From: a virus
Taxonomy: Duplodnaviria; Caudoviricetes
IMG/VR virus record: IMGVR_UViG_2765235997_000001
Coordinates: 23,089-87,088 of that record
Direction: 5' to 3' (one strand)
Length of the DNA stretch: 64,000 nucleotides
Positions within the stretch are counted from its first letter, which is position 1. The number at the start of each line of letters is the position of its first letter. The notes beneath the pieces are model-generated. The model was given only the letters and a program-made list of their open reading frames with translations, was not told where the DNA came from and searched no databases. A program made the translations under genes and the position numbers. Shown one piece after another: positions 1 through 64,000 of the stretch.

Positions 1-150
1 GTCCTCACCCCCGCCGGGGACCTGCTCGAACTGGATCGTCGGCAGCTCGGCAAGGAGGTTGTTGTCGAGCTCGTCACGGACCACAGCGGCGGGCCACACC
101 GGGGTGGCTCTGCCGATCAGCTCCGCCTCGATGTCGAGAAGCGCCGTCAC
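1..150 (-). CDS. Probable tail terminator, N-terminal part only (runs off window)
   Basis: GTGA-coupled start at 150 (MTALLDIEAELIGRATPVW...LPTIQFEQVPGG); position after HK97 gp10-like gene. Confidence 0.6.
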   Translation of the reverse strand, partial: MTALLDIEAELIGRATPVWPAAVVRDELDNNLLAELPTIQFEQVPGGGED

Positions 151-326
151 GGAACCTCCTCAGCGAACTCACGGCCGTCGAGCGAAGCGTGCACGTAGAC
201 CCAAACGACCAGCCCACCGACCTCAACCGGGACAGCCTCCGGGCCACAGACGCACGACGGTTCCTCGCCGCCCGTCTCGTGCTCGATGAGATCGTCGAGC
301 GGGGCGACATGCGCAGTCGCGGCCAT
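147..326 (-). CDS. Small hypothetical protein (59 aa, CxCGP motif)
   Basis: TGATG-coupled to upstream gene, GTGA-coupled to downstream gene. Confidence 0.6.
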   Translation of the reverse strand: MAATAHVAPLDDLIEHETGGEEPSCVCGPEAVPVEVGGLVVWVYVHASLDGREFAEEVP

Positions 327-658
327 CAGCGACCACCGCCAGCCTGAGCAGCCCGCAGCAGCACATGGTGGGCCGGGACCCGCTCGGTGCCGTACTCCAC
401 CCACCGGGCGTAGTACGCCGTGTTCGTCACCGTCGCCGTCGCCCGGTCCTTGCGGCGGCCACCACGAGTCGTGGTCGTCACCGTGAACGACGACTTGTAC
501 CGGCCGGGGTGCGGATCCGACGGACCGCCGACCGGGGCGATAGCGATGGCCGCATCCTCGATTGCCTCGGCGCGACCCAGCATGTCCGCCTGGATCATCC
601 GAGACCTGAGCAGCTGCCCGACACCCTTCTTGGACATCTTGAACTTCGCGGGCATCAT
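326..658 (-). CDS. HK97 gp10-like neck/tail completion protein
   Basis: YARWVEYGT motif, size, position in head-tail cluster. Confidence 0.75.
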   Translation of the reverse strand: MMPAKFKMSKKGVGQLLRSRMIQADMLGRAEAIEDAAIAIAPVGGPSDPHPGRYKSSFTVTTTTRGGRRKDRATATVTNTAYYARWVEYGTERVPAHHVLLRAAQAGGGR

Positions 659-686
659 GACCACCTCGACTCACACAGGGGGCAGC

Positions 687-1007
687 ATGGACGTCAAAGG
701 CGTCATGGGCAGCATCACCTTCGACGGCGAATGGATCACCATCACGAAGAAGGAAGCCGGCCAGCAGCAGCGCCAGTTCCGCATCCGGGCCGCCGACATC
801 ACCGGCACCCGGCTCAAGCCAGCCACCCGGTTGTTCCACGGCTACCTACAGTTCGTGCTCCCCGGCAGCGCACCCGCCACCGAAGACAAAGGCCTCATGG
901 CCGGCGGGCGACCGCCCCAATCCGACCCGCACAGCCTGTCCATCCGCCACGGCGCCAACGACGCTGCGGCGAAGCTGATGGCCGCAGTCGAGCAGGCCCG
1001 GACCTAA
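687..1007 (+). CDS. DUF4429-like protein, antisense insertion in the structural operon
   Basis: ATG 687 after AGGGGG RBS; VKGVMGSITFDGEWITI...KPAT...GYLQF pattern. Confidence 0.65.
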   Translation: MDVKGVMGSITFDGEWITITKKEAGQQQRQFRIRAADITGTRLKPATRLFHGYLQFVLPGSAPATEDKGLMAGGRPPQSDPHSLSIRHGANDAAAKLMAAVEQART

Positions 1008-1366
1008 CCGGTCACCCGGTCCGCAGCGAACTGCACAGGACCAGCTGTGCCGGTGAACGGGGACTTCCCCCAGTCGCCTGGGAAACCGGTGACCTCGCAC
1101 GTCTCGCCACGAATCCGAACCCGGTCCGTGGTGCGGACCGAACTCCCCGGCGGGGCGTACACCGTGTACCCGACAATCACCGTGTCCCGGGCCTGCTGGT
1201 CGTCCCCGCCAACCGTCGGATTCTCCGCACGCGGAGCCACCACGCAGCCCGGAAGGTCAAACGACTCATCCGGGCCCGGCAGCGGCTGACCGCGAGGATC
1301 ACGACCTGGCGAGGTGCCGGTACGCAGAATGCGTACCGTCTCCCCATACGGGTACGGGGCAGGCAT
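1004..1366 (-). CDS. Head-to-tail stopper
   Basis: Position; YTVYAPPG...DRVRIRGETCEVTG pattern; TGATG coupling. Confidence 0.75.
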   Translation of the reverse strand: MPAPYPYGETVRILRTGTSPGRDPRGQPLPGPDESFDLPGCVVAPRAENPTVGGDDQQARDTVIVGYTVYAPPGSSVRTTDRVRIRGETCEVTGFPGDWGKSPFTGTAGPVQFAADRVTG

Positions 1367-1776
1367 CACGACCACCCCGGCTCGAAGACGTCATCGCCGA
1401 AGAAGGTGTCGTCGATCGGCCACGTCGGAGACGGATCCGCAGTCGAAGGGGTCGGGTCGACGGTGAACGCACCACCGCGGCCCGCGAGACTCTTCAGCGC
1501 AGCCTTATCCGCCTTCGTCAGATACAGCCCCCCGCTTCCGCTGGGCCGCTGCACCGACATCGGGCCGATCGTCTCGTAAGACACCTGCTGCGGATTGACG
1601 TAGGCCCGACCAGCGACCGACAAGACGACAGCAGTCGCCTGATCGGGCAGCGGCTTCACCACCGACTCGGCCAGCGAAACCGCCTGCTGGATCAGCAGGT
1701 CAGCCCGGTCGCCGTCGATCTCCGGCAACCCCAGGTACATGCCCAGCTGCTCGGCAGTCGGGGATACGAATGCCAC
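1366..1776 (-). CDS. Head-to-tail adaptor
   Basis: RAYVNP...ETIGP...GGLYLT motif typical of actinophage adaptors; GGAGG RBS. Confidence 0.8.
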   Translation of the reverse strand: MAFVSPTAEQLGMYLGLPEIDGDRADLLIQQAVSLAESVVKPLPDQATAVVLSVAGRAYVNPQQVSYETIGPMSVQRPSGSGGLYLTKADKAALKSLAGRGGAFTVDPTPSTADPSPTWPIDDTFFGDDVFEPGWS

Positions 1777-1785
1777 GGTGACCTC

Positions 1786-2817
1786 CTAGCGGGCCAGGCC
1801 CTCGATCGCGGTGCACCACTCCGCCAACTCGACGGACGGGTTCAGCTCGGCGGATCGGGCCTTCGCCCGCTTGCTGGCAAGCCGGTACTCCGGAGCGGTG
1901 AGGAGCTTCCGCAGCACCGCCTCGTAACCGTCCAGGTCTTCGCGGTCCACGAAAACCCCAGCCTCACCCAGAGACTCGGTCAGCCCCGGGGTTGGGTGAG
2001 CCACGACGGGGATACCGCTAGCCAACGCCTCGACGCCGGCCCGCCCCCAAGACTCGTAGGAGCTGGGCATCAGCAGCACCTTCGTGCGGCCATACACCTG
2101 CTCCCGCATGTCCTCGCCCCGGACATGCTCGACGATCTCGACGTTCGGCAGCTCAGGGAGGATCTGCTCCCCGTAGGCGCCCTTCACGGCCAGGAACTGC
2201 TGGTCCGGCATCCGGCGAGCTAGTGCAGCGAGCACCTTGCCGCCCTTCTCCGGGTTGCAGTTGACCAGAGTGATCGCCTTGCCGGGCTTCGTCGCATAGT
2301 CCTCGGCGAACACGGGAGGGCGCACGATCAGCTCGGACGCTGGCCGAACCGACTTCGGGAACTCGGCAAAGAACATCTCCGCCTCCGCCTGCATCCACTG
2401 GCTGTTGTAGACCGCCAAAGCAGTCCCACCAGCAGCAGCGTCCCGAAAAGTCGGGCGGTGCGTGTTGTGACACACCACCACCAGCGGCACCCCATACCCA
2501 CGGGCCAAGGACGCCGTCGACGGCACCGTCTCCAGGTGCGACACCAGGACGTTCGCCCGGCGCACCGCCGTCGGGAAGTCCAAGCGGGACTCCAGCGGCA
2601 CCACCTTGATGCCCCGGTACTCGTACTCCTCGTGGGCCTTCCCGTACCGGGACAGCCACACGGACACATCGTGGCCACGCTCCACCAACGGGCGAAGCAT
2701 GCTGACGAGCATGTGCTCGGCCCCCGCATTGTGCTCCGGAGGCATCGCGTGCACCCTGGCCACGATCTTCAGCGGCTTGGCGGTCCCGCCCGGCGCGGAG
2801 ACCGGGACCGCAGCCAT
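1786..2817 (-). CDS. GT-B (GT4-like) glycosyltransferase coupled to the capsid gene
   Basis: GAE motif near N-terminus, EKG, LMPSSYESWGRAGVEALASGIPVV (E-x7-E); TGATG overlap with capsid stop. Confidence 0.9.
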   Translation of the reverse strand: MAAVPVSAPGGTAKPLKIVARVHAMPPEHNAGAEHMLVSMLRPLVERGHDVSVWLSRYGKAHEEYEYRGIKVVPLESRLDFPTAVRRANVLVSHLETVPSTASLARGYGVPLVVVCHNTHRPTFRDAAAGGTALAVYNSQWMQAEAEMFFAEFPKSVRPASELIVRPPVFAEDYATKPGKAITLVNCNPEKGGKVLAALARRMPDQQFLAVKGAYGEQILPELPNVEIVEHVRGEDMREQVYGRTKVLLMPSSYESWGRAGVEALASGIPVVAHPTPGLTESLGEAGVFVDREDLDGYEAVLRKLLTAPEYRLASKRAKARSAELNPSVELAEWCTAIEGLAR

Positions 2818-3773
2818 CAGCTACCGCTCGGGGTGCCGGTGTACTTCACGAACGCGTCCGCGTCACCCTGCACGTAGCCGTAGTACGCCTCCGCCAGGAG
2901 GAGAACCAAATTCTCTTGGAACGCGCTGTGGACACCACCCTCCTCGTCGACGTAGGTCGCCTCCTTGGAGATCCGCACGGTGATGTCCATGCCCACCCCG
3001 TAGGCGGCCTGCGACCAGTCGCCGCCGATCGCACGCAGACCCGTGTCCGAAGACGCGGACTGCCGGCGCTGCTTGCCCGACACACTGCGCGAGTAGGCGA
3101 GCGGCTCACCGATCAGGGTGCCCGCCGACGCCATCTGCGTCCCCGGGACCGTCGTGTCGACCAGGATCGGCCGGCCCGTGGTGTCCGTCGCCAGCAGCAG
3201 CGACGGCTTCAGCCGGTGGTCGGCGACGGTACCGGTGTAGTCCCAGTCCTCGTCGATGACCTCGGCCATGCCGTTGACGAAGTCCGCCCAGATACCGCCC
3301 TGCGCCTGCGTGGCCGTACCCAGCGCCACCGCATTGCTGGTCATGGCGAGGTAGTCGGTAAAGGGGCCGGTGGCACCCTTCATCGTCTTGCCGTGGATCG
3401 CCGCGTGGTCGAAAGCGCGGGCGAACGCCGTCGGGAGATCCGTCTGGAGCTGAGTCCACAGCCCGCCGGAGTTGGTCATGACGACCTCTTCGGCGACCGG
3501 GATGAGAACGGCCAACTTTTTCGCGGTCATCTGCTTCACGCCGACGGACGAGGTCGACAGGGGCTTCCGCGCCGCCTGCCCCACCCAGTCAGCGGTCGGA
3601 ACGTCCATCGGGATCGGCACCGACGTCGTCGCGTCCAGAGCCAGCGGCGCCTGACGCGCCAGCGCCATCACCGCCGACTGCTCGACGGACTTCTCGAAGA
3701 TGGGCCCGGCCAGAGTCCTCGGCAGAAGCGCATCGTTGACATCAGAAATCTTCAGTGGGGCGGTGACCGCCAT
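2817..3773 (-). CDS. Major capsid protein (HK97 fold)
   Basis: 318 aa; GDWSQAAYG...FQENLV motif; follows scaffold. Confidence 0.92.
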   Translation of the reverse strand: MAVTAPLKISDVNDALLPRTLAGPIFEKSVEQSAVMALARQAPLALDATTSVPIPMDVPTADWVGQAARKPLSTSSVGVKQMTAKKLAVLIPVAEEVVMTNSGGLWTQLQTDLPTAFARAFDHAAIHGKTMKGATGPFTDYLAMTSNAVALGTATQAQGGIWADFVNGMAEVIDEDWDYTGTVADHRLKPSLLLATDTTGRPILVDTTVPGTQMASAGTLIGEPLAYSRSVSGKQRRQSASSDTGLRAIGGDWSQAAYGVGMDITVRISKEATYVDEEGGVHSAFQENLVLLLAEAYYGYVQGDADAFVKYTGTPSGS

Positions 3774-3793
3774 GGTGTCCTCTTTCTCTGCAG

Positions 3794-4441
3794 CTACTTG
3801 AGCTGCGGCTTCAGCCAGCCGGCGAACTCATCGCCGGGTGCGGGGGGCCTGCTCTTGTTGGCACCGGACGCCTGAGTGCGGTCCGGTGCGGGACGCCGCG
3901 GGCCCTCCTGGGGCTGGGCCTTCGCCCAGTGCGGCTTGCGCTCCAACAGCGCCTGAAGGTCGGCCTCGATGGCCGCCTCGTCGATGTCGCCATCACCGTC
4001 GATGTACGAGTCGAGATTGAGCGCGCCGACCGCGTCCTCGGGATCCGTGAACGCTGGCCGATCCTCGGAGGCAGCCCCGGCCAGGGCCTGCACCCGAGCC
4101 TTCGCCAGGCGCTCGCGCGTCTTGGTGATCTGCTCGTTGGCCCGGGTCAGCTGGTCGTTGAGGCGCTCGGTGTCGCTCTTCTCCGAGTCCTTGATGCGCT
4201 GGAGCTCAGCAGCCGCCGGCTCCAGCTCCTTCAGACGCTTCCGGAGGTTCTGGGCCTCCGAGTTCGCCTTCCGGATCTTCGCCTCGGCCTGCTTCCGGTC
4301 GAACGGCTTGTCCTCGGTCTCCGCCTCCTGGGCGTCGTTCGTGGACTCGGTGCTGCTCTCCTCGGTCGCCGTCTCCTCGACGGTCCCCTCGGTGCCGGTC
4401 TCGGCCTGCTGCTGCTCGGTGCTCTCGGTCTCTTCAGGCAT
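3794..4441 (-). CDS. Capsid scaffolding protein
   Basis: Acidic N-terminus, coiled coil, FTDPEDA and KPHWA motifs; just upstream of capsid gene. Confidence 0.8.
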   Translation of the reverse strand: MPEETESTEQQQAETGTEGTVEETATEESSTESTNDAQEAETEDKPFDRKQAEAKIRKANSEAQNLRKRLKELEPAAAELQRIKDSEKSDTERLNDQLTRANEQITKTRERLAKARVQALAGAASEDRPAFTDPEDAVGALNLDSYIDGDGDIDEAAIEADLQALLERKPHWAKAQPQEGPRRPAPDRTQASGANKSRPPAPGDEFAGWLKPQLK

Positions 4442-4518
4442 GACGAATCGGCCCTCCAGGGGCTGTCGAAATGAGAAAGGCCGCCACCAGGGCGACCACG
4501 TTGCGAAGTGAGCGCGGA

Positions 4519-5274
4519 CTAGCCGTGCTCGGCAATCGCACGCCGGAACCGGCGCAACTGATCGCCAGGAAACGGGGCGGCGTACTCGCGGTACAACCGG
4601 TCCCACTCCTGCGCATGGGCGGACAGCTCAAACCGCTGCCCGCGAAACACCGGGATCACGCCGCAGTTGCAGCCGTCGTGAGCCCGGAAGTCGGCGGTGT
4701 CCTGCGCGTAGACCATGCCGCGGGCCGCCAGGAGCCGGCAGAACGCGCAAGCACCCAACGCAGCGGCGCGGGCGTAGCCGACAGCCATACGATCCTGCTG
4801 GACCGCGGCCTGCACAGTGCCCCTCCCCTGGTCCGTAACCAGCTTCTGGGCAACCCCCTCCGCCTTCTTCTCCGCCGCGTCCAACCGGACCTCCAACGGG
4901 GCCCGCTGGGCGGCGGTCGTCTTCGGGTCCTCCGAGTCGCGGGGCCACAAGTCCTTCGTGGCCCACCGCAGACTGTTGTCGACCTGCTCATCCGGCGGCG
5001 GATCCAGCAACGGCACCGTGAACCGGCCCGTCACCCGGGCAGCAACACGCTCCGCCTCGTAGAAATCCGCAGCCGCCGAAGCCGAGGCAGTGCCGTACTC
5101 GCCAACCAGGGCGCGCACAGCCTCAATCCAGTCCGGGACCGTCTCCTGCATCCGCGACGGAATGATCAGGCGGCGGAGCTTGCGCACATCCCGAACCAGC
5201 AGCCGTGACAAACCGCGCTGCACCTGCCGCTGCCGCCGGGCACCCGCACTGTCATCCGAGACCAACGTCGCCAT
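4519..5274 (-). CDS. MuF-like minor head / capsid maturation protein
   Basis: GACAFCRLLAARG...AHDGCNC motif; between portal and scaffold. Confidence 0.75.
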   Translation of the reverse strand: MATLVSDDSAGARRQRQVQRGLSRLLVRDVRKLRRLIIPSRMQETVPDWIEAVRALVGEYGTASASAAADFYEAERVAARVTGRFTVPLLDPPPDEQVDNSLRWATKDLWPRDSEDPKTTAAQRAPLEVRLDAAEKKAEGVAQKLVTDQGRGTVQAAVQQDRMAVGYARAAALGACAFCRLLAARGMVYAQDTADFRAHDGCNCGVIPVFRGQRFELSAHAQEWDRLYREYAAPFPGDQLRRFRRAIAEHG

Positions 5275-6697
5275 CAACGACCTCCGGAGGCCGTGCCGCA
5301 TCATCGGCCTCGCCCAGCGCCGCCAAACGGTCCAAGACCGCAGTGCCACGAGCGCGCTGCCGGTCCGCACGAATGCGCTGACGCTGGCCCTCGGTGAACC
5401 CAGCCATCTCCAACGCCACATCAGAGTCAGCGGGGATGATGTTCGCCTGCACCAGCTTGACCGTGGCGTCCGCCTGAGCGGCCACCGTCGGCGTCGCCGG
5501 ATTCCGCCACACCGTCTCAATACGACGGGTCCGATCCGGCGGCTCACCATCCCGCACCCACAGAGCGAGACGCATGGCCTCCTCCCAACGGGAACCGAAC
5601 CGGCGAATCCGACGCTCGCTGCGCTTCACGAGCTTCGCCTCGGTGCTGCGGATCGCGTCCGCGCTCGCCGGGTTGTCCGTGGTGTAGCCGAGCATGTGCG
5701 GCGGCAGACCGAACTGGCTGGACATGATCCGCGCGTACAGGTCGATGATCTTCGTCTGACCGGAAGGATCGTGGGCCGCGAACTGGCCCACCGTCGGAAC
5801 CGCACCATCCTCGTCCCGCTCCAACGCAAGGACACGGCCGATGTACGTCTCCCACGCCGACTTCGCGTTGCCCTCAGCATCCTGGAACGCCGACTCGCTG
5901 GCGCCCAAGATGTAGCGTTGCGGAGCCCCAAAAAACTCGGCGGCCACCTCAATGCCCATCAGTCGGCGGCAGGCCGCGTCCGTGATGCTCATGACGTCCG
6001 GGGTGATCTCGGACTTGCCCACGCGGTCAGCCGTTCTCTGCCTGTTCGCCAGCCTGACGATCGGCACCACGCCCAACTTGTGCATGTCCCGGTCGACGAC
6101 CTCCCAGCCGCCCGACGGATTCGGCAGCGCCGTCACCGTCTGATCCGGCAGGTACAGGACGATCATCCGCTCATCCGCGCCGGACTCGACCAGCCCGTCC
6201 GTCTGGCACTCACGCAGCCCCGCAACACCCATGCGAATGCGGGCATCCCACATCAGCGTCATGTCCAACGGTGACTCCACGCTGATCAGCGGCGGGGAGC
6301 CGTCGTCATCACCAGAGCCGATCGTGACGTACTCGCGCCCATAGATCAGGGCGTCCAGGTGCCCAAGGCTCGACTCGTCGAGGAGATCATTCGCTGTGAC
6401 GATCTCCTCCAGCTCCGACGAATCGGAACCGTCACCCCACCGAAACGCTTCGAGATCGAGGCGCTCCTCCAGGGACTCCACGCCCACCCGCGGCCAGCCG
6501 ATGACCGTGTGCAAGCCCCTGAGCTGCGGCGGGATGCTGATGCCCAAGTCACGGACCAGCTGCTCACCGTTGAAGTACGCATCCCTCAACTGCAACGTCC
6601 AGCGGTCACGCAGCAAGTCGGCACGCAAAACGTTGATCAACGCCATTTCGTCGTCAGACAGATGCACCAGCGGCAGCTCGGGAATCGAAACGGTCAT
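5252..6697 (-). CDS. Portal protein (SPP1 gp6-like)
   Basis: 481 aa; GWPRVGV, EFFGAPQRYILG, NPASADAIR motifs; follows terminase. Confidence 0.92.
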   Translation of the reverse strand: MTVSIPELPLVHLSDDEMALINVLRADLLRDRWTLQLRDAYFNGEQLVRDLGISIPPQLRGLHTVIGWPRVGVESLEERLDLEAFRWGDGSDSSELEEIVTANDLLDESSLGHLDALIYGREYVTIGSGDDDGSPPLISVESPLDMTLMWDARIRMGVAGLRECQTDGLVESGADERMIVLYLPDQTVTALPNPSGGWEVVDRDMHKLGVVPIVRLANRQRTADRVGKSEITPDVMSITDAACRRLMGIEVAAEFFGAPQRYILGASESAFQDAEGNAKSAWETYIGRVLALERDEDGAVPTVGQFAAHDPSGQTKIIDLYARIMSSQFGLPPHMLGYTTDNPASADAIRSTEAKLVKRSERRIRRFGSRWEEAMRLALWVRDGEPPDRTRRIETVWRNPATPTVAAQADATVKLVQANIIPADSDVALEMAGFTEGQRQRIRADRQRARGTAVLDRLAALGEADDAARPPEVVDGDVGLG

Positions 6698-8448
6698 CGC
6701 AACACCACCACCCGTCCCTTGCCGCGCGCAGTGGTGCGCTTCTGATTCTTCGGACTGTTCAGGACGGTTCGCCGCAACATCCGGGCCCCGATCATGCAGA
6801 TCGCAAGGTCGATCTTCCGGGCCGACTCACGGTGCTCCTTACCGATCGTGATCCCCCAAGCATTCGTGCGCCGCCGGGCATTGATCACGTGGGTACGCAT
6901 CACCTTGTGCCCGTCATGCACCAGCTGCCGCTGCAAGATGTCCTCGCGGGTCCGTTTCACCGCGTCGGTGAACGTCTCCTGGTTTCGCCGGTCACGCATG
7001 TCCCACCGGACCGCGTGCGCCCTCGGACCCGACACCACAGCGCGCAGAAGCAGCTTCTTGCCATAGGACTGGCCCCACCTGTCCAGGAAGGCGTCCCAGT
7101 ACATCTCGCCGTCCTCGTCCTGCCCGGAGCCAGGGTCGGCAAAGAACGCCAGCACCTTGAACCGGTGGAACGCGTTCTGCACGACACCGTCGACGTCCTC
7201 GCGCGGCACCTGCCACGGCACGTAGCCCGGCGTGTTCGGTGACGGCCAGTTCGGCGGCTTCTGCCACACGCCCAACGTCGACACCAGACCGTCCGACATG
7301 CGGCAAGCAGCTAGGCCCGTCGCGTCATCCGACTTCGACCCGTCGAAGAACACGACGACCTCGTCACCGTCCGCCAGGCTGAGATCCTCGCGCTTGCAGG
7401 CGTCCCACTCGTAGCGGGCCATCCACGCGTCCTCGGCAGCGTCGATCATGTTGTACCAGAACCGTCGGCTACGGCTCGGCGGGTTACGGGTGTCGAGGAT
7501 CGACGACTTCAACCGCCCAATGTCCAGCCACGTCGAATCCCCGCGCACCGCCCGCAATGTCGGCTCGATCCACGCCTCCGTCAACTTCGCCTCAGGCGGA
7601 GCCTCCAGCGAGTCGTAGAACAGGCCAGTGTCTGCCGCCCGGCCCGCCTCGACGGCCTCGTAGGCGTCCCGGGTCCGCTCGGCCACCGAGTCCTCGCCGG
7701 GCTCGAAAGCGTTCGTGTCCGCCAGCGTCCGGGACTGCCCGTCCGCCGACTTCGTCGCGTTGCGCTCAATGACCGCAGCCATCTCGTGGCCCGAGTTCGA
7801 CTCCAGCCAGTGATGCGTCTCGCCCATCGACGTGAACGTCGGCCGGCCACCCTCCAAGGCCCGCGGAGAGCTCGTGACGGCTTCCATGCGGGCCCGGCCC
7901 TTGTCGGCGTAAATGATCTCCTTGCCGAGGTCGATCCGGTACTCCTCGATCGCCCGCTTCGTGAAGATCGAGGGGAACAAGGTCATCGTGTTCCGGGTCT
8001 GGTCCTGCGACACTGCGGCGATCTGGACCCACGCCGCCGGATGCTGCATGCCCAGCGGCTGCCCCAGAGGGACACCCCACTCGTTGCCCTCGTCCGCAAC
8101 CCTGTCGAACCGGCACGGGCCAACGAACTCGAACGCGCTCCACGTCGCCTTGACCGGGTCTTTTCCCCAGCCCTTCAGCCTCTGGAGCACCCCGTCCCGC
8201 CACAGGAACCGGTTCGTCACCGGATCCATGGCATACCACCAGAGAGTCAGGCGCGCCTGCTCAGGCGTGTACTGCCAGGGTCGACCGACGTAGTGCTGCA
8301 GGTAGGTCTTCGTCCAGGAGAGGCAGTGCCAGCCGAGGGTGTACTCAGGCAGCAGAAACCTGCCATCCGGGCCGCGCTTCCAGGTGGGCCCCAGGGTGAA
8401 AGGTTCGACGACGTCGGGGACCTGCTCCTCAACCTCCGGCGATGTCAC
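6694..8448 (-). CDS. terL: Terminase large subunit
   Basis: RLKGWGKD ATPase motif, ETHHW, FDGSKSDDATG nuclease motif, KIDLA. Confidence 0.95.
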   Translation of the reverse strand: MTSPEVEEQVPDVVEPFTLGPTWKRGPDGRFLLPEYTLGWHCLSWTKTYLQHYVGRPWQYTPEQARLTLWWYAMDPVTNRFLWRDGVLQRLKGWGKDPVKATWSAFEFVGPCRFDRVADEGNEWGVPLGQPLGMQHPAAWVQIAAVSQDQTRNTMTLFPSIFTKRAIEEYRIDLGKEIIYADKGRARMEAVTSSPRALEGGRPTFTSMGETHHWLESNSGHEMAAVIERNATKSADGQSRTLADTNAFEPGEDSVAERTRDAYEAVEAGRAADTGLFYDSLEAPPEAKLTEAWIEPTLRAVRGDSTWLDIGRLKSSILDTRNPPSRSRRFWYNMIDAAEDAWMARYEWDACKREDLSLADGDEVVVFFDGSKSDDATGLAACRMSDGLVSTLGVWQKPPNWPSPNTPGYVPWQVPREDVDGVVQNAFHRFKVLAFFADPGSGQDEDGEMYWDAFLDRWGQSYGKKLLLRAVVSGPRAHAVRWDMRDRRNQETFTDAVKRTREDILQRQLVHDGHKVMRTHVINARRRTNAWGITIGKEHRESARKIDLAICMIGARMLRRTVLNSPKNQKRTTARGKGRVVVLR

Positions 8449-8866
8449 GGTACGAATCCAGCGGGCTCACCGACGCCAACTGCGCGCCGGCAGGCTTCTT
8501 CCGCTCCAGCTCCATCCGAGCCCGGCGCCGGTCCCCCTCCGTCGTCAGCAGCGACGACATCACCGAGTTCAACGCCGCGACCAGCTGGCCGTTCGGCCCG
8601 CGGTCCGACAGCACCACCTGCGACATCACGTGTGCCGCGTACCGAGCCATCGCCCAGTCCGACGGCTCGTAGAACGCCGACTGCCCCGACTCACGCAGGG
8701 ACAGATACCAGTCCGCTGCGATCGGGTGCCACAGCGGATCAGGCCCGGGCAGGTCCGGCATCTCCTCCGGCGGACCCGAAGAGGCCTGCACCAGGTCCGG
8801 GCCGTCCGGCTTGTTCCGCCGGCGGCGAGCTTCGGAGCGCTCAGGGATAGGTCCACGAGTGCCCAT
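8429..8866 (-). CDS. terS: Terminase small subunit
   Basis: MGTRGPIPERSEARRRRNK...LLTTEGDRRRAR pattern; GGAGG RBS; overlaps terL start. Confidence 0.85.
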   Translation of the reverse strand: MGTRGPIPERSEARRRRNKPDGPDLVQASSGPPEEMPDLPGPDPLWHPIAADWYLSLRESGQSAFYEPSDWAMARYAAHVMSQVVLSDRGPNGQLVAALNSVMSSLLTTEGDRRRARMELERKKPAGAQLASVSPLDSYRDIAGG

Positions 8867-8984
8867 AACGACCTCCAGGGTCAGAGCACGCCACCAGGGC
8901 GCACAGGGCGAGAGAGAAGACGACCGAGCGCCACCGCCAGGGCGAGGCCGGCCGAGAGGTAGAGCTGCAGGCCAGGGCCTAGGA

Positions 8985-9240
8985 AACCCGTACACGGGGT
9001 CGTGTGCTTTACGGCTCCGATCCCTGAAGATCGCCGGGAGGGGGGCACGCCCCCAGGCCGGCCGATCCGCTTAGGGATCATGGAATTTGCAGTGCGAATC
9101 GATTGATGCAGGTACCAGGTATCACCTTGATCAACTCGCGTTTGATCTTCGTTTCGTGATCTTCGAATCAGATTCGATCTTGATCGTCGATCACTGAACC
9201 TTGATCACCAATCGCATGATCACCTAACACATGACCATCA
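8985..9240. other. Probable packaging region (cos-like G/C tract at 9037-9056 plus AT-richer GATC cluster)
   Basis: Non-coding gap between HNH cluster and terS; GGGAGGGGGGGCACGCCCCCAGG; 12 GATC in 9019-9221. Confidence 0.5.
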
Positions 9241-9358
9241 CGACCTCGCCCTGCTGCCTGCCCTGGCCGGCCACCCGGACCCGGCAGCCTCGGGCCCTGC
9301 GGGCACTGGCCTCGCCGAGCGCCCTGGGTGATCGGCTGTCGTCTCGCATGCTGATGCG

Positions 9359-9595
9359 TCAGCGTCGCCGTCGGCCGGCATTGGCCCTGCTCCCGGTGTA
9401 GGCCCCGGTTGCCCGTCGGTGCATGAGCTGGCAGTAGCCCTTGGCCCTGGCTCCCATGTACTTGGAGAGCTGCCGGTTGCACCGGGTCCAGTCGCCTGGT
9501 GTTCCCCATCGGATCTTGGCTGCGCCGGCTCCGCTGGTCCAGTACCTGCGGAGCGTCTCGGCGTTGCCGCGCTTGCTTCGTCCCTTGGTTGCCAC
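9359..9595 (-). CDS. Small basic phage protein (KIRWGTPGDWTRC motif)
   Basis: GTG after AAGGAG RBS; motif recurrent in actinophages. Confidence 0.7.
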   Translation of the reverse strand: MATKGRSKRGNAETLRRYWTSGAGAAKIRWGTPGDWTRCNRQLSKYMGARAKGYCQLMHRRATGAYTGSRANAGRRRR

Positions 9596-9600
9596 AGTGT

Positions 9601-9801
9601 TCACTCCTTCTGCGGCGCGGACCCTACTGGTTCGTCTACCCGTTCGATGTGGGCGCCAGCCTCAGCCGGGATGGCAAGGCAGGTGCCGGCGGCGTCGGTG
9701 AAGATGGCCCACCCGTGTTCGAAGTGGAGGGTGAGGGCGGGGTCTTCGACGAGGAGGTCGTCGCTGGTTTTGCCGGGGTGCCGAATCAGGAAGTGGGGCA
9801 T
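9601..9801 (-). CDS. Hypothetical protein
   Basis: ORF tiling the minus-strand operon. Confidence 0.6.
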   Translation of the reverse strand: MPHFLIRHPGKTSDDLLVEDPALTLHFEHGWAIFTDAAGTCLAIPAEAGAHIERVDEPVGSAPQKE

Positions 9802-9803
9802 GG

Positions 9804-10052
9804 TCACCAGAGCTTTGTCGGCCGAAGGGTGACCTTGTACTCCACCGACCACGCGTCAAGGTCAGCCAGATCCGGCGGCGCTTCATACTCGTCGCCAGCG
9901 CCACCGAAGATGGTGATGGGGTCCACGGTCACGTCCGGCTCGGAAGTCAGCTCGTGGCCGTGTGCTGCGCAGCGGTTGAGGACCACCATGAGGGCCTGGA
10001 CTTCGGACAGTTCAACACCCTCGTCGGTGAAGACTGTGAATGATTGGCGCAC
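9804..10052 (-). CDS. Hypothetical acidic protein
   Basis: GAGG RBS; tiles operon. Confidence 0.55.
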   Translation of the reverse strand: MRQSFTVFTDEGVELSEVQALMVVLNRCAAHGHELTSEPDVTVDPITIFGGAGDEYEAPPDLADLDAWSVEYKVTLRPTKLW

Positions 10053-10056
10053 TTGG

Positions 10057-10350
10057 TCACCTCATACCTGGGTGGGCTTCGGGTGGTCGCTTCCGTCCGG
10101 GCCGACCTTTGACCTTGGCGGCGGCTGCCCCTTCTCGGGCCGATTTCTGGTCGTGGCAGGGGCCGCATACGCCTTGGAGCCCGGTGTCGCTGTGGTCGTC
10201 GGCCTTGGCGATGATGTGGTCGCAGAACTGGCTGGGCCTGACGCCACACAGGACGCACGTCCTGTCCCGTTCGAGGATGCGCGCCCGGATCTTGGCCCAC
10301 CCGCTGGGCAGCCGGCTCTTGCGGTCGGATCCTGCCCATCCTCCGCTCAT
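10057..10350 (-). CDS. HNH endonuclease (terminase-associated)
   Basis: RDRTCVLC...CDHII...LQGVCGPCHDQKS; upstream of terS. Confidence 0.88.
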   Translation of the reverse strand: MSGGWAGSDRKSRLPSGWAKIRARILERDRTCVLCGVRPSQFCDHIIAKADDHSDTGLQGVCGPCHDQKSAREGAAAAKVKGRPGRKRPPEAHPGMR

Positions 10351-10360
10351 GCCCGTCTCC

Positions 10361-10600
10361 TTAGTCGTCTTCGTCGGCGACGTTGACGTAGCCGTTGTTC
10401 TCGATGTGGAGGGCGGCGGTGAGCATGCCGAGGCTGGTGATCCAGTCGAGGGATTCGGATGTGGCTTTGATGAAGGAGATGACGCCGTCGGGCTTCACGA
10501 TCTTGATGAGGACGAGGGCGTCGACTGGAAGGTCGCCTTCATCGAGGTCGGCGGTGACGCCGAGCGTGTCGAGCAGTTGCCCGATCTGCTGGTCAGCCAT
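10361..10600 (-). CDS. Hypothetical protein
   Basis: 79 aa ORF tiling operon. Confidence 0.65.
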   Translation of the reverse strand: MADQQIGQLLDTLGVTADLDEGDLPVDALVLIKIVKPDGVISFIKATSESLDWITSLGMLTAALHIENNGYVNVADEDD

Positions 10601-10910
10601 GGGGCGTCCCGGTGTCGTCGTGGTCGCCTCGGTACTTGGCGAGGGCTTCGTGGACGCGGGTCTCGCTGCTGTCGTTGGAGTCCCACCATTCGACGGCTTT
10701 CCATACGTCGCTGAGGCGGGCGAGGCGGACGGTGGCGCGGGTTTCCCACTGCCGGTAGAGCACGAGGAGTTCTTCGGTTTCGCGTGCTGCGTCTTGTGCG
10801 TAGCCGAGGCCTGCGAGGCGGTTGGCCATTTCTTCGAGGTCTCAGCGTCGGGCTTGGAGGTCTTCGAGGTCTGCGGCGGCGTAGAGGTAGTTGTAGCTGC
10901 CGCCGCTCAT
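10593..10910 (-). pseudogene. Phage gene interrupted by in-frame TGA at codon 23
   Basis: ATGA-coupled start at 10910: MSGGSYNYLYAAADLEDLQARR*DLEEMANRLAGLGY...; TGA at 10842-10844, frame continues to 10593. Confidence 0.65.
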
Positions 10911-11629
10911 CGGAGGCCCTGCTGTCGTGGGGCGATCTCTCCGGCTTGCTCGCTGGCGATGTCGACGCGTTCGGCGGGCTGTTGGTCACCGTTGAGTGCG
11001 GCCTCGATGAGGTCGGCGACTGGTCCCCATGTGGGCGTGATGCCGCGTATGCGGACTACTTCGGCGCGCACGCGGGTGAGCGCTTCGTCGTACTCGACTG
11101 CCTGCTTGAGGTGCTCGCAGCTATCGATGTGCGGCGGCCAGCCTTCGGTGAGCCACGCCGGGGCGACGCCGTGGTCGGACCAGCCGCAGTGCTTCTGTCC
11201 GATCTCGTAGCCGTGCCGGGCCCACAGCCGGGCTTCGTCGCGCTCGATTTCCGCGTGCTCGGCCCGGCCGATCAGCTCGTGGATGTTGGCGTGTTTGCCC
11301 CGGATAGCGGACAGGGCCGCGCTGTGGAGCTGTCCGGGAGCGAGGCCGAGTTCCGCATGCATCTCGTCCCGCTCGGTCTCGGCCCCGGATTCGACGGCGT
11401 CACGGAGGTATCCGCTGGTGTCGTTGGCGGGGATGTCGATGGTGTCTTCGAAGACGAGAACGGCGCGGGCGCCAATCTTCTCTGCGATGCCGTCGAACTC
11501 GTCGATGGGGTCCGGCTGGTCGGGCCCGAGGATGTACCGCTGACGCGTGTACCCGTCTACGACGAGAATGAATGGCGGCCGGTCGTCGCCTGCACCTTCG
11601 GGGAGTTCGAGGATCTGCAAGCGGGCCAT
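10907..11629 (-). CDS. Hypothetical protein (240 aa)
   Basis: Coupled at both ends; protein-like composition. Confidence 0.7.
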   Translation of the reverse strand: MARLQILELPEGAGDDRPPFILVVDGYTRQRYILGPDQPDPIDEFDGIAEKIGARAVLVFEDTIDIPANDTSGYLRDAVESGAETERDEMHAELGLAPGQLHSAALSAIRGKHANIHELIGRAEHAEIERDEARLWARHGYEIGQKHCGWSDHGVAPAWLTEGWPPHIDSCEHLKQAVEYDEALTRVRAEVVRIRGITPTWGPVADLIEAALNGDQQPAERVDIASEQAGEIAPRQQGLR

Positions 11630-11802
11630 CAGCTGCTCACCGCCTCGTCGGTCCGGATGATGCTGCGGACGTCGAGGGGCCGGATGTAGGCGGTGGTTTC
11701 GCCGTTGGTGCGGGCGATGTACTGGTCGCCGTCGTATACGAGGGTGTCGACGGTGAGCTTTTGGTTGCTGCCGTCGTCGTAGGTGATGAGGTAGGTGGCC
11801 AT
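11629..11802 (-). CDS. Hypothetical protein (57 aa)
   Basis: Starts at GGAGCCCGCGCC-ATG motif. Confidence 0.65.
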   Translation of the reverse strand: MATYLITYDDGSNQKLTVDTLVYDGDQYIARTNGETTAYIRPLDVRSIIRTDEAVSS

Positions 11803-11827
11803 GGCGCGGGCTCCAGGGTGTGGTGGG

Positions 11828-12253
11828 TTACGGCTTCCAGTGGGGCCCGCGTAGTGCTTCGGGCACGTCGCTGGTGGTGATGGGGTTGGTGGCGGTGAGG
11901 ATGTCGCCGAGGCCGAGGCGGCGTTCGCTGCGCGGTGCCGGTCGGGGTAGCTGCGGCCTGTCGAGTCCGGCGAGCACGTCGGGTGTGATGCCGTGGGCGT
12001 GCGCGAGGTCAAGCAGCTCGGGGCAGTCGTTGAGGTTGTCGATGTTCGACAGGTCCATGTCGCCGTAGGTGCCGCAGCCATGGCAGGCGGGTTCGTAGGT
12101 GACGTTCGGGTCGAGCCTGTGCCGGGCGAGGATGCGGCGGTCCGCCTCACAGCGGCGCAGGACGCCGTCGTCCTGGCTGGGCGGGTACTCGCCCTCTTCG
12201 ACGAGCTGCTCGACCTCGTCGACTTGCTGGGTGATCCAGGTGTGGAGATCCAT
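11828..12253 (-). CDS. DUF6221-like protein
   Basis: VLRRCEADRRILARH...CPELLDLA pattern. Confidence 0.65.
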   Translation of the reverse strand: MDLHTWITQQVDEVEQLVEEGEYPPSQDDGVLRRCEADRRILARHRLDPNVTYEPACHGCGTYGDMDLSNIDNLNDCPELLDLAHAHGITPDVLAGLDRPQLPRPAPRSERRLGLGDILTATNPITTSDVPEALRGPHWKP

Positions 12254-12270
12254 GGCGCGGGCTCCGAGGG

Positions 12271-12501
12271 TCAGGTGTCTTCGTGGTGGATGCTGATGCG
12301 CCGGGCGAACATGGTGATCGTGATGGCCACGGCTTCGTCGTCCCGCATGTCGTCGATCTTGATGCTGCTTCCGGAAGGGATCGGTACTTCGACACCGTTG
12401 ATGCGGACGGTGCTCGGGATGAGGACTTGGTCGCCGCTGCTCCGGTCGATGATCTCGATGTCCGCCCCACGGCGAGGCTCCGGCTTGCGCATGTCGGTCA
12501 C
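12271..12501 (-). CDS. Hypothetical protein
   Basis: GTGA-coupled start; tiles operon. Confidence 0.6.
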   Translation of the reverse strand: MTDMRKPEPRRGADIEIIDRSSGDQVLIPSTVRINGVEVPIPSGSSIKIDDMRDDEAVAITITMFARRISIHHEDT

Positions 12502-12785
12502 GACGTCGCCTCTGCTTCGCTGTCGGAGGCCTTCGCGTCGCCCGGAGCGAAGAAGCCGGTGAACAGGTCGTTCCACGCCTTCTTCGTCTTCTCGGCGAGT
12601 TCGTCGCCGCTGGCCTTGCGCACGTAGCTGCTGATGCCCTCGGCCTGATGCCGGACGTCCTCGGGCACGGCGGTGAGGACTTGCTGGAGGCAGGTGTGGG
12701 TGCTGCTGTGCTGGTCCTCGTAGGACTGGATCGCGATGATGAGGTTCCATGCCCACAGGGGCAGGTCGGGCGTGGTGGCAGCCAT
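12498..12785 (-). CDS. Hypothetical protein
   Basis: Starts at repeated motif. Confidence 0.6.
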   Translation of the reverse strand: MAATTPDLPLWAWNLIIAIQSYEDQHSSTHTCLQQVLTAVPEDVRHQAEGISSYVRKASGDELAEKTKKAWNDLFTGFFAPGDAKASDSEAEATS

Positions 12786-12805
12786 GGCGCGGGCCTTCCG
12801 AGGGT

Positions 12806-12994
12806 TCAGTGTTGGTGGACGCGCCTCGTGAGAAGCCCGGTCCAGGTACGGATTTCGTGGTTGCTGCCGCCGCAGTTCTTGATGAGGCACACGGTCTTGT
12901 CCGGGTACACCCCGCGCTCGGGCTCAGGCTCGGCCTGTCCGATGCCGAGTTCGCGTTCGAGGTGCGCAATCCGCTGATAGTCCGGGGAAGCCAT
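12806..12994 (-). CDS. Hypothetical protein (62 aa)
   Basis: AGGAG RBS before ATG 12994. Confidence 0.6.
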   Translation of the reverse strand: MASPDYQRIAHLERELGIGQAEPEPERGVYPDKTVCLIKNCGGSNHEIRTWTGLLTRRVHQH

Positions 12995-13029
12995 GGTGGG
13001 GCTCCTATGCTCGGGCCATGGAAACTGGC

Positions 13030-13203
13030 ATGAGGGTTGAGCGTCTGGTGTCCGTGCTTGAGGACGAGGGCGATGCGTGGCGGGGCTTCTGCGACCAGCC
13101 GCACGCCGCCGAACGACAGTGGGCCACAGTCCCGGTGCCCTCACTTGAGATGGCCGAGCGGCTTCTGGCCGAGCATGCGGAGAGGGATCACGTCGCTGCC
13201 TAG
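13030..13203 (+). CDS. Small antisense hypothetical protein (start uncertain)
   Basis: Fills the gap between minus-strand genes; ends DHVAA. Confidence 0.4.
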   Translation: MRVERLVSVLEDEGDAWRGFCDQPHAAERQWATVPVPSLEMAERLLAEHAERDHVAA

Positions 13204-13204
13204 G

Positions 13205-14074
13205 TCAGGAGTCAAGTGCCCGCCGGATTCCCTCTTCCAGAGTGATCTGCGGGCTGTAGTAGCTGAGCATCCGGGTCGGGTCGCACACCCGGTGATGCAC
13301 CCCCTGCGGGGCGGTCGGCAGGTGTCTGATGCGCGGGGTGTAGCCGGCGGCAGCGGTGACGTAGCCGGCGAGCTGGTCGAACGAGGTGGCCCTGCCCCAG
13401 CCGAGGTTCACCGGCCCGGTGATGTCCTGGTCGATGGCGGCCAACGTGGCGCCGACGACATCGCTCACGTGGATCCAGTCGCGGGTGCTGCTGCCGTCGC
13501 CCCAGACTTCGAAGGGGTCTTCACGGCGGCGGGCCCTGCCGATGAACGCGGGGAACGGGTAGCAGTCGTCCTGGTCCTCGCCATAGCCCGAGAACGGGCG
13601 CAACACGTGGACGCGGCACCCTTCGGCTTCGGCGTACTGGGCGAGCCGCTCCCCTGTGACCTTAGCGAGCCCGTATGTGGCGTCGGGGAGGCCGGGGTTG
13701 TTGAGGTCGATGTCGTCCTCGACAAGGCGGTGGATGTCGCCGGGCTGCTGAAGTTCGACGGGGTAGGCGGCCGAGGAGCTGAAGTACACGGCGCGCGGGG
13801 TGCCGGTGCGGACGAGCCACTGGAAATACCAGGCATCCAGCGCGAGGTTGGTGGCGACGGCGAGCGGGGATCCGTCGATGGCTGCCCGGCCGCCGACGTT
13901 CGCCGCACAGTGAATGGCGAGGTCCCAGGGGCCTTCGTCGTAGCGGAAGAAGTCGAGGGCATCGGAGTGGTGCCGCTCCAGGTCGACGCCTTGAACGTCG
14001 TGGCCGCGCTCGTCGAGGGCCCGGTGGAGGTGCCTGCCGATGAAGCCCCGGTGGCCGGTCAGGAGGACGTTCAT
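13205..14074 (-). CDS. NAD-dependent nucleotide-sugar epimerase/dehydratase (extended SDR)
   Basis: TGHRGFIG, SSSAAY, YGLAK (YxxxK), RDWIHVSD. Confidence 0.92.
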   Translation of the reverse strand: MNVLLTGHRGFIGRHLHRALDERGHDVQGVDLERHHSDALDFFRYDEGPWDLAIHCAANVGGRAAIDGSPLAVATNLALDAWYFQWLVRTGTPRAVYFSSSAAYPVELQQPGDIHRLVEDDIDLNNPGLPDATYGLAKVTGERLAQYAEAEGCRVHVLRPFSGYGEDQDDCYPFPAFIGRARRREDPFEVWGDGSSTRDWIHVSDVVGATLAAIDQDITGPVNLGWGRATSFDQLAGYVTAAAGYTPRIRHLPTAPQGVHHRVCDPTRMLSYYSPQITLEEGIRRALDS

Positions 14075-14397
14075 CAGGCACCGTCCCCGTGGTCCAGGTC
14101 TGGCTGGTAGTCCTTCGCCATCTCCTTGGCGGTGATCACGAGGAGTTCACCGCTGGAGGTTCGGGCGACCCAGTCGTCCGGGCCTGCGTATGCCGGGCCC
14201 TTCGGGGTGGAGACGCGCAGGTACCAGTAGTCCTCGCCCAGGAACTCGGGGGCGATCAGGTCGTTGTTCCCGGCGTCGATGAGCCACTGCGGGACTTCCT
14301 CCCCACGGACGACCCAGGGGTTGTCCGCGTACTCGGCCAGCGCGTACTGGGCCGCTTCGACAACGGTGTATCCGGTGCGGAAGTACTGGTTGGTCAT
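14074..14397 (-). CDS. Hypothetical phage protein
   Basis: AGGAG RBS; TGATG-coupled to epimerase. Confidence 0.65.
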   Translation of the reverse strand: MTNQYFRTGYTVVEAAQYALAEYADNPWVVRGEEVPQWLIDAGNNDLIAPEFLGEDYWYLRVSTPKGPAYAGPDDWVARTSSGELLVITAKEMAKDYQPDLDHGDGA

Positions 14398-14416
14398 CTC
14401 TGTCTCCTGGGTGTGC

Positions 14417-14448
14417 GGAAGCCCCGAGCCAGGAGACTCGGGGCTTCC
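14417..14448. terminator. Hairpin, 12-bp perfect stem
   Basis: GGAAGCCCCGAG-N8-CTCGGGGCTTCC in intergenic space. Confidence 0.55.
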
Positions 14449-14486
14449 TTCCTGCGGTGATCAAGCCGCAGGCGTATGGGGGGTGG

Positions 14487-15086
14487 TCAGGCGGTGGGCT
14501 TGATGGCCCGGTAGACGCCCCATGGGAGGTCGCTGTCGACGGGCTCCAGCCCGATGGCCGCGCAGGCTTCGGTCTGCTGTTCGGCGGACCATGTGGTGAC
14601 GCCGATCCAGCTGTCGGCCTCGGATGGCGTCTCGGAGACGGGCCAGTCGAGGACGAGGATCCCGCCGAGCTTGGTGGCCGCCCGGAGCTTGCCGATGATG
14701 TGCAGGCAGTCCTCGTAGCTGTGGTGGATGAGGACGGCCAACGTGTAGACGGCGTCCATGCGACGCCGGCCGAGGTGTCCGGCGATGCCGTCGGCGTCAG
14801 CCTGGACGGTGGTCACGTCGGGGTCGCGTTCGCCGAGCCGGTCGAGCATGTTCTTGGAGGCGTCGACGGCGGTCACCTCGTACCCGAGGGCGGCCATGGG
14901 GACAGCGACCCGTCCGTCTCCGCACCCGAAGTCCATCACCTTCGCCCCGTCGGGGATGACCGACGCGAGCATGGCGGCCTGGCCTTTGCCGGACTCCCAG
15001 TAGGCATCCTCGGACACGTTCCGCAGCGGGTGGATCGCGGTGGGGTCGGCCTTGTCCCACGCCCGGATGACGTCATCGGCGGTCAC
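14487..15086 (-). CDS. Class I SAM-dependent methyltransferase
   Basis: VMDFGCGDGRV, VTAVDAS, LAVLIHH motifs. Confidence 0.9.
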   Translation of the reverse strand: MTADDVIRAWDKADPTAIHPLRNVSEDAYWESGKGQAAMLASVIPDGAKVMDFGCGDGRVAVPMAALGYEVTAVDASKNMLDRLGERDPDVTTVQADADGIAGHLGRRRMDAVYTLAVLIHHSYEDCLHIIGKLRAATKLGGILVLDWPVSETPSEADSWIGVTTWSAEQQTEACAAIGLEPVDSDLPWGVYRAIKPTA

Positions 15087-15385
15087 GATGCCCCCTCGCA
15101 GTCATCGGCGGTGTGCCACGAGGTCAGGATGTCGTCGTCCAGCATGTCGTTCGGCTTGGCCGGGTGGCGGTAGTCGAGGTTCTCCTCGAAGACGAGCCCG
15201 GTCTTGCCGACCGCAACGACGCTGGCGATCCACAGCCCTTCGGTGCCGTTGCGGCATCCGTCGAAAGGCTCCCGGAGCAGGTGCTTGGGAACTTCGCTGA
15301 TGAAGCCGAGGCGGCAGGGCAGCGGGGCGCCGGTTCGCCGGTCGGTGGCGGCGTAGTGCACATGGTCGCCAAGGCGGGGCTTCAC
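15083..15385 (-). CDS. Hypothetical protein (100 aa)
   Basis: GTGA-coupled at both ends. Confidence 0.65.
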   Translation of the reverse strand: MKPRLGDHVHYAATDRRTGAPLPCRLGFISEVPKHLLREPFDGCRNGTEGLWIASVVAVGKTGLVFEENLDYRHPAKPNDMLDDDILTSWHTADDCEGAS

Positions 15386-16086
15386 GATGCCTCCTCGACG
15401 AGTTTCCGAAGCTTGGCCAGGTCGGTGTCGAGCCCACCGTTGTCCCGGTAGTCGTAGTAGGCGGCACTGTCGGCCGACACCTGCTCGGGGCTGTTGCACT
15501 CCTCGTAGCCCTGATCGACCTCCGCCTTCTCAGCGGCCGGGTGCAGGTGCTCGATCACCATGTCGTCCAGGTAGGTGATCCGCCCCATGCCTCGACCCCA
15601 GTCCAACCAGCACAGATCCAGGCACAAGTGCACCAGGGCCGGAGGGCTGAAGTAGCCGAGAGTCTGGACGATGTCCGAGGTCATGGCTACCGCGGTCGGC
15701 ATCCGCTCCCCCATCAGGAGGTCGTTGCCGTACACAATGCCGGGGCCGCCGGACAAACAGATCCGGATCCGCTCATCCCACGCGGCGGTTCGCGGACGGT
15801 GGTCATCGCCCATGAACGCCAGGAACCGGTAGCGCTTCGCCGCCTTGACCGCCTGCTGGTTCAGGGTGCCGCACAGCCGCAGGCGCTTTCCGTACACGAA
15901 CCGGAACCGGCTGTCGCCCTTGAGCTTCGCTGCCTCCGCCTTGTACTTGGCGAGTTCGGGGTCGTCGTTGTCGACGGCGAACAGCAGGTCCGCGGTCGCC
16001 CCCGTGTTGTCCCACGCCTGCACAAGCGCGGGCACGGCCTGGGGGCGTCCTCGGGTCGGGATGATGACGAGCAGGTCGTCGGCCAT
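15382..16086 (-). CDS. GT-A (GT2-like) glycosyltransferase
   Basis: VIIPTRGRP, FAVDNDD, FMGDDH, VIEHLHP motifs. Confidence 0.82.
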   Translation of the reverse strand: MADDLLVIIPTRGRPQAVPALVQAWDNTGATADLLFAVDNDDPELAKYKAEAAKLKGDSRFRFVYGKRLRLCGTLNQQAVKAAKRYRFLAFMGDDHRPRTAAWDERIRICLSGGPGIVYGNDLLMGERMPTAVAMTSDIVQTLGYFSPPALVHLCLDLCWLDWGRGMGRITYLDDMVIEHLHPAAEKAEVDQGYEECNSPEQVSADSAAYYDYRDNGGLDTDLAKLRKLVEEAS

Positions 16087-16121
16087 GGCGCGGGCCCTTC
16101 TACAGCTGGGTGGTTGCCGGT

Positions 16122-17653
<1,532 letters not shown>

Positions 17654-17677
17654 GGGGCCTCCCCTCTGGGTACGCGA

Positions 17678-17711
17678 AAGCCCCCGCCGGTTCTCTCCAC
17701 GGCGGGGGCTT
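17678..17711 (-). terminator. Intrinsic terminator-like hairpin just downstream of the putative late promoter
   Basis: AAGCCCCCGCCG-N10-CGGCGGGGGCTT, ending in TTT on the minus strand. Confidence 0.65.
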
Positions 17712-17744
17712 CAGAAGCGTGATGTGACTCGTGTGTCACGATCA

Positions 17745-17773
17745 AGAATTGGACTTACAGTCCGGTTTGTCAA
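17745..17773 (-). promoter_or_regulatory. Sigma70-type promoter TTGACA-17-AATTCT with palindrome in the spacer
   Basis: Minus strand TTGACA aaccGGACTgtaAGTCC AATTCT. Confidence 0.6.
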
Positions 17774-17785
17774 GCCCTTCCAGGG

Positions 17786-18604
17786 TTAAGCAGCTTTACG
17801 GGGCTCGCTCGGCTTCCGGTTCATCCACGCGCGTCCTCGCTCTATCAGGAAGCGCATGTGCTCGACGTAGTAGACGGGGCGACCCTTGTCGTCTTCCCCG
17901 ACAGGCTCGATTGCCTTCCGGTGCGCCCAACTCGCGACCGTGTTGGGGCTCATGCCGAAGAGCTTCGCCCCCTCGGTCGCGGTGGCAGTCTCTCCGGTTA
18001 CGGGAGTGGGGAGTACAAGCTTCGTCCGCGTTCGAAGGTGGCCTTTGCCGATGGAGGCGACGGTTGGCCAGGTGGGGTCTGGTACTCCGTGCTGCGCGAC
18101 GAGGGTGTCGATGTGGGCCAGGAGCTTTTGTGTCTGGCGGAAGTACTCGCTTCTCTTGCCGACGCGGCACCATAAGAACTGCCTGTGTCGCAAGTATTCG
18201 TCGTCGGGGCCGCCGGGTTCGAAGGCCAGGATCTCGTCGGGGCGCAGGCTGCTGAAGCGGCTATGGGGGTCGGTGGTGGTGCCGATCTTGATGAAGTCTG
18301 CTCGCCGCATGTAGTAGACGATGGACTGCCGATCGGGCCTACTGCGACGCTGCTGCCAACCGGCTGAGGGGGTTTCCCTCTGCTGCTTCTGTTCGTGCTT
18401 CTGCTTGCCGAGTTTCACTGCGATGGCGACGGCCGATTCGTCAAGCTCGACGCCTGCGGTCTTCATGGTCTGCAATGCGTCCGCGATGCACGCGAAGGCA
18501 GGATCGTCCGTGTCGATCATCGCGAGCAGGGGCGCCACGCTGCGGCGGACTCCGGCGCGTTGGTCTTTGATTGATTGGGGCGTGAAGGCGTTACCCTGGC
18601 CCAT
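17786..18604 (-). CDS. T5orf172/GIY-YIG-like nuclease domain fused to a MerR-like HTH
   Basis: VYYMRRADFIKIGTT...RF...E...H...EYF, then EGAKLFGMSPNTVASWAHR. Confidence 0.72.
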   Translation of the reverse strand: MGQGNAFTPQSIKDQRAGVRRSVAPLLAMIDTDDPAFACIADALQTMKTAGVELDESAVAIAVKLGKQKHEQKQQRETPSAGWQQRRSRPDRQSIVYYMRRADFIKIGTTTDPHSRFSSLRPDEILAFEPGGPDDEYLRHRQFLWCRVGKRSEYFRQTQKLLAHIDTLVAQHGVPDPTWPTVASIGKGHLRTRTKLVLPTPVTGETATATEGAKLFGMSPNTVASWAHRKAIEPVGEDDKGRPVYYVEHMRFLIERGRAWMNRKPSEPRKAA

Positions 18605-18685
18605 GTCGATCTCCTCTGAAGGTCGGCCATGCCCCGGGAGGTCTAGCCACCTCGCCGGGGTCTCAACTGCCCTAATTCTACCGGC

Positions 18686-19120
18686 TCATGGCGATTTTCG
18701 TCGGCCTGGTGGGCGCGCGTAGAGGGCGTGTTCGAGGGCCGCTGTCCCGTCATCTGAGCTGGAGCTCTGCAGCGGAACTCGCCCGTCCATCCAGTCCCAG
18801 GCACGGTCGGCCGACACGGCCCCCGCCCCGGTGATCTCAACGCGGGCCGCAGGGTCGTCGGTGAAGGGGAGCAGGAGTGTCGACGGCGCGACCCGGAAAA
18901 CTGCGGCCAGGGCCACAAGCTCGTCCGCGCTGATGTGTCGCTCGGCCTTTTCCATCCTCGTGATCCCTGATGCCGGGATGGTGCGCCCAGCTTCTTCGAG
19001 AAGGCTGGCGAGACGGCGCGTACTGAAGCCGCGCACGCTTCTGAGCCGGGCCAGGTTCGCGGCTACCGTCCGGCCAGTTGGGCCGACTACGAGCGCTCTA
19101 CGACCGCGCTCGTCGCTCAT
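18686..19120 (-). CDS. XRE-family HTH regulator
   Basis: VAANLARLRSVRGFSTRRLA...ITRMEKAERHISADELVALA. Confidence 0.85.
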   Translation of the reverse strand: MSDERGRRALVVGPTGRTVAANLARLRSVRGFSTRRLASLLEEAGRTIPASGITRMEKAERHISADELVALAAVFRVAPSTLLLPFTDDPAARVEITGAGAVSADRAWDWMDGRVPLQSSSSDDGTAALEHALYARPPGRRKSP

Positions 19121-19923
19121 GCCGCGACCCCCGCGTCTTCTCGCAGCACCGCGTCCTGCTGTTCCCGGAGTTGCTTCCACTCCCCCAGCGTCTCCCACCG
19201 CGCCCCGCAGGTGCCGCACCGTACTCGGTGGCTGCTTGCGGTGGCGGTGAGGTCGGCCCGGCAGAGGCTGCCGTCGTCGTACCGGGCGGGGCAGCGGCCG
19301 ATGTTGACCCGTCCGGGCCGGTGTTCGTTGGCGGCGACCGCTGTGCATTCGGCGTGGAGGCGGCGCAGGTCGTCGATGTCCTGGCCGACCGACTCGTAGC
19401 TCGACACGGCCCACGGCAGGTTGTTGGCCAGGAACTTGAGGTGCTCGGGCACGGCCTTGCCAGCGGTCTGGGTGCGCCAGTGCGGGTAGACCCGGTCACC
19501 CTTCACCGGCCGCCCGACGTTGATGCGCCCGGCCGTGTCCCGGGTGACGGGGAACGTGGTCCGCTCGTCGACCGTCGGCAGGGTGTCCCAGCCGAGGGCT
19601 TGCCGCCAGGAGTCCTCGATGGCCTGCAACCGGGTGGCGACTCCCCCGTTCGCGGTGAGGGCAAGGACTTCGAGGCGCGGGGGTATCGGCGGGGTGCGGC
19701 TACCGGACGTTGCACCGCCGGGCCGGCGGGCGCCACGCATCAGCGTGCTGGTCTCGTTGAGCCGGCGGAACAGGGGCCCGAGTTCGGCGAGGTGCTTGGC
19801 CGCCTGGTCTTCACAGGGGCGGCACGCGTATCGGCCGGTCTCGGCAACCCAGAGCTGCCGCCCGCACCGGGGAGTCACGCACACGGGCCACTGGTAGTCG
19901 AGGTCTTCAGAGTTGTCGTGCAC
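19117..19923 (-). CDS. Cys-rich protein, candidate late-gene regulator
   Basis: CxxxxC/CxxC pairs at both ends; GAGGAG RBS; upstream of putative late promoter. Confidence 0.65.
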   Translation of the reverse strand: MHDNSEDLDYQWPVCVTPRCGRQLWVAETGRYACRPCEDQAAKHLAELGPLFRRLNETSTLMRGARRPGGATSGSRTPPIPPRLEVLALTANGGVATRLQAIEDSWRQALGWDTLPTVDERTTFPVTRDTAGRINVGRPVKGDRVYPHWRTQTAGKAVPEHLKFLANNLPWAVSSYESVGQDIDDLRRLHAECTAVAANEHRPGRVNIGRCPARYDDGSLCRADLTATASSHRVRCGTCGARWETLGEWKQLREQQDAVLREDAGVAA

Positions 19924-20115
19924 AGCGGCTCCTCGTGGTGGGTGCGGGAAGCAAGAGACCTGTAGGCCAATTGTGCGCTGGCGTGATGACAACCCTGGGC
20001 CAATGGCCGTGTCGGCGCGCCTCGGGCCCGCCTGATGGTTCAGGGCGGGCCCAGGGTGGGGGTACTCGGACCCGCTCGCACTAGGCTGTGCGAACACCGA
20101 GTGCCAGGGGGCGAC

Positions 20116-20988
20116 TTGATCCAGTACCGCGCGTTTCGGACGTGGCAGGCTATGCAAAAGCGGTCGAACAACAGCATCCTGGCGCTGTCGGTGGGGGCGA
20201 ATCACGCTCGGCGGGAGATGAGCCAGGCGCCGGACCCTGAGGTCAGGGCGCGCATGCTGCTCAATGCGGTGCCGCTGACGGAGCGGCTCGACGTGACAGC
20301 CGCAGAGGCGACGAAGATCTTCGAGTCTGCGGCGACCGATATGGCGTTCCTCGCCATCCCCCAGGTCATGGCGCTGCACATTGAGCTGTGCGTCGAGACG
20401 ATCGTTGAGTGCCAACGGTTCCCAAGCCTCATCAGGAGGAAGGGGGCGCCCGGCAAGTGGCAGGTGCCGGATCTCCATGAGGCGTTGCGTTTCGGCAAGG
20501 CGGAAACCAGCGCAGATGAACTACTCGACTTCTGCTTGAAGCTACGAAACGCGATGATGCACGGCGCGGGCAAGGTCAACGAGAAAGTGACAAAGCGATG
20601 GGAGAGGTTGTCGCCGGCGGCGGTTGCGCGATGGCAAAGCCTGGCGGGACGCCCTTTTACGTACACGAAGGTCGGTGTGCTGCCGACGCTGGGTTGGCCC
20701 GAGATCATGGCCACGTTGGCGGTGACGAAGGAGTCGGCCCATGAGATCAACGGGCGAGTCCGGGGCGCCCTTACTCGCGCCCAGTGGGCGGAGGTCATCG
20801 CTCGTGACTACCGTGACTCCACGACGGTTGGCCGCCGACGGTTCAATGCCGCGCCGGCTGGTCATGGGGTTGCAGGTCCGGAACTGGACCGGGTGGTGCA
20901 GCGACTTCAGGGGCACGCGATGACGTACTACCCCGACCTGGCGATGACGCCTGCGGAGTTGCGGGCTGGCCGGGATGCGGTTCGTTAG
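20116..20988 (+). CDS. Putative HEPN-domain protein (RxxxxH), antisense moron
   Basis: TTG after AGGGGG; LRNAMMH motif (20545-20562) in a helical context. Confidence 0.6.
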   Translation: MIQYRAFRTWQAMQKRSNNSILALSVGANHARREMSQAPDPEVRARMLLNAVPLTERLDVTAAEATKIFESAATDMAFLAIPQVMALHIELCVETIVECQRFPSLIRRKGAPGKWQVPDLHEALRFGKAETSADELLDFCLKLRNAMMHGAGKVNEKVTKRWERLSPAAVARWQSLAGRPFTYTKVGVLPTLGWPEIMATLAVTKESAHEINGRVRGALTRAQWAEVIARDYRDSTTVGRRRFNAAPAGHGVAGPELDRVVQRLQGHAMTYYPDLAMTPAELRAGRDAVR

Positions 20989-21159
20989 GAGCGGACGCTC
21001 TACTTGAGCTACGAGACGACGCGAACGTGGACTGGCCCGGACTTGCACCGGGATCTTCCGCACAGTGGCGGTTCCGGTGACGAACCGGACCCATCCTGAA
21101 GATGACCGCCTGGCCCCGACCCTACCGGACGGGGCCTTCCACCATCACCGCGTCGGCCG

Positions 21160-21417
21160 TCACGTGTCCTCCAGTACGTATCCGGTGCGGCGGGGTGCCC
21201 CGTCGCGGGTGGTAGGCGTGGTGTGGAGTTGGTCGGATCGCATCCAGCGTGGGCGGATCTCGCGCCCGTCTCGGGTGATGGTGACGACCTGGACCTTCCG
21301 CATGCCGTCGAGGTCCGCGGCTCCGATCGGGGCGTTGGTGATCCGGATGCGGGTGGGCCCATCTGACGGGTGGTGGCGGTTGCTGAGGCTGCGGTAGGTC
21401 TGTCCGGGCTGGATCAT
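21160..21417 (-). CDS. Hypothetical protein (85 aa)
   Basis: ATGA-coupled; GAGGAG RBS. Confidence 0.65.
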   Translation of the reverse strand: MIQPGQTYRSLSNRHHPSDGPTRIRITNAPIGAADLDGMRKVQVVTITRDGREIRPRWMRSDQLHTTPTTRDGAPRRTGYVLEDT

Positions 21418-21593
21418 CGCGGGGGCTCCTCGGTGGGGTTCTTCCGGCTGCCGTTGCAGTATCCGAACCCGGGTTCGCCGGGTCGGGTGGGGTGGCGGGC
21501 GCCGTGGGCGGGGATAGTGTCGTCGTCCCGGAGGCGGTAGGGGCGGCCACACGTCGGGCAGTGTTCCTTCCGTGCCGGGGTGGATGGCTTCAT
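21414..21593 (-). CDS. Small Zn-finger-like protein (59 aa, absent from ORF track)
   Basis: MKPSTPARKEHCPTCGR...H...C; ATGA-coupled at both ends. Confidence 0.6.
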   Translation of the reverse strand: MKPSTPARKEHCPTCGRPYRLRDDDTIPAHGARHPTRPGEPGFGYCNGSRKNPTEEPPR

Positions 21594-21865
21594 CGCGGGG
21601 GCTCCCGAGGGGGGTTGTGGGCCGCCGTGCCGTACACAGCAGCCCAGGGGTGGTCAGGGAATTCGCTTGCGTTGACGGTCTCGAACCACCGCCACTCGCG
21701 GCTCTCCCAGTACTCGACACGGGCCTGTTCGGCGCGGCTGTCCCCTCCGAGCGCGGCACGCACCAGGGCGTAGGCCTTGGCCTCGCTGGTGTGGTCGGAG
21801 GTGGCGCGGACGTCGGGCCCGGTGATGATGACGCGCCACGGCTTCCGGGGCTTCTTGGCGGCCAT
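21590..21865 (-). CDS. Hypothetical protein (91 aa)
   Basis: GAGGAG RBS; tiles operon. Confidence 0.65.
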   Translation of the reverse strand: MAAKKPRKPWRVIITGPDVRATSDHTSEAKAYALVRAALGGDSRAEQARVEYWESREWRWFETVNASEFPDHPWAAVYGTAAHNPPREPPR

Positions 21866-21869
21866 CGGT

Positions 21870-21986
21870 CTACTCCTCGTCGTCGTTGTCATAGTCCCGC
21901 TCGAACCATTCGCGGTCACGGCGGGCCACCTCGGCCAGGGTGTCCTCCCACGGCGGCAACGGGGCCGGGGCAGACGGCGCGGTCAC
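21870..21986 (-). CDS. Small peptide (38 aa)
   Basis: GGAGG RBS, GTGA coupling. Confidence 0.45.
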   Translation of the reverse strand: MTAPSAPAPLPPWEDTLAEVARRDREWFERDYDNDDEE

Positions 21987-22441
21987 GGGGTGCCTCCGTG
22001 TTCACGGGCGGTGTGGCGGTACAGCTCTTCCTCGGCGGACCCGTCGTCCACGTGCCACACCGTGGTGCGCCACCCGCACGTGCTGCACTTCCGGGACACT
22101 TCGGCGCTGGTCGCGGTGACGGACCGGAGGTACAGGCCCCCGCCGCCACCACCGAACGGGCTGCTCTCGGAGGTGTAGCCGTGGCAGTCGTCGGCCTCGC
22201 ACGCATACGGGTCGAAGACCGGGGCGAATGGCTTCGGGTAGTCGTCCTGCGGGCAGCGGCACACGGCCTTTCGAGCTGCGCGCCGGGCTTTCATGCGGGC
22301 GAGGCGTTGGGCATTGGTGGGCTGCTCCCACTGGTGACCGCCCTTCCCGCGAAGGTACTGCCAGCCGTGCGGGTTGTCGTAGCCGCACCACCGGCACCCG
22401 TCCGGGTTCGGGGCAGCCTGGTGGCGGATGACCTTGGCCAT
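21983..22441 (-). CDS. Cys/His-rich hypothetical protein
   Basis: GCRWCG, CSTCGW...H; TGATG coupling. Confidence 0.65.
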   Translation of the reverse strand: MAKVIRHQAAPNPDGCRWCGYDNPHGWQYLRGKGGHQWEQPTNAQRLARMKARRAARKAVCRCPQDDYPKPFAPVFDPYACEADDCHGYTSESSPFGGGGGGLYLRSVTATSAEVSRKCSTCGWRTTVWHVDDGSAEEELYRHTAREHGGTP

Positions 22442-22932
22442 CAGAACGTCCCGGCCTGCAGGTCGTCCGGGCCGTCGTCGGATCGGTAGAGCGGCCCGTA
22501 GTCCGACTCGACCTCGCCGACGGGCACCGGTTCGTTGCTGTGGTCGTTCCGGACCCGCATCAGCGGCTGCCCCTGGTCGTCGACGCCGCAGGCCATCCAG
22601 TAGAAGCCCTCGGCGTCGCGGTACCAGGCGGCGGCGTTGTACCTGACGCCGTTCCAGACGACGGTGGCGCGCTCGCAGTCCGGAGCGTGGTGGGACGGGT
22701 CGAAGCAACGGCAGACGGATGCCTCCAGCTTTGCGATACGGGCGCTCGCCCCACCCAGGTCGCTTTCCAGCTCGGCCACCTGGCTGGCCGCCTCGGACAG
22801 GGCCTTCCGCAGCCGGTCGACCTCGGCCAGGAGGTCGCGGGCGAACAGGTTCCCGAGCGAGTAGTTGCTCATCTCGGCGACGTGCGACCGGATCCGCTGC
22901 TCGTACTCCGGGGTCATCGGGGTGTCGGTCAT
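22441..22932 (-). CDS. Coiled-coil protein with phiSA1p31-like C-terminal domain
   Basis: WYRDAEGFYW...GQPLM...DYGPL. Confidence 0.65.
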   Translation of the reverse strand: MTDTPMTPEYEQRIRSHVAEMSNYSLGNLFARDLLAEVDRLRKALSEAASQVAELESDLGGASARIAKLEASVCRCFDPSHHAPDCERATVVWNGVRYNAAAWYRDAEGFYWMACGVDDQGQPLMRVRNDHSNEPVPVGEVESDYGPLYRSDDGPDDLQAGTF

Positions 22933-23165
22933 CGGGGTCCTTCCGGAGACAGGGCGGGGGTAATGGGCACGGGCTTCCACTCGTCGAGCTCCCAGTTCTC
23001 CGCATCCAGGGCGGTTGCAGTGGCGGGCTCGCCGGGGCGGTACAGGAAGCCGACCGCTCGCATCTCCTGATCGAACGGATTCGGGGCGACTGCGAGGCAC
23101 TGGAAGATCCAGCGGCGGCGCTGGTAGGTGCGGTTGGCCTCGAAGAAGTCGGCGGTTGCGCTCAT
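22929..23165 (-). CDS. Hypothetical protein
   Basis: AGGAG RBS; coupled to downstream gene. Confidence 0.65.
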   Translation of the reverse strand: MSATADFFEANRTYQRRRWIFQCLAVAPNPFDQEMRAVGFLYRPGEPATATALDAENWELDEWKPVPITPALSPEGPR

Positions 23166-23189
23166 GACGTCTCCTGCTCGGAAGTTGGT

Positions 23190-23591
23190 CTACGCGCACC
23201 TCGCGAAGTCGGCGGCGACCAGGTGGCGGGTGGCCTTGTACGTGGTGAGTGCGGTGTACAGGGCCGGGTCGGTGGGCTTGTAGACGTGGACGTGAATCCA
23301 CCGGCCGGTGGTGCGGTGCTGGGCCCAGACCTTGACGGCGTCGGCTCCGAGGTGGGTGGCCCGGTAGGCCTTGGCGGTGTGCCGGCCGTACCAACTGGCC
23401 TGCCCGTCCTTCAGGCCGGCGCCGAGGCGGTCGAGCATGTCGCCGGTGCGGATGAGGGTGCCCGTGTCGACGGCGACGGCGATGAGGCCGGAGAGGCACC
23501 GGTAGCGGAGGGCCTTCGCCGTGTGGCGGGCGGCGCGGTGGGTGGCGGCGATGGTGCGGAGTGTCCGGCGGGTGCGGGTGGTGGCGATCAC
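23190..23591 (-). CDS. Basic hypothetical protein (133 aa)
   Basis: GAGGGGG RBS; first gene after divergent control region. Confidence 0.65.
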   Translation of the reverse strand: MIATTRTRRTLRTIAATHRAARHTAKALRYRCLSGLIAVAVDTGTLIRTGDMLDRLGAGLKDGQASWYGRHTAKAYRATHLGADAVKVWAQHRTTGRWIHVHVYKPTDPALYTALTTYKATRHLVAADFARCA

Positions 23592-23636
23592 GGGTCCCCC
23601 TCGGGTGGTGCTGTGCGACTTGGCGATGACTCCATC

Positions 23637-23710
23637 ATGTAGCCCTACATGTAGCCCTGTCAATAGGGCTATACGTAGGGCGTGTAGTTGGCCTTACTGT
23701 AGGGCTACCC
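23637..23710. promoter_or_regulatory. Operator array TAGCCCT/AGGGCTA in divergent promoter region
   Basis: TAGCCCT at 23640 and 23652; AGGGCTA at 23665 and 23701; palindrome ATGTAG-CC-CTACAT. Confidence 0.7.
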
Positions 23711-23728
23711 GTGTGTCAAAATGAGGGC

Positions 23729-23992
23729 ATGGCCACCGACTACCGACCCAGCCCAGACGCAGCCGACGTCTTCGCCCAGTACAAGGAGCACTACGAAGGC
23801 GAGCGAGAACTCAAGCCCGCCATGCGCGAACACGCCGCCAATGAACTCAAAGCCGGTGCCACCGTTGGCCAGCTCGCCAAAGCCACTGGACTTACCCCAG
23901 AGGTCTTCCGGCGCATGGCCCGCGACCTCGGCATCGAACGCCTCCGCCCACCCACCGTCGGCAAGCTCAAGCCCGAGGGGGACGGCTCATGA
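23729..23992 (+). CDS. Small HTH protein
   Basis: GATVGQLAKATGLTPEVFRRMAR. Confidence 0.75.
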   Translation: MATDYRPSPDAADVFAQYKEHYEGERELKPAMREHAANELKAGATVGQLAKATGLTPEVFRRMARDLGIERLRPPTVGKLKPEGDGS

Positions 23993-24510
23993 ACGTCGCC
24001 GAGGTCGACGCCCTGGCCGAAGCTGCGCACGCCGGCCAGTTCGACAAGATCGGCGTCCCGTACATCGAGCACGTCCGCGCCGTCGCTGCCGGGCTCACCC
24101 CGTTCGGTGACGAGCTGGTGATGGCCGGGCTGCTGCATGACGTCATCGAGGACACCGACTGGACCGCCGAGCAGCTGCGCGGGGCCGGGGTCCCGGACCG
24201 GGTGGTGCGCGTCGTGGAAGCGGTCACCAACCAGAAGGGTGTGCCGTATGAGGTGAAGGTGCGTCGGATCGCCCTGAACCGCGACGCGACCTTGGTGAAG
24301 ATCGCCGACAACGCGCACAACTCGCACCCGGACCGAGCGGCCCAACTGCCCGAAGACAAGCGGGCCCGGCTGGCCGCCAAGTACCGAAGCGCACGCGACG
24401 TGCTGTGGATGGCGGCTGGCGCTCTCGACGTCGCGACCATCATCAACATCGTCAACCCGTCGCTGCTCGACGAACTCCGGGAACGGCAGAGCGCTGGACG
24501 CCCCTCATGA
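23989..24510 (+). CDS. HD-domain hydrolase, SpoT/Mesh1-like
   Basis: AHAGQ..K..PYIEH, LLHDVIEDT, VKIADNAHN. Confidence 0.85.
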   Translation: MNVAEVDALAEAAHAGQFDKIGVPYIEHVRAVAAGLTPFGDELVMAGLLHDVIEDTDWTAEQLRGAGVPDRVVRVVEAVTNQKGVPYEVKVRRIALNRDATLVKIADNAHNSHPDRAAQLPEDKRARLAAKYRSARDVLWMAAGALDVATIINIVNPSLLDELRERQSAGRPS

Positions 24511-24818
24511 CCGACGCCTTGGTGGCCTTCCTCCGGGCCCGTTTCGCCGAGGAGTTGGAGAAGGCCCGCTTCGCGAGCAGCACGGTGACCCAGGATCCTG
24601 AGCGGTTCGGTGTCGCACCCGAGGACGCCGCGGCGCACGCCCGGTTCTCCGTCGCCACCGCCGAGGTGCACCTCGCACTCCTGGAGGACACCGTGATCCC
24701 AAACGTGGGAGCGGAGGGGGCGGCCGGCCGGATTGCCGAGTACCAGCTGCGACTCCTCGCCGCCCCCTACGTCGAGCACAAGGACTACCCGCACGACGAG
24801 CCCAGGAGCTCTGCATGA
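24507..24818 (+). CDS. DUF6221-like protein
   Basis: LVAFLRAR...LRLLAAPYVEHKDY. Confidence 0.65.
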   Translation: MTDALVAFLRARFAEELEKARFASSTVTQDPERFGVAPEDAAAHARFSVATAEVHLALLEDTVIPNVGAEGAAGRIAEYQLRLLAAPYVEHKDYPHDEPRSSA

Positions 24819-25252
24819 CAGCAGACCTGGCTGCTTTCCTCCGGGCCCGACTCGGCGAGGACCATGAAGCGGCGCGGCTTACCTTCGGAGTGAATGGCAT
24901 GGCTCGCATCCGGCGCGGCGAGCCTGCGCCCCGGTGGGTTCCCAGCCCTGAGGGCGATGCGGGGATCTGGGACACGGACGGCACCCCGCGCGTCAAGCAC
25001 GTGTGGGCGCTGGAGCGTAACCACATCATCCGCCAGGATCCGGCCCGCACCCTGCGGGAAGTCGAAGCGGCGCAGGCCGTACTGGACCTGTACGAGGAGG
25101 CCGGGGACCGCATGGACCGGGCCATGAGCGACGGAGACACGGTCGCGTACCAGGAAGCACGGATTGAGCAGAGGACGTTGCGCAAGGTGCTGTTGCGCGA
25201 GGCCACCGTCCACGAAGCCCACCCGGACTACCTGCCGGAGTGGCGGCCTTAA
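24815..25252 (+). CDS. DUF6221-like protein
   Basis: LAAFLRARL...DPARTLREVEA...HPDYLPEWRP. Confidence 0.75.
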   Translation: MTADLAAFLRARLGEDHEAARLTFGVNGMARIRRGEPAPRWVPSPEGDAGIWDTDGTPRVKHVWALERNHIIRQDPARTLREVEAAQAVLDLYEEAGDRMDRAMSDGDTVAYQEARIEQRTLRKVLLREATVHEAHPDYLPEWRP

Positions 25253-25297
25253 CCGTTCCTCCCCCGCCACCCCTGCTCCCCCGGCAGAATGCCCCTC

Positions 25298-25480
25298 ATG
25301 GCGAGGTTCACGGTCCACGGCCGCACCCAGGACGAGTGCCAGCAGGCGCTGGATGACCTGCGCCGGCTGCTGGACGTCGAGGTGACCCTCCCGCCGACAG
25401 ACCGGCTCGGTGGGGCGTGGATCGCCCGCGCAACACGAAAGGCCCCGGACCAGACGGTCCGGGGCCTTGCCGTGCGGTGA
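25298..25480 (+). CDS. Hypothetical protein (60 aa)
   Basis: MARFTVHGRTQDECQQAL; -10-like CAGAAT 7 nt upstream of ATG. Confidence 0.55.
   Translation: MARFTVHGRTQDECQQALDDLRRLLDVEVTLPPTDRLGGAWIARATRKAPDQTVRGLAVR
25439..25468. terminator. Probable bidirectional terminator
   Basis: AAGGCCCCGGACC-AGAC-GGTCCGGGGCCTT at a convergent junction. Confidence 0.75.
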
Positions 25481-25483
25481 GTT

Positions 25484-25966
25484 TCAGGCGTCGACCATCT
25501 GCCGTCGGATGACCTCGGCGGCCTCCTCCCACTCCCCCTCGGCGAGCGATCGGGGCTGCTCACCGGTGGGCCTGACGTCGATGGCGTTGACCGGGGTGAG
25601 GAGCGGGGTGTCGCCGTCGAAGTCGCCGAGGTGCTTCCACACGGTGCCGCGCCCGTCGAAGGTAGCCCCGGCGGGGAGGAAGTGGTCGCGCAGGTCGAAC
25701 TCTTCCCCGGTGCCGGGGTGAATCCACCGGTTGGCCTTGTCGGCGGCGTCGGCGCAGCGCTGGCACTGGTTGTCGTAGGTGAGGTGCTGGCCGCAGTAGT
25801 AGCCGCCGCACCCGTGTTCGTCGCCACCGGGGGTCTTCCCGCAGAGGTAGCCGAGACCCCGGTCGATCTTCTCTTCGCAGCCGGTTTCCTCGCAGATGGC
25901 CTCGACACCGTATCCGGCGTGGATGGTCTGGCCGTTGCGGTGGATCTCGTAGTGCGCGTATCCCAT
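25484..25966 (-). CDS. Cys-rich N-terminal domain plus phiSA1p31-like domain
   Basis: GYGVEAICEETGC..IDRGLGYLCG...GCGGYYC..H; FDGRGTVWKHLG..DTPLL. Confidence 0.7.
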   Translation of the reverse strand: MGYAHYEIHRNGQTIHAGYGVEAICEETGCEEKIDRGLGYLCGKTPGGDEHGCGGYYCGQHLTYDNQCQRCADAADKANRWIHPGTGEEFDLRDHFLPAGATFDGRGTVWKHLGDFDGDTPLLTPVNAIDVRPTGEQPRSLAEGEWEEAAEVIRRQMVDA

Positions 25967-26039
25967 GGTGTGCCTCCTTGGTTGATGGTCCCGCCGGTTG
26001 CGGGGTGAGTGGTCGAGATGGGTGTCAGCCGCGTGTCGT

Positions 26040-26189
26040 TCAGTCGTGGCCGTTGAGCATGTGGTCTACGCAATCCGGGCAGTCCTCCCGGGGTGCGAGG
26101 TGCTTGTGCTGTTCGCGGCTGTCGTAGGCGTGCAGCCAGCACTGGGGGCACTCGCCTTTCGGCGGGTTCAAAGCGGTCTTGCTGGCCAT
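26040..26189 (-). CDS. Small Cys/His protein resembling Streptomyces plasmid pRL2-8 family (49 aa, absent from ORF track)
   Basis: NPPKGECPQCWLHAYDSREQHKHLAPREDCPDCVDHM; AGGAG RBS. Confidence 0.7.
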   Translation of the reverse strand: MASKTALNPPKGECPQCWLHAYDSREQHKHLAPREDCPDCVDHMLNGHD

Positions 26190-26198
26190 CAGGGACTC

Positions 26199-26711
26199 CT
26201 AGCTGTACGTCTGGTTGCGGGTGTTGGCGATGACGCCGCGGGTGGTGCTGGTGACGGTGCGGGAGTCGTGGTGGACGGTGCCGTGGAAGTGGTTGGTGAC
26301 CGGCGTCGGAGCGGCCTCAGCCACTTCCCTGGCGTTCTTCATCAGCCCCTTGAGCGCCAGCACGGGCAGCGTGAGGGCCACGGGAACGGCGACGACGCCG
26401 CCGCAGATCCAGGCGATGACCGTCTCGTTGGCGTGGCCCGAACTCCACAGGACGGCGCTGGCTGCTCCCCCAGCAGCAAGGGTGAGGATGCTGCTGGTGA
26501 GGATGGTGACGTTGCGGTCGACGGCCCGCTGGCTCATCGACGCCCGGCCGGGCTGCTCGACGGGCGGGGCTGATCCGACGACGGGGAGCGGCGTCTCGTC
26601 CCGGTGGTAGGTGGCCTGGCCGATCTCGTTGATGGCGGCCATGAGTTGGTCGGCGTTGCAGCGGATGGTGGTGTCGGGCTGCCCGGCGACGGGCTGCTCG
26701 GGCAGCTGCAT
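26199..26711 (-). CDS. Two-TM membrane protein, spread (Spd)-like
   Basis: Two hydrophobic helices then PVTNHFHGTV; downstream of traB. Confidence 0.6.
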   Translation of the reverse strand: MQLPEQPVAGQPDTTIRCNADQLMAAINEIGQATYHRDETPLPVVGSAPPVEQPGRASMSQRAVDRNVTILTSSILTLAAGGAASAVLWSSGHANETVIAWICGGVVAVPVALTLPVLALKGLMKNAREVAEAAPTPVTNHFHGTVHHDSRTVTSTTRGVIANTRNQTYS

Positions 26712-26720
26712 GGCGGTCTC

Positions 26721-26915
26721 CTAGTGGTTGTCGACGGCCCAGCGGCCGTTCACGGGGCGAATGGTGAAGCCGGGGCCGTTGACCCGGTTCGACACGGGGA
26801 AGATCACGCCGATGCCCAGGTCGTCGATGGTGTTGAGTAGCTCGGCAACCTGGGCGGCGTAGTCGGCAGCCCGGGTCTCGCGGCGGCGAAGCTCGGCAGG
26901 CGTTCCGGTGAACAC
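26721..26915 (-). CDS. Hypothetical protein (64 aa)
   Basis: AGGAGG RBS. Confidence 0.6.
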   Translation of the reverse strand: MFTGTPAELRRRETRAADYAAQVAELLNTIDDLGIGVIFPVSNRVNGPGFTIRPVNGRWAVDNH

Positions 26916-26924
26916 GAGGGCCTC

Positions 26925-27356
26925 CTAGGCGATGCGGAAGGTGTCGGGGCGCCGGGTTTCGTGGAGCACCCCGGTGTCGATGAGGTCGGTGACGTGGGCT
27001 GCAATCCAGGTGCGGGAGCGGCCGATTCGGGGTGCGGCTTCGGTGAGGTCGGCGGTGGTGATGCGGTCACGGCCGGCTGCGGTGCGTTCGGCGAGGAGGC
27101 CGTGGATGACGGCGGCGGCGCGTTCGGGGGTGGAGTGGGAGGGCCGATTCTCGGCGAGGTCGTCGCGGAAAAAGGCGAGAAGGCGGCCCTGCTGCCTGGC
27201 GGTGATGGGGTTGGTGGAGGCGAACGCCCAGTGGGGTGGGTAGCGAATTTCGAGGCGTGCGACGGTGGGTTCTGGGTCGTTGTCAACGGTGGTCCAGGTG
27301 CGGAGTGCGGCGGCTAGGACTTTGGCTCGACTCCCGTCCGTTTCGGGGCTTTTCAC
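26925..27356 (-). CDS. Protein with C-terminal wHTH resembling the TraB DNA-binding domain
   Basis: RIGRSRTWIAAHVTDLIDTGVLHETRRPDTFRI vs TraB RIGRARSWVSGALGDLSDAGIHLSETDQPGVYRL; AGGAG RBS before GTG 27356. Confidence 0.62.
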   Translation of the reverse strand: MKSPETDGSRAKVLAAALRTWTTVDNDPEPTVARLEIRYPPHWAFASTNPITARQQGRLLAFFRDDLAENRPSHSTPERAAAVIHGLLAERTAAGRDRITTADLTEAAPRIGRSRTWIAAHVTDLIDTGVLHETRRPDTFRIA

Positions 27357-27381
27357 GGGTTTGTCTCCTGTGTCAGGTCGA

Positions 27382-27652
27382 GGTGTCATCGGAGGGGCGG
27401 TCACGCGCGCGCACGCGCATGACCTATAGAGATCGGCCCTCCGGAGGGCTTCTGACACCCGTTCTGACACCTTCGCGGTGTCAGAACGGGTGCCAGACGG
27501 TGTCACCGCAGGTCAGAGGGGGTGTCAGCGCTGACACCTTGAGGTGTCAGACCTCGACCGGCACCGGGTACAGCAGCCGGTAGACCCCCGGCTGGTCCGT
27601 TTCTGACAGGTGAATCCCGGCGTCTGACAGGTCTCCCAGGGCTCCTGACACC
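27382..27652. repeat. Putative clt (cis-acting locus of transfer): TGACACC repeat array
   Basis: 9 exact copies on both strands (27382, 27453, 27465, 27477, 27499, 27521, 27532, 27543, 27646) at the traB 3' end. Confidence 0.8.
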
Positions 27653-29550
27653 CAGGAACGAGCCCTTCCGATGCGCTCCCCCTTACCGAACGGACCGAAG
27701 TCCTTCGGGCCGATGAACTCCCGTTCCTCGGCTCGGAACTCGTCGAGCATGACCATCAGGGCGTCCATGCCGGCCTCGGGGCTCTTCTCCTCCACGGGGG
27801 CCGGCGCTTGGCCGAACGACCAGGTCTCGGTAGGCGGGGCGATCTCCTGGTCGGCGTCGATGTCGGGCACGAACCCGTCGTCGTCGGGGTCGTCGCCGAC
27901 CATGGCGTCGATCTCGCGGTCGACCTGCTTTTCCAGCAGCGCTTTCTCGGCCTGTTCGTTCTCGTCGTTCGACATGACGATTGCCTCCTGTCGGGTGCTG
28001 TCACTGCTGGTCGGGGGCGTGTCAGCGTCGTATCGGGTGCGGTTGGCGTAGGCGTCACCGGCTGCGGCGGCGGTGACGGGGTCAATGGGGGTGCGGGGCA
28101 GGATGGATAGGGCCCCGGTGATCTGGTCGTCGTCGATGAGGTAGGTGCGCAGCGGGGTGGCGTAGCGGTCTTCGTCGACGCCGGGGGCGACGAGGTAGGC
28201 GTAGCCGGGTTTGCGGTTCTCCCATGCTTCGGGGCGGGCGCCGGCGTCGCGGACGTCGTCGGGGAGGGCCATGTCGGCGGTGGTGGAGCCCTTGACGCCG
28301 AAGCAGAGGACGCCGCCGAGTTGCTCGCGGACATCGGTCGGCATCGACGTGGCGGAGGGACGTTGGAGGCTGATGATGACGCTGATTCCGGCGGACCGGG
28401 CCTCCATGACGAGGCCTTCCATCTCGGTGCCGTTGCGGAAGAACTTGGCGGCCTCTTCGATCCACACGATCATGTACGGCATGCCGAGCTCGTCGAACGC
28501 GGCCGGGGTCCAGTTCTTGTAGCCGTGCCGGCCAAGGTGGTTGGCGCGGGCGGTAATGACCTGCGACAGGGCGTCGATCATCTCGTTGCCACCTGCCTCG
28601 GTCATCTCGACCCAGTCGAGGTGGGGCAGGAACGGAGCGAACGTCTGCTGCCCCTTGGAGGGGTCGACCGCCCAGACGATGGCATCGGGCTTGGTCAGCA
28701 CTTCGGCCATGGCGACGCTGATGCCGGTGGACTTCGCTGAGCCGTTCATGCCCGCGGCCAGGAAGTGGGTGGCGTTCCTCTTGGTGTGCGAGTCGAAGGG
28801 GAACCAAAGGACGGCCACTTCGCCGTCCTCGTAGATCCCGATGGCGATCGGGTCGGTAATGCTGCCGCCCGGGTTGGACGGGCCGGGCCAGATGGTGCTG
28901 GTTTTCAGTTCGTCCTTGGGGACGACGACGAGGGTGGCGCGGGCGGCGTCGTCGGGGTCGGGGATGACGCGGATGCTGTTCGGGGAGACGCCGAGCTCGC
29001 TGGCAATGTGCTTGATGCGGTTGCCGAGGTCGTCGGAGGTGACCTGCCCGGCGGCCAGTTGCAGGGGCACGGTGACTTTGTTCGGCTCGACCTTCGGCTT
29101 GCCGCGGAGGGCGACCTTGGCTTCGCCGATGGCCTTGACGAGGATCCCGGTCTCGGCGTTGCCGCCAGCCTTCTGGGGGTCGACGTTGACGCGGAGGGCC
29201 TGGCGGATGTTCCACGACCCGGCAGCCACCGACCCGCCGATGATGAGGGTGGAGGCGAGGGCCGGGTCGAACGGCCCGACGGCGGTCCCGACGACGAGGT
29301 ACGAGGTGCCGAGGCCGGTGGACAGGGTGGCGTGGATGCGCCGGCCGGGCTTGGTGCCCTCCCCCGCCCACCAGGTGGCGGCGGTCAGTACCCCTGCGGC
29401 GACGGTGAGGCCGATCGCGGCGGGCACGGAGTCGCCCCAGTAGTGGTGGGCGGCGAAGGTGGCGGGGACCTCGGCGGCGACTGTCAGCCAGGGCCTCATG
29501 CGGGGGTGCTTGATGGCCTTCCACAGGTCGGCCTTCTGGCTGTCAGCCAC
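27547..29550 (-). CDS. traB: TraB FtsK/SpoIIIE-like conjugative DNA translocase
   Basis: N-terminal TM helices, Walker A variant GMNGSAKST, Walker B MIVWIEE, ARSAGIS..LQR, C-terminal wHTH. Confidence 0.92.
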   Translation of the reverse strand: MADSQKADLWKAIKHPRMRPWLTVAAEVPATFAAHHYWGDSVPAAIGLTVAAGVLTAATWWAGEGTKPGRRIHATLSTGLGTSYLVVGTAVGPFDPALASTLIIGGSVAAGSWNIRQALRVNVDPQKAGGNAETGILVKAIGEAKVALRGKPKVEPNKVTVPLQLAAGQVTSDDLGNRIKHIASELGVSPNSIRVIPDPDDAARATLVVVPKDELKTSTIWPGPSNPGGSITDPIAIGIYEDGEVAVLWFPFDSHTKRNATHFLAAGMNGSAKSTGISVAMAEVLTKPDAIVWAVDPSKGQQTFAPFLPHLDWVEMTEAGGNEMIDALSQVITARANHLGRHGYKNWTPAAFDELGMPYMIVWIEEAAKFFRNGTEMEGLVMEARSAGISVIISLQRPSATSMPTDVREQLGGVLCFGVKGSTTADMALPDDVRDAGARPEAWENRKPGYAYLVAPGVDEDRYATPLRTYLIDDDQITGALSILPRTPIDPVTAAAAGDAYANRTRYDADTPPTSSDSTRQEAIVMSNDENEQAEKALLEKQVDREIDAMVGDDPDDDGFVPDIDADQEIAPPTETWSFGQAPAPVEEKSPEAGMDALMVMLDEFRAEEREFIGPKDFGPFGKGERIGRARSWVSGALGDLSDAGIHLSETDQPGVYRLLYPVPVEV

Positions 29551-29589
29551 GGGGTGTTCTCCTGGTTCGAGGTTGGTCGGGGATGTTGG

Positions 29590-30171
29590 TTAGCGCCAGC
29601 CGAACTTGGTGGGGCGCGGCTGCTGGGTGCGGCCCTTGCCGACCTTCCGCAGGTCGGACTCGTACTCACGCTCGAACGTGCCGTAGATCATGGCGGAGTA
29701 CTTCTGGATGTTCTTCTCGGCGGCGGCAACCTTCTTCAGCCACCGGGACACCCGGCGGGCGCGGGCGCGGGCTCCGTGGAGGCTGCCTCCTCCGTCGGGG
29801 ATGGTGCGGAGGACCGCTTCGAGGTGGTCGGCGTCCATGGCCCGCTCGGTGGCACGGTTCCGGGACTCCTTGCGGAGGTACTCGCAGAAGGCCCGGATGT
29901 CTTCGTTCGACATGAAGTCGGAACCGGGGATCTTTCCGCCGGTGCCGGGGCCGGCGCCCCCGCCGGGGGCTGTGCTACCGCCGGCCTTTCCGTTCACGAC
30001 GGTCTTGTTCACGGCGAGTCCGATGGACGGGTTGAAGCCGCCGCCGGTGCGGGTCTTCGAGTTGTCCACGCTGGTCGGCCGGGTGCCGTTGGTGGGTGCG
30101 GTACGAGGGCGGTGCGAGGTGGAGGGCTGGGGCCCTGCCCAGGTCCAGCCCTGGTCGGCGGGACTGCTCAT
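29590..30171 (-). CDS. traA: TraA-like plasmid transfer protein
   Basis: Directly upstream of traB; DFMSNEDIRAFCE...RARARRVSR...FEREY pattern. Confidence 0.7.
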   Translation of the reverse strand: MSSPADQGWTWAGPQPSTSHRPRTAPTNGTRPTSVDNSKTRTGGGFNPSIGLAVNKTVVNGKAGGSTAPGGGAGPGTGGKIPGSDFMSNEDIRAFCEYLRKESRNRATERAMDADHLEAVLRTIPDGGGSLHGARARARRVSRWLKKVAAAEKNIQKYSAMIYGTFEREYESDLRKVGKGRTQQPRPTKFGWR

Positions 30172-30222
30172 CTCAGTTCTCCTCGGGGTTGATTCGGGTG
30201 GTTGCAGAGCAGCGAGCGGTGC

Positions 30223-31614
30223 TCACTTCTGCTCCTCCGTGGAGGCGTTCTTAGCGGCGATAGCGGCCTGCTTGCGCGCGGCCGAAACGAAGGCGGGAGA
30301 GTCCCCCGCCCGGCGGGTTCCACGGACCCTCGGACCGGTCTTGCTGCCCCTGCCAGCACCAGGGGGCAGATGTGGAACACGCTGCGCGTTCGTGGTCTTG
30401 CTGAGGGTGCTGACGGGCTTGTTGAGGCGGGCCGCTTCCACCTTCGCCGCAGCCGTGTTCCGCATGCGGAGAATCTCGTCGGACTCCCCCGGCATGGCGC
30501 CGTCGACGTCGAGCTTGGCCTGCTTCCAAATGGCGGGAGTGATGGCCGTCTCACCGAGGTCCGCGGCGAGCTTCAGGGCGTGCGCGTGGACCCGGGGGAA
30601 CATCTGCTTGCGGTCGGCGTCCAGCTTGTTGGCGGCATCGCGTGCAGCGTTCTCCAGGTGGGCCTGCCGCTCGGCTTCGAACAGCTCCGCCGCGACCTTC
30701 TCTTCGGCCGCTCGCTTCGCCGCCTTCTTCGCCGCACGCCGCTCCCGCCGGGTGAGCACCCCGTCCCGCCGCCGGATCCGCCCGTGCTCGTGGAGGTCCC
30801 ACACCCCCGGGCCGGCGAGCGACGCGAACGCCGTACCGAAAGCGGTCGCCGGGTCGAACGCATCCAACCCGTGCTTCAAGTTGATCCCGGCGGCAATGAA
30901 CGCGAACACCCAGGCGACAGTGCGGTAGTGCCAGTGCGGCCGGTTCGCAGCAACAGCTGCCGCGGCACCCTTGGTCACGACAAGCGCGGCACCTTCGAGC
31001 ATCAGCGGGGCGATGACGAGCCAAGGCGCATCACGGTCCCAGAACGCGGCAATCTGCACGGGAAGGGCGACGATCGCGCAGACGGCGTAGAACGCGATGG
31101 CGTACTTCCGCCACGTCTTACTGGCCTTGGCGACGTCAGCTTCGGCGGCTGCCGCGGTCTGCTGCTGCTCCTGGTGGGCGCGCTCGTCGGCCTGCTGGCC
31201 CCGCTCGGCTGCTGCCCGCTTCCGCTCGGACTCGGCGATGCGGGCGTCCCGGGCCTTCTGCTCCTCGACGGCTCGGGCTTCGGCCTTGTCGTTGGCGAGC
31301 TTCAGCTTCCGGGCTTCCTCGGCCGCCTTCATCTCGGCAGCCTTGGCCTCACCCTCGGCCTTGAGGCGCAGGGCTTCGGCCTCAGCCTCTGCTCGGGCGC
31401 GCTGTTCTTCGGCGTCGGCGTAGGCCTTGGTGCGGATCGCGTCCGCTTCGGCCTGGGCGACGAGGTCGACGGCGGGGGTGGCCGGCTCGGGCTGTGCTTC
31501 GGGGGCGGTGGTGGCGACCGGCTCCTCGGCGGGCGCCGCGAGGAGCGTCTGCCACTCCGTGATCACGGGGATGCGGCGGCGGTGGCCGTTCACCTGGGGC
31601 GGGCTGGTCGTCAC
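30223..31614 (-). CDS. SpdB2-like / DUF2637 coiled-coil membrane protein
   Basis: Long Ala/Glu/Lys coiled coil, about four TM helices, basic tail. Confidence 0.7.
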   Translation of the reverse strand: MTTSPPQVNGHRRRIPVITEWQTLLAAPAEEPVATTAPEAQPEPATPAVDLVAQAEADAIRTKAYADAEEQRARAEAEAEALRLKAEGEAKAAEMKAAEEARKLKLANDKAEARAVEEQKARDARIAESERKRAAAERGQQADERAHQEQQQTAAAAEADVAKASKTWRKYAIAFYAVCAIVALPVQIAAFWDRDAPWLVIAPLMLEGAALVVTKGAAAAVAANRPHWHYRTVAWVFAFIAAGINLKHGLDAFDPATAFGTAFASLAGPGVWDLHEHGRIRRRDGVLTRRERRAAKKAAKRAAEEKVAAELFEAERQAHLENAARDAANKLDADRKQMFPRVHAHALKLAADLGETAITPAIWKQAKLDVDGAMPGESDEILRMRNTAAAKVEAARLNKPVSTLSKTTNAQRVPHLPPGAGRGSKTGPRVRGTRRAGDSPAFVSAARKQAAIAAKNASTEEQK

Positions 31615-31645
31615 GGCGAGTGGGTCCTTTCTCGTGGGGTGTTGG

Positions 31646-31825
31646 TCAGTTGCAGTTCGGGCAGTCGGGCTTGCCGCAGACCTCGATCTGGCCGAGCCCC
31701 AGGGCGGACGTGACCCGGTTGGCGACCTTTCCGCCCCGCTCCCCCGCGACCTTCTGGCCGACGGCGTGGATGGCGCGGGTGGCGGTCTCGGCGGTGCTGA
31801 CGCCGCTGTTCTCGCGTCGGGGCAT
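31646..31825 (-). CDS. Small protein with C-terminal CxxxxCxxC
   Basis: AAGGAG RBS; 59 aa. Confidence 0.6.
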   Translation of the reverse strand: MPRRENSGVSTAETATRAIHAVGQKVAGERGGKVANRVTSALGLGQIEVCGKPDCPNCN

Positions 31826-31836
31826 AGAGCTCTCCT

Positions 31837-32217
31837 TCATCGGTTGACAACGGGTCGGTGCATGTCGCGGTGCTGGAGGGTGACGGTGTACCCGTTGGCG
31901 ACGAGCCGGTCGGCGAGGGCCTGGGCGAAGACAGGGGCCCTGTGCCGGCCTCCCGCGCACCCGTCCGCGACAGTCACGGGGCCGGAGCTGGGGCCTGTAG
32001 CGAACGCGTTGACCGCGTCCGCCACAGCCACGACGAGGCTGGTGATGCCCGGAGTGCCCAGCACCGCCTGCCGCACCGGGTCATCGGCGGCCGTCATGTA
32101 CCGGAGCTCCGAGGACACGTGCGGGTCACGGAAGTGGTGGCGCAGGTCAAGGGTGATGTGCGCGGGCGGCGGCTCACCGTGCAGGTAGCCGAACGAGACG
32201 ATCTTGACGTCAGTCAT
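31837..32217 (-). CDS. Stand-alone RapZ C-terminal-like domain
   Basis: IVSFGY, DLRHHFRDP, GCAGGRHRA, HRD motifs. Confidence 0.82.
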   Translation of the reverse strand: MTDVKIVSFGYLHGEPPPAHITLDLRHHFRDPHVSSELRYMTAADDPVRQAVLGTPGITSLVVAVADAVNAFATGPSSGPVTVADGCAGGRHRAPVFAQALADRLVANGYTVTLQHRDMHRPVVNR

Positions 32218-32432
32218 GCGGAGCCGCCGGTGAGAGCCGCAGCAGCCTTGGCGACCTCGGCGTAGACGGCGGCAAGCCCGCCATAGACGGCAATGCGGGC
32301 ATGGTTGAACTCGTCGGTGCCGCGGTCGCTGGTGGCGTACCGGTCGGCCCGGTCGGCGTACTTCACGGCCTTCGCCAGGGCGTGGGCGCCGATCTCCTGC
32401 GGGGTCATGGCGGTCTCGGTCTGCGTGGTCAT
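32214..32432 (-). CDS. Hypothetical protein (72 aa)
   Basis: AAGGAG RBS; ATGA coupling. Confidence 0.6.
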   Translation of the reverse strand: MTTQTETAMTPQEIGAHALAKAVKYADRADRYATSDRGTDEFNHARIAVYGGLAAVYAEVAKAAAALTGGSA

Positions 32433-32449
32433 GACGGGGTCTCCTTGGG

Positions 32450-32842
32450 TCAGGTGGCGAGTGCGAGTGCGGCAATGCAGATGGCGGTGATGTGGCCGGC
32501 CTGGTCGACGTGGGCTGCCCCGCCGTTCTGCGCCCACCCGGTCTGCCGGGCGAACCGCATCCACCGGGCGACAGGCCACCGGCGGTCGATGAAGGCGTGA
32601 GAGCCGGTGATCCACAGCAGGGCTGCGGCGGCGGGGAGGAAGTCCAGGTCCAAGCCGAGGGCGATCCGCCCGGCGGCCAGGGCCAGCCCGGAAACCGCCA
32701 GATGCACCCCGGCGTGGGCCAGGTTTGCCCGCCACCCCGCCGCCCCGCAGTCGGCCTTGTGCTTGGCCTGGCGATCCGTCTGTCCCGGGTAGTCCGCGAG
32801 CAGATGGGCGACGTACAGCAGGATGAACAGGGTGGCGAACAC
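32450..32842 (-). CDS. DUF3307-like membrane protein
   Basis: AHLLADYPGQT, SHAFIDRR, VDQAGH. Confidence 0.8.
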   Translation of the reverse strand: MFATLFILLYVAHLLADYPGQTDRQAKHKADCGAAGWRANLAHAGVHLAVSGLALAAGRIALGLDLDFLPAAAALLWITGSHAFIDRRWPVARWMRFARQTGWAQNGGAAHVDQAGHITAICIAALALAT

Positions 32843-32851
32843 GGGGTGCCC

Positions 32852-33337
32852 CTACTGCCCGGTGATCAGGTTGAGTGCGGCGGTGACGGTGCCGGGGAGG
32901 GTGGTGCAGACAGGCACGTTGTGGCGGCGGGCCACGTAGGCCAGGTAGCGGTTCCGCTCCGGGTTGGGGCAGTCGTCGGGAATCCCGAGGACCGCCCGGC
33001 CGCTGGTGGCGTCCAACCCGAACTCGACGTTGGTCGTCATGCCGGGCATCGTCTTCAGGTCCCGGGGGATCCAGAAGAGGATCGCGGTGGCAGCGGCGCG
33101 GGCGTCGGTCTCCCAGTCGACCTGCGTCTCGTACCGGTCGGCCCGCACCCCGTTGCGGGACTCGGGGCTCAGTACAGTCAAGGTCTGCGGGCCGGCCCAC
33201 TGCTCGGTCAGGATCTTGAGGGCGGTGGGCCGCCACGACGGAACCGGGTTGCTCTTGTCCGGAGTCGGCCCCGCCAAGAACACCGACGGGCCGACGGGAA
33301 GGGGCTCGCGGGCCATGACCAGCTTGACGATGCTCAT
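32852..33337 (-). CDS. Nucleoside 2-deoxyribosyltransferase-like protein
   Basis: VFLAGP..W, QVDWE, ILFWIPR, TNVEFG. Confidence 0.8.
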   Translation of the reverse strand: MSIVKLVMAREPLPVGPSVFLAGPTPDKSNPVPSWRPTALKILTEQWAGPQTLTVLSPESRNGVRADRYETQVDWETDARAAATAILFWIPRDLKTMPGMTTNVEFGLDATSGRAVLGIPDDCPNPERNRYLAYVARRHNVPVCTTLPGTVTAALNLITGQ

Positions 33338-33702
33338 GCCCCTGCCCCCTTCGCAGCGGCGCGGGCCTCGTGCTGCGGGGTCCACGGCAAGGGCAGGTCG
33401 TCGCCGTCCCGCCGGGGGACGATGTGAACGTGCAGGTGGAACACGGACTGCGTCGCCTCGACGCCCTTGCTGGTGATGAGGTTCGCGGCCGGCAGCTCGG
33501 CCATCAGCTCGGCTGCCCGCCCCATCACCGCCCTGGTGACCTCAATGTCGACACCGGCGTCCTCAACATGGACACGCGGCAGAACGAGCACATGGCCTCC
33601 GTTTACCCCGCCGCGAGGGCGGATCGCGAGCGCATCGGGCCACTCGCGGACAATCGTGGCCGGGGCGTCGCCGGCGGCAATGGCGCAGAAGACACAGGAC
33701 AT
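33334..33702 (-). CDS. HIT-family nucleotide hydrolase
   Basis: CVFC, GHVLVLPR, QSVFHLHVHIVPR. Confidence 0.92.
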   Translation of the reverse strand: MSCVFCAIAAGDAPATIVREWPDALAIRPRGGVNGGHVLVLPRVHVEDAGVDIEVTRAVMGRAAELMAELPAANLITSKGVEATQSVFHLHVHIVPRRDGDDLPLPWTPQHEARAAAKGAGA

Positions 33703-33741
33703 GCGGGGCTCCTAGAGCAGGTGATGGGGCGGGCTGCCAGG

Positions 33742-33954
33742 TCAGGCGTGGTTGGGCTTCCAGGTTCCGTTGTCCAGCTGGTTCAGCTCGTCGAGGTTCT
33801 CGTCGGCGGCCCGCCGCATGGACTCGGCGAGGCCGTGCTGGCCGTTCGCGGCGGCGTCACGCTGCGCCTGCCGGCTGTTCTGGATGTCGGCGGTGATGTC
33901 GGCGCGGGTCTGCTCGGCGGACTGGCTCTTGAAGAAGTGACGGGCGCTGGCCAT
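33742..33954 (-). CDS. Hypothetical protein (70 aa)
   Basis: AAGGAG RBS. Confidence 0.65.
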   Translation of the reverse strand: MASARHFFKSQSAEQTRADITADIQNSRQAQRDAAANGQHGLAESMRRAADENLDELNQLDNGTWKPNHA

Positions 33955-34049
33955 GGGGTTCTCCTTGGGTTGGTGTCGGGTCCGGGTGACTCCCGGGCCA
34001 CTCCGCCGCCACCAACCCGGGGTTGGGGACGACAGGGCAGGCCGGAGGG

Positions 34050-34352
34050 TCAGGCCGCAGCCAAGGTGGACAGGCCGTCCAGCTCATCGAGCTCGTCCAG
34101 CAGGCGGGGCCCGAACGGCTGCCCGGCGTCGTGCTCAGCCGCCAGACCACGCAGCCAGTGCCGGGTGCTGTGGTCACCACGGGCCGCGACGTACCGGGTG
34201 ACGATCTCCCCCGGCGACAGGCCCTCCGCCTCCTCCCACGTCACCTGGACGTCGGAGGTGAGGAGCGCGGCCCGCAGGTTGTGGATCTCGGCGGACACGG
34301 TGGCGAGGTCGCCGGAGAACAGGTCGGTGACGGTCGAGACGTAAGGAGACAT
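34050..34352 (-). CDS. Hypothetical protein (100 aa)
   Basis: Tiles operon. Confidence 0.6.
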   Translation of the reverse strand: MSPYVSTVTDLFSGDLATVSAEIHNLRAALLTSDVQVTWEEAEGLSPGEIVTRYVAARGDHSTRHWLRGLAAEHDAGQPFGPRLLDELDELDGLSTLAAA

Positions 34353-34458
34353 GGGGGTGCCTATCTGTGAGGTGATGGGGTGAAGAAGAGGTGAGGTGGA
34401 GAGCCGCGCCCGGCCGGCCGAGGGATGTCGCCGACGGGGCGCGGCGGACTGTGGGGTG

Positions 34459-34593
34459 CTACCGGCGGCGGGCTTCCTGCCGGGCCATCGCGGCCCGAAC
34501 ATCAGCACCAGCCTGATAATCGCGGCGGCAAGCATCCGGGGTAGCGGGCTCCGCGACGATCGTGTTCTCGCGCGGCTGCTCGGCCGTAGCCAT
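34459..34593 (-). CDS. Small peptide (44 aa)
   Basis: TGATG-coupled; MATAEQPRENTIVAEPATPDACRRDY. Confidence 0.5.
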   Translation of the reverse strand: MATAEQPRENTIVAEPATPDACRRDYQAGADVRAAMARQEARRR

Positions 34594-34760
34594 CAGAGAC
34601 GCCGCTGGGCGATCAGCCGGCGACGGGCCGGGGTGTCGGCGGGGAGGGTGACCGACTCCTGGGAGACCACGGCCGGGCGGCGGCGGTACGACGCTTTCTC
34701 GTGGGCCTCCCGGTCCGCCTCCGACATCGGGGCAGCCGGCGGAGTGATCGGCGGGGTCAT
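34593..34760 (-). CDS. Small peptide (55 aa)
   Basis: ATGA-coupled with GAGG RBS. Confidence 0.5.
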   Translation of the reverse strand: MTPPITPPAAPMSEADREAHEKASYRRRPAVVSQESVTLPADTPARRRLIAQRRL

Positions 34761-34972
34761 GCCGCCACCTCGCTCGGGGAGGTCGGGTTGCTCAGGCGGT
34801 CCGTCACGGCCGACTCGGGGATCCGAATCGAACCGCCGCCGCCCTCGATGGCGACTCCGGGCTCTATCGGCTTCCCGTACCTGACGGCGGGAAGGTGGCC
34901 GTCGGCAATCCACCGGTAGACGGTCGCGGGATGAACTCTCAGGCGGTCGGCGACCTCCTTCACACGCAGCAT
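34757..34972 (-). CDS. Excisionase-like HTH (HTH_17) protein heading the transfer operon
   Basis: LRVKEVADRLRVHPATVYRWIADGHLPA. Confidence 0.85.
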   Translation of the reverse strand: MLRVKEVADRLRVHPATVYRWIADGHLPAVRYGKPIEPGVAIEGGGGSIRIPESAVTDRLSNPTSPSEVAA

Positions 34973-35134
34973 CAGGTGCTCCCATCGTTGGCTTGATGCG
35001 ATGTCGCAACCATACAGCTTTATAGCTTAAGGCGGCAAGGTTGCGGGTCCGTGCGTGTCCAATGCGGCACCCGCCGCTCTATGCATCAAGGCTTTAAGGT
35101 GGAGGTCAGAGGCTTGCCAGCAAGGAAGGGACCA

Positions 35135-35665
35135 ATGAAAAAAAACTGGAGCAGCACCTCACTGCCCTACGTGCTGCCCAAGTCAGCCGGCCAGGCAGAC
35201 ACGTGGTCGGACGACACCTCAGGGCAGCAGACATCGCAGCACCTAATAGAGGTTGCCGAGGTCGCCCCACCAGCGCGGATCGCTAGCGCCCTCAGCCTTC
35301 AGCAGGGCGAGCGAGCCGTGGTCCGGAGGCGCCTCATGAAGCGAGGCAACCGCCCGGTCGAACTCACGGACTCGTATTACCCGCTCGCCATCGCCGCCGG
35401 AACGGCCCTTGCCGACAAGCGGAAGATCAAAGGCGGGGCGCCAACGCTGCTCGCGGAACTCGGGTACCGACCTCGACACGTAGTCGAAGAGGTTGAGAGC
35501 AGGGAGCCGAGCGCCAGCGAAATCTCATCCTTGCAACTGGAGCCTGGCGAGCCCGTCCTCATCCTGTGCCGTCTCACAACATCCCAGGACGGCAACCCCA
35601 TGGAGGCGAGCCTCATGACCATGCGACGAGGAGCCATCCTCCGGTACGAAATCGAGGTGGCCTGA
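35135..35665 (+). CDS. UTRA-domain-only protein (GntR effector domain without HTH)
   Basis: VVRRRL...PVELTDSYYP...KIKGGAPTLLAELGY, paralogous to the next gene's C-terminal domain. Confidence 0.8.
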   Translation: MKKNWSSTSLPYVLPKSAGQADTWSDDTSGQQTSQHLIEVAEVAPPARIASALSLQQGERAVVRRRLMKRGNRPVELTDSYYPLAIAAGTALADKRKIKGGAPTLLAELGYRPRHVVEEVESREPSASEISSLQLEPGEPVLILCRLTTSQDGNPMEASLMTMRRGAILRYEIEVA

Positions 35666-35666
35666 C

Positions 35667-36428
35667 ATGGCCGAACGCAAGGACACGAGGCCGGTCGGCG
35701 AGCGAGTCGCCGCGAACATCCGAGCCCTTGTCATGTCTGGCGAATGGGAGCCAGGCTTCAAGATCCCCAGCACCGACGAGCTGAGGACTGAACACAAGAC
35801 CTCCAACGTAACCATCCAGCGAGCCCTGGGGCTCCTCAAGACGGAAGGCCTGCTGGAGGGCAAACCCGGCAAGGGCGTCTTCGTGCGGGAAGTCGCTCCT
35901 CAGGCCATCGCCCCAGCCTCGTTCATGGCGCCTTCGGAGTCGGGCCAGCCATATCGCTGGATCTCGGAGGCGGCGAAGCACGGACGGCGGGCCAGTAACC
36001 GAATCCTCGATGTGACGGAGACTGTTCCACCAAGGCGAGTGCGCGAAATCCTCGGACTACCTGCGGGGGGCTTGGCCGTGCTGCGATCCCGCGTCGGTCT
36101 CCTTGACGACGAGCCTGCGGAACTGGTCGATTCCTACTACCCCATCGAGCTGGCCCGCGGCACGCGCCTGGCAGACCGGCGCAAAATCCCCGGCGGCTCC
36201 CCCACCCTTCTCGCGGAGATGGGGTATCCACCGAGGGAGCAGGAAGACGAGGTGGCCGCCCGGCCGGCAACCAGCCGAGAGTTCATCCACTTGGAGCTCC
36301 CTGCCGACATCGCCGTCATCGAGGTGTTCCGCGTGGTCTACAGCGACGACCGAAGGCCGATCGAGGTCACAACCCTCGCGAAGCCGTCGCACCTCTTCAA
36401 GATGGGCTACCACCTGCCCGTCCAGTGA
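35667..36428 (+). CDS. GntR/HutC-family repressor (KorSA/TraR-like)
   Basis: GntR wHTH (PGFKIPS..EL...TIQRAL..L..EG...GKGVFV) plus UTRA; divergent from transfer operon. Confidence 0.9.
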   Translation: MAERKDTRPVGERVAANIRALVMSGEWEPGFKIPSTDELRTEHKTSNVTIQRALGLLKTEGLLEGKPGKGVFVREVAPQAIAPASFMAPSESGQPYRWISEAAKHGRRASNRILDVTETVPPRRVREILGLPAGGLAVLRSRVGLLDDEPAELVDSYYPIELARGTRLADRRKIPGGSPTLLAEMGYPPREQEDEVAARPATSREFIHLELPADIAVIEVFRVVYSDDRRPIEVTTLAKPSHLFKMGYHLPVQ

Positions 36429-36434
36429 GTCCCA

Positions 36435-36469
36435 CCAAGCCCTCCGGCGCGGATTCCGGAGGGCTTTGG
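36435..36469 (+). terminator. Terminator-like hairpin
   Basis: AAGCCCTCCGG-N8-CCGGAGGGCTT after GntR stop. Confidence 0.7.
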
Positions 36470-36576
36470 CGTGCGCCGACACAGCGACACCTTGATACAG
36501 ATGCGAATAAGGTCTACCGTCAGTGCAAGACCCCTCTACGGAGCGATGCCGGGCATCCGTATGTCGAGAGGACAAC

Positions 36577-37110
36577 ATGACGGACGAGACCACCAGCGAG
36601 CGCACCGCGCTCTACCGCCTGTTCGACGCCGACCAGCAGTTGCTCTACGTCGGGATCACGAAAGACCCAAAGAAGCGTTGGCGCACTCACGCGCAGTGGG
36701 CACGCTCCAGTTGGTGGCCTTCCGTCACCCGGAAGGTCGTCGAGTGGTTCCCGGACCGCGAGGCGGCAGACCTTGCGGAAACCGCAGCCATCAACTCGGA
36801 GAAGCCCCTGCATAACCTGGCCAAACGCGAGAGGCCGGGCGGGCCAGCCCCCTACTTCTGCCCGGAGATCGACTGGGGGTGGCAGGAGAAGCGGAGCATC
36901 ACCGAACAGGTAGCCGACATCCTGCGGCGAGAGATCCAGGAAGGGCGTTACGCCGTCGGTGACCCGATGCCTACGCGCCTTGATCTGAAGGAGCGTTTTG
37001 GCATGGCGCCCGCCACTGCGCAGAAGTCCCTCAGCATCCTCGCCAAGGAAGGGCTGACCCACCAGCCCGGCCCGAAGCGGCGCTTCATCTGCGGCCCTCC
37101 GTCCTCCTGA
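36577..37110 (+). CDS. GIY-YIG nuclease domain fused to a GntR-type wHTH
   Basis: ALYRLF...LLYVGIT...RW...E..AI..E.P.HN, then VADILRREIQEGRY..GDPMPT..L..RFG.A..T. Confidence 0.8.
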   Translation: MTDETTSERTALYRLFDADQQLLYVGITKDPKKRWRTHAQWARSSWWPSVTRKVVEWFPDREAADLAETAAINSEKPLHNLAKRERPGGPAPYFCPEIDWGWQEKRSITEQVADILRREIQEGRYAVGDPMPTRLDLKERFGMAPATAQKSLSILAKEGLTHQPGPKRRFICGPPSS

Positions 37111-37249
37111 AGGCCCTGACAGCAGCCAGCGGCGACCGCCATTGGATCGGCTGCGGGCATGAAAAAGCCGGGCGCTGTAACGCCCGGCCTGTTTCACCAG
37201 CGGTACCACCCGCTGGTCAGTGAGTTCCACTCTCATCAAGGAGTCCTCG

Positions 37250-37648
37250 ATGGACATCGTACAGACTTCCCCTGCCCTCGTCTCCCCGGTCTTGTCGGCC
37301 CCGGTTCCTCCGCAGCCGCCGGCCCCGGCCGCCCCGACCGCGCATCCGACGTCGTGCCCGTCGTGGTGCAAGGACCGGAACTATCCGGCGGGTCACAACT
37401 CGTCGCCGCGTGACACCGCCCACCGGTCGCGTGCTCTGGAGCTGAAGCTGTCGGGTGAGACGGCGACGGTGACGTTGGTCCGTGCGGAGTTGTTCCGCCT
37501 GGACGAGCTGGACGACGTCGGCGAGACGGTGTTGTACGTGCAGGGGGAGGACGAGCAGGGCTCGTCGGGTCCTGAGGTGGAGATGTTCGTGGCGAACCTG
37601 ATCGCGTTCACGGAGAACGTGCGGATCCTGCGCGGACAGATGGGCTGA
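37250..37648 (+). CDS. DUF6907-like protein
   Basis: AAGGAG RBS; CPSWC...H...H motif. Confidence 0.6.
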   Translation: MDIVQTSPALVSPVLSAPVPPQPPAPAAPTAHPTSCPSWCKDRNYPAGHNSSPRDTAHRSRALELKLSGETATVTLVRAELFRLDELDDVGETVLYVQGEDEQGSSGPEVEMFVANLIAFTENVRILRGQMG

Positions 37649-37783
37649 TCAGCCCCTGCGGTTTCTCACGGCCGGGCAGCTGGTGCTGCCCGGCCGTTTC
37701 CAGATCGGCGGGCGGGTCCCGCGTTCCCTCAGGAGTGCTGTGTTTGTGCTGCTCGGCGTTGGTCGTTGCGGTGGAGGTTGTGG

Positions 37784-39007
37784 ATGAGTAGCGAGTTGCG
37801 CCGTCAGTTGCGTGAGGCGTTGGGGCCGGAGATCAAGGGGTTGCAGCGGGCTGTGGCGTTGGAGATCGCCGACGACGCCCGGTACGACGACGGGTGGCGG
37901 TTCGATGCGGCCCGGGGCCGGCGCAGCAAGGTGCGCTTGGCGGACCTGGTGCGGTGGACGGGGGCGAAGAACGAGCGGGTGGTCCGGGATGCGCTGCGGA
38001 GCTTGTCGCTGGCCGGCTGGGAGTTCCGGCTGCCGATCGGTGTGGGTACGGATGGGCGCCCGATGTATGCGATTCCTGGGGTGGCGATGCAGTACCGGGT
38101 GCCGGACTTCAGGGCGCCGGTCGCCGTCACCCCGGAAGGGACAGCCACCACTGGCCCTTCGGTTGAGCAAGGGACAGTCACGGCTGGCCCTATGGATCCG
38201 GAAGGGCCAGTGGTGGCTGCACAAGGGCCAGTCACCACTGCGCAAGAGCCAGCCGTGACTGCAGAAGGGCCAGTGGTGACTGGCCCCCCTTCTCCTGTTC
38301 TTCTCCTTGCTTCTCCTCAAGACTCTCCCTCCTCCTCCGGGCCGTTGCCGTCTGCGGGTGATGAGCCGGCCGCCGAGGGAGGAGGCGGTGGCGATTTCCT
38401 TCATCAAAACGAGGACCGAGGTGCCGCCACCGGTACGCCGGAACTCCACCCGCAGGCCGAGCCGTTGGTCGCCGCCCTGGACTTCCGTGGCCGCCCGCCG
38501 GGGTCGAAGCAACGTCGGCGGTTGGTCGCTTCGGTCGCTGCCGCTTTGGACGCCGGCTGGGTGGAGCAGGACTTGAAGACGTACCTCGACCTCGGGGGCG
38601 CGGCGGTGAACTCGGCTGCGGCCGTGTACGCGCACCGGCTGGCCGCGGATGAGCTCCCGGACCCGGCAACCTTCCGGGAGGCTGCGAGACGACCCCTGGA
38701 GGGCACGGACGCGGTTGTAGACGGGTGGATGACCCTGTCCCGGCAGCTGGGTGACGAGCGGGAGCATGCCCCGGCCGGGAACCGGGCGTCAGGGCGCCGC
38801 GGGTACAGCGGGCCAGCACGCCCCAACACTGTCTGGGATCGCATCGCAGCGGACGCCGCGAACGGCGTGTCACCCCCGGGCGCCGAGAAGTACAAGCACT
38901 GCGGCACCTGCGACCCGGTCACCCGGATGCGTAAAGGGGATGACTGGACCGGGCAGGGGAAGCACAGCCCATGCGGCCGTTGCCACCCGTCAATGCAGTT
39001 CAGCTAG
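37784..39007 (+). CDS. Putative replication initiator (second), with internal iterons
   Basis: N-terminal wHTH-like region, repeat-encoded linker, C-terminal CxxC...CxxCHP; lambda O-like layout. Confidence 0.6.
   Translation: MSSELRRQLREALGPEIKGLQRAVALEIADDARYDDGWRFDAARGRRSKVRLADLVRWTGAKNERVVRDALRSLSLAGWEFRLPIGVGTDGRPMYAIPGVAMQYRVPDFRAPVAVTPEGTATTGPSVEQGTVTAGPMDPEGPVVAAQGPVTTAQEPAVTAEGPVVTGPPSPVLLLASPQDSPSSSGPLPSAGDEPAAEGGGGGDFLHQNEDRGAATGTPELHPQAEPLVAALDFRGRPPGSKQRRRLVASVAAALDAGWVEQDLKTYLDLGGAAVNSAAAVYAHRLAADELPDPATFREAARRPLEGTDAVVDGWMTLSRQLGDEREHAPAGNRASGRRGYSGPARPNTVWDRIAADAANGVSPPGAEKYKHCGTCDPVTRMRKGDDWTGQGKHSPCGRCHPSMQFS
38135..38338. repeat. Iteron array and pyrimidine tract (putative origin)
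   Basis: Six AAGGG(A/C)CAG-N6-CTG units (one with a mismatch) at 38135, 38168, 38201, 38222, 38243, 38264, then C/T-rich tract. Confidence 0.72.
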
Positions 39008-39085
39008 CAAAACAGTCAGAACTCGGGACGCGGGCACCTATTCCGGGACAACATCAGATCCACACTCGCCCTTCGAGAGGACAGC

Positions 39086-39739
39086 ATGACCATCAAACCC
39101 ATAGAAACCCGGTATGCCAGCCACCGGTTCCGTTCCCGCCTCGAAGCCCGCTGGGCCGTCTTCTTCGACACTCTCGGCCTCCGTTGGGAGTACGAACCAC
39201 AGGGGTACCTCGTCGGCCCGGAACGTAAGCCCTACCTTCCCGACTTCTGGCTCCCCAAGGAGCGGCTGTGGGTCGAGGTCAAGGGGTCCGAGGAGCACTT
39301 GGACGTCGAACTGCTCGTCCACGCGGCCTCACTCGACACCGGCCTGCCTCGGACCACCGAGCCGCACGTCGTCAGCGAGCACGAAGCCCGCCTGCTGGTC
39401 CTCGGGCCGCATGGGCGCGGCGTCCACGGGCTCATCGACAAGGCCAGCAAGGAGCACGTGGGGTACGTGCTGCCCATCCACACGGCCCTGACCATCCGCA
39501 AGGGCGACGTGTTCCAGAGCCACGCCTGGTTCTCGCAGAACGGCGTGACGGTCGACCCCACCGAGGATCGAATCGCCGACGACTCCGTGGATATCGACTG
39601 GGAGGGGCGCGGTCACCGCTGGGGCAACCTCGTTGGCGGCGGCGGCATGATCTCCGAAGACAAGTACGACGAGACAGTCGTCAACGCGTACCAGAGCGCC
39701 ATTTCAGCCCGCTTCGAGCACGGTCAGAGCGGAGCCTGA
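39086..39739 (+). CDS. PD-(D/E)XK-family nuclease
   Basis: FRSRLEARWA..F...WEYEP...YLPDFWL...VEVKG. Confidence 0.8.
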   Translation: MTIKPIETRYASHRFRSRLEARWAVFFDTLGLRWEYEPQGYLVGPERKPYLPDFWLPKERLWVEVKGSEEHLDVELLVHAASLDTGLPRTTEPHVVSEHEARLLVLGPHGRGVHGLIDKASKEHVGYVLPIHTALTIRKGDVFQSHAWFSQNGVTVDPTEDRIADDSVDIDWEGRGHRWGNLVGGGGMISEDKYDETVVNAYQSAISARFEHGQSGA

Positions 39740-39749
39740 CCTGCACGCC

Positions 39750-39780
39750 AGGCCGCCCCCGCAGGATTCGGGGGCGGCCT
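39750..39780 (+). terminator. Terminator hairpin
   Basis: AGGCCGCCCCCG-N7-CGGGGGCGGCCT followed by TCTTC. Confidence 0.7.
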
Positions 39781-39962
39781 TCTTCAGCTAACCACGGGGC
39801 CCAAGTGCCGACGAGGCAGTAACGCCCCGTGTTGCCCTGGCGCGGAGGCGACGACGACGGACTGCGGCGGGGCGGGTCAGCGGCGAGGTGTGCCGAGATG
39901 CAGGGTCTGCGGTCTGGGGTGAGCCTGGAAGGAGACCCCCTGCTTCCACCGCTTGGAGAGCC

Positions 39963-40208
39963 ATGATCGTCAAAATGCTGCATGACAAGGGCCTCAAGGC
40001 CGAGCACGCGTACACGGCCGGCTTCGTGTCGATCGGGTTGTCGATCGCGTCGTGGTGCGGGTCGATGAAGCTTGAGCCGGCGGGCACTGCGCGCGCTGAC
40101 CGGTGGGGGATCTTCGTCGGGGAGTGGGCGCCGACGTTCTTCGGCCTTGGTCTGGCGTTGGCGCACTACGAGCATGATGAGGACACGCTGCACTCGGTGA
40201 CGCACTGA
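39963..40208 (+). CDS. Small actinobacterial membrane protein (host-like moron)
   Basis: GGAG RBS; two hydrophobic segments; ADRWGIFVGEWAPTFF. Confidence 0.7.
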   Translation: MIVKMLHDKGLKAEHAYTAGFVSIGLSIASWCGSMKLEPAGTARADRWGIFVGEWAPTFFGLGLALAHYEHDEDTLHSVTH

Positions 40209-40294
40209 CGGCGCCGTTGGCCGCTGACGAGACCCCCGCCCAGTCGGGCAGGGGCCTCGTTGCGCTCGGGCGGTGATGCCGTTTCGAGGCGCCC

Positions 40295-40543
40295 TTACCC
40301 TTCGGCGTCGCGCCATGCGGTGGGGAATCCGGGGGTGTGGGCGTAGAGGGTGGCGATAGGCGTGAGGATGCCGCCGAGGATGCCTTCCCGGTACTTCGCG
40401 ATGATGGGGTCGTCTTCGGGGTGGCCCATGTCGAGGAGTTGGGTGCAGGTGGTGATGGCTGCGCGGTGGGCTGCGGCTTGTGGGGTGGTGTCGTCGGCGA
40501 GGACGGTGTCTAGGTGCTGGGCCAGTTCGGCGTAGGGGGTCAT
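40295..40543 (-). CDS. Hypothetical protein
   Basis: AGGAG RBS. Confidence 0.6.
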   Translation of the reverse strand: MTPYAELAQHLDTVLADDTTPQAAAHRAAITTCTQLLDMGHPEDDPIIAKYREGILGGILTPIATLYAHTPGFPTAWRDAEG

Positions 40544-40635
40544 GGGGGCTCCTGGTGGATGTTGGCTGGTGGGGAGCGTTGCAGGCTGGTCGTCGCAAGC
40601 TGGGTAATCGTGGCCCCCGTCACCCTTCCGGGTGA

Positions 40636-40680
40636 ATCTTAGGAACCCCCTTGCTTTTAATCTTAGGGGGGTGCTAACTT
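40636..40680 (+). promoter_or_regulatory. Promoter TTGCTT-18-TAACTT with two AATCTTAGG repeats
   Basis: AT-rich patch; repeats at 40636 and 40659. Confidence 0.6.
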
Positions 40681-40725
40681 TGAGTTGTCGCCGGGGGAAG
40701 CCCCGAACAACCCGAGGAGATCAGC

Positions 40726-41655
40726 ATGCTGCGAGTCGTCCGCTCCACCGTTCAGGGCCTCAACATCGACGCCGACCTTGAAGACGACTACGCAGCCGCC
40801 GCCGAGGCTGGAGAGCTCCTCCACGAGACGTACACCAGCGACAAGAACCTCACCATCGAGGTCCGCGCCTACACCGACCCCGCCGGCCAGAACCGGTTCG
40901 CCGTCCTCTACAGCCACGGCGCCGACATCGACTGGCAGGACACCCCCGACTACGTCGAAGCCCGCAACTCCTACGAGGAGAGCGTCCGCGAGACCGAGAA
41001 GGGCGTGCCGGTCGACGTAGACGACGACGGCAACGAGGTGCCGCTCTTCGAGACCACCGACGTGCGCGGCGTCGCCAACTACGAGGAAGGCTCCGAGGAG
41101 TCGGGGGAGGCCGAGGCGTACCTGCTGCTCGCCGAGTGGGCCACCGCCGAGGCCGAGAAGGCGCAGGAGATCGCCGCCGAGAAGACGCAGGCCCGGCAGG
41201 CCGCCTACGCCCTCGCCATCAACACCTTCGGCCGGGGCGGCAACGCGGTCCTGGCCCGCCGCGTTGGGAAGAGCGAGCCGACCGTGAAGGACATCGCGGA
41301 CCGTGGCCGGCTGATCCTGGAGGCTCAGCGCCGGGAGCAGTTCTCCGTCGACCTGTTCGAGGACAACGCTGGCGGCCTGTACCTGCGCAAGGCCGGTGAC
41401 ACCACTGGCTGGTTCCTGGGTGCCGGGGCCGAGCACACCTGCGGGCCGTTCACGGACGACGCGAAGGCGTGGCGCGACGGCGACTGGGAGCCCAACGAGA
41501 ACGACGGGCAGACCCCCAATTACGACATGAACACCACCGACCTGACCCACATCGCTTCGTGGTCCGCCAAGGACTGGCTGAAGGTCATCGACGGCCCGTC
41601 CGCGGTGCCGGCTGCTGGAGCAGCCGGCAGCATCTACCTCGGCATCAAGGACTAA
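40726..41655 (+). CDS. Acidic 309-aa protein with central HTH-like segment
   Basis: GAGGAG RBS; D/E-rich ends; NAVLARRVGKSEPTVKDIA. Confidence 0.75.
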   Translation: MLRVVRSTVQGLNIDADLEDDYAAAAEAGELLHETYTSDKNLTIEVRAYTDPAGQNRFAVLYSHGADIDWQDTPDYVEARNSYEESVRETEKGVPVDVDDDGNEVPLFETTDVRGVANYEEGSEESGEAEAYLLLAEWATAEAEKAQEIAAEKTQARQAAYALAINTFGRGGNAVLARRVGKSEPTVKDIADRGRLILEAQRREQFSVDLFEDNAGGLYLRKAGDTTGWFLGAGAEHTCGPFTDDAKAWRDGDWEPNENDGQTPNYDMNTTDLTHIASWSAKDWLKVIDGPSAVPAAGAAGSIYLGIKD

Positions 41656-41673
41656 GCGATCCCGAACACGCGA

Positions 41674-41707
41674 CCGCGGCCCCTACCCGTCTGGGTGGGG
41701 GCCGCGG
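41674..41707. terminator. Convergent terminator hairpin
   Basis: CCGCGGCCCCTACCC-GTCT-GGGTGGGGGCCGCGG. Confidence 0.75.
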
Positions 41708-41718
41708 CATGTCCGGGG

Positions 41719-41922
41719 TCAGCGCTGGTGGCAGTCGCATTCGCAGCCGGCCCCGCACCATTTGCACTCGGCTGGCTTCTTCGCCCCCGCCTTCCCGGTC
41801 TTCCCCTGGCAGTACCCGTGCTCCCCGTGCAGGCAGCTGGTCGACAGGTAGTGGTGGGCGCCGTGCCGGTGGGCGTACCGGGTGAGGGCGGTCGCGAGAC
41901 GACCAGCAAGGCGGGGGATCAC
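41719..41922 (-). CDS. Small Cys/His-rich protein
   Basis: HYLSTSCLHGEHGYC...CKWCGAGCECDCH. Confidence 0.65.
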   Translation of the reverse strand: MIPRLAGRLATALTRYAHRHGAHHYLSTSCLHGEHGYCQGKTGKAGAKKPAECKWCGAGCECDCHQR

Positions 41923-41956
41923 GTGGCTGCCCCGGCCTTATGTGCGGCCTGCTCTC

Positions 41957-42454
41957 TCATCTGGCTTCTCCTTCGGTGTCGATCCCGGGAATGCTCCGGT
42001 CGCTCTCCGCGTAGACGCGGTCGAGGCTGTCCTGGTGCGCCTCGGTCGCTTCCTTCACCTGCGACCACAAGGTGTGGAGCGTGGTGCCGGGCTCGGGCGC
42101 CCACCCGTCGAGGACTTCGCGGACCTCCTGGACTCGGGTGCCTTGCAGATCGCCGATGCGGGCATTGAGGTGGTGCTGCTTGAGCTCGGCTGCTTGCCGT
42201 TCGAGGAGCGCCCGGAGGGCATCAACCTCGGGGTCGTCCCAGACGATCGCCGTGGCCCCGCCGTGTCCGTGTACGGCTTCGGCGTCGGCTACGCCGCCGT
42301 CCCAGAAGACGATGCTGGCTCGTTCACCGGCCCATCGGACAGAGGCGGTGCCGTCTGGCCAGAGGACACCGTCGGCTACACGGCCCGTGCCGGATGCACC
42401 GGTGACATCGATCGCGCGTTGGAGGTGAAAGCGGCGTGGCAAGTTCTCGGTCAT
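41957..42454 (-). CDS. Hypothetical phage protein
   Basis: DVTGASGTGRVADGV..PDG...HGHGGAT motif. Confidence 0.7.
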   Translation of the reverse strand: MTENLPRRFHLQRAIDVTGASGTGRVADGVLWPDGTASVRWAGERASIVFWDGGVADAEAVHGHGGATAIVWDDPEVDALRALLERQAAELKQHHLNARIGDLQGTRVQEVREVLDGWAPEPGTTLHTLWSQVKEATEAHQDSLDRVYAESDRSIPGIDTEGEAR

Positions 42455-42612
42455 CGGTTCCTCTTCCGTGCTGCTCGCCGCGCGGCCCGGTTGGCGCGTG
42501 GCTGGGGTTGGTGGTCGGGGACGTACTGTTCGCCGGTGCTGCGGAGCGCGGTTTCCCACCCGGCCCCGGGGCGGCCGGCATGCTCACCCCGGGGGTTCGA
42601 CGGCCCTGTCAT
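42451..42612 (-). CDS. Small basic peptide (53 aa)
   Basis: ATGA-coupled at both ends; NRAARRAA. Confidence 0.5.
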   Translation of the reverse strand: MTGPSNPRGEHAGRPGAGWETALRSTGEQYVPDHQPQPRANRAARRAARKRNR

Positions 42613-42773
42613 GGGCGTTGCTGCTTGACGTTGCCGGCGGGGTCGAGGTGCCCGTCGGCTTGGGCGAGGAGCCGCATGGCCCGGCCGAGGACGGTGGCCG
42701 GCTGCTGGCCGCGGTACAGGCGGAGGAGTCGGGATGTGGCCGGGTCGAGGCGGACAGTCAGTGGGCGGATCAT
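42609..42773 (-). CDS. Small hypothetical protein (possible RHH)
   Basis: LTVRLD...; AAGGAG RBS; coupled. Confidence 0.55.
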   Translation of the reverse strand: MIRPLTVRLDPATSRLLRLYRGQQPATVLGRAMRLLAQADGHLDPAGNVKQQRP

Positions 42774-43021
42774 GCGATCTCCTTCGTCACGGCAGGCTGG
42801 CAGACGCAGGCGCAGTGGAGGCTGGGGCTGCCGGTGGGGCAGGGCTGGCAGGGCCCGGGGTCGGGCCGCCCGCACCCGCACAGGTCGGCCGGCGGGTTGA
42901 GTGCAGCCCGGACGAGGTGGGCGCAGCACGAGCCGACCGGGCCCGCGTCCACGACCTGACGGACACGGGCAACGATCGCCTGGAGGCGCTGAAGTTCGGT
43001 GTCGGGTGCGGTGTCAATCAT
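42770..43021 (-). CDS. Cys-rich hypothetical protein
   Basis: GAGGAG RBS. Confidence 0.55.
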   Translation of the reverse strand: MIDTAPDTELQRLQAIVARVRQVVDAGPVGSCCAHLVRAALNPPADLCGCGRPDPGPCQPCPTGSPSLHCACVCQPAVTKEIA

Positions 43022-43072
43022 GGTTCTCCTCAGGCTGCTGATCGCGGGTGGCCTCGGTGGGAAACTGGGCGA

Positions 43073-43252
43073 ATGAGTACGTCTGAGATCGCGGTGTGGT
43101 TGAAGCGGATCGCCCGCGAGGAGGTGCGGATGGAAGAGGACGGGCCGGTCGCTTCTGGCGCTCGGGAGGAACGGGCTCGGCGGCTCCGTATTGCCCGCGA
43201 GGTTCTGGTTGGGCATCTTCTTGATGACCTGCGCGGGTGCCGGGTGCGGTAG
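43073..43252 (+). CDS. Small antisense hypothetical protein
   Basis: Fills gap; GAAACT 6 nt before ATG. Confidence 0.45.
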   Translation: MSTSEIAVWLKRIAREEVRMEEDGPVASGAREERARRLRIAREVLVGHLLDDLRGCRVR

Positions 43253-43257
43253 CGGGG

Positions 43258-43578
43258 TCAGGCGGTGGTTGCGCGTTGGTCGCGGTCACGTGCGGTCCGG
43301 CATCGGGGGTACGGGCAGCCGGCCACCGGGGGCAGGTGGTGTTGCTCGCACATGGCCCGCTGGTCGGTGCACTGCCCGGCGGTCAGACGGGCCACGTCGG
43401 CGGCGAGCCGGTCGCGCTCGTCCTCGGTGTCCTCCATGCGGCGGACGAGGTCGCGGAGTTCGGTGGTGAACCGGTCGGCTTCTTCGTGCAGGAGCCGACC
43501 GCGGCGTGCTCGGTCGATGAGGTGGTTGAGCCGGGCTTCGACGACGTCGGTCGGCAGACGTTCGGGCTGGGTGGTCAC
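43258..43578 (-). CDS. Hypothetical protein
   Basis: GTGA coupling. Confidence 0.6.
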   Translation of the reverse strand: MTTQPERLPTDVVEARLNHLIDRARRGRLLHEEADRFTTELRDLVRRMEDTEDERDRLAADVARLTAGQCTDQRAMCEQHHLPPVAGCPYPRCRTARDRDQRATTA

Positions 43579-43826
43579 CGGGCCCCCTCGGTGGTGTCGT
43601 CGGCCATGGCGCGGAGGTCGGCGGCCACGAGGCGGCGTCCGGTGGCGATGTTGCGGCGTCGTCTGATGGCGTCGCACGAGGCTTGGGAGTCCTGCAGGGC
43701 GGCGGCCCGGTGCAGTACCTCGGATCGGTAGGCGGCGATCAGCTCTTCCGGGGTGCGCCCGGTGTTCGCGGCGTCGTTGAAGCTGATGGCGGCGAGCAGT
43801 TCGTCGCGGGCCTTGTTCTTGGCCAT
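43575..43826 (-). CDS. Hypothetical protein
   Basis: AAGGA RBS. Confidence 0.6.
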   Translation of the reverse strand: MAKNKARDELLAAISFNDAANTGRTPEELIAAYRSEVLHRAAALQDSQASCDAIRRRRNIATGRRLVAADLRAMADDTTEGAR

Positions 43827-43893
43827 GGCGGGTGGTCCTTCCGGGGTGTGGTGTGGCCGCCTGTGGTGGGGCGGCCACACAGCAGACGGGCGG

Positions 43894-44145
43894 TCAGGCG
43901 GCGGAGGCGTCCGGCGCTGCGGGCGGGAACGCGGCGTCGAGGGCGGCACGGATCTCGGCGGCGTCGCGCTCGTCCAACTCGACGCGCAGCAGGTTCCGGC
44001 TGGAGCCGTTGTACTTCGGCCCGGCGAGGCGGTAGCCCATGCCGCTGTCGTTCTTGTCGAGGGTGACGATGTTGAGCTGGAGGTTCTTGGTCCAGCCGTC
44101 TCGGTCAACGTCGATGACGGCGCGGCGGGCGGTGGTGTCGGTCAT
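43894..44145 (-). CDS. Hypothetical protein (GYRLAGPKYNG motif)
   Basis: GGAG RBS. Confidence 0.65.
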   Translation of the reverse strand: MTDTTARRAVIDVDRDGWTKNLQLNIVTLDKNDSGMGYRLAGPKYNGSSRNLLRVELDERDAAEIRAALDAAFPPAAPDASAA

Positions 44146-44213
44146 GTGGGTCTCCGTGGGTGGGCCGGGATCACCCGGCAGCAGGGGCGGGGGTGGTGGT
44201 GCGGCGAGTGGGG

Positions 44214-44606
44214 CTACGGAGCGGGCAGTTCGTCCTGCCGCCCCTTGCGTGCGCCCTGGATGGCGGCACAGCGGCGGCATGGCTCGTCGAAGTGGATCGG
44301 CCCGCTGCCCAGGGCCCACGCCTTCTGCGCCTTGACGTGGGCAGCGAGGGTGCCGTGGGTGGCCATGTCGTCGATCGCTTCGTCTGTCAGCTCCGGCTCG
44401 TCCAGGGGGACGTGGCAGCCGCAGGGGCATCCGGGTTCGCCGCCGATGCCGAGAGCTGCGGTGTGCGCCCAGCAGGCGTGGTGCTTGTGCTGGCGGCAGG
44501 CGGGGCAGATGGTGGTCTTCTCGCCGAAGGGGACGACGATCTTGCCGGGGCGGAGTTCGTTGTCCTGCGGTCGGTAGCCGCGACTGCGGCCAGCTCCTCG
44601 GGTCAC
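44214..44606 (-). CDS. Cys-rich hypothetical protein
   Basis: GAGGAG RBS; GTGA coupling. Confidence 0.55.
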   Translation of the reverse strand: MTRGAGRSRGYRPQDNELRPGKIVVPFGEKTTICPACRQHKHHACWAHTAALGIGGEPGCPCGCHVPLDEPELTDEAIDDMATHGTLAAHVKAQKAWALGSGPIHFDEPCRRCAAIQGARKGRQDELPAP

Positions 44607-45454
44607 CGGGTCTCCTCGGGCGCGGCAGGGACAGCGGGGGTGGCCGGTTCGACGGTGTACGTGGTCTCCTCGCGGACGATGCGGCGCTGCACCGGAGACC
44701 CGTCCGTCCACATCGGGGTGTTTTTCTCGTAGGCCGCCCGAGCGTCGACGGCCACTTCCGGGGCGTGGAACCGGGGCCCGCCCACCCACATACTGTGGCG
44801 CGGGTCGTAGATCTCAACGGCCCACTGCGTCTTAGTGGGCTGCGCCTGCTCGGTCTGGTGTGCCCCGGCGGCAGCCTCACCGGCCAGCACGGCCAGGACC
44901 GCGTCGGCGTGCTCCCCGTACTCGTCGGGCTCCATCAACTCGTCGGGGAGCCAGGTGAACCCGGACGCCTCGCAGATTGCCCGGCGGATGCGGTCCCGGG
45001 TGGCGGACCGGTCGGCAGGCGCGGGCGGGACAGCACCCTCGGGCCCGGCGAGCGCGTCCCGGAGCGCGGCCGTGCGCTCCGGGTCCAGCTCCACCCAGTA
45101 CGGCTCCCGGCCGGGCCCGGACAACAGGACGGTGGTGGTGTCGTCGTCGCCGTACATGACGTCGTCGAGACCCCACCGCAGCTGGATCGGCTCCCGCTCC
45201 TCAGCGGCCGTGTCCTCGCCCGTGGTGCCGAGGAGCTGCCGGGCCACCGCCAGGGCGGCCTCCCACATGCCGTAGCCCGGCTCGTTGTCGCGGTACGGGG
45301 CCAGCCACGCCAGGGCGTTGGCGGTCGCGTCCAGCCAGTCAGCGAGCAGCGGGTCACCATCGGCCCGGCGAAGGTCGGCAGCCTGCTGAAGAGGGGCGGC
45401 GGTCGGCCACGTGGTGCGGCGGTCGGCGGGGCGGTCAGGGGTGGTGTCGGGCAT
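44603..45454 (-). CDS. Mosaic hypothetical protein
   Basis: GGAG RBS; 283 aa. Confidence 0.6.
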   Translation of the reverse strand: MPDTTPDRPADRRTTWPTAAPLQQAADLRRADGDPLLADWLDATANALAWLAPYRDNEPGYGMWEAALAVARQLLGTTGEDTAAEEREPIQLRWGLDDVMYGDDDTTTVLLSGPGREPYWVELDPERTAALRDALAGPEGAVPPAPADRSATRDRIRRAICEASGFTWLPDELMEPDEYGEHADAVLAVLAGEAAAGAHQTEQAQPTKTQWAVEIYDPRHSMWVGGPRFHAPEVAVDARAAYEKNTPMWTDGSPVQRRIVREETTYTVEPATPAVPAAPEETR

Positions 45455-45531
45455 CAGGGGCTCCAAGTGGTCGGTACGGTTGGCGGGCCGGCTGCCCCCG
45501 GGTCGAACGGGGGCAGCCGGTACTGCGTTGT

Positions 45532-45849
45532 TCACGGGGTGCGGGGCCGGGCGGCGATCCGGCGCAGCTTGGCGTCGTAGTGGGCGGCGGGGTCAGGAAC
45601 GATCGACGCCAGGGCCACCGACGCGGTGACGATCACGTCGCACAACTCATCGGCCACATCGCCGGGGGTGTGCGTGACGCCCTTCCGCGGGTTCTGGCCG
45701 GTCACGCCGATCCACGCCTGCGCCACCTCACCGGCCTCCTCGGTCAGCTTCAGGAGGCGCAAGGTGATCTCCTGCTCGGTGCGGTCGTTCTCCTTGTCGA
45801 GCCAGGCAACGAGGCCGCGGATGGTGGACCAGTGGTCGGGGGTCGTCAT
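45532..45849 (-). CDS. MazG-like nucleotide pyrophosphohydrolase
   Basis: KLTEEAGEVA...DELCDV (EExGE...ExxD). Confidence 0.88.
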   Translation of the reverse strand: MTTPDHWSTIRGLVAWLDKENDRTEQEITLRLLKLTEEAGEVAQAWIGVTGQNPRKGVTHTPGDVADELCDVIVTASVALASIVPDPAAHYDAKLRRIAARPRTP

Positions 45850-45887
45850 GGGCTTCTCCTGGTGGGTTGGGGTGTTGGTGGTCGGGG

Positions 45888-46091
45888 TCATGCAGGGCAG
45901 CCCGGCGAGCAGGGCTCACCGTCGAGGTCGGCGCACACGACGCAGGTGATGTCGCTGTCGGCGTCGATCTCCGGGACGGCGCTGACGTCGGTGCCGCACA
46001 AGGCCAGATCGGGGTCGCAGCAGTAGAGGTGGTCGAGGTCGCTGCTGCCGTTCGACGTCTCAGCGGGCGATGGGGCGAGGCTGGTGGTCAT
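45888..46091 (-). CDS. Small Cys-rich protein
   Basis: HLYCCD..ALCG...CVVC. Confidence 0.55.
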   Translation of the reverse strand: MTTSLAPSPAETSNGSSDLDHLYCCDPDLALCGTDVSAVPEIDADSDITCVVCADLDGEPCSPGCPA

Positions 46092-46338
46092 CACAAGCTC
46101 CAGAGGGTCGGTTGCATGTGCCGGAGTTCCAGGGCGGTTTGCCCGGGAATCTGTTCGCCTGGGGGCGGGGTGGCCCGCTGGGCGTCTCCCTGGCGCTCTC
46201 CGCCCCGCTGGGACTCCGGGACACCAGAGGGCTGTTCGCCCGCGAGAGGCCTCGTTCTGCCCCGCGACGGGTGTGCCACCTCGCGCCCGCGCCCCGCCCG
46301 ACGACCGGTCCCCCGCGAGTCGGAGTTCGACGTGCGCA

Positions 46339-46653
46339 TCAGGCCGCCTGCCGGTCGCGGGACCGCCACCGTTCGACGGTCCGCTTGTCGACCCCGACGA
46401 TTCGGGCCACCTCCGCGGCGGGAACCTGGCGTTCGGTCAGGCCGCGGGCGACGAGGACGCGTTCGAGGCGGGTGAGCCCTTCGACCGGCCGCTGCTCGGT
46501 GACGATGAGCTCGACGTCCATCTCGTCGGCGGTGCCCCACTGGGTGAAGTGCGGGTTGCCGTACCGGCTGACCCGGGCCCGGTGGCCGTGGCACAGGCGC
46601 CTCTGGGGCCGGGCGTCCCGGGTGCAGCCGTCGACGCTGCACCGGCGACTCAT
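46339..46653 (-). CDS. Zn-finger plus HTH protein
   Basis: CSVDGC...LCHGH; EVARIVGVDKRTVERWR. Confidence 0.75.
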   Translation of the reverse strand: MSRRCSVDGCTRDARPQRRLCHGHRARVSRYGNPHFTQWGTADEMDVELIVTEQRPVEGLTRLERVLVARGLTERQVPAAEVARIVGVDKRTVERWRSRDRQAA

Positions 46654-46970
46654 GCCGCACTCCGTTCGGCCTCAACGTGCCGGCCCGGGTGAACAGCCCC
46701 GCCGTCGAGGGCCCGCCCGTCGGCGTGGCACGGGACGGTCGGCGTCACCTGGCAGGTGGGGCAGCAGGCCACCATCTGGGCCCGTGCATCAACCCGCTGC
46801 TGGTGAACCTGGGCGAGCACCACACCGCGGGACGGAATCCGGCAGGGCTTGTGGGCGCCGACCCCGCAGTGGGGGCACGGGAGGGCGCGGGCGGGGTGCT
46901 GGCCGGCGCGCATGAAGTGCCGGATGGCGTCGGGCATCGGGGCGGTCTGGCCGTAGCGCTTGCTGGTCAT
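46650..46970 (-). CDS. Tandem Zn-finger protein
   Basis: Two CPxC...PC...H..R repeats. Confidence 0.7.
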   Translation of the reverse strand: MTSKRYGQTAPMPDAIRHFMRAGQHPARALPCPHCGVGAHKPCRIPSRGVVLAQVHQQRVDARAQMVACCPTCQVTPTVPCHADGRALDGGAVHPGRHVEAERSAA

Positions 46971-46985
46971 GGGGTGTCCTTTCGG

Positions 46986-47261
46986 CTAGCAGTTGCTGCA
47001 GTGGCAGGGGGCGTTGTCGTGGCCTTGGCGGTACCGGTCGATCGCCAGGCGCCAATCGGCCTCGGTGTGCCGGATGGGCCGCGGGTCGGGTGGTCTTGTC
47101 CCAACCGGCCAGTGGCCGGGACGGAAGCCGGGCGGCTTCGGGGGTGGGGTGGGCGGGGCGGCCTTCCCAGTTCGGCCGGCGCGGAGCTGGCCGCGCATGA
47201 AGCTGCGGAGGTCGCCCTGCTCTCGCATCGCGGCGATGTCGGAGGCGTCGAAGTCCGTCAC
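46986..47261 (-). CDS. Hypothetical protein
   Basis: GTGA coupling; GAGGAGG RBS. Confidence 0.6.
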   Translation of the reverse strand: MTDFDASDIAAMREQGDLRSFMRGQLRAGRTGKAAPPTPPPKPPGFRPGHWPVGTRPPDPRPIRHTEADWRLAIDRYRQGHDNAPCHCSNC

Positions 47262-48004
47262 GACGCCTCCTCGACGATCTCGGCGTCCGGGATGTTCTCC
47301 TCGGCTTTCAGGCGGGCCAGGGTGCGGGCGGACGCTTCCCGGATCCGCTGTTCCTGCGCAGCCCGCTCCTCAACGGTCTGCTGCGGCTCACCGGCGGCCT
47401 CACGGATACGGGCGGCATGCGGCTTCGGCATCGGCTTGCCGAGAGGGAACTTCGCGCTGGCCCGCCCCGTCTTGCACGGGTGACCCATCGCGGCGGAGCA
47501 CACCGGGCACTCGACACCGAGCGGGCCAGCCCGGCGGACGCCGTCGGCAAGGGACTCCTCGTCCGAGTCCGGGACAGTTCGGTTGCCCTGCCACCCGCGG
47601 TCCTCCAGCTGCCGCATGAAGCCGGCCGACGGGCCACCCTCCAGGGCGAGCCGGTTCGGGGGCGGGGCGACCTGCCCGGAGGCGATGGCCTGCACCTGGC
47701 CCCGGTAGCGGGCCAGGTACTCGTGCGGCGTCTCGTCGGCGATCGGCTGGTACTGAAAGTTCTCCAGCCTTGCGGAACGGATCTTCGAACGGAGAGTCCG
47801 GACGTGGTGCGGCAGGATCCACAGGCGGGCGTCCGGGTCCTTCGGCGGAGTTGAGTAGTACGCGGCAACAGCGGCCTTGGCGTCCTGGTCGAGGGGTACA
47901 TCGTGGAGGGCGGCGGCCCAGGCCATGGCTGCGGCCTCGGAGGGCTTGCGGTTGTCGAACGCCGCGCAGTGACCGAGCAGCGAGGCGGCTTCCTTCTTGT
48001 TCAC
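47258..48004 (-). CDS. Probable helicase loader/inhibitor-like replication accessory protein with Zn finger
   Basis: EAASLL..AAFDNR...AW..AL...A..AV..YY N-domain; directly downstream of rep. Confidence 0.6.
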   Translation of the reverse strand: MNKKEAASLLGHCAAFDNRKPSEAAAMAWAAALHDVPLDQDAKAAVAAYYSTPPKDPDARLWILPHHVRTLRSKIRSARLENFQYQPIADETPHEYLARYRGQVQAIASGQVAPPPNRLALEGGPSAGFMRQLEDRGWQGNRTVPDSDEESLADGVRRAGPLGVECPVCSAAMGHPCKTGRASAKFPLGKPMPKPHAARIREAAGEPQQTVEERAAQEQRIREASARTLARLKAEENIPDAEIVEEAS

Positions 48005-49116
48005 GCGGACTCCTCGTCATCGAAAGAGGCGGCAAGGTCGGCCCAGCCAGCGACGGTCGCGTCGGTGCCCGTGCGGGGCTGGTTGGAGGCGAGCTGGAAG
48101 ACGTTGCCGCCGGCGTAGTTCGGGGCGGCATTCATGGCCTCGTTGACGAAGCTGGGGATGGCGGAGGGGGATGACCCCTTGGCCATCCAGCGAGCCAGGC
48201 CCTTGCGGATGTCGTCGGGGTCGATGCCCTCACCCAGGAGCGCCTTGATCTGCTTGGAGGTCTGCCCGATGACGTTGTTAGGCGGACGCTTGTTCACCCG
48301 ATCCAGCCACTCTCCGACGATGGTCTGGGCGTTGATCGGCTCAGGGGTTTCGGGGGCGGCTTCTGCCGCTCCGACGAAGTCGGAATCACTGACGACGATG
48401 AGCTCGTCTTGGCCATCCGCCTCAGCCGACCCCTCTTGTGTGGGGGTGGGGAGTGGGGCAGGGGTAGGGGCAGGGGCAGGGGAATGCGCGTGTGATGTGG
48501 GCGCGCGCCCGCGCGTAGAGCCTTTCGGACCCCCTTCGGCAGGGGTATCGGAGGGGGTTCCCGAAGGGGATGCAGAGGGGGTTACGGAACCCCTTCCTGT
48601 GGGGTCGGGGGTGGGGGTCCCGAAGGCCCGGCGAAGGTCTTCGATGTGGCTCTGCACCTGGCGTCGGATCGACGGCCCCTCGCCGCCGGCCCGGAGCTTC
48701 GTCGGCTCGTCGTTCAGCTCGCCGAGGGGGATGCGGTCCATCTCGGCGAGCAGCGCCTGCTGGAGCCGCTTCGACGAGATTTCCAGAGCCCCGGACACCG
48801 CGGCGCCCATGACCTTCGGCATGCGCCACACGCCGTCGTTGCGGATGAACGACCGAATGAGGAGCTCCTCCGTGTCGTCGTCCACGACGATGAACCGCGC
48901 CTGCTCCAGGGCGTGGATGCGCTTCTCCAGCTCGCCCACGGACAGACCCCGCGCCTTGCGGGACCAGCGCCGGAGCGTGAGGTCGAGCAGGCCAGCGTGG
49001 TTGAGGTTCGGCTGGGAGATCAGGAACAGGTAGAGGCGCTGTTTGGCCTCATCGAGTTCCGTGAAGTCGGTGTCCTCCCAGATGCTGGTGAGGATCCGGC
49101 CGTGGCCACGTGCCAT
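48001..49116 (-). CDS. Phage replication initiator (RepA-like)
   Basis: IWEDTDF..L...QRLYLFLISQP.L..AG N-domain; repeat-encoded linker. Confidence 0.78.
   Translation of the reverse strand: MARGHGRILTSIWEDTDFTELDEAKQRLYLFLISQPNLNHAGLLDLTLRRWSRKARGLSVGELEKRIHALEQARFIVVDDDTEELLIRSFIRNDGVWRMPKVMGAAVSGALEISSKRLQQALLAEMDRIPLGELNDEPTKLRAGGEGPSIRRQVQSHIEDLRRAFGTPTPDPTGRGSVTPSASPSGTPSDTPAEGGPKGSTRGRAPTSHAHSPAPAPTPAPLPTPTQEGSAEADGQDELIVVSDSDFVGAAEAAPETPEPINAQTIVGEWLDRVNKRPPNNVIGQTSKQIKALLGEGIDPDDIRKGLARWMAKGSSPSAIPSFVNEAMNAAPNYAGGNVFQLASNQPRTGTDATVAGWADLAASFDDEESA
48539..48597. repeat. 12-bp tandem iterons inside rep (putative phage origin)
   Basis: GCAGGGGTATCG GAGGGGGTTCCC GAAGGGGATGCA GAGGGGGTTACG, then inverted GAACCCCTTCC. 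Confidence 0.6.
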
Positions 49117-49212
49117 GGGGTCGTCTTCTTCCTGGCGATACGGATAGGTACGGGCTGTCAGCGGTGTGGGGCCCGCGGTTGGGTCAGGTGGGGGCGGGGT
49201 CCGGGCGGGGCG

Positions 49213-50220
49213 TCACGCGGCGGCCAGCTGGTGTGCGGGCTGGGTGATGCCTGCGGCCTGGAGGAGGTCGGCGGCGAAGGGGACGGGTACGGCGTTGCCG
49301 ACCTGGAGGTGCTGGGAGCCGGCGAGCCCGTGGAACTTCAGGTCCGGGCGGAAGCCCTGGAGGGCGGCGCACTCGGCGACCGTCGGGCGGAGGTTCGGCT
49401 TCGGCTCCTTGCCGGCGGCGAGTTCTCTGGCGGTGGGCTTGCGGAGCGGAACGTCGCGGTCGCGCCAGAGCTGCTTCCCGTTGTCGTCGACCGCACCTAT
49501 GGCCTTGGCCATCGCCTGCCGTGTCCCGTTGCCGAAGGGTTCGGCGCCACCGGTTGCGGTGCCTCCACCGGTGACGGTGGGTGCGGGGCGTTGGGTGTAG
49601 CCCCAGCCGATGACGTCGGCCATGGGAACGAGTGGGGGTTGGCCGAGTCCGCCGTGGGTGCGTGGGGGCAGGGCGACTTCCTGGGCGTGGGAGGCGATAA
49701 GGACGGCGCGGGGCCGGTGCTGGCCGAGGCCGCGGTGGGCGGGGTCGAGGACGCCGGTGGCGGTGCTGTATCCCCAACGGGTGAGGATTTCGGCGTACTG
49801 CTCCCAGACGGGGAGGACGGACGGGACTTGTTCCATGGCGATGGCTTCGGGCATCAGGTCGTAGTGCCACCGCATGGGCTCGGCGGTGAGGATGGACCGC
49901 CAGTCGAGGCAGGCGGCCCCGATGGCGGCCCGGGTGTCCATGCCGCGGGAGAGGTCTTCGATGGCTTGGTGGACGAGGGGCAGGTCCCGGAGGCCGAGCT
50001 GCTTGCCGGACCGCCCGAAGCCGGGGCAGGGCGGGCTGTCAACCTTGTTGATGCGCTGCCCCTTGAAGGGGTACGTCGGGAAGGTGGTGACGTCCCAGCG
50101 GATCGTGTCGTGACCAGCGTTGATGCGGGTGCGGCAGGTGTCGGTGTTGAGCTCAAGGCCGATCTCGTCTGCAGGGAGGGCTTCGGACCAGCCGATCCCT
50201 GCGAAGCCGTGGACGATCAT
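49213..50220 (-). CDS. DNA (cytosine-5) methyltransferase, orphan
   Basis: FAGIG, SPPCPGF, MEQVP, QHRPR, QGF, QVGNAVP. Confidence 0.88.
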   Translation of the reverse strand: MIVHGFAGIGWSEALPADEIGLELNTDTCRTRINAGHDTIRWDVTTFPTYPFKGQRINKVDSPPCPGFGRSGKQLGLRDLPLVHQAIEDLSRGMDTRAAIGAACLDWRSILTAEPMRWHYDLMPEAIAMEQVPSVLPVWEQYAEILTRWGYSTATGVLDPAHRGLGQHRPRAVLIASHAQEVALPPRTHGGLGQPPLVPMADVIGWGYTQRPAPTVTGGGTATGGAEPFGNGTRQAMAKAIGAVDDNGKQLWRDRDVPLRKPTARELAAGKEPKPNLRPTVAECAALQGFRPDLKFHGLAGSQHLQVGNAVPVPFAADLLQAAGITQPAHQLAAA

Positions 50221-50375
50221 TTCGCCTCACCTATTTGGGTCGTGGCGGCATTGGTAATTGGGATCACTGCTATTGCGATCCCGTGTTCACGAGAACGAGA
50301 ATAGCGTTCACACTTCGCGACCACAAGGCGCGGCCACGTAGCGCGTTCGCGTTGCGGTGTGTCACCATGAGCGGC

Positions 50376-50630
50376 ATGGACGCCCTCGACACGGAGATTC
50401 AGAACGCAGCCCGCCGGCGCACGGAAGCCGAGCGGGCGTTCCTGCGCGCCGACCTGGAGCTCAAAGAGCTGCTGGTGAAGGGCCGCGCGGCTGGTCTGGG
50501 TCCGTCCGAGATGGCGAAGTTGACCGGCTTCACCCGCGAGTGGGTTTCGAAGATCGCCCCCGACGCTTCGAAGACCCGCAAGAGCGCGATCCAGCGCCGG
50601 CTCGACAAGCTCGACGCCGACTCGGACTAA
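50376..50630 (+). CDS. Small HTH protein divergent from the methyltransferase
   Basis: GLGPSEMAKLTGFTREWVSKI; followed by hairpin 50652-50667 plus TTTT. Confidence 0.72.
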   Translation: MDALDTEIQNAARRRTEAERAFLRADLELKELLVKGRAAGLGPSEMAKLTGFTREWVSKIAPDASKTRKSAIQRRLDKLDADSD

Positions 50631-50713
50631 CGTCACGTCCCCTCCTCCCTCCCCCGCCATGGCGGGGTTTTGTCGTGCCTGTGGGCGGGCCACGTGTGGT
50701 GGCCCGCCCGTTG

Positions 50714-50941
50714 TCATGCGGCCTGCTGATTCATGCGTCGGCGCTGGTTGCGGGTGGTGCCGCCCCAGATGCCGTGGTCTTCACCGGCGGTGAGCGCGTG
50801 GTCGAGGCAGCGGCGTTTCACGGGGCAGCCGACGCAGACCTTGATGGCGTTGCCAGCGCCACCGCCTTCGGGGAAGAAGATCTCCGGGTCCGTGGTCTGG
50901 CAGATGCCTTCTTCGTGCCACGCCATGTCGATGTCGCTCAT
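50714..50941 (-). CDS. whiB: WhiB-family transcription factor
   Basis: C..TDPEIFFP...C..CPV...C...GIWGGTT. Confidence 0.93.
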   Translation of the reverse strand: MSDIDMAWHEEGICQTTDPEIFFPEGGGAGNAIKVCVGCPVKRRCLDHALTAGEDHGIWGGTTRNQRRRMNQQAA

Positions 50942-51900
50942 GCCGCCGCCTCGCTCTCGCACGGCGCCGGGTGTCGGCGGAGTTCGTGGTGGAGGTAGGG
51001 GAGGGTGATCCCGAGCCGTTCGGCGGCGTGCTCGAAGGTGTGCCCCTGGGCGAGAAGTTCCCGGCCGTCGTGGGCGATGGACTCCCCGCGGCGGGATGCG
51101 CTGGCCCGTGATGCGCTGAGCGCGGTCATGAACTCGGAGCGGGGCAAGTGGTTGTGCTCGTTCTTCCACTGGGTGTGGGCCTGGTCGCACGCCTTGCAGA
51201 CGGGGATGTCCTGCTGCCGGTGGGTCCACCACCCGCGGTCGGTGCCGCAGTACCCGGTCCACTCCGGAGCGGCTTGCGGATCGTCGATCGTGTCGTCGTC
51301 CCATGCGGCCGGCGGGGCCCACCCTCGGGTGATCGCCCGGTTGATGGACCGGCGGGCGGACCCCGGCCGACCGGCAAGTTCCTTGTAGACACGCTGGGCG
51401 GAGCGGGCGGTGTCGACGGCGACGGCGGGCCGGCGTCCGCACACGGTGTTGCTGAGCGCGGTGCGGGCCATGCCCATGGCGTCGGCGATGTCGGCGAGCG
51501 AGTGCCCGATGGCCATGAGGGCTTGGACGCGGCGCACGGTGCCGATGGCCGAAACTTTGGTGGTTCCGGGCACGGTGGCGAGGGTGGGCCGGGCCTTGAG
51601 GATGCGGTCGGCGAGATCCTTCTTGATGGTCTTGTTGACCTGCGCCCGGAGGTCGAGGATGGTGCGCTCGGCGCATCCGGCTGCGGCGGCGATCTGCCCG
51701 ACAGTCCAGCCGGCGGCGGCAAGGTTCTGGACGTGCTCGGCGGCGGGGCCGGGCGGGACGCGGCGTGCGCCCCCTCGTTCACGGTCGAGCCGGTAGCGGC
51801 TCATGTACCGGTAGTGGGCGTTCAGGCATTCAGGGCGCCGGCAGCCGCGGAGGTAGCAGCGGCGCTCCCCGTGCTGAACGGGGGTGCGGGTGGTGGTCAT
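50938..51900 (-). CDS. Multi-HTH DNA-binding protein
   Basis: HG...Y..GCR...C N-terminus; RRVQALMAIGHS..IA; WAPPAAWDD. Confidence 0.75.
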   Translation of the reverse strand: MTTTRTPVQHGERRCYLRGCRRPECLNAHYRYMSRYRLDRERGGARRVPPGPAAEHVQNLAAAGWTVGQIAAAAGCAERTILDLRAQVNKTIKKDLADRILKARPTLATVPGTTKVSAIGTVRRVQALMAIGHSLADIADAMGMARTALSNTVCGRRPAVAVDTARSAQRVYKELAGRPGSARRSINRAITRGWAPPAAWDDDTIDDPQAAPEWTGYCGTDRGWWTHRQQDIPVCKACDQAHTQWKNEHNHLPRSEFMTALSASRASASRRGESIAHDGRELLAQGHTFEHAAERLGITLPYLHHELRRHPAPCESEAAA

Positions 51901-52238
51901 CGTTCTTCCCCCTCGTTGGCGAGGTCTGCGGCGGTGTACTTGGCGTTGAGGTCGGCGATCAGGTGGTGTGTGGGCATGGCGGTGACGGCGTCGGCGATGT
52001 ACTCGATGCGGCTGTCGCGCAGGTTGCGGGCGGCGTAGTAGGTGCGGTCGGCCCGGTCCTGGGCCAGCTGCTCGTAGCGGCGGAGCGCCCACTGCCCGGT
52101 GCGCCAGGCGGTGACGACCGCGGCGGTGGCCAGAACGCCCGGCCCGTAGTAGAGGCCCGCGTTGATGGTCTGGTCGACGGCGCCGTGGACCGCGGCGAGC
52201 GCCTGACCGGCGGCGAGAAGGGTGTCGAAGTCGGTCAC
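51897..52238 (-). CDS. Hypothetical protein (possible TM)
   Basis: Coupled at both ends. Confidence 0.55.
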   Translation of the reverse strand: MTDFDTLLAAGQALAAVHGAVDQTINAGLYYGPGVLATAAVVTAWRTGQWALRRYEQLAQDRADRTYYAARNLRDSRIEYIADAVTAMPTHHLIADLNAKYTAADLANEGEER

Positions 52239-52684
52239 AGCGCCCACCGCCTCGTGGGGATTCCAGCCTTGGCGAGCCGGCGGAGGCAGTCGGCGGTTCC
52301 GGTGGACTGCCCGACCTGGAAGGCCAGGGCGATGAGCGGGCGGCGGTCGATCATGTTCTGGTTGCGGCGGTGTCCGGCGAGCGGGCAGTACTCGGTGTCG
52401 TCGCGCCGGGTCTTCCGGTGACCGGTCGGGCAGGTGTCGACGCAGGGGCCTTCCCAGTCGGCTTCGACGGGCAGGTGACCGACACCGTGCTCGAAGCGGG
52501 CCTTCGCCCAGTCACCGCATATGCGGTCGGCGCCGGGTGCGGTGCCTTCCATGACTTCGATGCCGGAGTAGCCGTTCTGGCGGGCGTCGTGCCACACCTC
52601 GGTGAGGGCGGTGTCGATGGTGGTGCGGTCGGTCCAGGTACGGGAGCCGAGACCGAGAATGAGGGCGAGGTAGGGGCCGTTCAT
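52235..52684 (-). CDS. SLOG-family (YspA/DUF2493-like) protein
   Basis: GSR.W.D, G.A.GAD, AGHRRNQNM, STGTADC. Confidence 0.82.
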   Translation of the reverse strand: MNGPYLALILGLGSRTWTDRTTIDTALTEVWHDARQNGYSGIEVMEGTAPGADRICGDWAKARFEHGVGHLPVEADWEGPCVDTCPTGHRKTRRDDTEYCPLAGHRRNQNMIDRRPLIALAFQVGQSTGTADCLRRLAKAGIPTRRWAL

Positions 52685-53049
52685 GCCGCCCTCCCCTGGG
52701 CTCGGGCCCGCCGCTGGGCGGCAACCTCGGACCCCTTGATCGACAGTCGCCACACCGCAATGGGGTGCCCGTGGGTGGCCTGGCTGGTGGACGGCACGTA
52801 CCGCCCGGTGTGCTCGATGAGCCCGCCCTGCCGCATGGCGTTGATCGCGGCACCAAGGAACCCGTGGCCCAACTCGGGGAGGAGCGTGCGCATCTGGTTG
52901 CAGCTGAAGGTCTGCTCGTTGAGGGCGACGGCGTACACGGCCTGCTCAACAAGGAACTGGGTCCACGTGGACTGGTTGGCTATGTCGGTGAGGAGGAGGT
53001 CTTTGGTGGCGGCGGCGTGGCGTTCGGCGACGGACAGGCGGCGGGTCAT
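52681..53049 (-). CDS. Hypothetical protein (possible wHTH)
   Basis: Coupled at both ends. Confidence 0.65.
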   Translation of the reverse strand: MTRRLSVAERHAAATKDLLLTDIANQSTWTQFLVEQAVYAVALNEQTFSCNQMRTLLPELGHGFLGAAINAMRQGGLIEHTGRYVPSTSQATHGHPIAVWRLSIKGSEVAAQRRARAQGRAA

Positions 53050-53273
53050 GAGGGGTACTCCTCATCGAGGCGGTCGTCGTCGACTTCGGACTGCTGGTCG
53101 TACTCGGCGGCGGCGATGAGCTTCTGGCCGAGCGCCTCGGCTTCGTCGGCGGTCATGCGGACTCTGCCGAGTGGCGTGGTGACGTAGATGAAGGTCATGC
53201 CGATTTCCGTGCCGGGGATTTGCTCGCCGGCGATGTACACGTCGAAGGTCCCGGTTTGCGGCGAAGTGGTCAT
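53046..53273 (-). CDS. Hypothetical protein (75 aa)
   Basis: GGAG RBS; ATGA coupling. Confidence 0.6.
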   Translation of the reverse strand: MTTSPQTGTFDVYIAGEQIPGTEIGMTFIYVTTPLGRVRMTADEAEALGQKLIAAAEYDQQSEVDDDRLDEEYPS

Positions 53274-53974
53274 GACGCGATCTCCAGTTGGCGGGGGATG
53301 AGTGGCCAGGCGCCTTCGACGACGGCGGCCGGGTCCTTCTTGCGGAAGTGCTCCTGCAAGCTCGCGGCCTGTTCGGCGGCCCACCCGACCTGCGCGGTGT
53401 GCAACTCGTCGAGGGTCATGGCGGCGAGCTGCGAGTACCGGCTGGCCTGCCTCCACGCGACCCGGCAGGCGGCGACCGCGTCCGCGTCGGCGGAGTGGGC
53501 GGCGTCGAGACGAACCTCGTAGTGCTGGCACAGGGCGGTGAGGGTGCGCTTCCCGGATCGGTACCGGTCGACCTGCCTGTCGAGCACGAGCGGGTCGATG
53601 ACCGGGCCGGCGGGCAACGGGTCCAGGCCGAACCGGGCGGCTTCCCGGTCGAGGAGGGTGACGTCGTAGCGGGCGTTCATTGCGACGACGGGGATCCCGG
53701 CGAGGATGACCTGGGTGAGCCCGGCGAGGATCTCCGCGACGGCTTCCTTCAGGGGGACACCCTCGGTGCGGGCCTTCTCGGTGCTGATGCCGTGGACCGC
53801 GGCAGCCCCGGCGGGAATGTCTTCGCCGTCGACGTCGGTCAGCCAGTTCGCCGTGGTGGTGGGCTGCTGGCCGCCGACCTGGACGATGCAGGCGGTGACG
53901 ATGCGGGCGGTCTCGGGGTCGATGCCCGTCGACTCGATATCGAAGCCGGCCATGCGGCCGAGGTGCCATGCCAT
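53270..53974 (-). CDS. DnaQ-like (DEDDh) 3'-5' exonuclease
   Basis: FDIESTG, VHGIS, NARYD, AHSADAD. Confidence 0.92.
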   Translation of the reverse strand: MAWHLGRMAGFDIESTGIDPETARIVTACIVQVGGQQPTTTANWLTDVDGEDIPAGAAAVHGISTEKARTEGVPLKEAVAEILAGLTQVILAGIPVVAMNARYDVTLLDREAARFGLDPLPAGPVIDPLVLDRQVDRYRSGKRTLTALCQHYEVRLDAAHSADADAVAACRVAWRQASRYSQLAAMTLDELHTAQVGWAAEQAASLQEHFRKKDPAAVVEGAWPLIPRQLEIAS

Positions 53975-54054
53975 GACGTGCTTCCTTCCGTGTGACGTGC
54001 TGGAGGTGGGGCCGCCGCAGGTTCGGGCCGCGGCGGCCCCGACGTGCAGGTGGG

Positions 54055-54690
54055 CTAGAACGGGACGTCGGCGGGGTCCGGGGAGTCGCCCGGGACGAGC
54101 GGCCGGTGGAAGATGTAGATCGCGTCGAGGGACGACGTGGACCCGGTGGTCTTGCAGTGCATGAGCGGCCCCTGGTCGAACTCGCCGGTCCATTCCCAGG
54201 TGTTGCCGTCGCGGTCGATCCACGGCCGGCTCAGGTCCCAGGTGGTTCCGCCGAGGTCGGTCCACTTCTTCGTGACTGGGTTGACCTGGTCGTGTGGCCC
54301 GATCCATGCCTGCCGCGGGTCGATGTGACGTTCTTCGAGCCGCTCGTCGACTGCCTGGTCGATGTTCATCCCGTAGGCGTCGAGTTCCTTGGTGAGGTCG
54401 CGGGCGGATCGCCACGAGTAGAGGTCTTGGCGGCCGAGGTTGTCGGCGACGTGATCGACGACGATGCGCCGCATGTTGGCCAGGTCGTTGCGGAGCTTGG
54501 TGTTGGCGTCGCGGAGGTCGGCGAGGGTTGCCGCGTTGTCTTCGCCGCGGGCAAGGGTGGCGTGGACCTGGGCCATGCGGAGGTGGTAGTCGGTGGCGAC
54601 CGGGTCGGCCGGGTGCGCCGTGTCGGGGCTGGTGACAAAGGAGCCCTGGCTGAGGTGCTTCTCGGCTTCGGCCCTGTGGTTGACGGTCAT
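54055..54690 (-). CDS. Protein with phiSA1p31-like C-terminal domain
   Basis: WDLSRPWIDRDGNTWEWTG..QGPLM...HRPL. Confidence 0.65.
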   Translation of the reverse strand: MTVNHRAEAEKHLSQGSFVTSPDTAHPADPVATDYHLRMAQVHATLARGEDNAATLADLRDANTKLRNDLANMRRIVVDHVADNLGRQDLYSWRSARDLTKELDAYGMNIDQAVDERLEERHIDPRQAWIGPHDQVNPVTKKWTDLGGTTWDLSRPWIDRDGNTWEWTGEFDQGPLMHCKTTGSTSSLDAIYIFHRPLVPGDSPDPADVPF

Positions 54691-54759
54691 GTTCGTGGTC
54701 TCCTATCGGGAGGCCACCCCGCCTGTTAGCGGCGGGCGGGGTGACCGTGCGGGAATGGG

Positions 54760-55596
54760 TCAGGCGGCGACGGCCGCGTGGAGCCGGGCGGCGAGGTCGC
54801 GTATGGCCTGTGCGGAAACGTGCTCGACGGGGGCGCCGAGCTCTTCGTGGGCGAGGGCCTCGATGTCGTCGATCCCCTGCTGCCGGCCGAAGTCGCGGAG
54901 CTCCTGGAGGGCGGCGGAGTGCTCGTCGTCCGTATCGACGTCCACCACGCCGGAGGTGGGCTCGGGCTGCTGCGGGACGGGGGCCGGGGCGGTGAGGGCA
55001 GCGACGCTCAGCGGCGCCTTCGCTGGGGCGATCTCGCCGTGGACGTACCCGTCGACCTCCTCGGCCGCATACGGCAGGCCATGAAGGGCGTCCGACGCGA
55101 TCAGCCGGCACAGCTCCCCCGTGGCGCGGGCGATCAGCATCGTCTTCGGCTGCTTCTTCCACTGGTCCTTGCCGAGGAGCCCTAGGCGCTGGGCGCGGGG
55201 GATGTCCCAGGTGACGGCCTGCCAGTTCTCGGCGCCCTTGCGCCGGCCGCGCATGACGCAGTGGTTGTCGTCGGACTCGACGAGCTCGATGTCGTGGCCC
55301 TGGTGCTGGACGATGGCGCGCATGGCGTGGGCGCGGAGGGCGGGCTGCCCCTGGATGACGTCGATGCTCTTGAGGGCGGTCATGGGCTGGAGGCCGAGTT
55401 CCTGGCCGGTGAGGATCGCGGCGGTGATCTCGTCGGGCTTGCCGCGGTAGGCGCCGGCGAAGCTGGTGTTGGCGAGGGACTGGGCGACGAGGTTGGCCTG
55501 CCGGGCGGACTCCACCCATTCCATGAGCTCGTTGGTCGGCTGCGGCGCCGGGACGGCGACGGCCTGCTCGTCGCGGGTGGCGATCTCGTTCGTCAT
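54760..55596 (-). CDS. RecT-like ssDNA annealing protein
   Basis: GQELGLQPM..L..I.VIQGQP...W...P..ML.ARA; paired with exonuclease. Confidence 0.75.
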   Translation of the reverse strand: MTNEIATRDEQAVAVPAPQPTNELMEWVESARQANLVAQSLANTSFAGAYRGKPDEITAAILTGQELGLQPMTALKSIDVIQGQPALRAHAMRAIVQHQGHDIELVESDDNHCVMRGRRKGAENWQAVTWDIPRAQRLGLLGKDQWKKQPKTMLIARATGELCRLIASDALHGLPYAAEEVDGYVHGEIAPAKAPLSVAALTAPAPVPQQPEPTSGVVDVDTDDEHSAALQELRDFGRQQGIDDIEALAHEELGAPVEHVSAQAIRDLAARLHAAVAA

Positions 55597-56462
55597 CGGA
55601 GGTACTCCTCGGTTTCGTTGAGGACGGCCCAGGTGGGCATCGAGATGGTGGGGATGTCGGCGACGGGCCCGGTCCAGTCAGGCCAAATGCCAGTGGCTTG
55701 GCAGTCAGCGAAGATGCGGAGGGCGCGTTCGTTGCGTGCCCTGCCGATGTCCCGGTCCTGGTCGGCGAGTTCGCGCACCGTGATCAGGTAGGGCGCGACC
55801 TTGGACTGGAAGACGAAGATGAACCGGACGTCCTCGGGCTGGAGTGCAGCCCAGATGCCGTCGGTGTAGAGAGCGTCCTGCTGGTGGTAGGCGTGGTCCC
55901 GGATCGCCTTGGACACGGTGTCCGGGTCGGCCGACTTGATCGTCTTGTAGTCGACGCACAAGGTCAGGCCGGGGAGCTGCTTCAGCCAGTCGGGGCGGAC
56001 CCGGCAGCGGACTCCGGTCGCCGGATCAGTCCAGAAGATCGACTGTTCGGCAACGCCCGTCCCCGGCGTGAACAGCGGTCCGGCGAGCGGGTGCTGGCGG
56101 ATCGCCGCAGCCATCGCCTGGACCATGTCGTGGTCCTTCGTGAGGAGCGGCACCTTGTCCTCGGCGTAGGCCAGGTCGCGGAGTTCGCGGGTGGCGACCT
56201 TCTTCCAGTCCGGGGCGTCGATGACCTCCAGCTCCGGCCCCTCCCCCAGGACGAGCAGGTGGGCGGCGTGCCCGAGGTCGAACTCCTTCTTGTGCGGCTG
56301 CGGGTGGTCGAGGTCGTAGCGGAGCTGTGCGGGGCACCCGGGGGCGAGGATCTTCCGGAGGCCCGTGGAGGAGATGCTGCCCCGGTCCGAGTGGTACGCC
56401 TCGGCGGTCATGCCGTCGATGACGACGGGTGCGGTGACCGGCGGTTCGAGGGTGGTGGTCAT
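55593..56462 (-). CDS. RecE/ExoVIII-like PD-(D/E)XK exonuclease
   Basis: YH...ISSTG, G.AAH, EQS..W, CRVRPD, DYKT, YHQQ.A.Y. Confidence 0.88.
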   Translation of the reverse strand: MTTTLEPPVTAPVVIDGMTAEAYHSDRGSISSTGLRKILAPGCPAQLRYDLDHPQPHKKEFDLGHAAHLLVLGEGPELEVIDAPDWKKVATRELRDLAYAEDKVPLLTKDHDMVQAMAAAIRQHPLAGPLFTPGTGVAEQSIFWTDPATGVRCRVRPDWLKQLPGLTLCVDYKTIKSADPDTVSKAIRDHAYHQQDALYTDGIWAALQPEDVRFIFVFQSKVAPYLITVRELADQDRDIGRARNERALRIFADCQATGIWPDWTGPVADIPTISMPTWAVLNETEEYLR

Positions 56463-56644
56463 CGGTTCAGCCCTCGCAGGGTCTCTTCGATCTCGGCGCG
56501 GGCGGTGTCGACCTTCTCCTCGAAGCGGGTGTTCGCCGCCTGCAGTTCGTCGCGTTCCTTGACCAGGTCGGCGTAGTTGTCGCGAAGCTCTTCGAGCTCG
56601 GCTTCGAGGGCTTCGACCTGGGCTTCGAGTTCTTCGTTGGTCAT
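56459..56644 (-). CDS. Small coiled-coil protein
   Basis: Heptad E/L pattern; coupled. Confidence 0.6.
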   Translation of the reverse strand: MTNEELEAQVEALEAELEELRDNYADLVKERDELQAANTRFEEKVDTARAEIEETLRGLNR

Positions 56645-56748
56645 CGGCCGTCCTGTTCGTCGAGGCAGTCTTCGCAGACGGGGCCTTCGGGCTTGCGGGC
56701 GAACGGGCCTGCGGTGCCCTGGCAGCGGGCGCATTCGATGGGGCTCAT
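56641..56748 (-). CDS. Small CxxC...CxxC peptide (35 aa)
   Basis: GGAG RBS; ATGA coupling. Confidence 0.45.
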   Translation of the reverse strand: MSPIECARCQGTAGPFARKPEGPVCEDCLDEQDGR

Positions 56749-56844
56749 GTGGTTCTCCAGTTCGGGGTTGCTGCGGGTCGCCAGGGGGTTGGCGGCCCGC
56801 AGCGGGCAGACGGAGCCGGGCTCACACGCCTGCCGGTCGGGGGG

Positions 56845-57405
56845 TCAGGCGGCGGGCAGGTAGTGGACCTGGACGGCGTGGTCCGTGTTCGGTTCGGCGT
56901 CGTCCATGTGCCAGTCCGCGTCGGCGTCCTCGGGCTGCCACTCGAAGGCCACGGTCCGGAGACGAAGTTCGGCGACCTCGTCGCGGATCTCGCTCTCGTC
57001 CTCCATGCCGTGGACCTCGCGGAGGTACGTGGCGATGGCGGTTTCGGCCTTGGCCCGGTCCGGGGTCAGGGTGGCCATGTCGCCCTCTTCGAACTCGACG
57101 ACGGGGACGCCGTCGAAGGCGTGGTCGAACCCGGCCTCCGAGCCGGTCGGGGTGAATCGGCCCATGGGGAGGTCGGGCACGGTGATGACCTCGTCGAGGT
57201 AGCGCAGGTTCTCGTAGTCAGGGCGGACGTAGATCCCGGAGCGAGCTCCGTCGAGGCGGATACGGAGGCAGCGGGGCTGGTCGTCGGCGATGGCAGTGAT
57301 GGTGCCGACCTGGTCGCGGGGGATGTGGCGGAGGTCGTCGCGGTAGCTGAAGGCGATACGGCGGCCGACGACGGCTTCGGCGGGGATGGCGGTGGGCTGG
57401 GTCAC
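56845..57405 (-). CDS. Hypothetical protein (186 aa)
   Basis: AGGAG RBS. Confidence 0.65.
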   Translation of the reverse strand: MTQPTAIPAEAVVGRRIAFSYRDDLRHIPRDQVGTITAIADDQPRCLRIRLDGARSGIYVRPDYENLRYLDEVITVPDLPMGRFTPTGSEAGFDHAFDGVPVVEFEEGDMATLTPDRAKAETAIATYLREVHGMEDESEIRDEVAELRLRTVAFEWQPEDADADWHMDDAEPNTDHAVQVHYLPAA

Positions 57406-57434
57406 GGTTCTCTCCTGGGATGATGGGGTTGGGT

Positions 57435-57463
57435 GCCCCCGCCGAATTCGCCTCGGCGGGGGC
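57435..57463. terminator. Intergenic hairpin
   Basis: GCCCCCGCCGA-N7-TCGGCGGGGGC. Confidence 0.55.
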
Positions 57464-57479
57464 GTCCGTGTGAGGCGGG

Positions 57480-57815
57480 TCAGGTGGCCTTCTGAGCGAT
57501 GAACACGCAGGGGAAGCCGCCCAGCGCGTCGAAGACGTCCTCGGGGTCGACGTCGAGCCGGACCCTGGTGGCGGGGCGGGTCCAGTCGGCGATGTCCCCC
57601 AGCGCTCGGGCGGCTTCCTCTGCCTGGGCCTGCTGCTCGAACTTCGCGATGACGTGGCCGGAGTGGTGGCCGAGCCGCCAGACGTAGGTGTCGCCCGGGT
57701 CGGCGATCTCGTCGGGCGTCGGGTAGACGTGCAGGCCCGGGTGGGGCTCGGTGGCCTGGACGAGTACGGGCCGGGCGTAGGTAGGGACGTGCAATTCGTG
57801 GGTGGACGCGTTCAC
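57480..57815 (-). CDS. Hypothetical protein
   Basis: GAGGAG RBS. Confidence 0.6.
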   Translation of the reverse strand: MNASTHELHVPTYARPVLVQATEPHPGLHVYPTPDEIADPGDTYVWRLGHHSGHVIAKFEQQAQAEEAARALGDIADWTRPATRVRLDVDPEDVFDALGGFPCVFIAQKAT

Positions 57816-57881
57816 GAAGGACTCCTCAGGAAGTTGGGCGCCGGGCCGGCGATCTCGTGTCATCCGCGCGGCCCGGCGTGA

Positions 57882-58337
57882 TCAGGCGGCCGGTGCCGGG
57901 ATGTGCGTCGGGTCTGCGGCCTGCGGGGAGTGCTGCAGCGACACGACCGGACCGGCGGCGAACCGGTGGCGGAGGTCGCGGACGTCGATCGGGGCGGTGG
58001 CCTGGTCCTCGAACCGGCTGGTGTCGCGGAACGAAGCGGGGACGGTGACCGCGTTGGCGTTGGCCTCCGCCGCGAGGAACGGGGCGAGGAGGATGCGAGC
58101 CTTGCCGAGTTCGGTCTGGAACTCGTCCCGCTGGGTGCGCGCCGTGTCGCGCTGCCCGGTCACTTTCCTGGCCGTGTCCTCAAGGCAGGCGTTGACCAGT
58201 TCGAGTTGGCCGATGTACTCCATGGCGCCGAGCACCTGCCGGCGGAGCATCTGGTTCTCGGACTGCCCCGTGGCCTTCTTGTGGCCAGAGGCCCGGTGCT
58301 TCGGCTTGCTGCGGGATATGCCGGGGATGAGGCTCAT
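57882..58337 (-). CDS. Coiled-coil hypothetical protein
   Basis: ATGA coupling. Confidence 0.6.
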   Translation of the reverse strand: MSLIPGISRSKPKHRASGHKKATGQSENQMLRRQVLGAMEYIGQLELVNACLEDTARKVTGQRDTARTQRDEFQTELGKARILLAPFLAAEANANAVTVPASFRDTSRFEDQATAPIDVRDLRHRFAAGPVVSLQHSPQAADPTHIPAPAA

Positions 58338-58426
58338 GGCTTGCCCTTCCGGGTCCAGAGGCTGGGGGCCACCGCCATCAGGCAGAAGATGACGCCGATG
58401 GCGGTGGCGGTGATCAGGTAGCTCAT
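58334..58426 (-). CDS. Small single-TM peptide (30 aa)
   Basis: MSYLITATAIGVIFCLMAVAPSLW; ATGA-coupled at both ends. Confidence 0.5.
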   Translation of the reverse strand: MSYLITATAIGVIFCLMAVAPSLWTRKGKP

Positions 58427-58713
58427 CCGACAGACGGCCGGTGGTTGCAGTGGCCGAGGAAGCACGGCTTGGCCTGCTCGTCCCACTGCTGCGGGGTGAG
58501 GAGGAGGTGCTGCATGCCGTGCTTGTCGTCCGACGCCCGCTGCCGCTTCGTCGTAGACCACTCGCGCTGGGCCTGCTGCGGGGTGGCGATCAGGTCGTCG
58601 CCGAGGTCCGGGCGAACCGAACCGACTGCGCAACCAGCCGAGTTGGCCCGCACCCAGAAACACTCCGCGAGCGGCACGGTCTCGCCGTCGATTTGCACCA
58701 TCAGGTCAGTCAT
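58423..58713 (-). CDS. Hypothetical protein
   Basis: Tiles operon. Confidence 0.6.
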   Translation of the reverse strand: MTDLMVQIDGETVPLAECFWVRANSAGCAVGSVRPDLGDDLIATPQQAQREWSTTKRQRASDDKHGMQHLLLTPQQWDEQAKPCFLGHCNHRPSVG

Positions 58714-58960
58714 CGGAGGCACCGCCCGGACTTCCAAGAACGTCGGCCCACTCCTCAACATCCGCGCTGTTGATGTCGTCGCGGAAGGCGCTCACAGCAG
58801 TGCCGACGGCGGTCGCGGCGGCGAGCGCGAGGGTGGCGTGCACCTGCGCCTCGACCAGTGATCGGTCGGCCTCGCAGGGTCCTTCGTCGTTCGGCCGGAT
58901 GATGGCGTGCGAATCGGCGATCAGGCGCTCGGCCTCGCGGTAGTGCTCGGGTCCGGTCAT
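58706..58960 (-). CDS. Hypothetical protein (MTGPEHYREAERL...AQVHATLA family)
   Basis: Motif shared with N-terminus of 54055..54690. Confidence 0.7.
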   Translation of the reverse strand: MTGPEHYREAERLIADSHAIIRPNDEGPCEADRSLVEAQVHATLALAAATAVGTAVSAFRDDINSADVEEWADVLGSPGGASDD

Positions 58961-59358
58961 CGGTTTCCTCCGGCGATGCTGTTCAGGAACCGCCGGAATC
59001 CGGACTGCTCCATGGGGCTGGGGTTCAGGTGGTGGGCGGTCAGAGCCGGTGCCGGGGTGATGCGGGCACCGAACGTGGCCGGCGACTCGACGTACCCGGC
59101 GGCGACCGTGTTTGCGTAGTCCGGATCGACCGCCGCCCGGTACTGGGCAGCCGACGGTCGGAGGCTGAGCGGGATCAGCGGTCCGTGATCCCGGTACACG
59201 TCCGGGAGTGGCACCGGGGACTCCGGCAAGCCCGGGGAGACGAGGAGCGGCTCACCGGCCGGGGTCCACTGGCCGTGCCATTCCCACTCGACGCCGGCCA
59301 CGTCGACGAACGAGCGGGTCAAGTCGAAGGCGACACCGTCGTGCAGGTAGGTGGTCAT
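58957..59358 (-). CDS. phiSA1p31-like domain protein
   Basis: FDLTRSFVDVAGVEWEW.G...GEPLL...VYRDHGPL. Confidence 0.65.
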   Translation of the reverse strand: MTTYLHDGVAFDLTRSFVDVAGVEWEWHGQWTPAGEPLLVSPGLPESPVPLPDVYRDHGPLIPLSLRPSAAQYRAAVDPDYANTVAAGYVESPATFGARITPAPALTAHHLNPSPMEQSGFRRFLNSIAGGNR

Positions 59359-59624
59359 GCCGCCACCGGCTTCCGCTGGAAGGGGGCGCCGACGAACTTC
59401 ACGCCGTCCTCGGCCGCCACCTGGTCGGCGACGTCGGCCGCCCGGTAGCGGTCCCGCTGCATCTCCGCCAGGTCGGTCGCCACGTCGGCGAGCCGGTCGA
59501 GCTGGTCGAGGGACGCGTCGGTGACATCGACTCGCAGGGCGGCACCGATGCGGAGGAACGTCCGGCCGTCGACGGTCTCCAGGGCGATCGGGCGGTCGCC
59601 CCACGACAGAGTGATGGTGGTCAT
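59355..59624 (-). CDS. Hypothetical protein
   Basis: GGAGG RBS; coupled. Confidence 0.6.
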   Translation of the reverse strand: MTTITLSWGDRPIALETVDGRTFLRIGAALRVDVTDASLDQLDRLADVATDLAEMQRDRYRAADVADQVAAEDGVKFVGAPFQRKPVAA

Positions 59625-59887
59625 CGGGTCCTCCGGGCGTTGTTGCTGCGGGCGATGAGTGCTGCGATCTCCGCAGGCCACTCGGGGTAGTCGGCGTCGG
59701 TGGAGCACAGCTCCGGGTGCGGGCACGGCAGGCTGGCGAAGACGGTGTCGTCCGGGTCGCACAGGTGGCGGGCCTCGGCGGCCACACCGGCGGCGATCAC
59801 CGCCCGCTTCCGGGCGGTCGTCGCCTCGACCTGGGCGATCAGGACGGGCAGCGGGACGTCCACGCGCTCCATGTCGGCGGCAGTCAC
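59621..59887 (-). CDS. Hypothetical protein
   Basis: Coupled at both ends. Confidence 0.6.
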   Translation of the reverse strand: MTAADMERVDVPLPVLIAQVEATTARKRAVIAAGVAAEARHLCDPDDTVFASLPCPHPELCSTDADYPEWPAEIAALIARSNNARRTR

Positions 59888-60060
59888 GACGTCACCTCGA
59901 TCGGGTCGACGCTGTGCAGGTTCGACGGGGTCAGGACCCAGCAGCGGACGCAGGTGTTGTCGTCGCAGTCGTCGGCGTGGAGCTCAGGGATGTACGGGGC
60001 GGCGGACAGTGCCGCCAGGTGCTCGGCAGTCTCCCGGTCGAGGCGGGCGGCGGCGCTCAC
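59884..60060 (-). CDS. Hypothetical protein (58 aa)
   Basis: GTGA-coupled at both ends. Confidence 0.5.
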   Translation of the reverse strand: MSAAARLDRETAEHLAALSAAPYIPELHADDCDDNTCVRCWVLTPSNLHSVDPIEVTS

Positions 60061-60617
60061 AGGGCACCTGCCTCACGCTGCGACGGGGCGGAGGTCGGCT
60101 CGGATCCCTCGGCTGCCTGGTCGGCGAGCTTCTCCAGTCGCTCCGACGCATCCAGCAGGCCGTCCGAGTAGCCGTCGAGGTACGCCTGCGGGCGCTCGGA
60201 CGGCGTGTTGCCATCCATCTCCTCGACCGCCTTCGACGCCTCGGAGAACACGCTGGAGCGGAACATGCGCGCCTGGACGAACGGGTCATCCACCAGCGGC
60301 ATCGCCTGCCAGTACAGCCACTGGGCACCCAGCGCATCGGCACCGGGATCGTCCGAGTCGAAGATGAACGACGACAGCGAACGGCCGGTCGCCGCCAGTG
60401 CGGTCTCCAGCTTGGCGACCCGGTTGACCAGCGGGCGGATCATGTCGAGCACGACGCTCGCGTGGTTCTCGTAGTCGTGCGGCTCCAGGCCGTCGAAGTC
60501 GTAGCCGTCAGCAGTCGCCAGGAGTCGGCGCACCTGCTCCCGGATCGCATCCTCGCCGGGCATCGGCGTCGTGGGGTTCGCGTCACCCGCAGCAGCAGGT
60601 GTGGGATTCTGGGGCAC
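60057..60617 (-). CDS. Hypothetical protein (186 aa)
   Basis: AAAGG RBS. Confidence 0.6.
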   Translation of the reverse strand: MPQNPTPAAAGDANPTTPMPGEDAIREQVRRLLATADGYDFDGLEPHDYENHASVVLDMIRPLVNRVAKLETALAATGRSLSSFIFDSDDPGADALGAQWLYWQAMPLVDDPFVQARMFRSSVFSEASKAVEEMDGNTPSERPQAYLDGYSDGLLDASERLEKLADQAAEGSEPTSAPSQREAGAL

Positions 60618-60706
60618 GGGGCCCGCCTTTCGTCATGAACGGTGAGGGTGGGTCTCAGAGGCCGTTCCCGGACTTGGTCGTTACGGGGGCGGCCTCACAG
60701 CTGCCG

Positions 60707-61021
60707 TCAGGCAGCGGCGGGGTCGAGCTCGCGCCGGCCGTGCGCCCTCGCCGAGGCGCGGGGCAGCTTGCGGGGTTCCGCCGGCCGGCTGTCGTGATCG
60801 GCGACAACGTCCCGGGCGGGGTTGCGCTGTGCGGCCACCCAGGCGTTTACGTCGTCGAGGGCGTAGGCGATCTTGCGGCCGATCTCGAACGACTGCGGTC
60901 CCTTGCTCTGGTGCCGGTAGTTGTAGAGCGTCTTCACGCTCAGCCCGGTGAGCCGGGACGCTTCTGCGATCCAGACGCATCCGGGCGGCGCGTCCTGGGG
61001 GGTGTGGCTGGACCTGGGCAC
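60707..61021 (-). CDS. AlpA/excisionase-like HTH protein
   Basis: EASRLTGLSVKTLYNYR...GP.S...GRKIAY..DV.AW. Confidence 0.82.
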   Translation of the reverse strand: MPRSSHTPQDAPPGCVWIAEASRLTGLSVKTLYNYRHQSKGPQSFEIGRKIAYALDDVNAWVAAQRNPARDVVADHDSRPAEPRKLPRASARAHGRRELDPAAA

Positions 61022-61052
61022 TGGATGTCTCCTTCCACTTAGGCTTACCTTA

Positions 61053-61456
61053 TTGACGATTCGTCCCTAGATTGGGGACGACGGAGGCATGAAGAGAACC
61101 AGCACGGCGACCCCAAGGGACTCCGATATGCGGTGCGCTTCATGGACGGGCAGGTCAGACAGGTCGCCACTCACGAGGCGACCCACCTGAGACCGGGATA
61201 CGCCACTAGCTTCGGCGAGGGTTCGCACGGAGTACGGAGCCCCGCGACCTGGGTGCTCCATGACCCATTTGAGGACTGCAAGGTCTCGGAGTACGTAGCG
61301 CACGCTCAATGGATCTCCAGTGTTGCGGCGGTGCCCTTCACTGCCCTTGAGTTAAGTACATCAGGGACGATTCGTCAACACTTCAGGGACGACTAGGCCC
61401 CAACTATCGGTCGCACGCATGGCTGGATAGCATTGATCTATAGACGATCCGTCCCA
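61053..61456. promoter_or_regulatory. Immunity-region operators, consensus GACGAT(T/C)CGTC
   Basis: Sites at 61055, 61366 and 61443, half-site at 61386; one overlaps a minus-strand TTGACG -35. Confidence 0.72.
61067..61309 (-). CDS. Cro-like XRE HTH protein
   Basis: SVRTLAEASGVSRSQVGRLVSG; divergent from repressor. Confidence 0.82.
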   Translation of the reverse strand: MSVRYVLRDLAVLKWVMEHPGRGAPYSVRTLAEASGVSRSQVGRLVSGDLSDLPVHEAHRISESLGVAVLVLFMPPSSPI

Positions 61457-61556
61457 GATCCAGGATGGTTGTGCTGACTGACCTGCATTTTTCTCAGACC
61501 CCCACGCCACCTAGAGAGACAGTCGGTGCCTGACATGACACGAAAGGAAGACGACA

Positions 61557-61987
61557 TGACGGCCGCAGCAACCGCCGAGGAGCCCCGCCCCGCCGAGGCG
61601 CCACCCGCAGGCGCACTGTCGCGGCTCATCCAGGAAGTCCAGGAAGGAGGCACCTCCTACGGAGAAATGGCCACCAAGGCCATCGACCCCGAGACCGGCA
61701 CCAGCCTGGCCAAGCAAGCCATCCAGAAGCTCGTCAAGACCCCGCCCGTCAACCCGCCACTCCCTCCGGCACTGCGGGCCATCGCCAACGGCACAGGCCT
61801 GCCCCTGCGGCGCATCGCCGAGGCCGCGGCCGAACAATGGCTCGGATACCAAGCCACCGAACTGGCCGGCTACGGCGACGAAGTACGCATCATCCTGGGT
61901 CACCTGGGCGGCATGTCCCCCCAGGAGCAACGCCGTTGGCGCGCCATGATCGAGGCCGACGAGCGCGCCAAGCGCGAGGACTCTTAG
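61557..61987 (+). CDS. Probable immunity repressor (XRE-like)
   Basis: SYGEMATKAIDPETG...IQKLV...LRAIANGTGLP; divergent from Cro, upstream of integrase. Confidence 0.7.
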
Positions 61988-62141
61988 CACACCCTCACCC
62001 GCCAGCTCCACGGCGGACCGAAAGACGTAACAAGTAGACAATTTCTGAACTTATTGTCGACCACCCGTAACTAGTCGTACCCTTCCACAACGTGCGCATC
62101 CGGCTAACCCGCCACATGCGCACCGGCCAACGGGAGGGCCC

Positions 62142-62585
62142 ATGCTGCGCGCTGTATACGAAGCTGCCGACCTTGAACCAGGGATTATCTCCAACTGGCG
62201 CGAAGAGCGCGGTCTCCTGCAGATCCGCGTCGCACCCAACGCCACACCCCAGCAGTACACGCGATCACTCAACCAGACCCTCGCGACCGTGCTCGGGCGT
62301 GCACACTGGTACCAGATGTGGAGAGGCGAAGTCGTCTCCGTCGCCTCCCCCGCCTGCCCGCTGCGCGTCCAGTTCCAGATCTCCGAGTTCAACCCGGCAC
62401 CCCTGGTGGAGATACGCGAGCGCAAGGGCCTCGTCACCGTCCACGTATCCCCCACGGCGACCGCCGACGAGTTCACCCGCGCCCTCAACCCCGCGCTGGA
62501 AGAGCTTCTCGCCGGCGGCCAGTGGTTCCAGCTCTGGCAGGGGGAGATCCTCACCGCGACCTCCCCCGAGGTGGCGCTCGTCTAA
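62142..62585 (+). CDS. Protein of two tandem ~70-aa repeats, between repressor and integrase
   Basis: REERGL...TRSLN...WYQMWRGE and RERKGL...TRALN...WFQLWQGE. Confidence 0.72.
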   Translation: MLRAVYEAADLEPGIISNWREERGLLQIRVAPNATPQQYTRSLNQTLATVLGRAHWYQMWRGEVVSVASPACPLRVQFQISEFNPAPLVEIRERKGLVTVHVSPTATADEFTRALNPALEELLAGGQWFQLWQGEILTATSPEVALV

Positions 62586-62605
62586 GAAAGCTCTGGAGGC
62601 GCAGG

Positions 62606-64000
62606 ATGCCGGGATACATCGAGGACCGCTGGTACACGAAGCGGCCCGACCCTGCGACCGGCAAACGGCGCGAGACGGCCCGCCACGGGCAGGGCAAGCG
62701 CTGGCGTGTCGCAGGGGTACCTGGCGTCCGCGACAGGTCGTTCAAGAACCTCGAAGGCCCCGGCGGGGCCAAGGCCTGGCTGAAGGAAGCCGCCACCGAC
62801 ACCACCCGCGGCGCGTTCTATGACCCGCGTGACGGGGCGATGACGCTGGACGAGTACGTGCGTGAGCACTGGTGGCCAACCCTGCGTCGGTCCCCCACCA
62901 CCAAGCAGGTCATGCAGTCGAGAATCTTCAACCACGTCCTGCCGCACATGGGCGCCCTGCCGTTGAACAGAATCGGTCACGACGAGATCAAGCAGTGGGT
63001 CACGCTGGTCGAGAAGAAGAAGCTCGACCCCACCACGATCCGGGCGACGTGGGCCCACTTCTCTTCGATTCTCCAGGCCGCTCACAAGGCCAAGCGCATC
63101 CCTGAAAACCCCTTCAGGGATCAGGACTTGAAAGCGCCTACCCAGCCGAAGTCGCGAGCGAAGGCGTGGTCCATCGAGACAGTTGCAGCTGTTCGCCGAC
63201 ACCTTGACGTTCGCTATCAGATCCTGCTGGACGTGGCGTTCTGTGCCGGGCTCCGCCAGGGCGAGGCGTTTGCGTTGTCTCCCGACGATGTTGAGGTCAC
63301 CGGAGGCGAGGATGACGCGCTTCAGGTGCAACGGCAGATCGTGAACGTCGGCGGGAAGCTCGCCTTCTCGCCGCCCAAGGGGAACAAGACCCGCGAGGCT
63401 CCCTGCCCGCCGGAACTCGGGCGCGCCTTGCTGGAACACGAGAAGCGGTTCCCTGCGGTGGAGGTCACGCTGCCCTGGATTGACCCGGACAGGCCCGGCC
63501 TTGCCTGGGAGGACCGGCCGCTGAGGACGGTCCGGCTGTACGTGGTGACGCCGACCTCGAAGAGTGCCCTGTACCGCGACACGTTCAACGAGTTCTTCTG
63601 GAAGCCGGCCCTCGCCGATGCGGGCATCATCCCGCAGCCGGTGGTGGAGCGCGTTGCCGGCAAGGGGAAGTACCCGTGGCGCCGGAAGGTCTGGGTGATG
63701 CGGCGCGAGGACGGATTTCACGTCCTGCGGCACACGTTCGCCAGTGTGGTGCTGCACGAAGGGGAGACGGTCGGCAGGCTGGCTGATTGGCTGGGGCATG
63801 CCGACCCGGCGTTCACGCTGCGGACCTACGTGCACTTCATGCCACAGTCGGGGAAGAGGGCGGTGGCAGCTCTGGGTCGCCTGCTGCATACTGCGATGGA
63901 GGGCGAAGCGCCTGTGCGCCCGGCTCGTGTCGAGTCCGATGCCGATCCCCTGCCGCTCTCCCCAGATTCTCCCCAGGACCCTGACGAGCAAGCGGCGTAG
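62606..64000 (+). CDS. int: Tyrosine integrase
   Basis: GLRQGE, PPKG, HVLRH, LGH, TLRTYVH catalytic motifs. Confidence 0.96.
   Translation: MPGYIEDRWYTKRPDPATGKRRETARHGQGKRWRVAGVPGVRDRSFKNLEGPGGAKAWLKEAATDTTRGAFYDPRDGAMTLDEYVREHWWPTLRRSPTTKQVMQSRIFNHVLPHMGALPLNRIGHDEIKQWVTLVEKKKLDPTTIRATWAHFSSILQAAHKAKRIPENPFRDQDLKAPTQPKSRAKAWSIETVAAVRRHLDVRYQILLDVAFCAGLRQGEAFALSPDDVEVTGGEDDALQVQRQIVNVGGKLAFSPPKGNKTREAPCPPELGRALLEHEKRFPAVEVTLPWIDPDRPGLAWEDRPLRTVRLYVVTPTSKSALYRDTFNEFFWKPALADAGIIPQPVVERVAGKGKYPWRRKVWVMRREDGFHVLRHTFASVVLHEGETVGRLADWLGHADPAFTLRTYVHFMPQSGKRAVAALGRLLHTAMEGEAPVRPARVESDADPLPLSPDSPQDPDEQAA

Follow-up and report, generated by a model that had tools for sequence, protein, structure and literature searches.

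A predicted pSN22/pWTY27-type transfer cassette as a conserved part of an integrating Streptomyces phage

Introduction

Could a tailed phage that resides in a Streptomyces chromosome also spread by mating? The question is raised by a 64-kb stretch of DNA (the window), taken from an IMG/VR record of 87,088 bp that is classified as a provirus (CheckV 100%), in which genes resembling those of conjugative plasmids are placed between the early arm and the late arm of a phage. In plasmid systems, the TraB/clt pair, whose TraB belongs to the class of FtsK/SpoIIIE-type pumps, mediates intermycelial transfer, and for pWTY27 transfer depended on one tra gene together with clt (PMC3583192).

The prophage and its layout

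The window is most of a temperate siphovirus-type Streptomyces prophage of about 87 kb (Table 1). Terminase, portal, protease, scaffold and capsid genes were recognised by PHROGs, with the tail genes and the lysin lying to the left of the window. In agreement with a first-pass annotation of this DNA, which had seen no second integrase, the only PF00589 match in the entire 87-kb record comes from the integrase with which the window ends on the right; its stop codon ends at the last base of the record, whose terminus is a gene boundary. The other features named in that annotation, including traB, traA, membrane genes, a clt-like array, a divergent GntR gene and a 413-aa reading frame with repeats, were found in their places, and the transfer operon is indeed co-oriented with the late phage genes. 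A small serine resolvase is encoded outside the window, at record position 7093-7749, and no ParA or ParB domain was found in the whole record. As judged from its sequence, the tra module is a transfer cassette of the pSN22/pWTY27 type.

Table 1. Features of the window, with positions counted from its first nucleotide
Feature	Position	Strand	Basis
Late arm inside the window: terminase large subunit, portal, protease, scaffold, major capsid, glycosyltransferase-like gene	1786..8448	-	PHROGs 9, 104, 193, 4708, 10, 26352
p170, 2-TM membrane protein, last larger gene of the tra operon	26199..26711	-	GC3 0.92; two hydrophobic segments
p64, small protein	26721..26915	-	GC3 0.89; homologues 78-89% identical in G001 and G003
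p154, free-standing paralogue of the TraB C-terminal winged helix (start ATG 27389 inferred)	26925..27389	-	NF041214 partial match
clt-like array, TGACACC x9, both orientations, nested inverted repeats	27382..27652	.	Repeat and motif search
TraB, 667 aa, predicted membrane-anchored FtsK-like dsDNA translocase with C-terminal wHTH	27547..29550	-	NF041214; pCQ4/pCQ3 identity; alignment
TraA, small partner encoded 5' of traB in pSN22-type plasmids	29590..30171	-	NF041213; pCQ4 traA
P0002, 463 aa: coiled-coil N-terminus, hydrophobic core, basic tail	30223..31614	-	Sequence, TM scan
Four operon genes: RapZ C-terminal-domain-like, DUF3307 membrane protein, nucleoside 2-deoxyribosyltransferase-like, HIT hydrolase	31837..33702	-	PF22740 2.2e-24, PF11750 2.2e-9, PF15891 2.2e-13, PF01230 4.9e-12
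HTH_17 (excisionase/MerR-like) protein, first gene of the minus-strand operon	34757..34972	-	PF12728 1.3e-13
UTRA-only protein, 204 aa	35051-35665	+	PF07702
GntR+UTRA (HutC-type) repressor, 253 aa	35667-36428	+	PF07702 and PF00392
GIY-YIG nuclease fused to GntR-type HTH, and DUF6907 protein	36523..37648	+	PF01541 3.3e-10 plus PF00392 2.5e-9; PF21848 1.1e-7
P0003, 413 aa: N-terminal wHTH, disordered repeat linker, helical domain, C-terminal zinc ribbon	37766..39007	+	AF2 model
Iteron-like array, 21/33-bp direct and inverted repeats inside P0003	38123..38286	.	Repeat search
Nuclease-like protein, 217 aa, weak endonuclease I-type N-terminus	39086..39739	+	PF05367 E 0.0028, below cut-off
Phage's own replication initiator, early arm	48001..49116	-	phrog_8064 2.8e-69, phrog_3171 2.7e-48
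Tyrosine integrase, 560 aa	62318..64000	+	phrog_1 5.6e-37; PF00589 31.7 bits (cut-off 27.1)

TraB, TraA and the clt-like array

TraB was assigned through the NCBIfam equivalog NF041214 (832.5 bits, cut-off 800) and through 71% identity, at full-length (100%) coverage, to the protein annotated as TraB in the plasmids pCQ4 and pCQ3. Identity to the TraB of the small plasmids pSN22, pWTY27, pJV1 and pSVH1 is just 35-38%, and the Pfam FtsK_SpoIIIE model reached an E-value of 0.17 at best. When aligned with the pWTY27 and pSN22 proteins, a Walker A motif (GMNGSAKS), the Walker B-like motif of the family (VWIEEAAKF) and the winged helix are all visible, and R-[SP]-W-[VI]-S is common to all three in the recognition-helix region. 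The Walker A motif reads GSAKS where the canonical form is GSGKS, a departure that would count against active translocation by TraB; across 11 elements scanned, the window included, the A form and the G form were each found in five, the remaining one not matching the search pattern. TraA was recognised by NF041213 (103.3 bits, cut-off 80), is 64% identical to that of pCQ4 and has a homologue in 10 of 10 relatives.

The heptamer TGACACC is known from the clt of pWTY27 as its DC1 repeat, which is footprinted by the TraB-type protein of that plasmid (PMC3583192). It occurs 14 times in the window; nine of these copies are located within 27382-27652, a span of 271 bp for which about 0.06 copies would be expected under even spread, and seven of the nine are gathered within 97 bp (27453-27549), right at the traB stop codon. 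In nine of ten relatives the densest cluster is likewise at the 3' end of traB. The paralogue p154 matches positions 561-632 of the 639 of NF041214 (E 3e-10), shares 55% identity with the ORF that follows traB in pCQ4, and has a homologue in nine of the ten relatives.

Other genes of the module

The membrane proteins of the operon had been labelled spd-like. They are real, and neither Pfam nor NCBIfam gave a Spd or DUF2637 match for P0002, p170 or the DUF3307 protein; the sole link to Spd is a protein-atlas lead (0.87) from P0002 to clusters named "putative SpdB2". P0002, which has homologues in G001, G002, G003, G008 and L012 and no match of any kind in Pfam or NCBIfam, stands approximately at the place of the DUF2637 protein of pWTY27, whose gene in that plasmid is two genes upstream of traA, and is a possible SpdB2 analogue. 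The p170 family, also without a match in Pfam or NCBIfam, adjoins traB in six of ten relatives (47-54% identity) and is found in the NBC_01005 plasmid as well. Taken at face value, the missing recognisable Spd proteins would count against TraB-driven transfer of the phage genome.

The presence of the four genes upstream of P0002 varies between relatives, and the HTH_17 protein at the head of the operon shows 47% identity over 32 aa to the HTH gene adjoining GntR in pWTY27. In four RNA-seq libraries of one study, in which DNA carry-over was uncontrolled, the operon was covered by contigs of a relative of about 90% identity, with single contigs of 8.0-8.1 kb across 26212-34625 in two of the four runs, which is a weak hint of operon expression in that relative.

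Facing this operon, the UTRA-only and GntR/UTRA genes stand where TraR, KorA or KorSA would stand, and a GntR gene divergent from traA-traB is an arrangement common to the window, pSN22, pWTY27 and pCQ4. Further along the plus strand, P0003 had been read as an extra rep with iterons. It is a real gene, with a reading frame backed by the codon-position-3 mismatch bias against relatives, and 222 Streptomyces homologues were found, all 120 of those listed being named "hypothetical protein"; among the ten relatives it occurs in G001 and G008 only. The label itself is without support from homology, as Pfam, NCBIfam, PLSDB, PDB-sequence and Foldseek searches returned no link to replication initiators, and P0003 is kept here as an unproven candidate initiator.

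Conservation, selection and forms of the element

The first-pass annotation had proposed a survey of genomes for linkage of TraB, terminase and integrase. Nine IMG/VR records were found to encode TraB at 61-94% identity. The order of early genes, tra module and late genes is collinear in the independent assemblies G001/G010, G002, G003 and G008, and the cassette is combined with virion module A in G003 and G011 (in the latter, the virion module is 8.5 kb downstream of traB), with the unrelated module B in G001, G002, G005 and G008, and with a third virion module in pCQ4. Around the tra module, the search for direct repeats returned one 14-bp match at chance level, which bears out the earlier remark on the lack of flanking repeats. 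The position is unchanged in independent relatives whose virion modules are of two different kinds. The tra module is supported as an integral, conserved part of a virion-encoding, integrase-bearing phage, being neither a nested, separately excising element nor a misassembly, two possibilities that had been raised against it.

Of 18 relatives, 16 have an intact traB reading frame and two, G008 and G012, a frameshifted one; at the G012 locus, no virion gene of type A, B or C is seen within 120 kb. TraB, TraA and p154 are under purifying selection, with dN/dS values against close relatives of 0.13-0.24 for TraB and 0.16-0.25 for p154.

Both an integrated and a circular form, the latter postulated from the outset, are represented among siblings. 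G001 matches part of a 6.9-Mb scaffold at 100% identity, and there the prophage is bounded by 24-bp direct repeats (22/24 matching) with the integrase at its end, and the contig of G002 is a circular permutation that ends inside the tape-measure gene and in which the integrase region joins both arms.

Proposed mechanism and alternative explanations

Since TraB and its docking repeats are conserved in an integrating phage, virion-free spread by mating may be possible. The module would probably serve as a stable, selected transfer cassette of the prophage, through which TraB moves the phage genome, followed by re-integration or a lytic cycle. In this model, the GntR/UTRA repressor, possibly ligand-responsive, would act divergently from the transfer operon, which is ordered as HTH_17, membrane proteins, TraA, TraB, clt, wHTH paralogue and membrane protein; the element would be excised as a circle by the phage tyrosine integrase; the C-terminal winged helix of TraB hexamers at the hyphal membrane would recognise the TGACACC array; and the double-stranded phage genome would be pumped by TraB into the adjoining hypha, there to re-integrate or enter the lytic cycle. 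For regulation, the coupling to excision, any choice of the circle between lysis and transfer, and the actual transfer of an 87-kb phage genome, the model follows plasmid systems by analogy. The original reading as a conjugative prophage thus stands as regards a module integral to an integrase-bearing phage, by conservation and selection, while the "rep" and "spd" roles that it included are without support from homology. In addition, the major tra gene of pZL12 is stated to need two neighbouring genes for transfer (PMC3583192), so a large replicon may require more than TraB and clt.

An explanation that we regard as unlikely, albeit the best of the alternatives, is that the cassette works inside a single mycelium and not between strains: TraB would pump replicating or episomal phage DNA through hyphal cross-walls or into the compartments of spores, so that the phage genome is spread or segregated there. 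The pump class of TraB and its accompanying membrane proteins would fit such a role, as would the circular or plasmid relatives whose DNA would have to be distributed through a mycelium, namely G002, pCQ4 (with ParAB) and the NBC_01005 plasmid (with the same virion module). However, the record is classed as a provirus and is without ParA/ParB, a prophage residing in the chromosome is passed on with it anyway, and the plasmid TraB/clt pair acts between mycelia; moreover, the two roles are not mutually exclusive.

It is improbable that the cassette is inert cargo, the remnant of a captured pWTY27/pSN22-like plasmid or AICE with no role in moving the phage. The region does look like a small conjugative plasmid in its backbone (HTH, GntR, membrane protein, traA, traB, clt), the accessory genes around this core differ among relatives, traB is frameshifted in two of them and the Walker A motif is non-canonical; against this stand purifying selection on three of its proteins, the full-length traB of most relatives, a clt array retained in nine of ten, a position unchanged across swaps of the virion module, and the lack of an integrase or flanking repeats of its own. 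Equally poor are the prospects of an extrachromosomal plasmid-prophage like pCQ4 or pZL12 whose provirus call is a contig-trimming artefact, which would make the element one more conjugative phage-plasmid. In favour of it, the nearest relatives with an annotation are plasmids, circular and 85-92 kb in size, G002 is circularly permuted, the record encodes a small resolvase and what may be a second initiator, and the last base of the record is also the last of a gene. Against it, the IMG/VR classification is that of a provirus, the record has no ParA/ParB domain, the window's own P0003 is located on a 211,212-bp contig, G001 is integrated with flanking repeats and G011 lies 0.6 Mb into a 1.28-Mb contig.

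Comparison with known systems

The novelty claimed at first was overrated, as both pZL12 and the pCQ plasmids precede this element. pZL12/phiZL12 is reported to be a single molecule that acts as a conjugative replicon and also forms plaques as a phage (Zhong et al., 2010, J Bacteriol 192:3747); it is reportedly extrachromosomal with ParAB, whereas the present element is integrated without ParAB. The 85-kb circular Streptomyces plasmids pCQ4 (NC_019307.1) and pCQ3 (NC_013449.1) both encode the TraB of 71% identity cited above. In pCQ4, the traA-traB-wHTH-paralogue cassette and the divergent GntR share one replicon with terminase, portal, capsid and tyrosine integrase genes, a full virion gene set being annotated. 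They differ from the window in being deposited as circular plasmids, and pCQ4 in encoding ParA/ParB, in an unrelated virion module, in having only five or six non-tra genes in common with it, and in a densest TGACACC cluster that lies upstream of traB rather than after it. A "plasmid-phage" paper of 2012 is reportedly from the same laboratory as pCQ3 and pCQ4. In a phage collection, TraB had no match among the Streptomyces phage records; 59 records did match, and none of them covered at least 80% of the query.

With the TraB/clt systems of pSN22, pWTY27, pJV1 and pSVH1, the window shares the order GntR, traA, traB, clt and the domain layout of TraB, and with pWTY27 the identical clt repeat; the carrier here, in contrast, is an 87-kb virus instead of a 10-15-kb plasmid, to which a free-standing wHTH paralogue is added and in which recognisable Spd genes are missing. 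AICEs of the pSAM2, SLP1 and pMEA300 type are likewise chromosomal, with excision by a tyrosine integrase, TraB/FtsK-type dsDNA transfer and a GntR repressor, but they measure about 9-24 kb, keep int, rep and tra close together and are devoid of virion genes, whereas here 33 kb of DNA with early genes of the phage separates the integrase from traB, and a complete virion is encoded. Outside this phylum, the Streptococcus pyogenes prophage Phi1207.3 is reported to be capable of conjugal transfer (PMC4260502), and phage-ICE tandems are reported in which a phage integrase drives the co-transfer of both units (PMC13651849); these are single-strand T4SS-type systems or tandem accretions of two elements, and the window would instead represent a one-protein dsDNA pump built into a phage genome. 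Therefore, while a conjugative plasmid-phage is already known from pZL12, and the cassette from pCQ3 and pCQ4, in the latter together with virion genes, the feature that sets the present element apart from pZL12 and pCQ4 is chromosomal integration without ParAB; should the proposed transfer prove true, an integrated tailed phage would also spread by mating, without virus particles.

The transfer module

The 667-aa TraB matches the NCBIfam equivalog NF041214 with 832.5 bits (cut-off 800) over profile positions 2–635 of 639, and by this family membership it is predicted to be a dsDNA translocase. Pfam returned no match at E ≤ 0.01, FtsK_SpoIIIE appearing only at E 0.17, so membership was settled by NCBIfam instead. 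The protein shares 71% identity over its full length with the TraB annotated on pCQ4 and pCQ3, and 35–38% identity with that of pSN22, pWTY27, pJV1 and many small plasmids. Alignment with TraB of pWTY27 and pSN22 revealed that the N-terminal hydrophobic region (here a hydrophobic segment at residues 41–59), a Walker B-like VWIEEAAKF and the C-terminal winged helix are kept. The Walker A motif reads GMNGSAKS, with A replacing the consensus G (GSAKS rather than GSGKS). In the 11 elements scanned, this one included, five carry GSAKS, five GSGKS and one was unmatched by the search pattern; with some caution, GSAKS is read as a tolerated polymorphism. Within this TraB clade, the motif variant also goes together with the residue found three positions ahead of the first glycine. 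TraA (NF041213, 103.3 bits against a cut-off of 80) is encoded directly upstream, its stop codon separated from the traB start by 39 bp.

At the traB stop codon, the word TGACACC occurs seven times in 97 bp and nine times in 271 bp, in both orientations and with nested inverted repeats. The whole window holds 14 copies against 10.1 ± 3.0 in shuffled sequences, which is no overall enrichment; the signal thus lies in the clustering. In the clt of pWTY27, TGACACC constitutes the DC1 repeat, described as footprinted by the TraB-type protein of that plasmid (there named “TraA”), and that clt is reported to be needed in cis for transfer (PMC3583192). The repeats were also found directly in the pWTY27 sequence, so that the two arrays share both the word and its position at the 3′ end of a tra gene. 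When each record or locus was scanned as a whole, TGACACC was most densely clustered at a site beginning ~110 bp or less from the 3′ end of traB in 9 of 10 relatives; pCQ4 is the exception. As a cluster of short repeats adjoining or overlapping the 3′ end of a tra gene, the array is clt-like and a putative TraB-binding site acting in cis.

Features of the element (window positions unless the record is named)
Feature	Position	Strand	Remarks
Accessory arm	record 1–12500		beyond the tail genes
Major capsid protein	2817–3773	−
Portal	5252–6697	−
Terminase large subunit	6694–8448	−
p170	26199–26711	−	2-TM protein
p154	26925–27389	−	free-standing wHTH paralogue
clt-like array	27382–27652		TGACACC repeats
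traB	27547–29550	−
Walker A region of traB	28700–28740
traA	29590–30171	−
ORF with RapZ C-terminal-like domain	31837–32475		domain from internal Met, ~32217
Divergent intergenic region	34973–35100		AT-rich
P0003	37766–39007	+	413 aa
Right arm	42–61 kb	−	replication initiator (phrog_8064), cytosine methyltransferase, WhiB, polymerase-exonuclease-like gene, exonuclease VIII homologue; then integrase

Accompanying genes and regulators

The array is followed by p154, a 154-aa protein with a C-terminus that aligns to the wHTH portion of the TraB profile (NF041214 positions 561–632, E 3e-10) and which is kept in 9 of 10 relatives; genes for a 64-aa protein and the 2-TM protein p170 come after it. 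P0002, encoded upstream of traA, is 463 aa long and combines a coiled-coil N-terminus with a hydrophobic core. Its place is roughly that of the DUF2637 protein of pWTY27, encoded there two genes upstream of traA, and BLAST between the two proteins was negative. The membrane genes had been labelled spd-like in the first-pass annotation, a label that homology does not support, given that neither P0002 nor p170 matched Spd (SpdB2/DUF2637) families in Pfam or NCBIfam, even at E up to 5. Lacking such a match, P0002 was rejected as an Spd protein, its link to SpdB2 being confined to a protein-atlas lead of 0.87 to SpdB2 clusters.

Further upstream, the operon comprises a RapZ-C-like gene, a DUF3307 membrane protein, a deoxyribosyltransferase-like gene and a HIT gene, and its first gene encodes an HTH_17 protein. 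In the RapZ-like ORF, the Arg/Pro-rich N-terminal 86 aa appear to be non-coding and the domain begins at an internal Met; the gene is therefore probably shorter than the ORF.

Divergent from the operon are genes for a UTRA-only protein and for a GntR+UTRA protein (PF00392, 7.6e-15; PF07702, 5e-18). The latter combines both domains with a position divergent from the tra operon, as in regulators of the TraR/KorA/KorSA type, and is a putative transfer repressor. This layout, with a divergent GntR gene and traA followed by traB, is common to the element, pSN22, pWTY27 and pCQ4. The AT-rich divergent intergenic region holds repeated GCTT(T)AAGG words, which are candidate operators for the GntR proteins. 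On the plus strand, the GntR+UTRA gene is followed by a GIY-YIG/GntR-HTH fusion, a DUF6907 protein, P0003 and a nuclease-like gene. A promoter and terminator scan of 24.5–40.5 kb stayed at chance level, with no promoters and 8 terminator-like sites against 6.7 expected.

P0003 had been proposed at first pass as an extra rep with iterons. The ORF is a real plus-strand gene, its mismatches against relatives falling 69 times at third codon positions and 29 and 40 times at the other two, and its middle contains 21/33-bp direct and inverted repeats. The AF2 model comprises an N-terminal wHTH, a disordered linker encoded by the repeats, a confident helical domain and then a zinc ribbon, an architecture reminiscent of initiators that carry the origin inside their own gene. 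This combination of a wHTH with repeats inside the gene is the only feature of P0003 that fits an initiator. No match to Rep families was found in Pfam, NCBIfam or a tblastn search of 72,556 plasmids (PLSDB), and BLAST against RepA and the prim-pol protein of pWTY27 was negative. A profile search of PDB sequences gave a zinc-ribbon match alone (E 0.91), and Foldseek with the AF2 model gave no hit at E ≤ 0.001, returning generic wHTH regulators only. All 120 homologues listed bear the source name “hypothetical protein”, and the gene occurs in 2 of 10 relatives. For want of Rep homology or fold, the description kept is that of iteron-like repeats inside a wHTH gene; as a rep, P0003 is a candidate only, outside the conserved core.

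The phage that carries the module

The record is an IMG/VR provirus, a single sequence of 87,088 bp with a CheckV completeness of 100, of which the window takes up bases 23089–87088, and the GC content is ~68–70% across the window, where genes were called by third-position GC. Terminase, portal, capsid, tail, lysis and integrase genes occur in one contiguous element, the gene set of a temperate tailed phage. The maturation protease and scaffold genes likewise lie on the minus strand of the window; to its left, the record holds a 1478-aa tape-measure-sized ORF, further tail genes and an Amidase_2 lysin. The accessory arm encodes an ATP-dependent DNA ligase, a GmrSD_C/GmrSD-like nuclease, a small serine resolvase with HTH_7 and a PASTA-domain protein; pCQ4 also has an ATP-dependent DNA ligase.

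No terminal repeats were found on the 87,088-bp record, and the stop codon of the gene for a tyrosine integrase (560 aa) takes up its final three bases, which indicates that it was trimmed at a gene boundary with the att sites out of view. P0003, the window’s own 413-aa protein, is also recorded on a 211,212-bp contig, which fits an element trimmed from a larger replicon. As for tRNA genes that could serve as att sites, none was found in the window or in the 120 kb around the prophage of G010, the scaffold of relative G001.

Two known classes of element can be compared. With no match to ParA-type PF01656 or ParB PF02195 anywhere in the record, and classed as a provirus, the element does not fit a phage-plasmid, an extrachromosomal prophage with plasmid partition or replication genes; pCQ4, the NBC_01005 plasmid and probably the relative G002 belong to that class. 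An AICE is a compact int-rep-tra unit, bounded by att repeats and free of virion genes; here, in contrast, the integrase lies 33 kb from traB, virion genes are inside the element and the tra segment is without flanking repeats. The cassette might instead be a nested AICE or another separate insert, and this was rejected: no direct repeats were found flanking the tra segment and the whole record has one PF00589 match, hence no second tyrosine integrase, in line with what had been noticed at first pass.

Conservation and virion modules among relatives

The tra module is intrinsic to the phage. IMG/VR holds nine further records with TraB, at 61–94% identity, and 16 of 18 relatives have an unbroken traB. 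In comparison with its four closest relatives, the element has dN/dS values of 0.13–0.24 for TraB, 0.20–0.51 for TraA and 0.16–0.25 for p154. Collinearity between the relative G003 and the element extends through the virion genes, the tra module and portions of the early arm. The tra module, early genes and accessory arm of the element also occur in G001, G002 and G008, whose virion module is unrelated (portal phrog_533, terminase phrog_2, capsid phrog_267), while pCQ4 joins the same cassette to a third one.

The two interrupted copies of traB are frameshift-split, in G008 (L026–L030, 32361–34354) and in G012 (L048, 10001–11987). The G012 locus lies on a complete chromosome, and virion genes of the three known types were not found within 120 kb of it; this locus may be a decayed remnant. 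Plasmid unnamed2 of NBC_01005 presents the window’s virion module (terminase 90%, portal 82% and capsid 84% amino acid identity) together with ParAB, and a TraB homologue was not found on it. At 839–5639 of this plasmid (NZ_CP108705.1), two large proteins of 717 and 649 aa, without Pfam match, lie beside a p170 homologue, roughly at the tra position.

Terminase or portal genes are on the same record in 7 of 9 IMG/VR relatives, with a weak match only in G007 and none found in G006. Among ten loci in species-representative genomes, a terminase lies within ~12 kb downstream of traB in four (G010, G011, G014, G017), two (L043, L047) are 2.6-kb contigs and so uninformative on linkage, and at four, including G012, the terminase queries used found none. 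The terminase queries of the window-like type and of the G001 type found nothing on the contig or record that carries TraB in G006, G007, G013, G015 and G016, a result that holds for these queries. Searches with the pCQ4-type terminase were negative for G001, G002, G005 and G008 and gave one weak match in G007 (E 1.5e-5).

In pWTY27 (L038, NC_013667.2), a gene annotated in RefSeq as “phage major capsid protein” and a recombinase lie at 10642–13281, just after traB-clt. NC_017833.1, a 40.9-kb plasmid of Streptomyces sp. FR1, matches both the portal protein and a TraB-like FtsK, and is a candidate for another phage/TraB hybrid.

Integrated and circular forms, and possible expression

The sequence of G001 recurs with 100% identity within a scaffold of 6.9 Mb (G010), and the low-GC block there lies between the two copies of a 24-bp direct repeat (22/24 matching; extract positions 11994–12017 and 97636–97659). 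A tyrosine integrase abuts the first copy and the prophage measures 85.7 kb; the IMG/VR record G001 had lost this integrase through trimming. The G011 locus is found 0.6 Mb into a contig of 1.28 Mb. The 81-kb contig of G002 carries no host DNA and is circularly permuted with respect to the window’s record: it ends inside the tape-measure gene (residues 1–903 at one end, ~1144–2051 at the other), and its integrase region links what are the two termini of the integrated form. At this junction of the two arms (L031–L035, 23.7–30.4 kb) lie genes for an integrase of 447 aa and a regulator of 417 aa. The permutation points to a circular or concatemeric molecule, free of the chromosome, in that assembly; both this state and the integrated one are thus represented among siblings of the element.

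No sequencing run contained half or more of the sampled words of 26900–31700, the best reaching 0.24. Four RNA-seq libraries of one study yielded contigs of a relative ~90% identical to the element, and parts of the stretch left uncovered by these contigs do not show silence. In two of the four, a single contig of 8.0–8.1 kb spans 26212–34625 at a k-mer depth of 68–87, an extent corresponding to the operon from near its head to p170. As DNA carry-over may contribute, these contigs are a hint only of operon expression.

Interpretation and comparison with known systems

The initial observation, a tra module with traB, traA, a clt-like array and a divergent GntR gene inside a virion-encoding, integrase-bearing phage, is confirmed. 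The interpretation of the element as a putative conjugative prophage is plausible and structurally well supported, and transfer by TraB is a prediction. In the TraB/clt model of Streptomyces plasmids, as described for pWTY27, a membrane-anchored FtsK-like hexamer reads short repeats through its wHTH and pumps unprocessed dsDNA (PMC3583192).

A broader proposal is put forward tentatively, as somewhat less likely to hold than to fail. A distinct TraB-clt subfamily, at least 58% identical to the TraB of this element against at most ~42% for ordinary-plasmid TraB, would be nearly confined to phage-type elements and would turn integrated Streptomyces prophages into “integrative conjugative viruses”. 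Excised by the phage integrase, these would be either packaged or pumped from hypha to hypha by TraB, independently of receptors; the wHTH paralogue and the GntR/UTRA sensors would choose the route, and the cassette would be swapped as a unit between unrelated virion modules. Should the cassette work, temperate Streptomyces phages would have a second, virion-free route of spread that bypasses receptor-based resistance and extracellular barriers, and chromosomal DNA could be mobilised as plasmids do. The boundary between prophage and integrative conjugative element would then blur, in bacteria that are important for antibiotic gene clusters.

In the literature searched, no account of a Streptomyces prophage that carries TraB and is integrated in the chromosome turned up; the supplementary tables of phage-plasmid surveys may list such elements. 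Relaxase and type IV secretion profiles are not expected to register TraB-type systems, and screens that use them have therefore probably undercounted TraB-bearing elements. Such profiles are described as the means by which conjugation genes were sought in one phage-plasmid survey (Pfeifer et al., 2021). The term “conjugative prophage” appears already for Phi1207.3 of Streptococcus, and accounts of phage-ICE tandems have been given.

The closest analogues of the whole element are the plasmid-phage pZL12 and the plasmids pCQ3 and pCQ4. For pZL12, a conjugative plasmid-phage is reported to have been demonstrated experimentally, while pCQ4 is a precedent by gene content. The concept itself thus has precedent, and the gain is a well-documented integrated family, with no new principle: what is new here is that a hybrid element of a known type is integrated and lacks ParAB.
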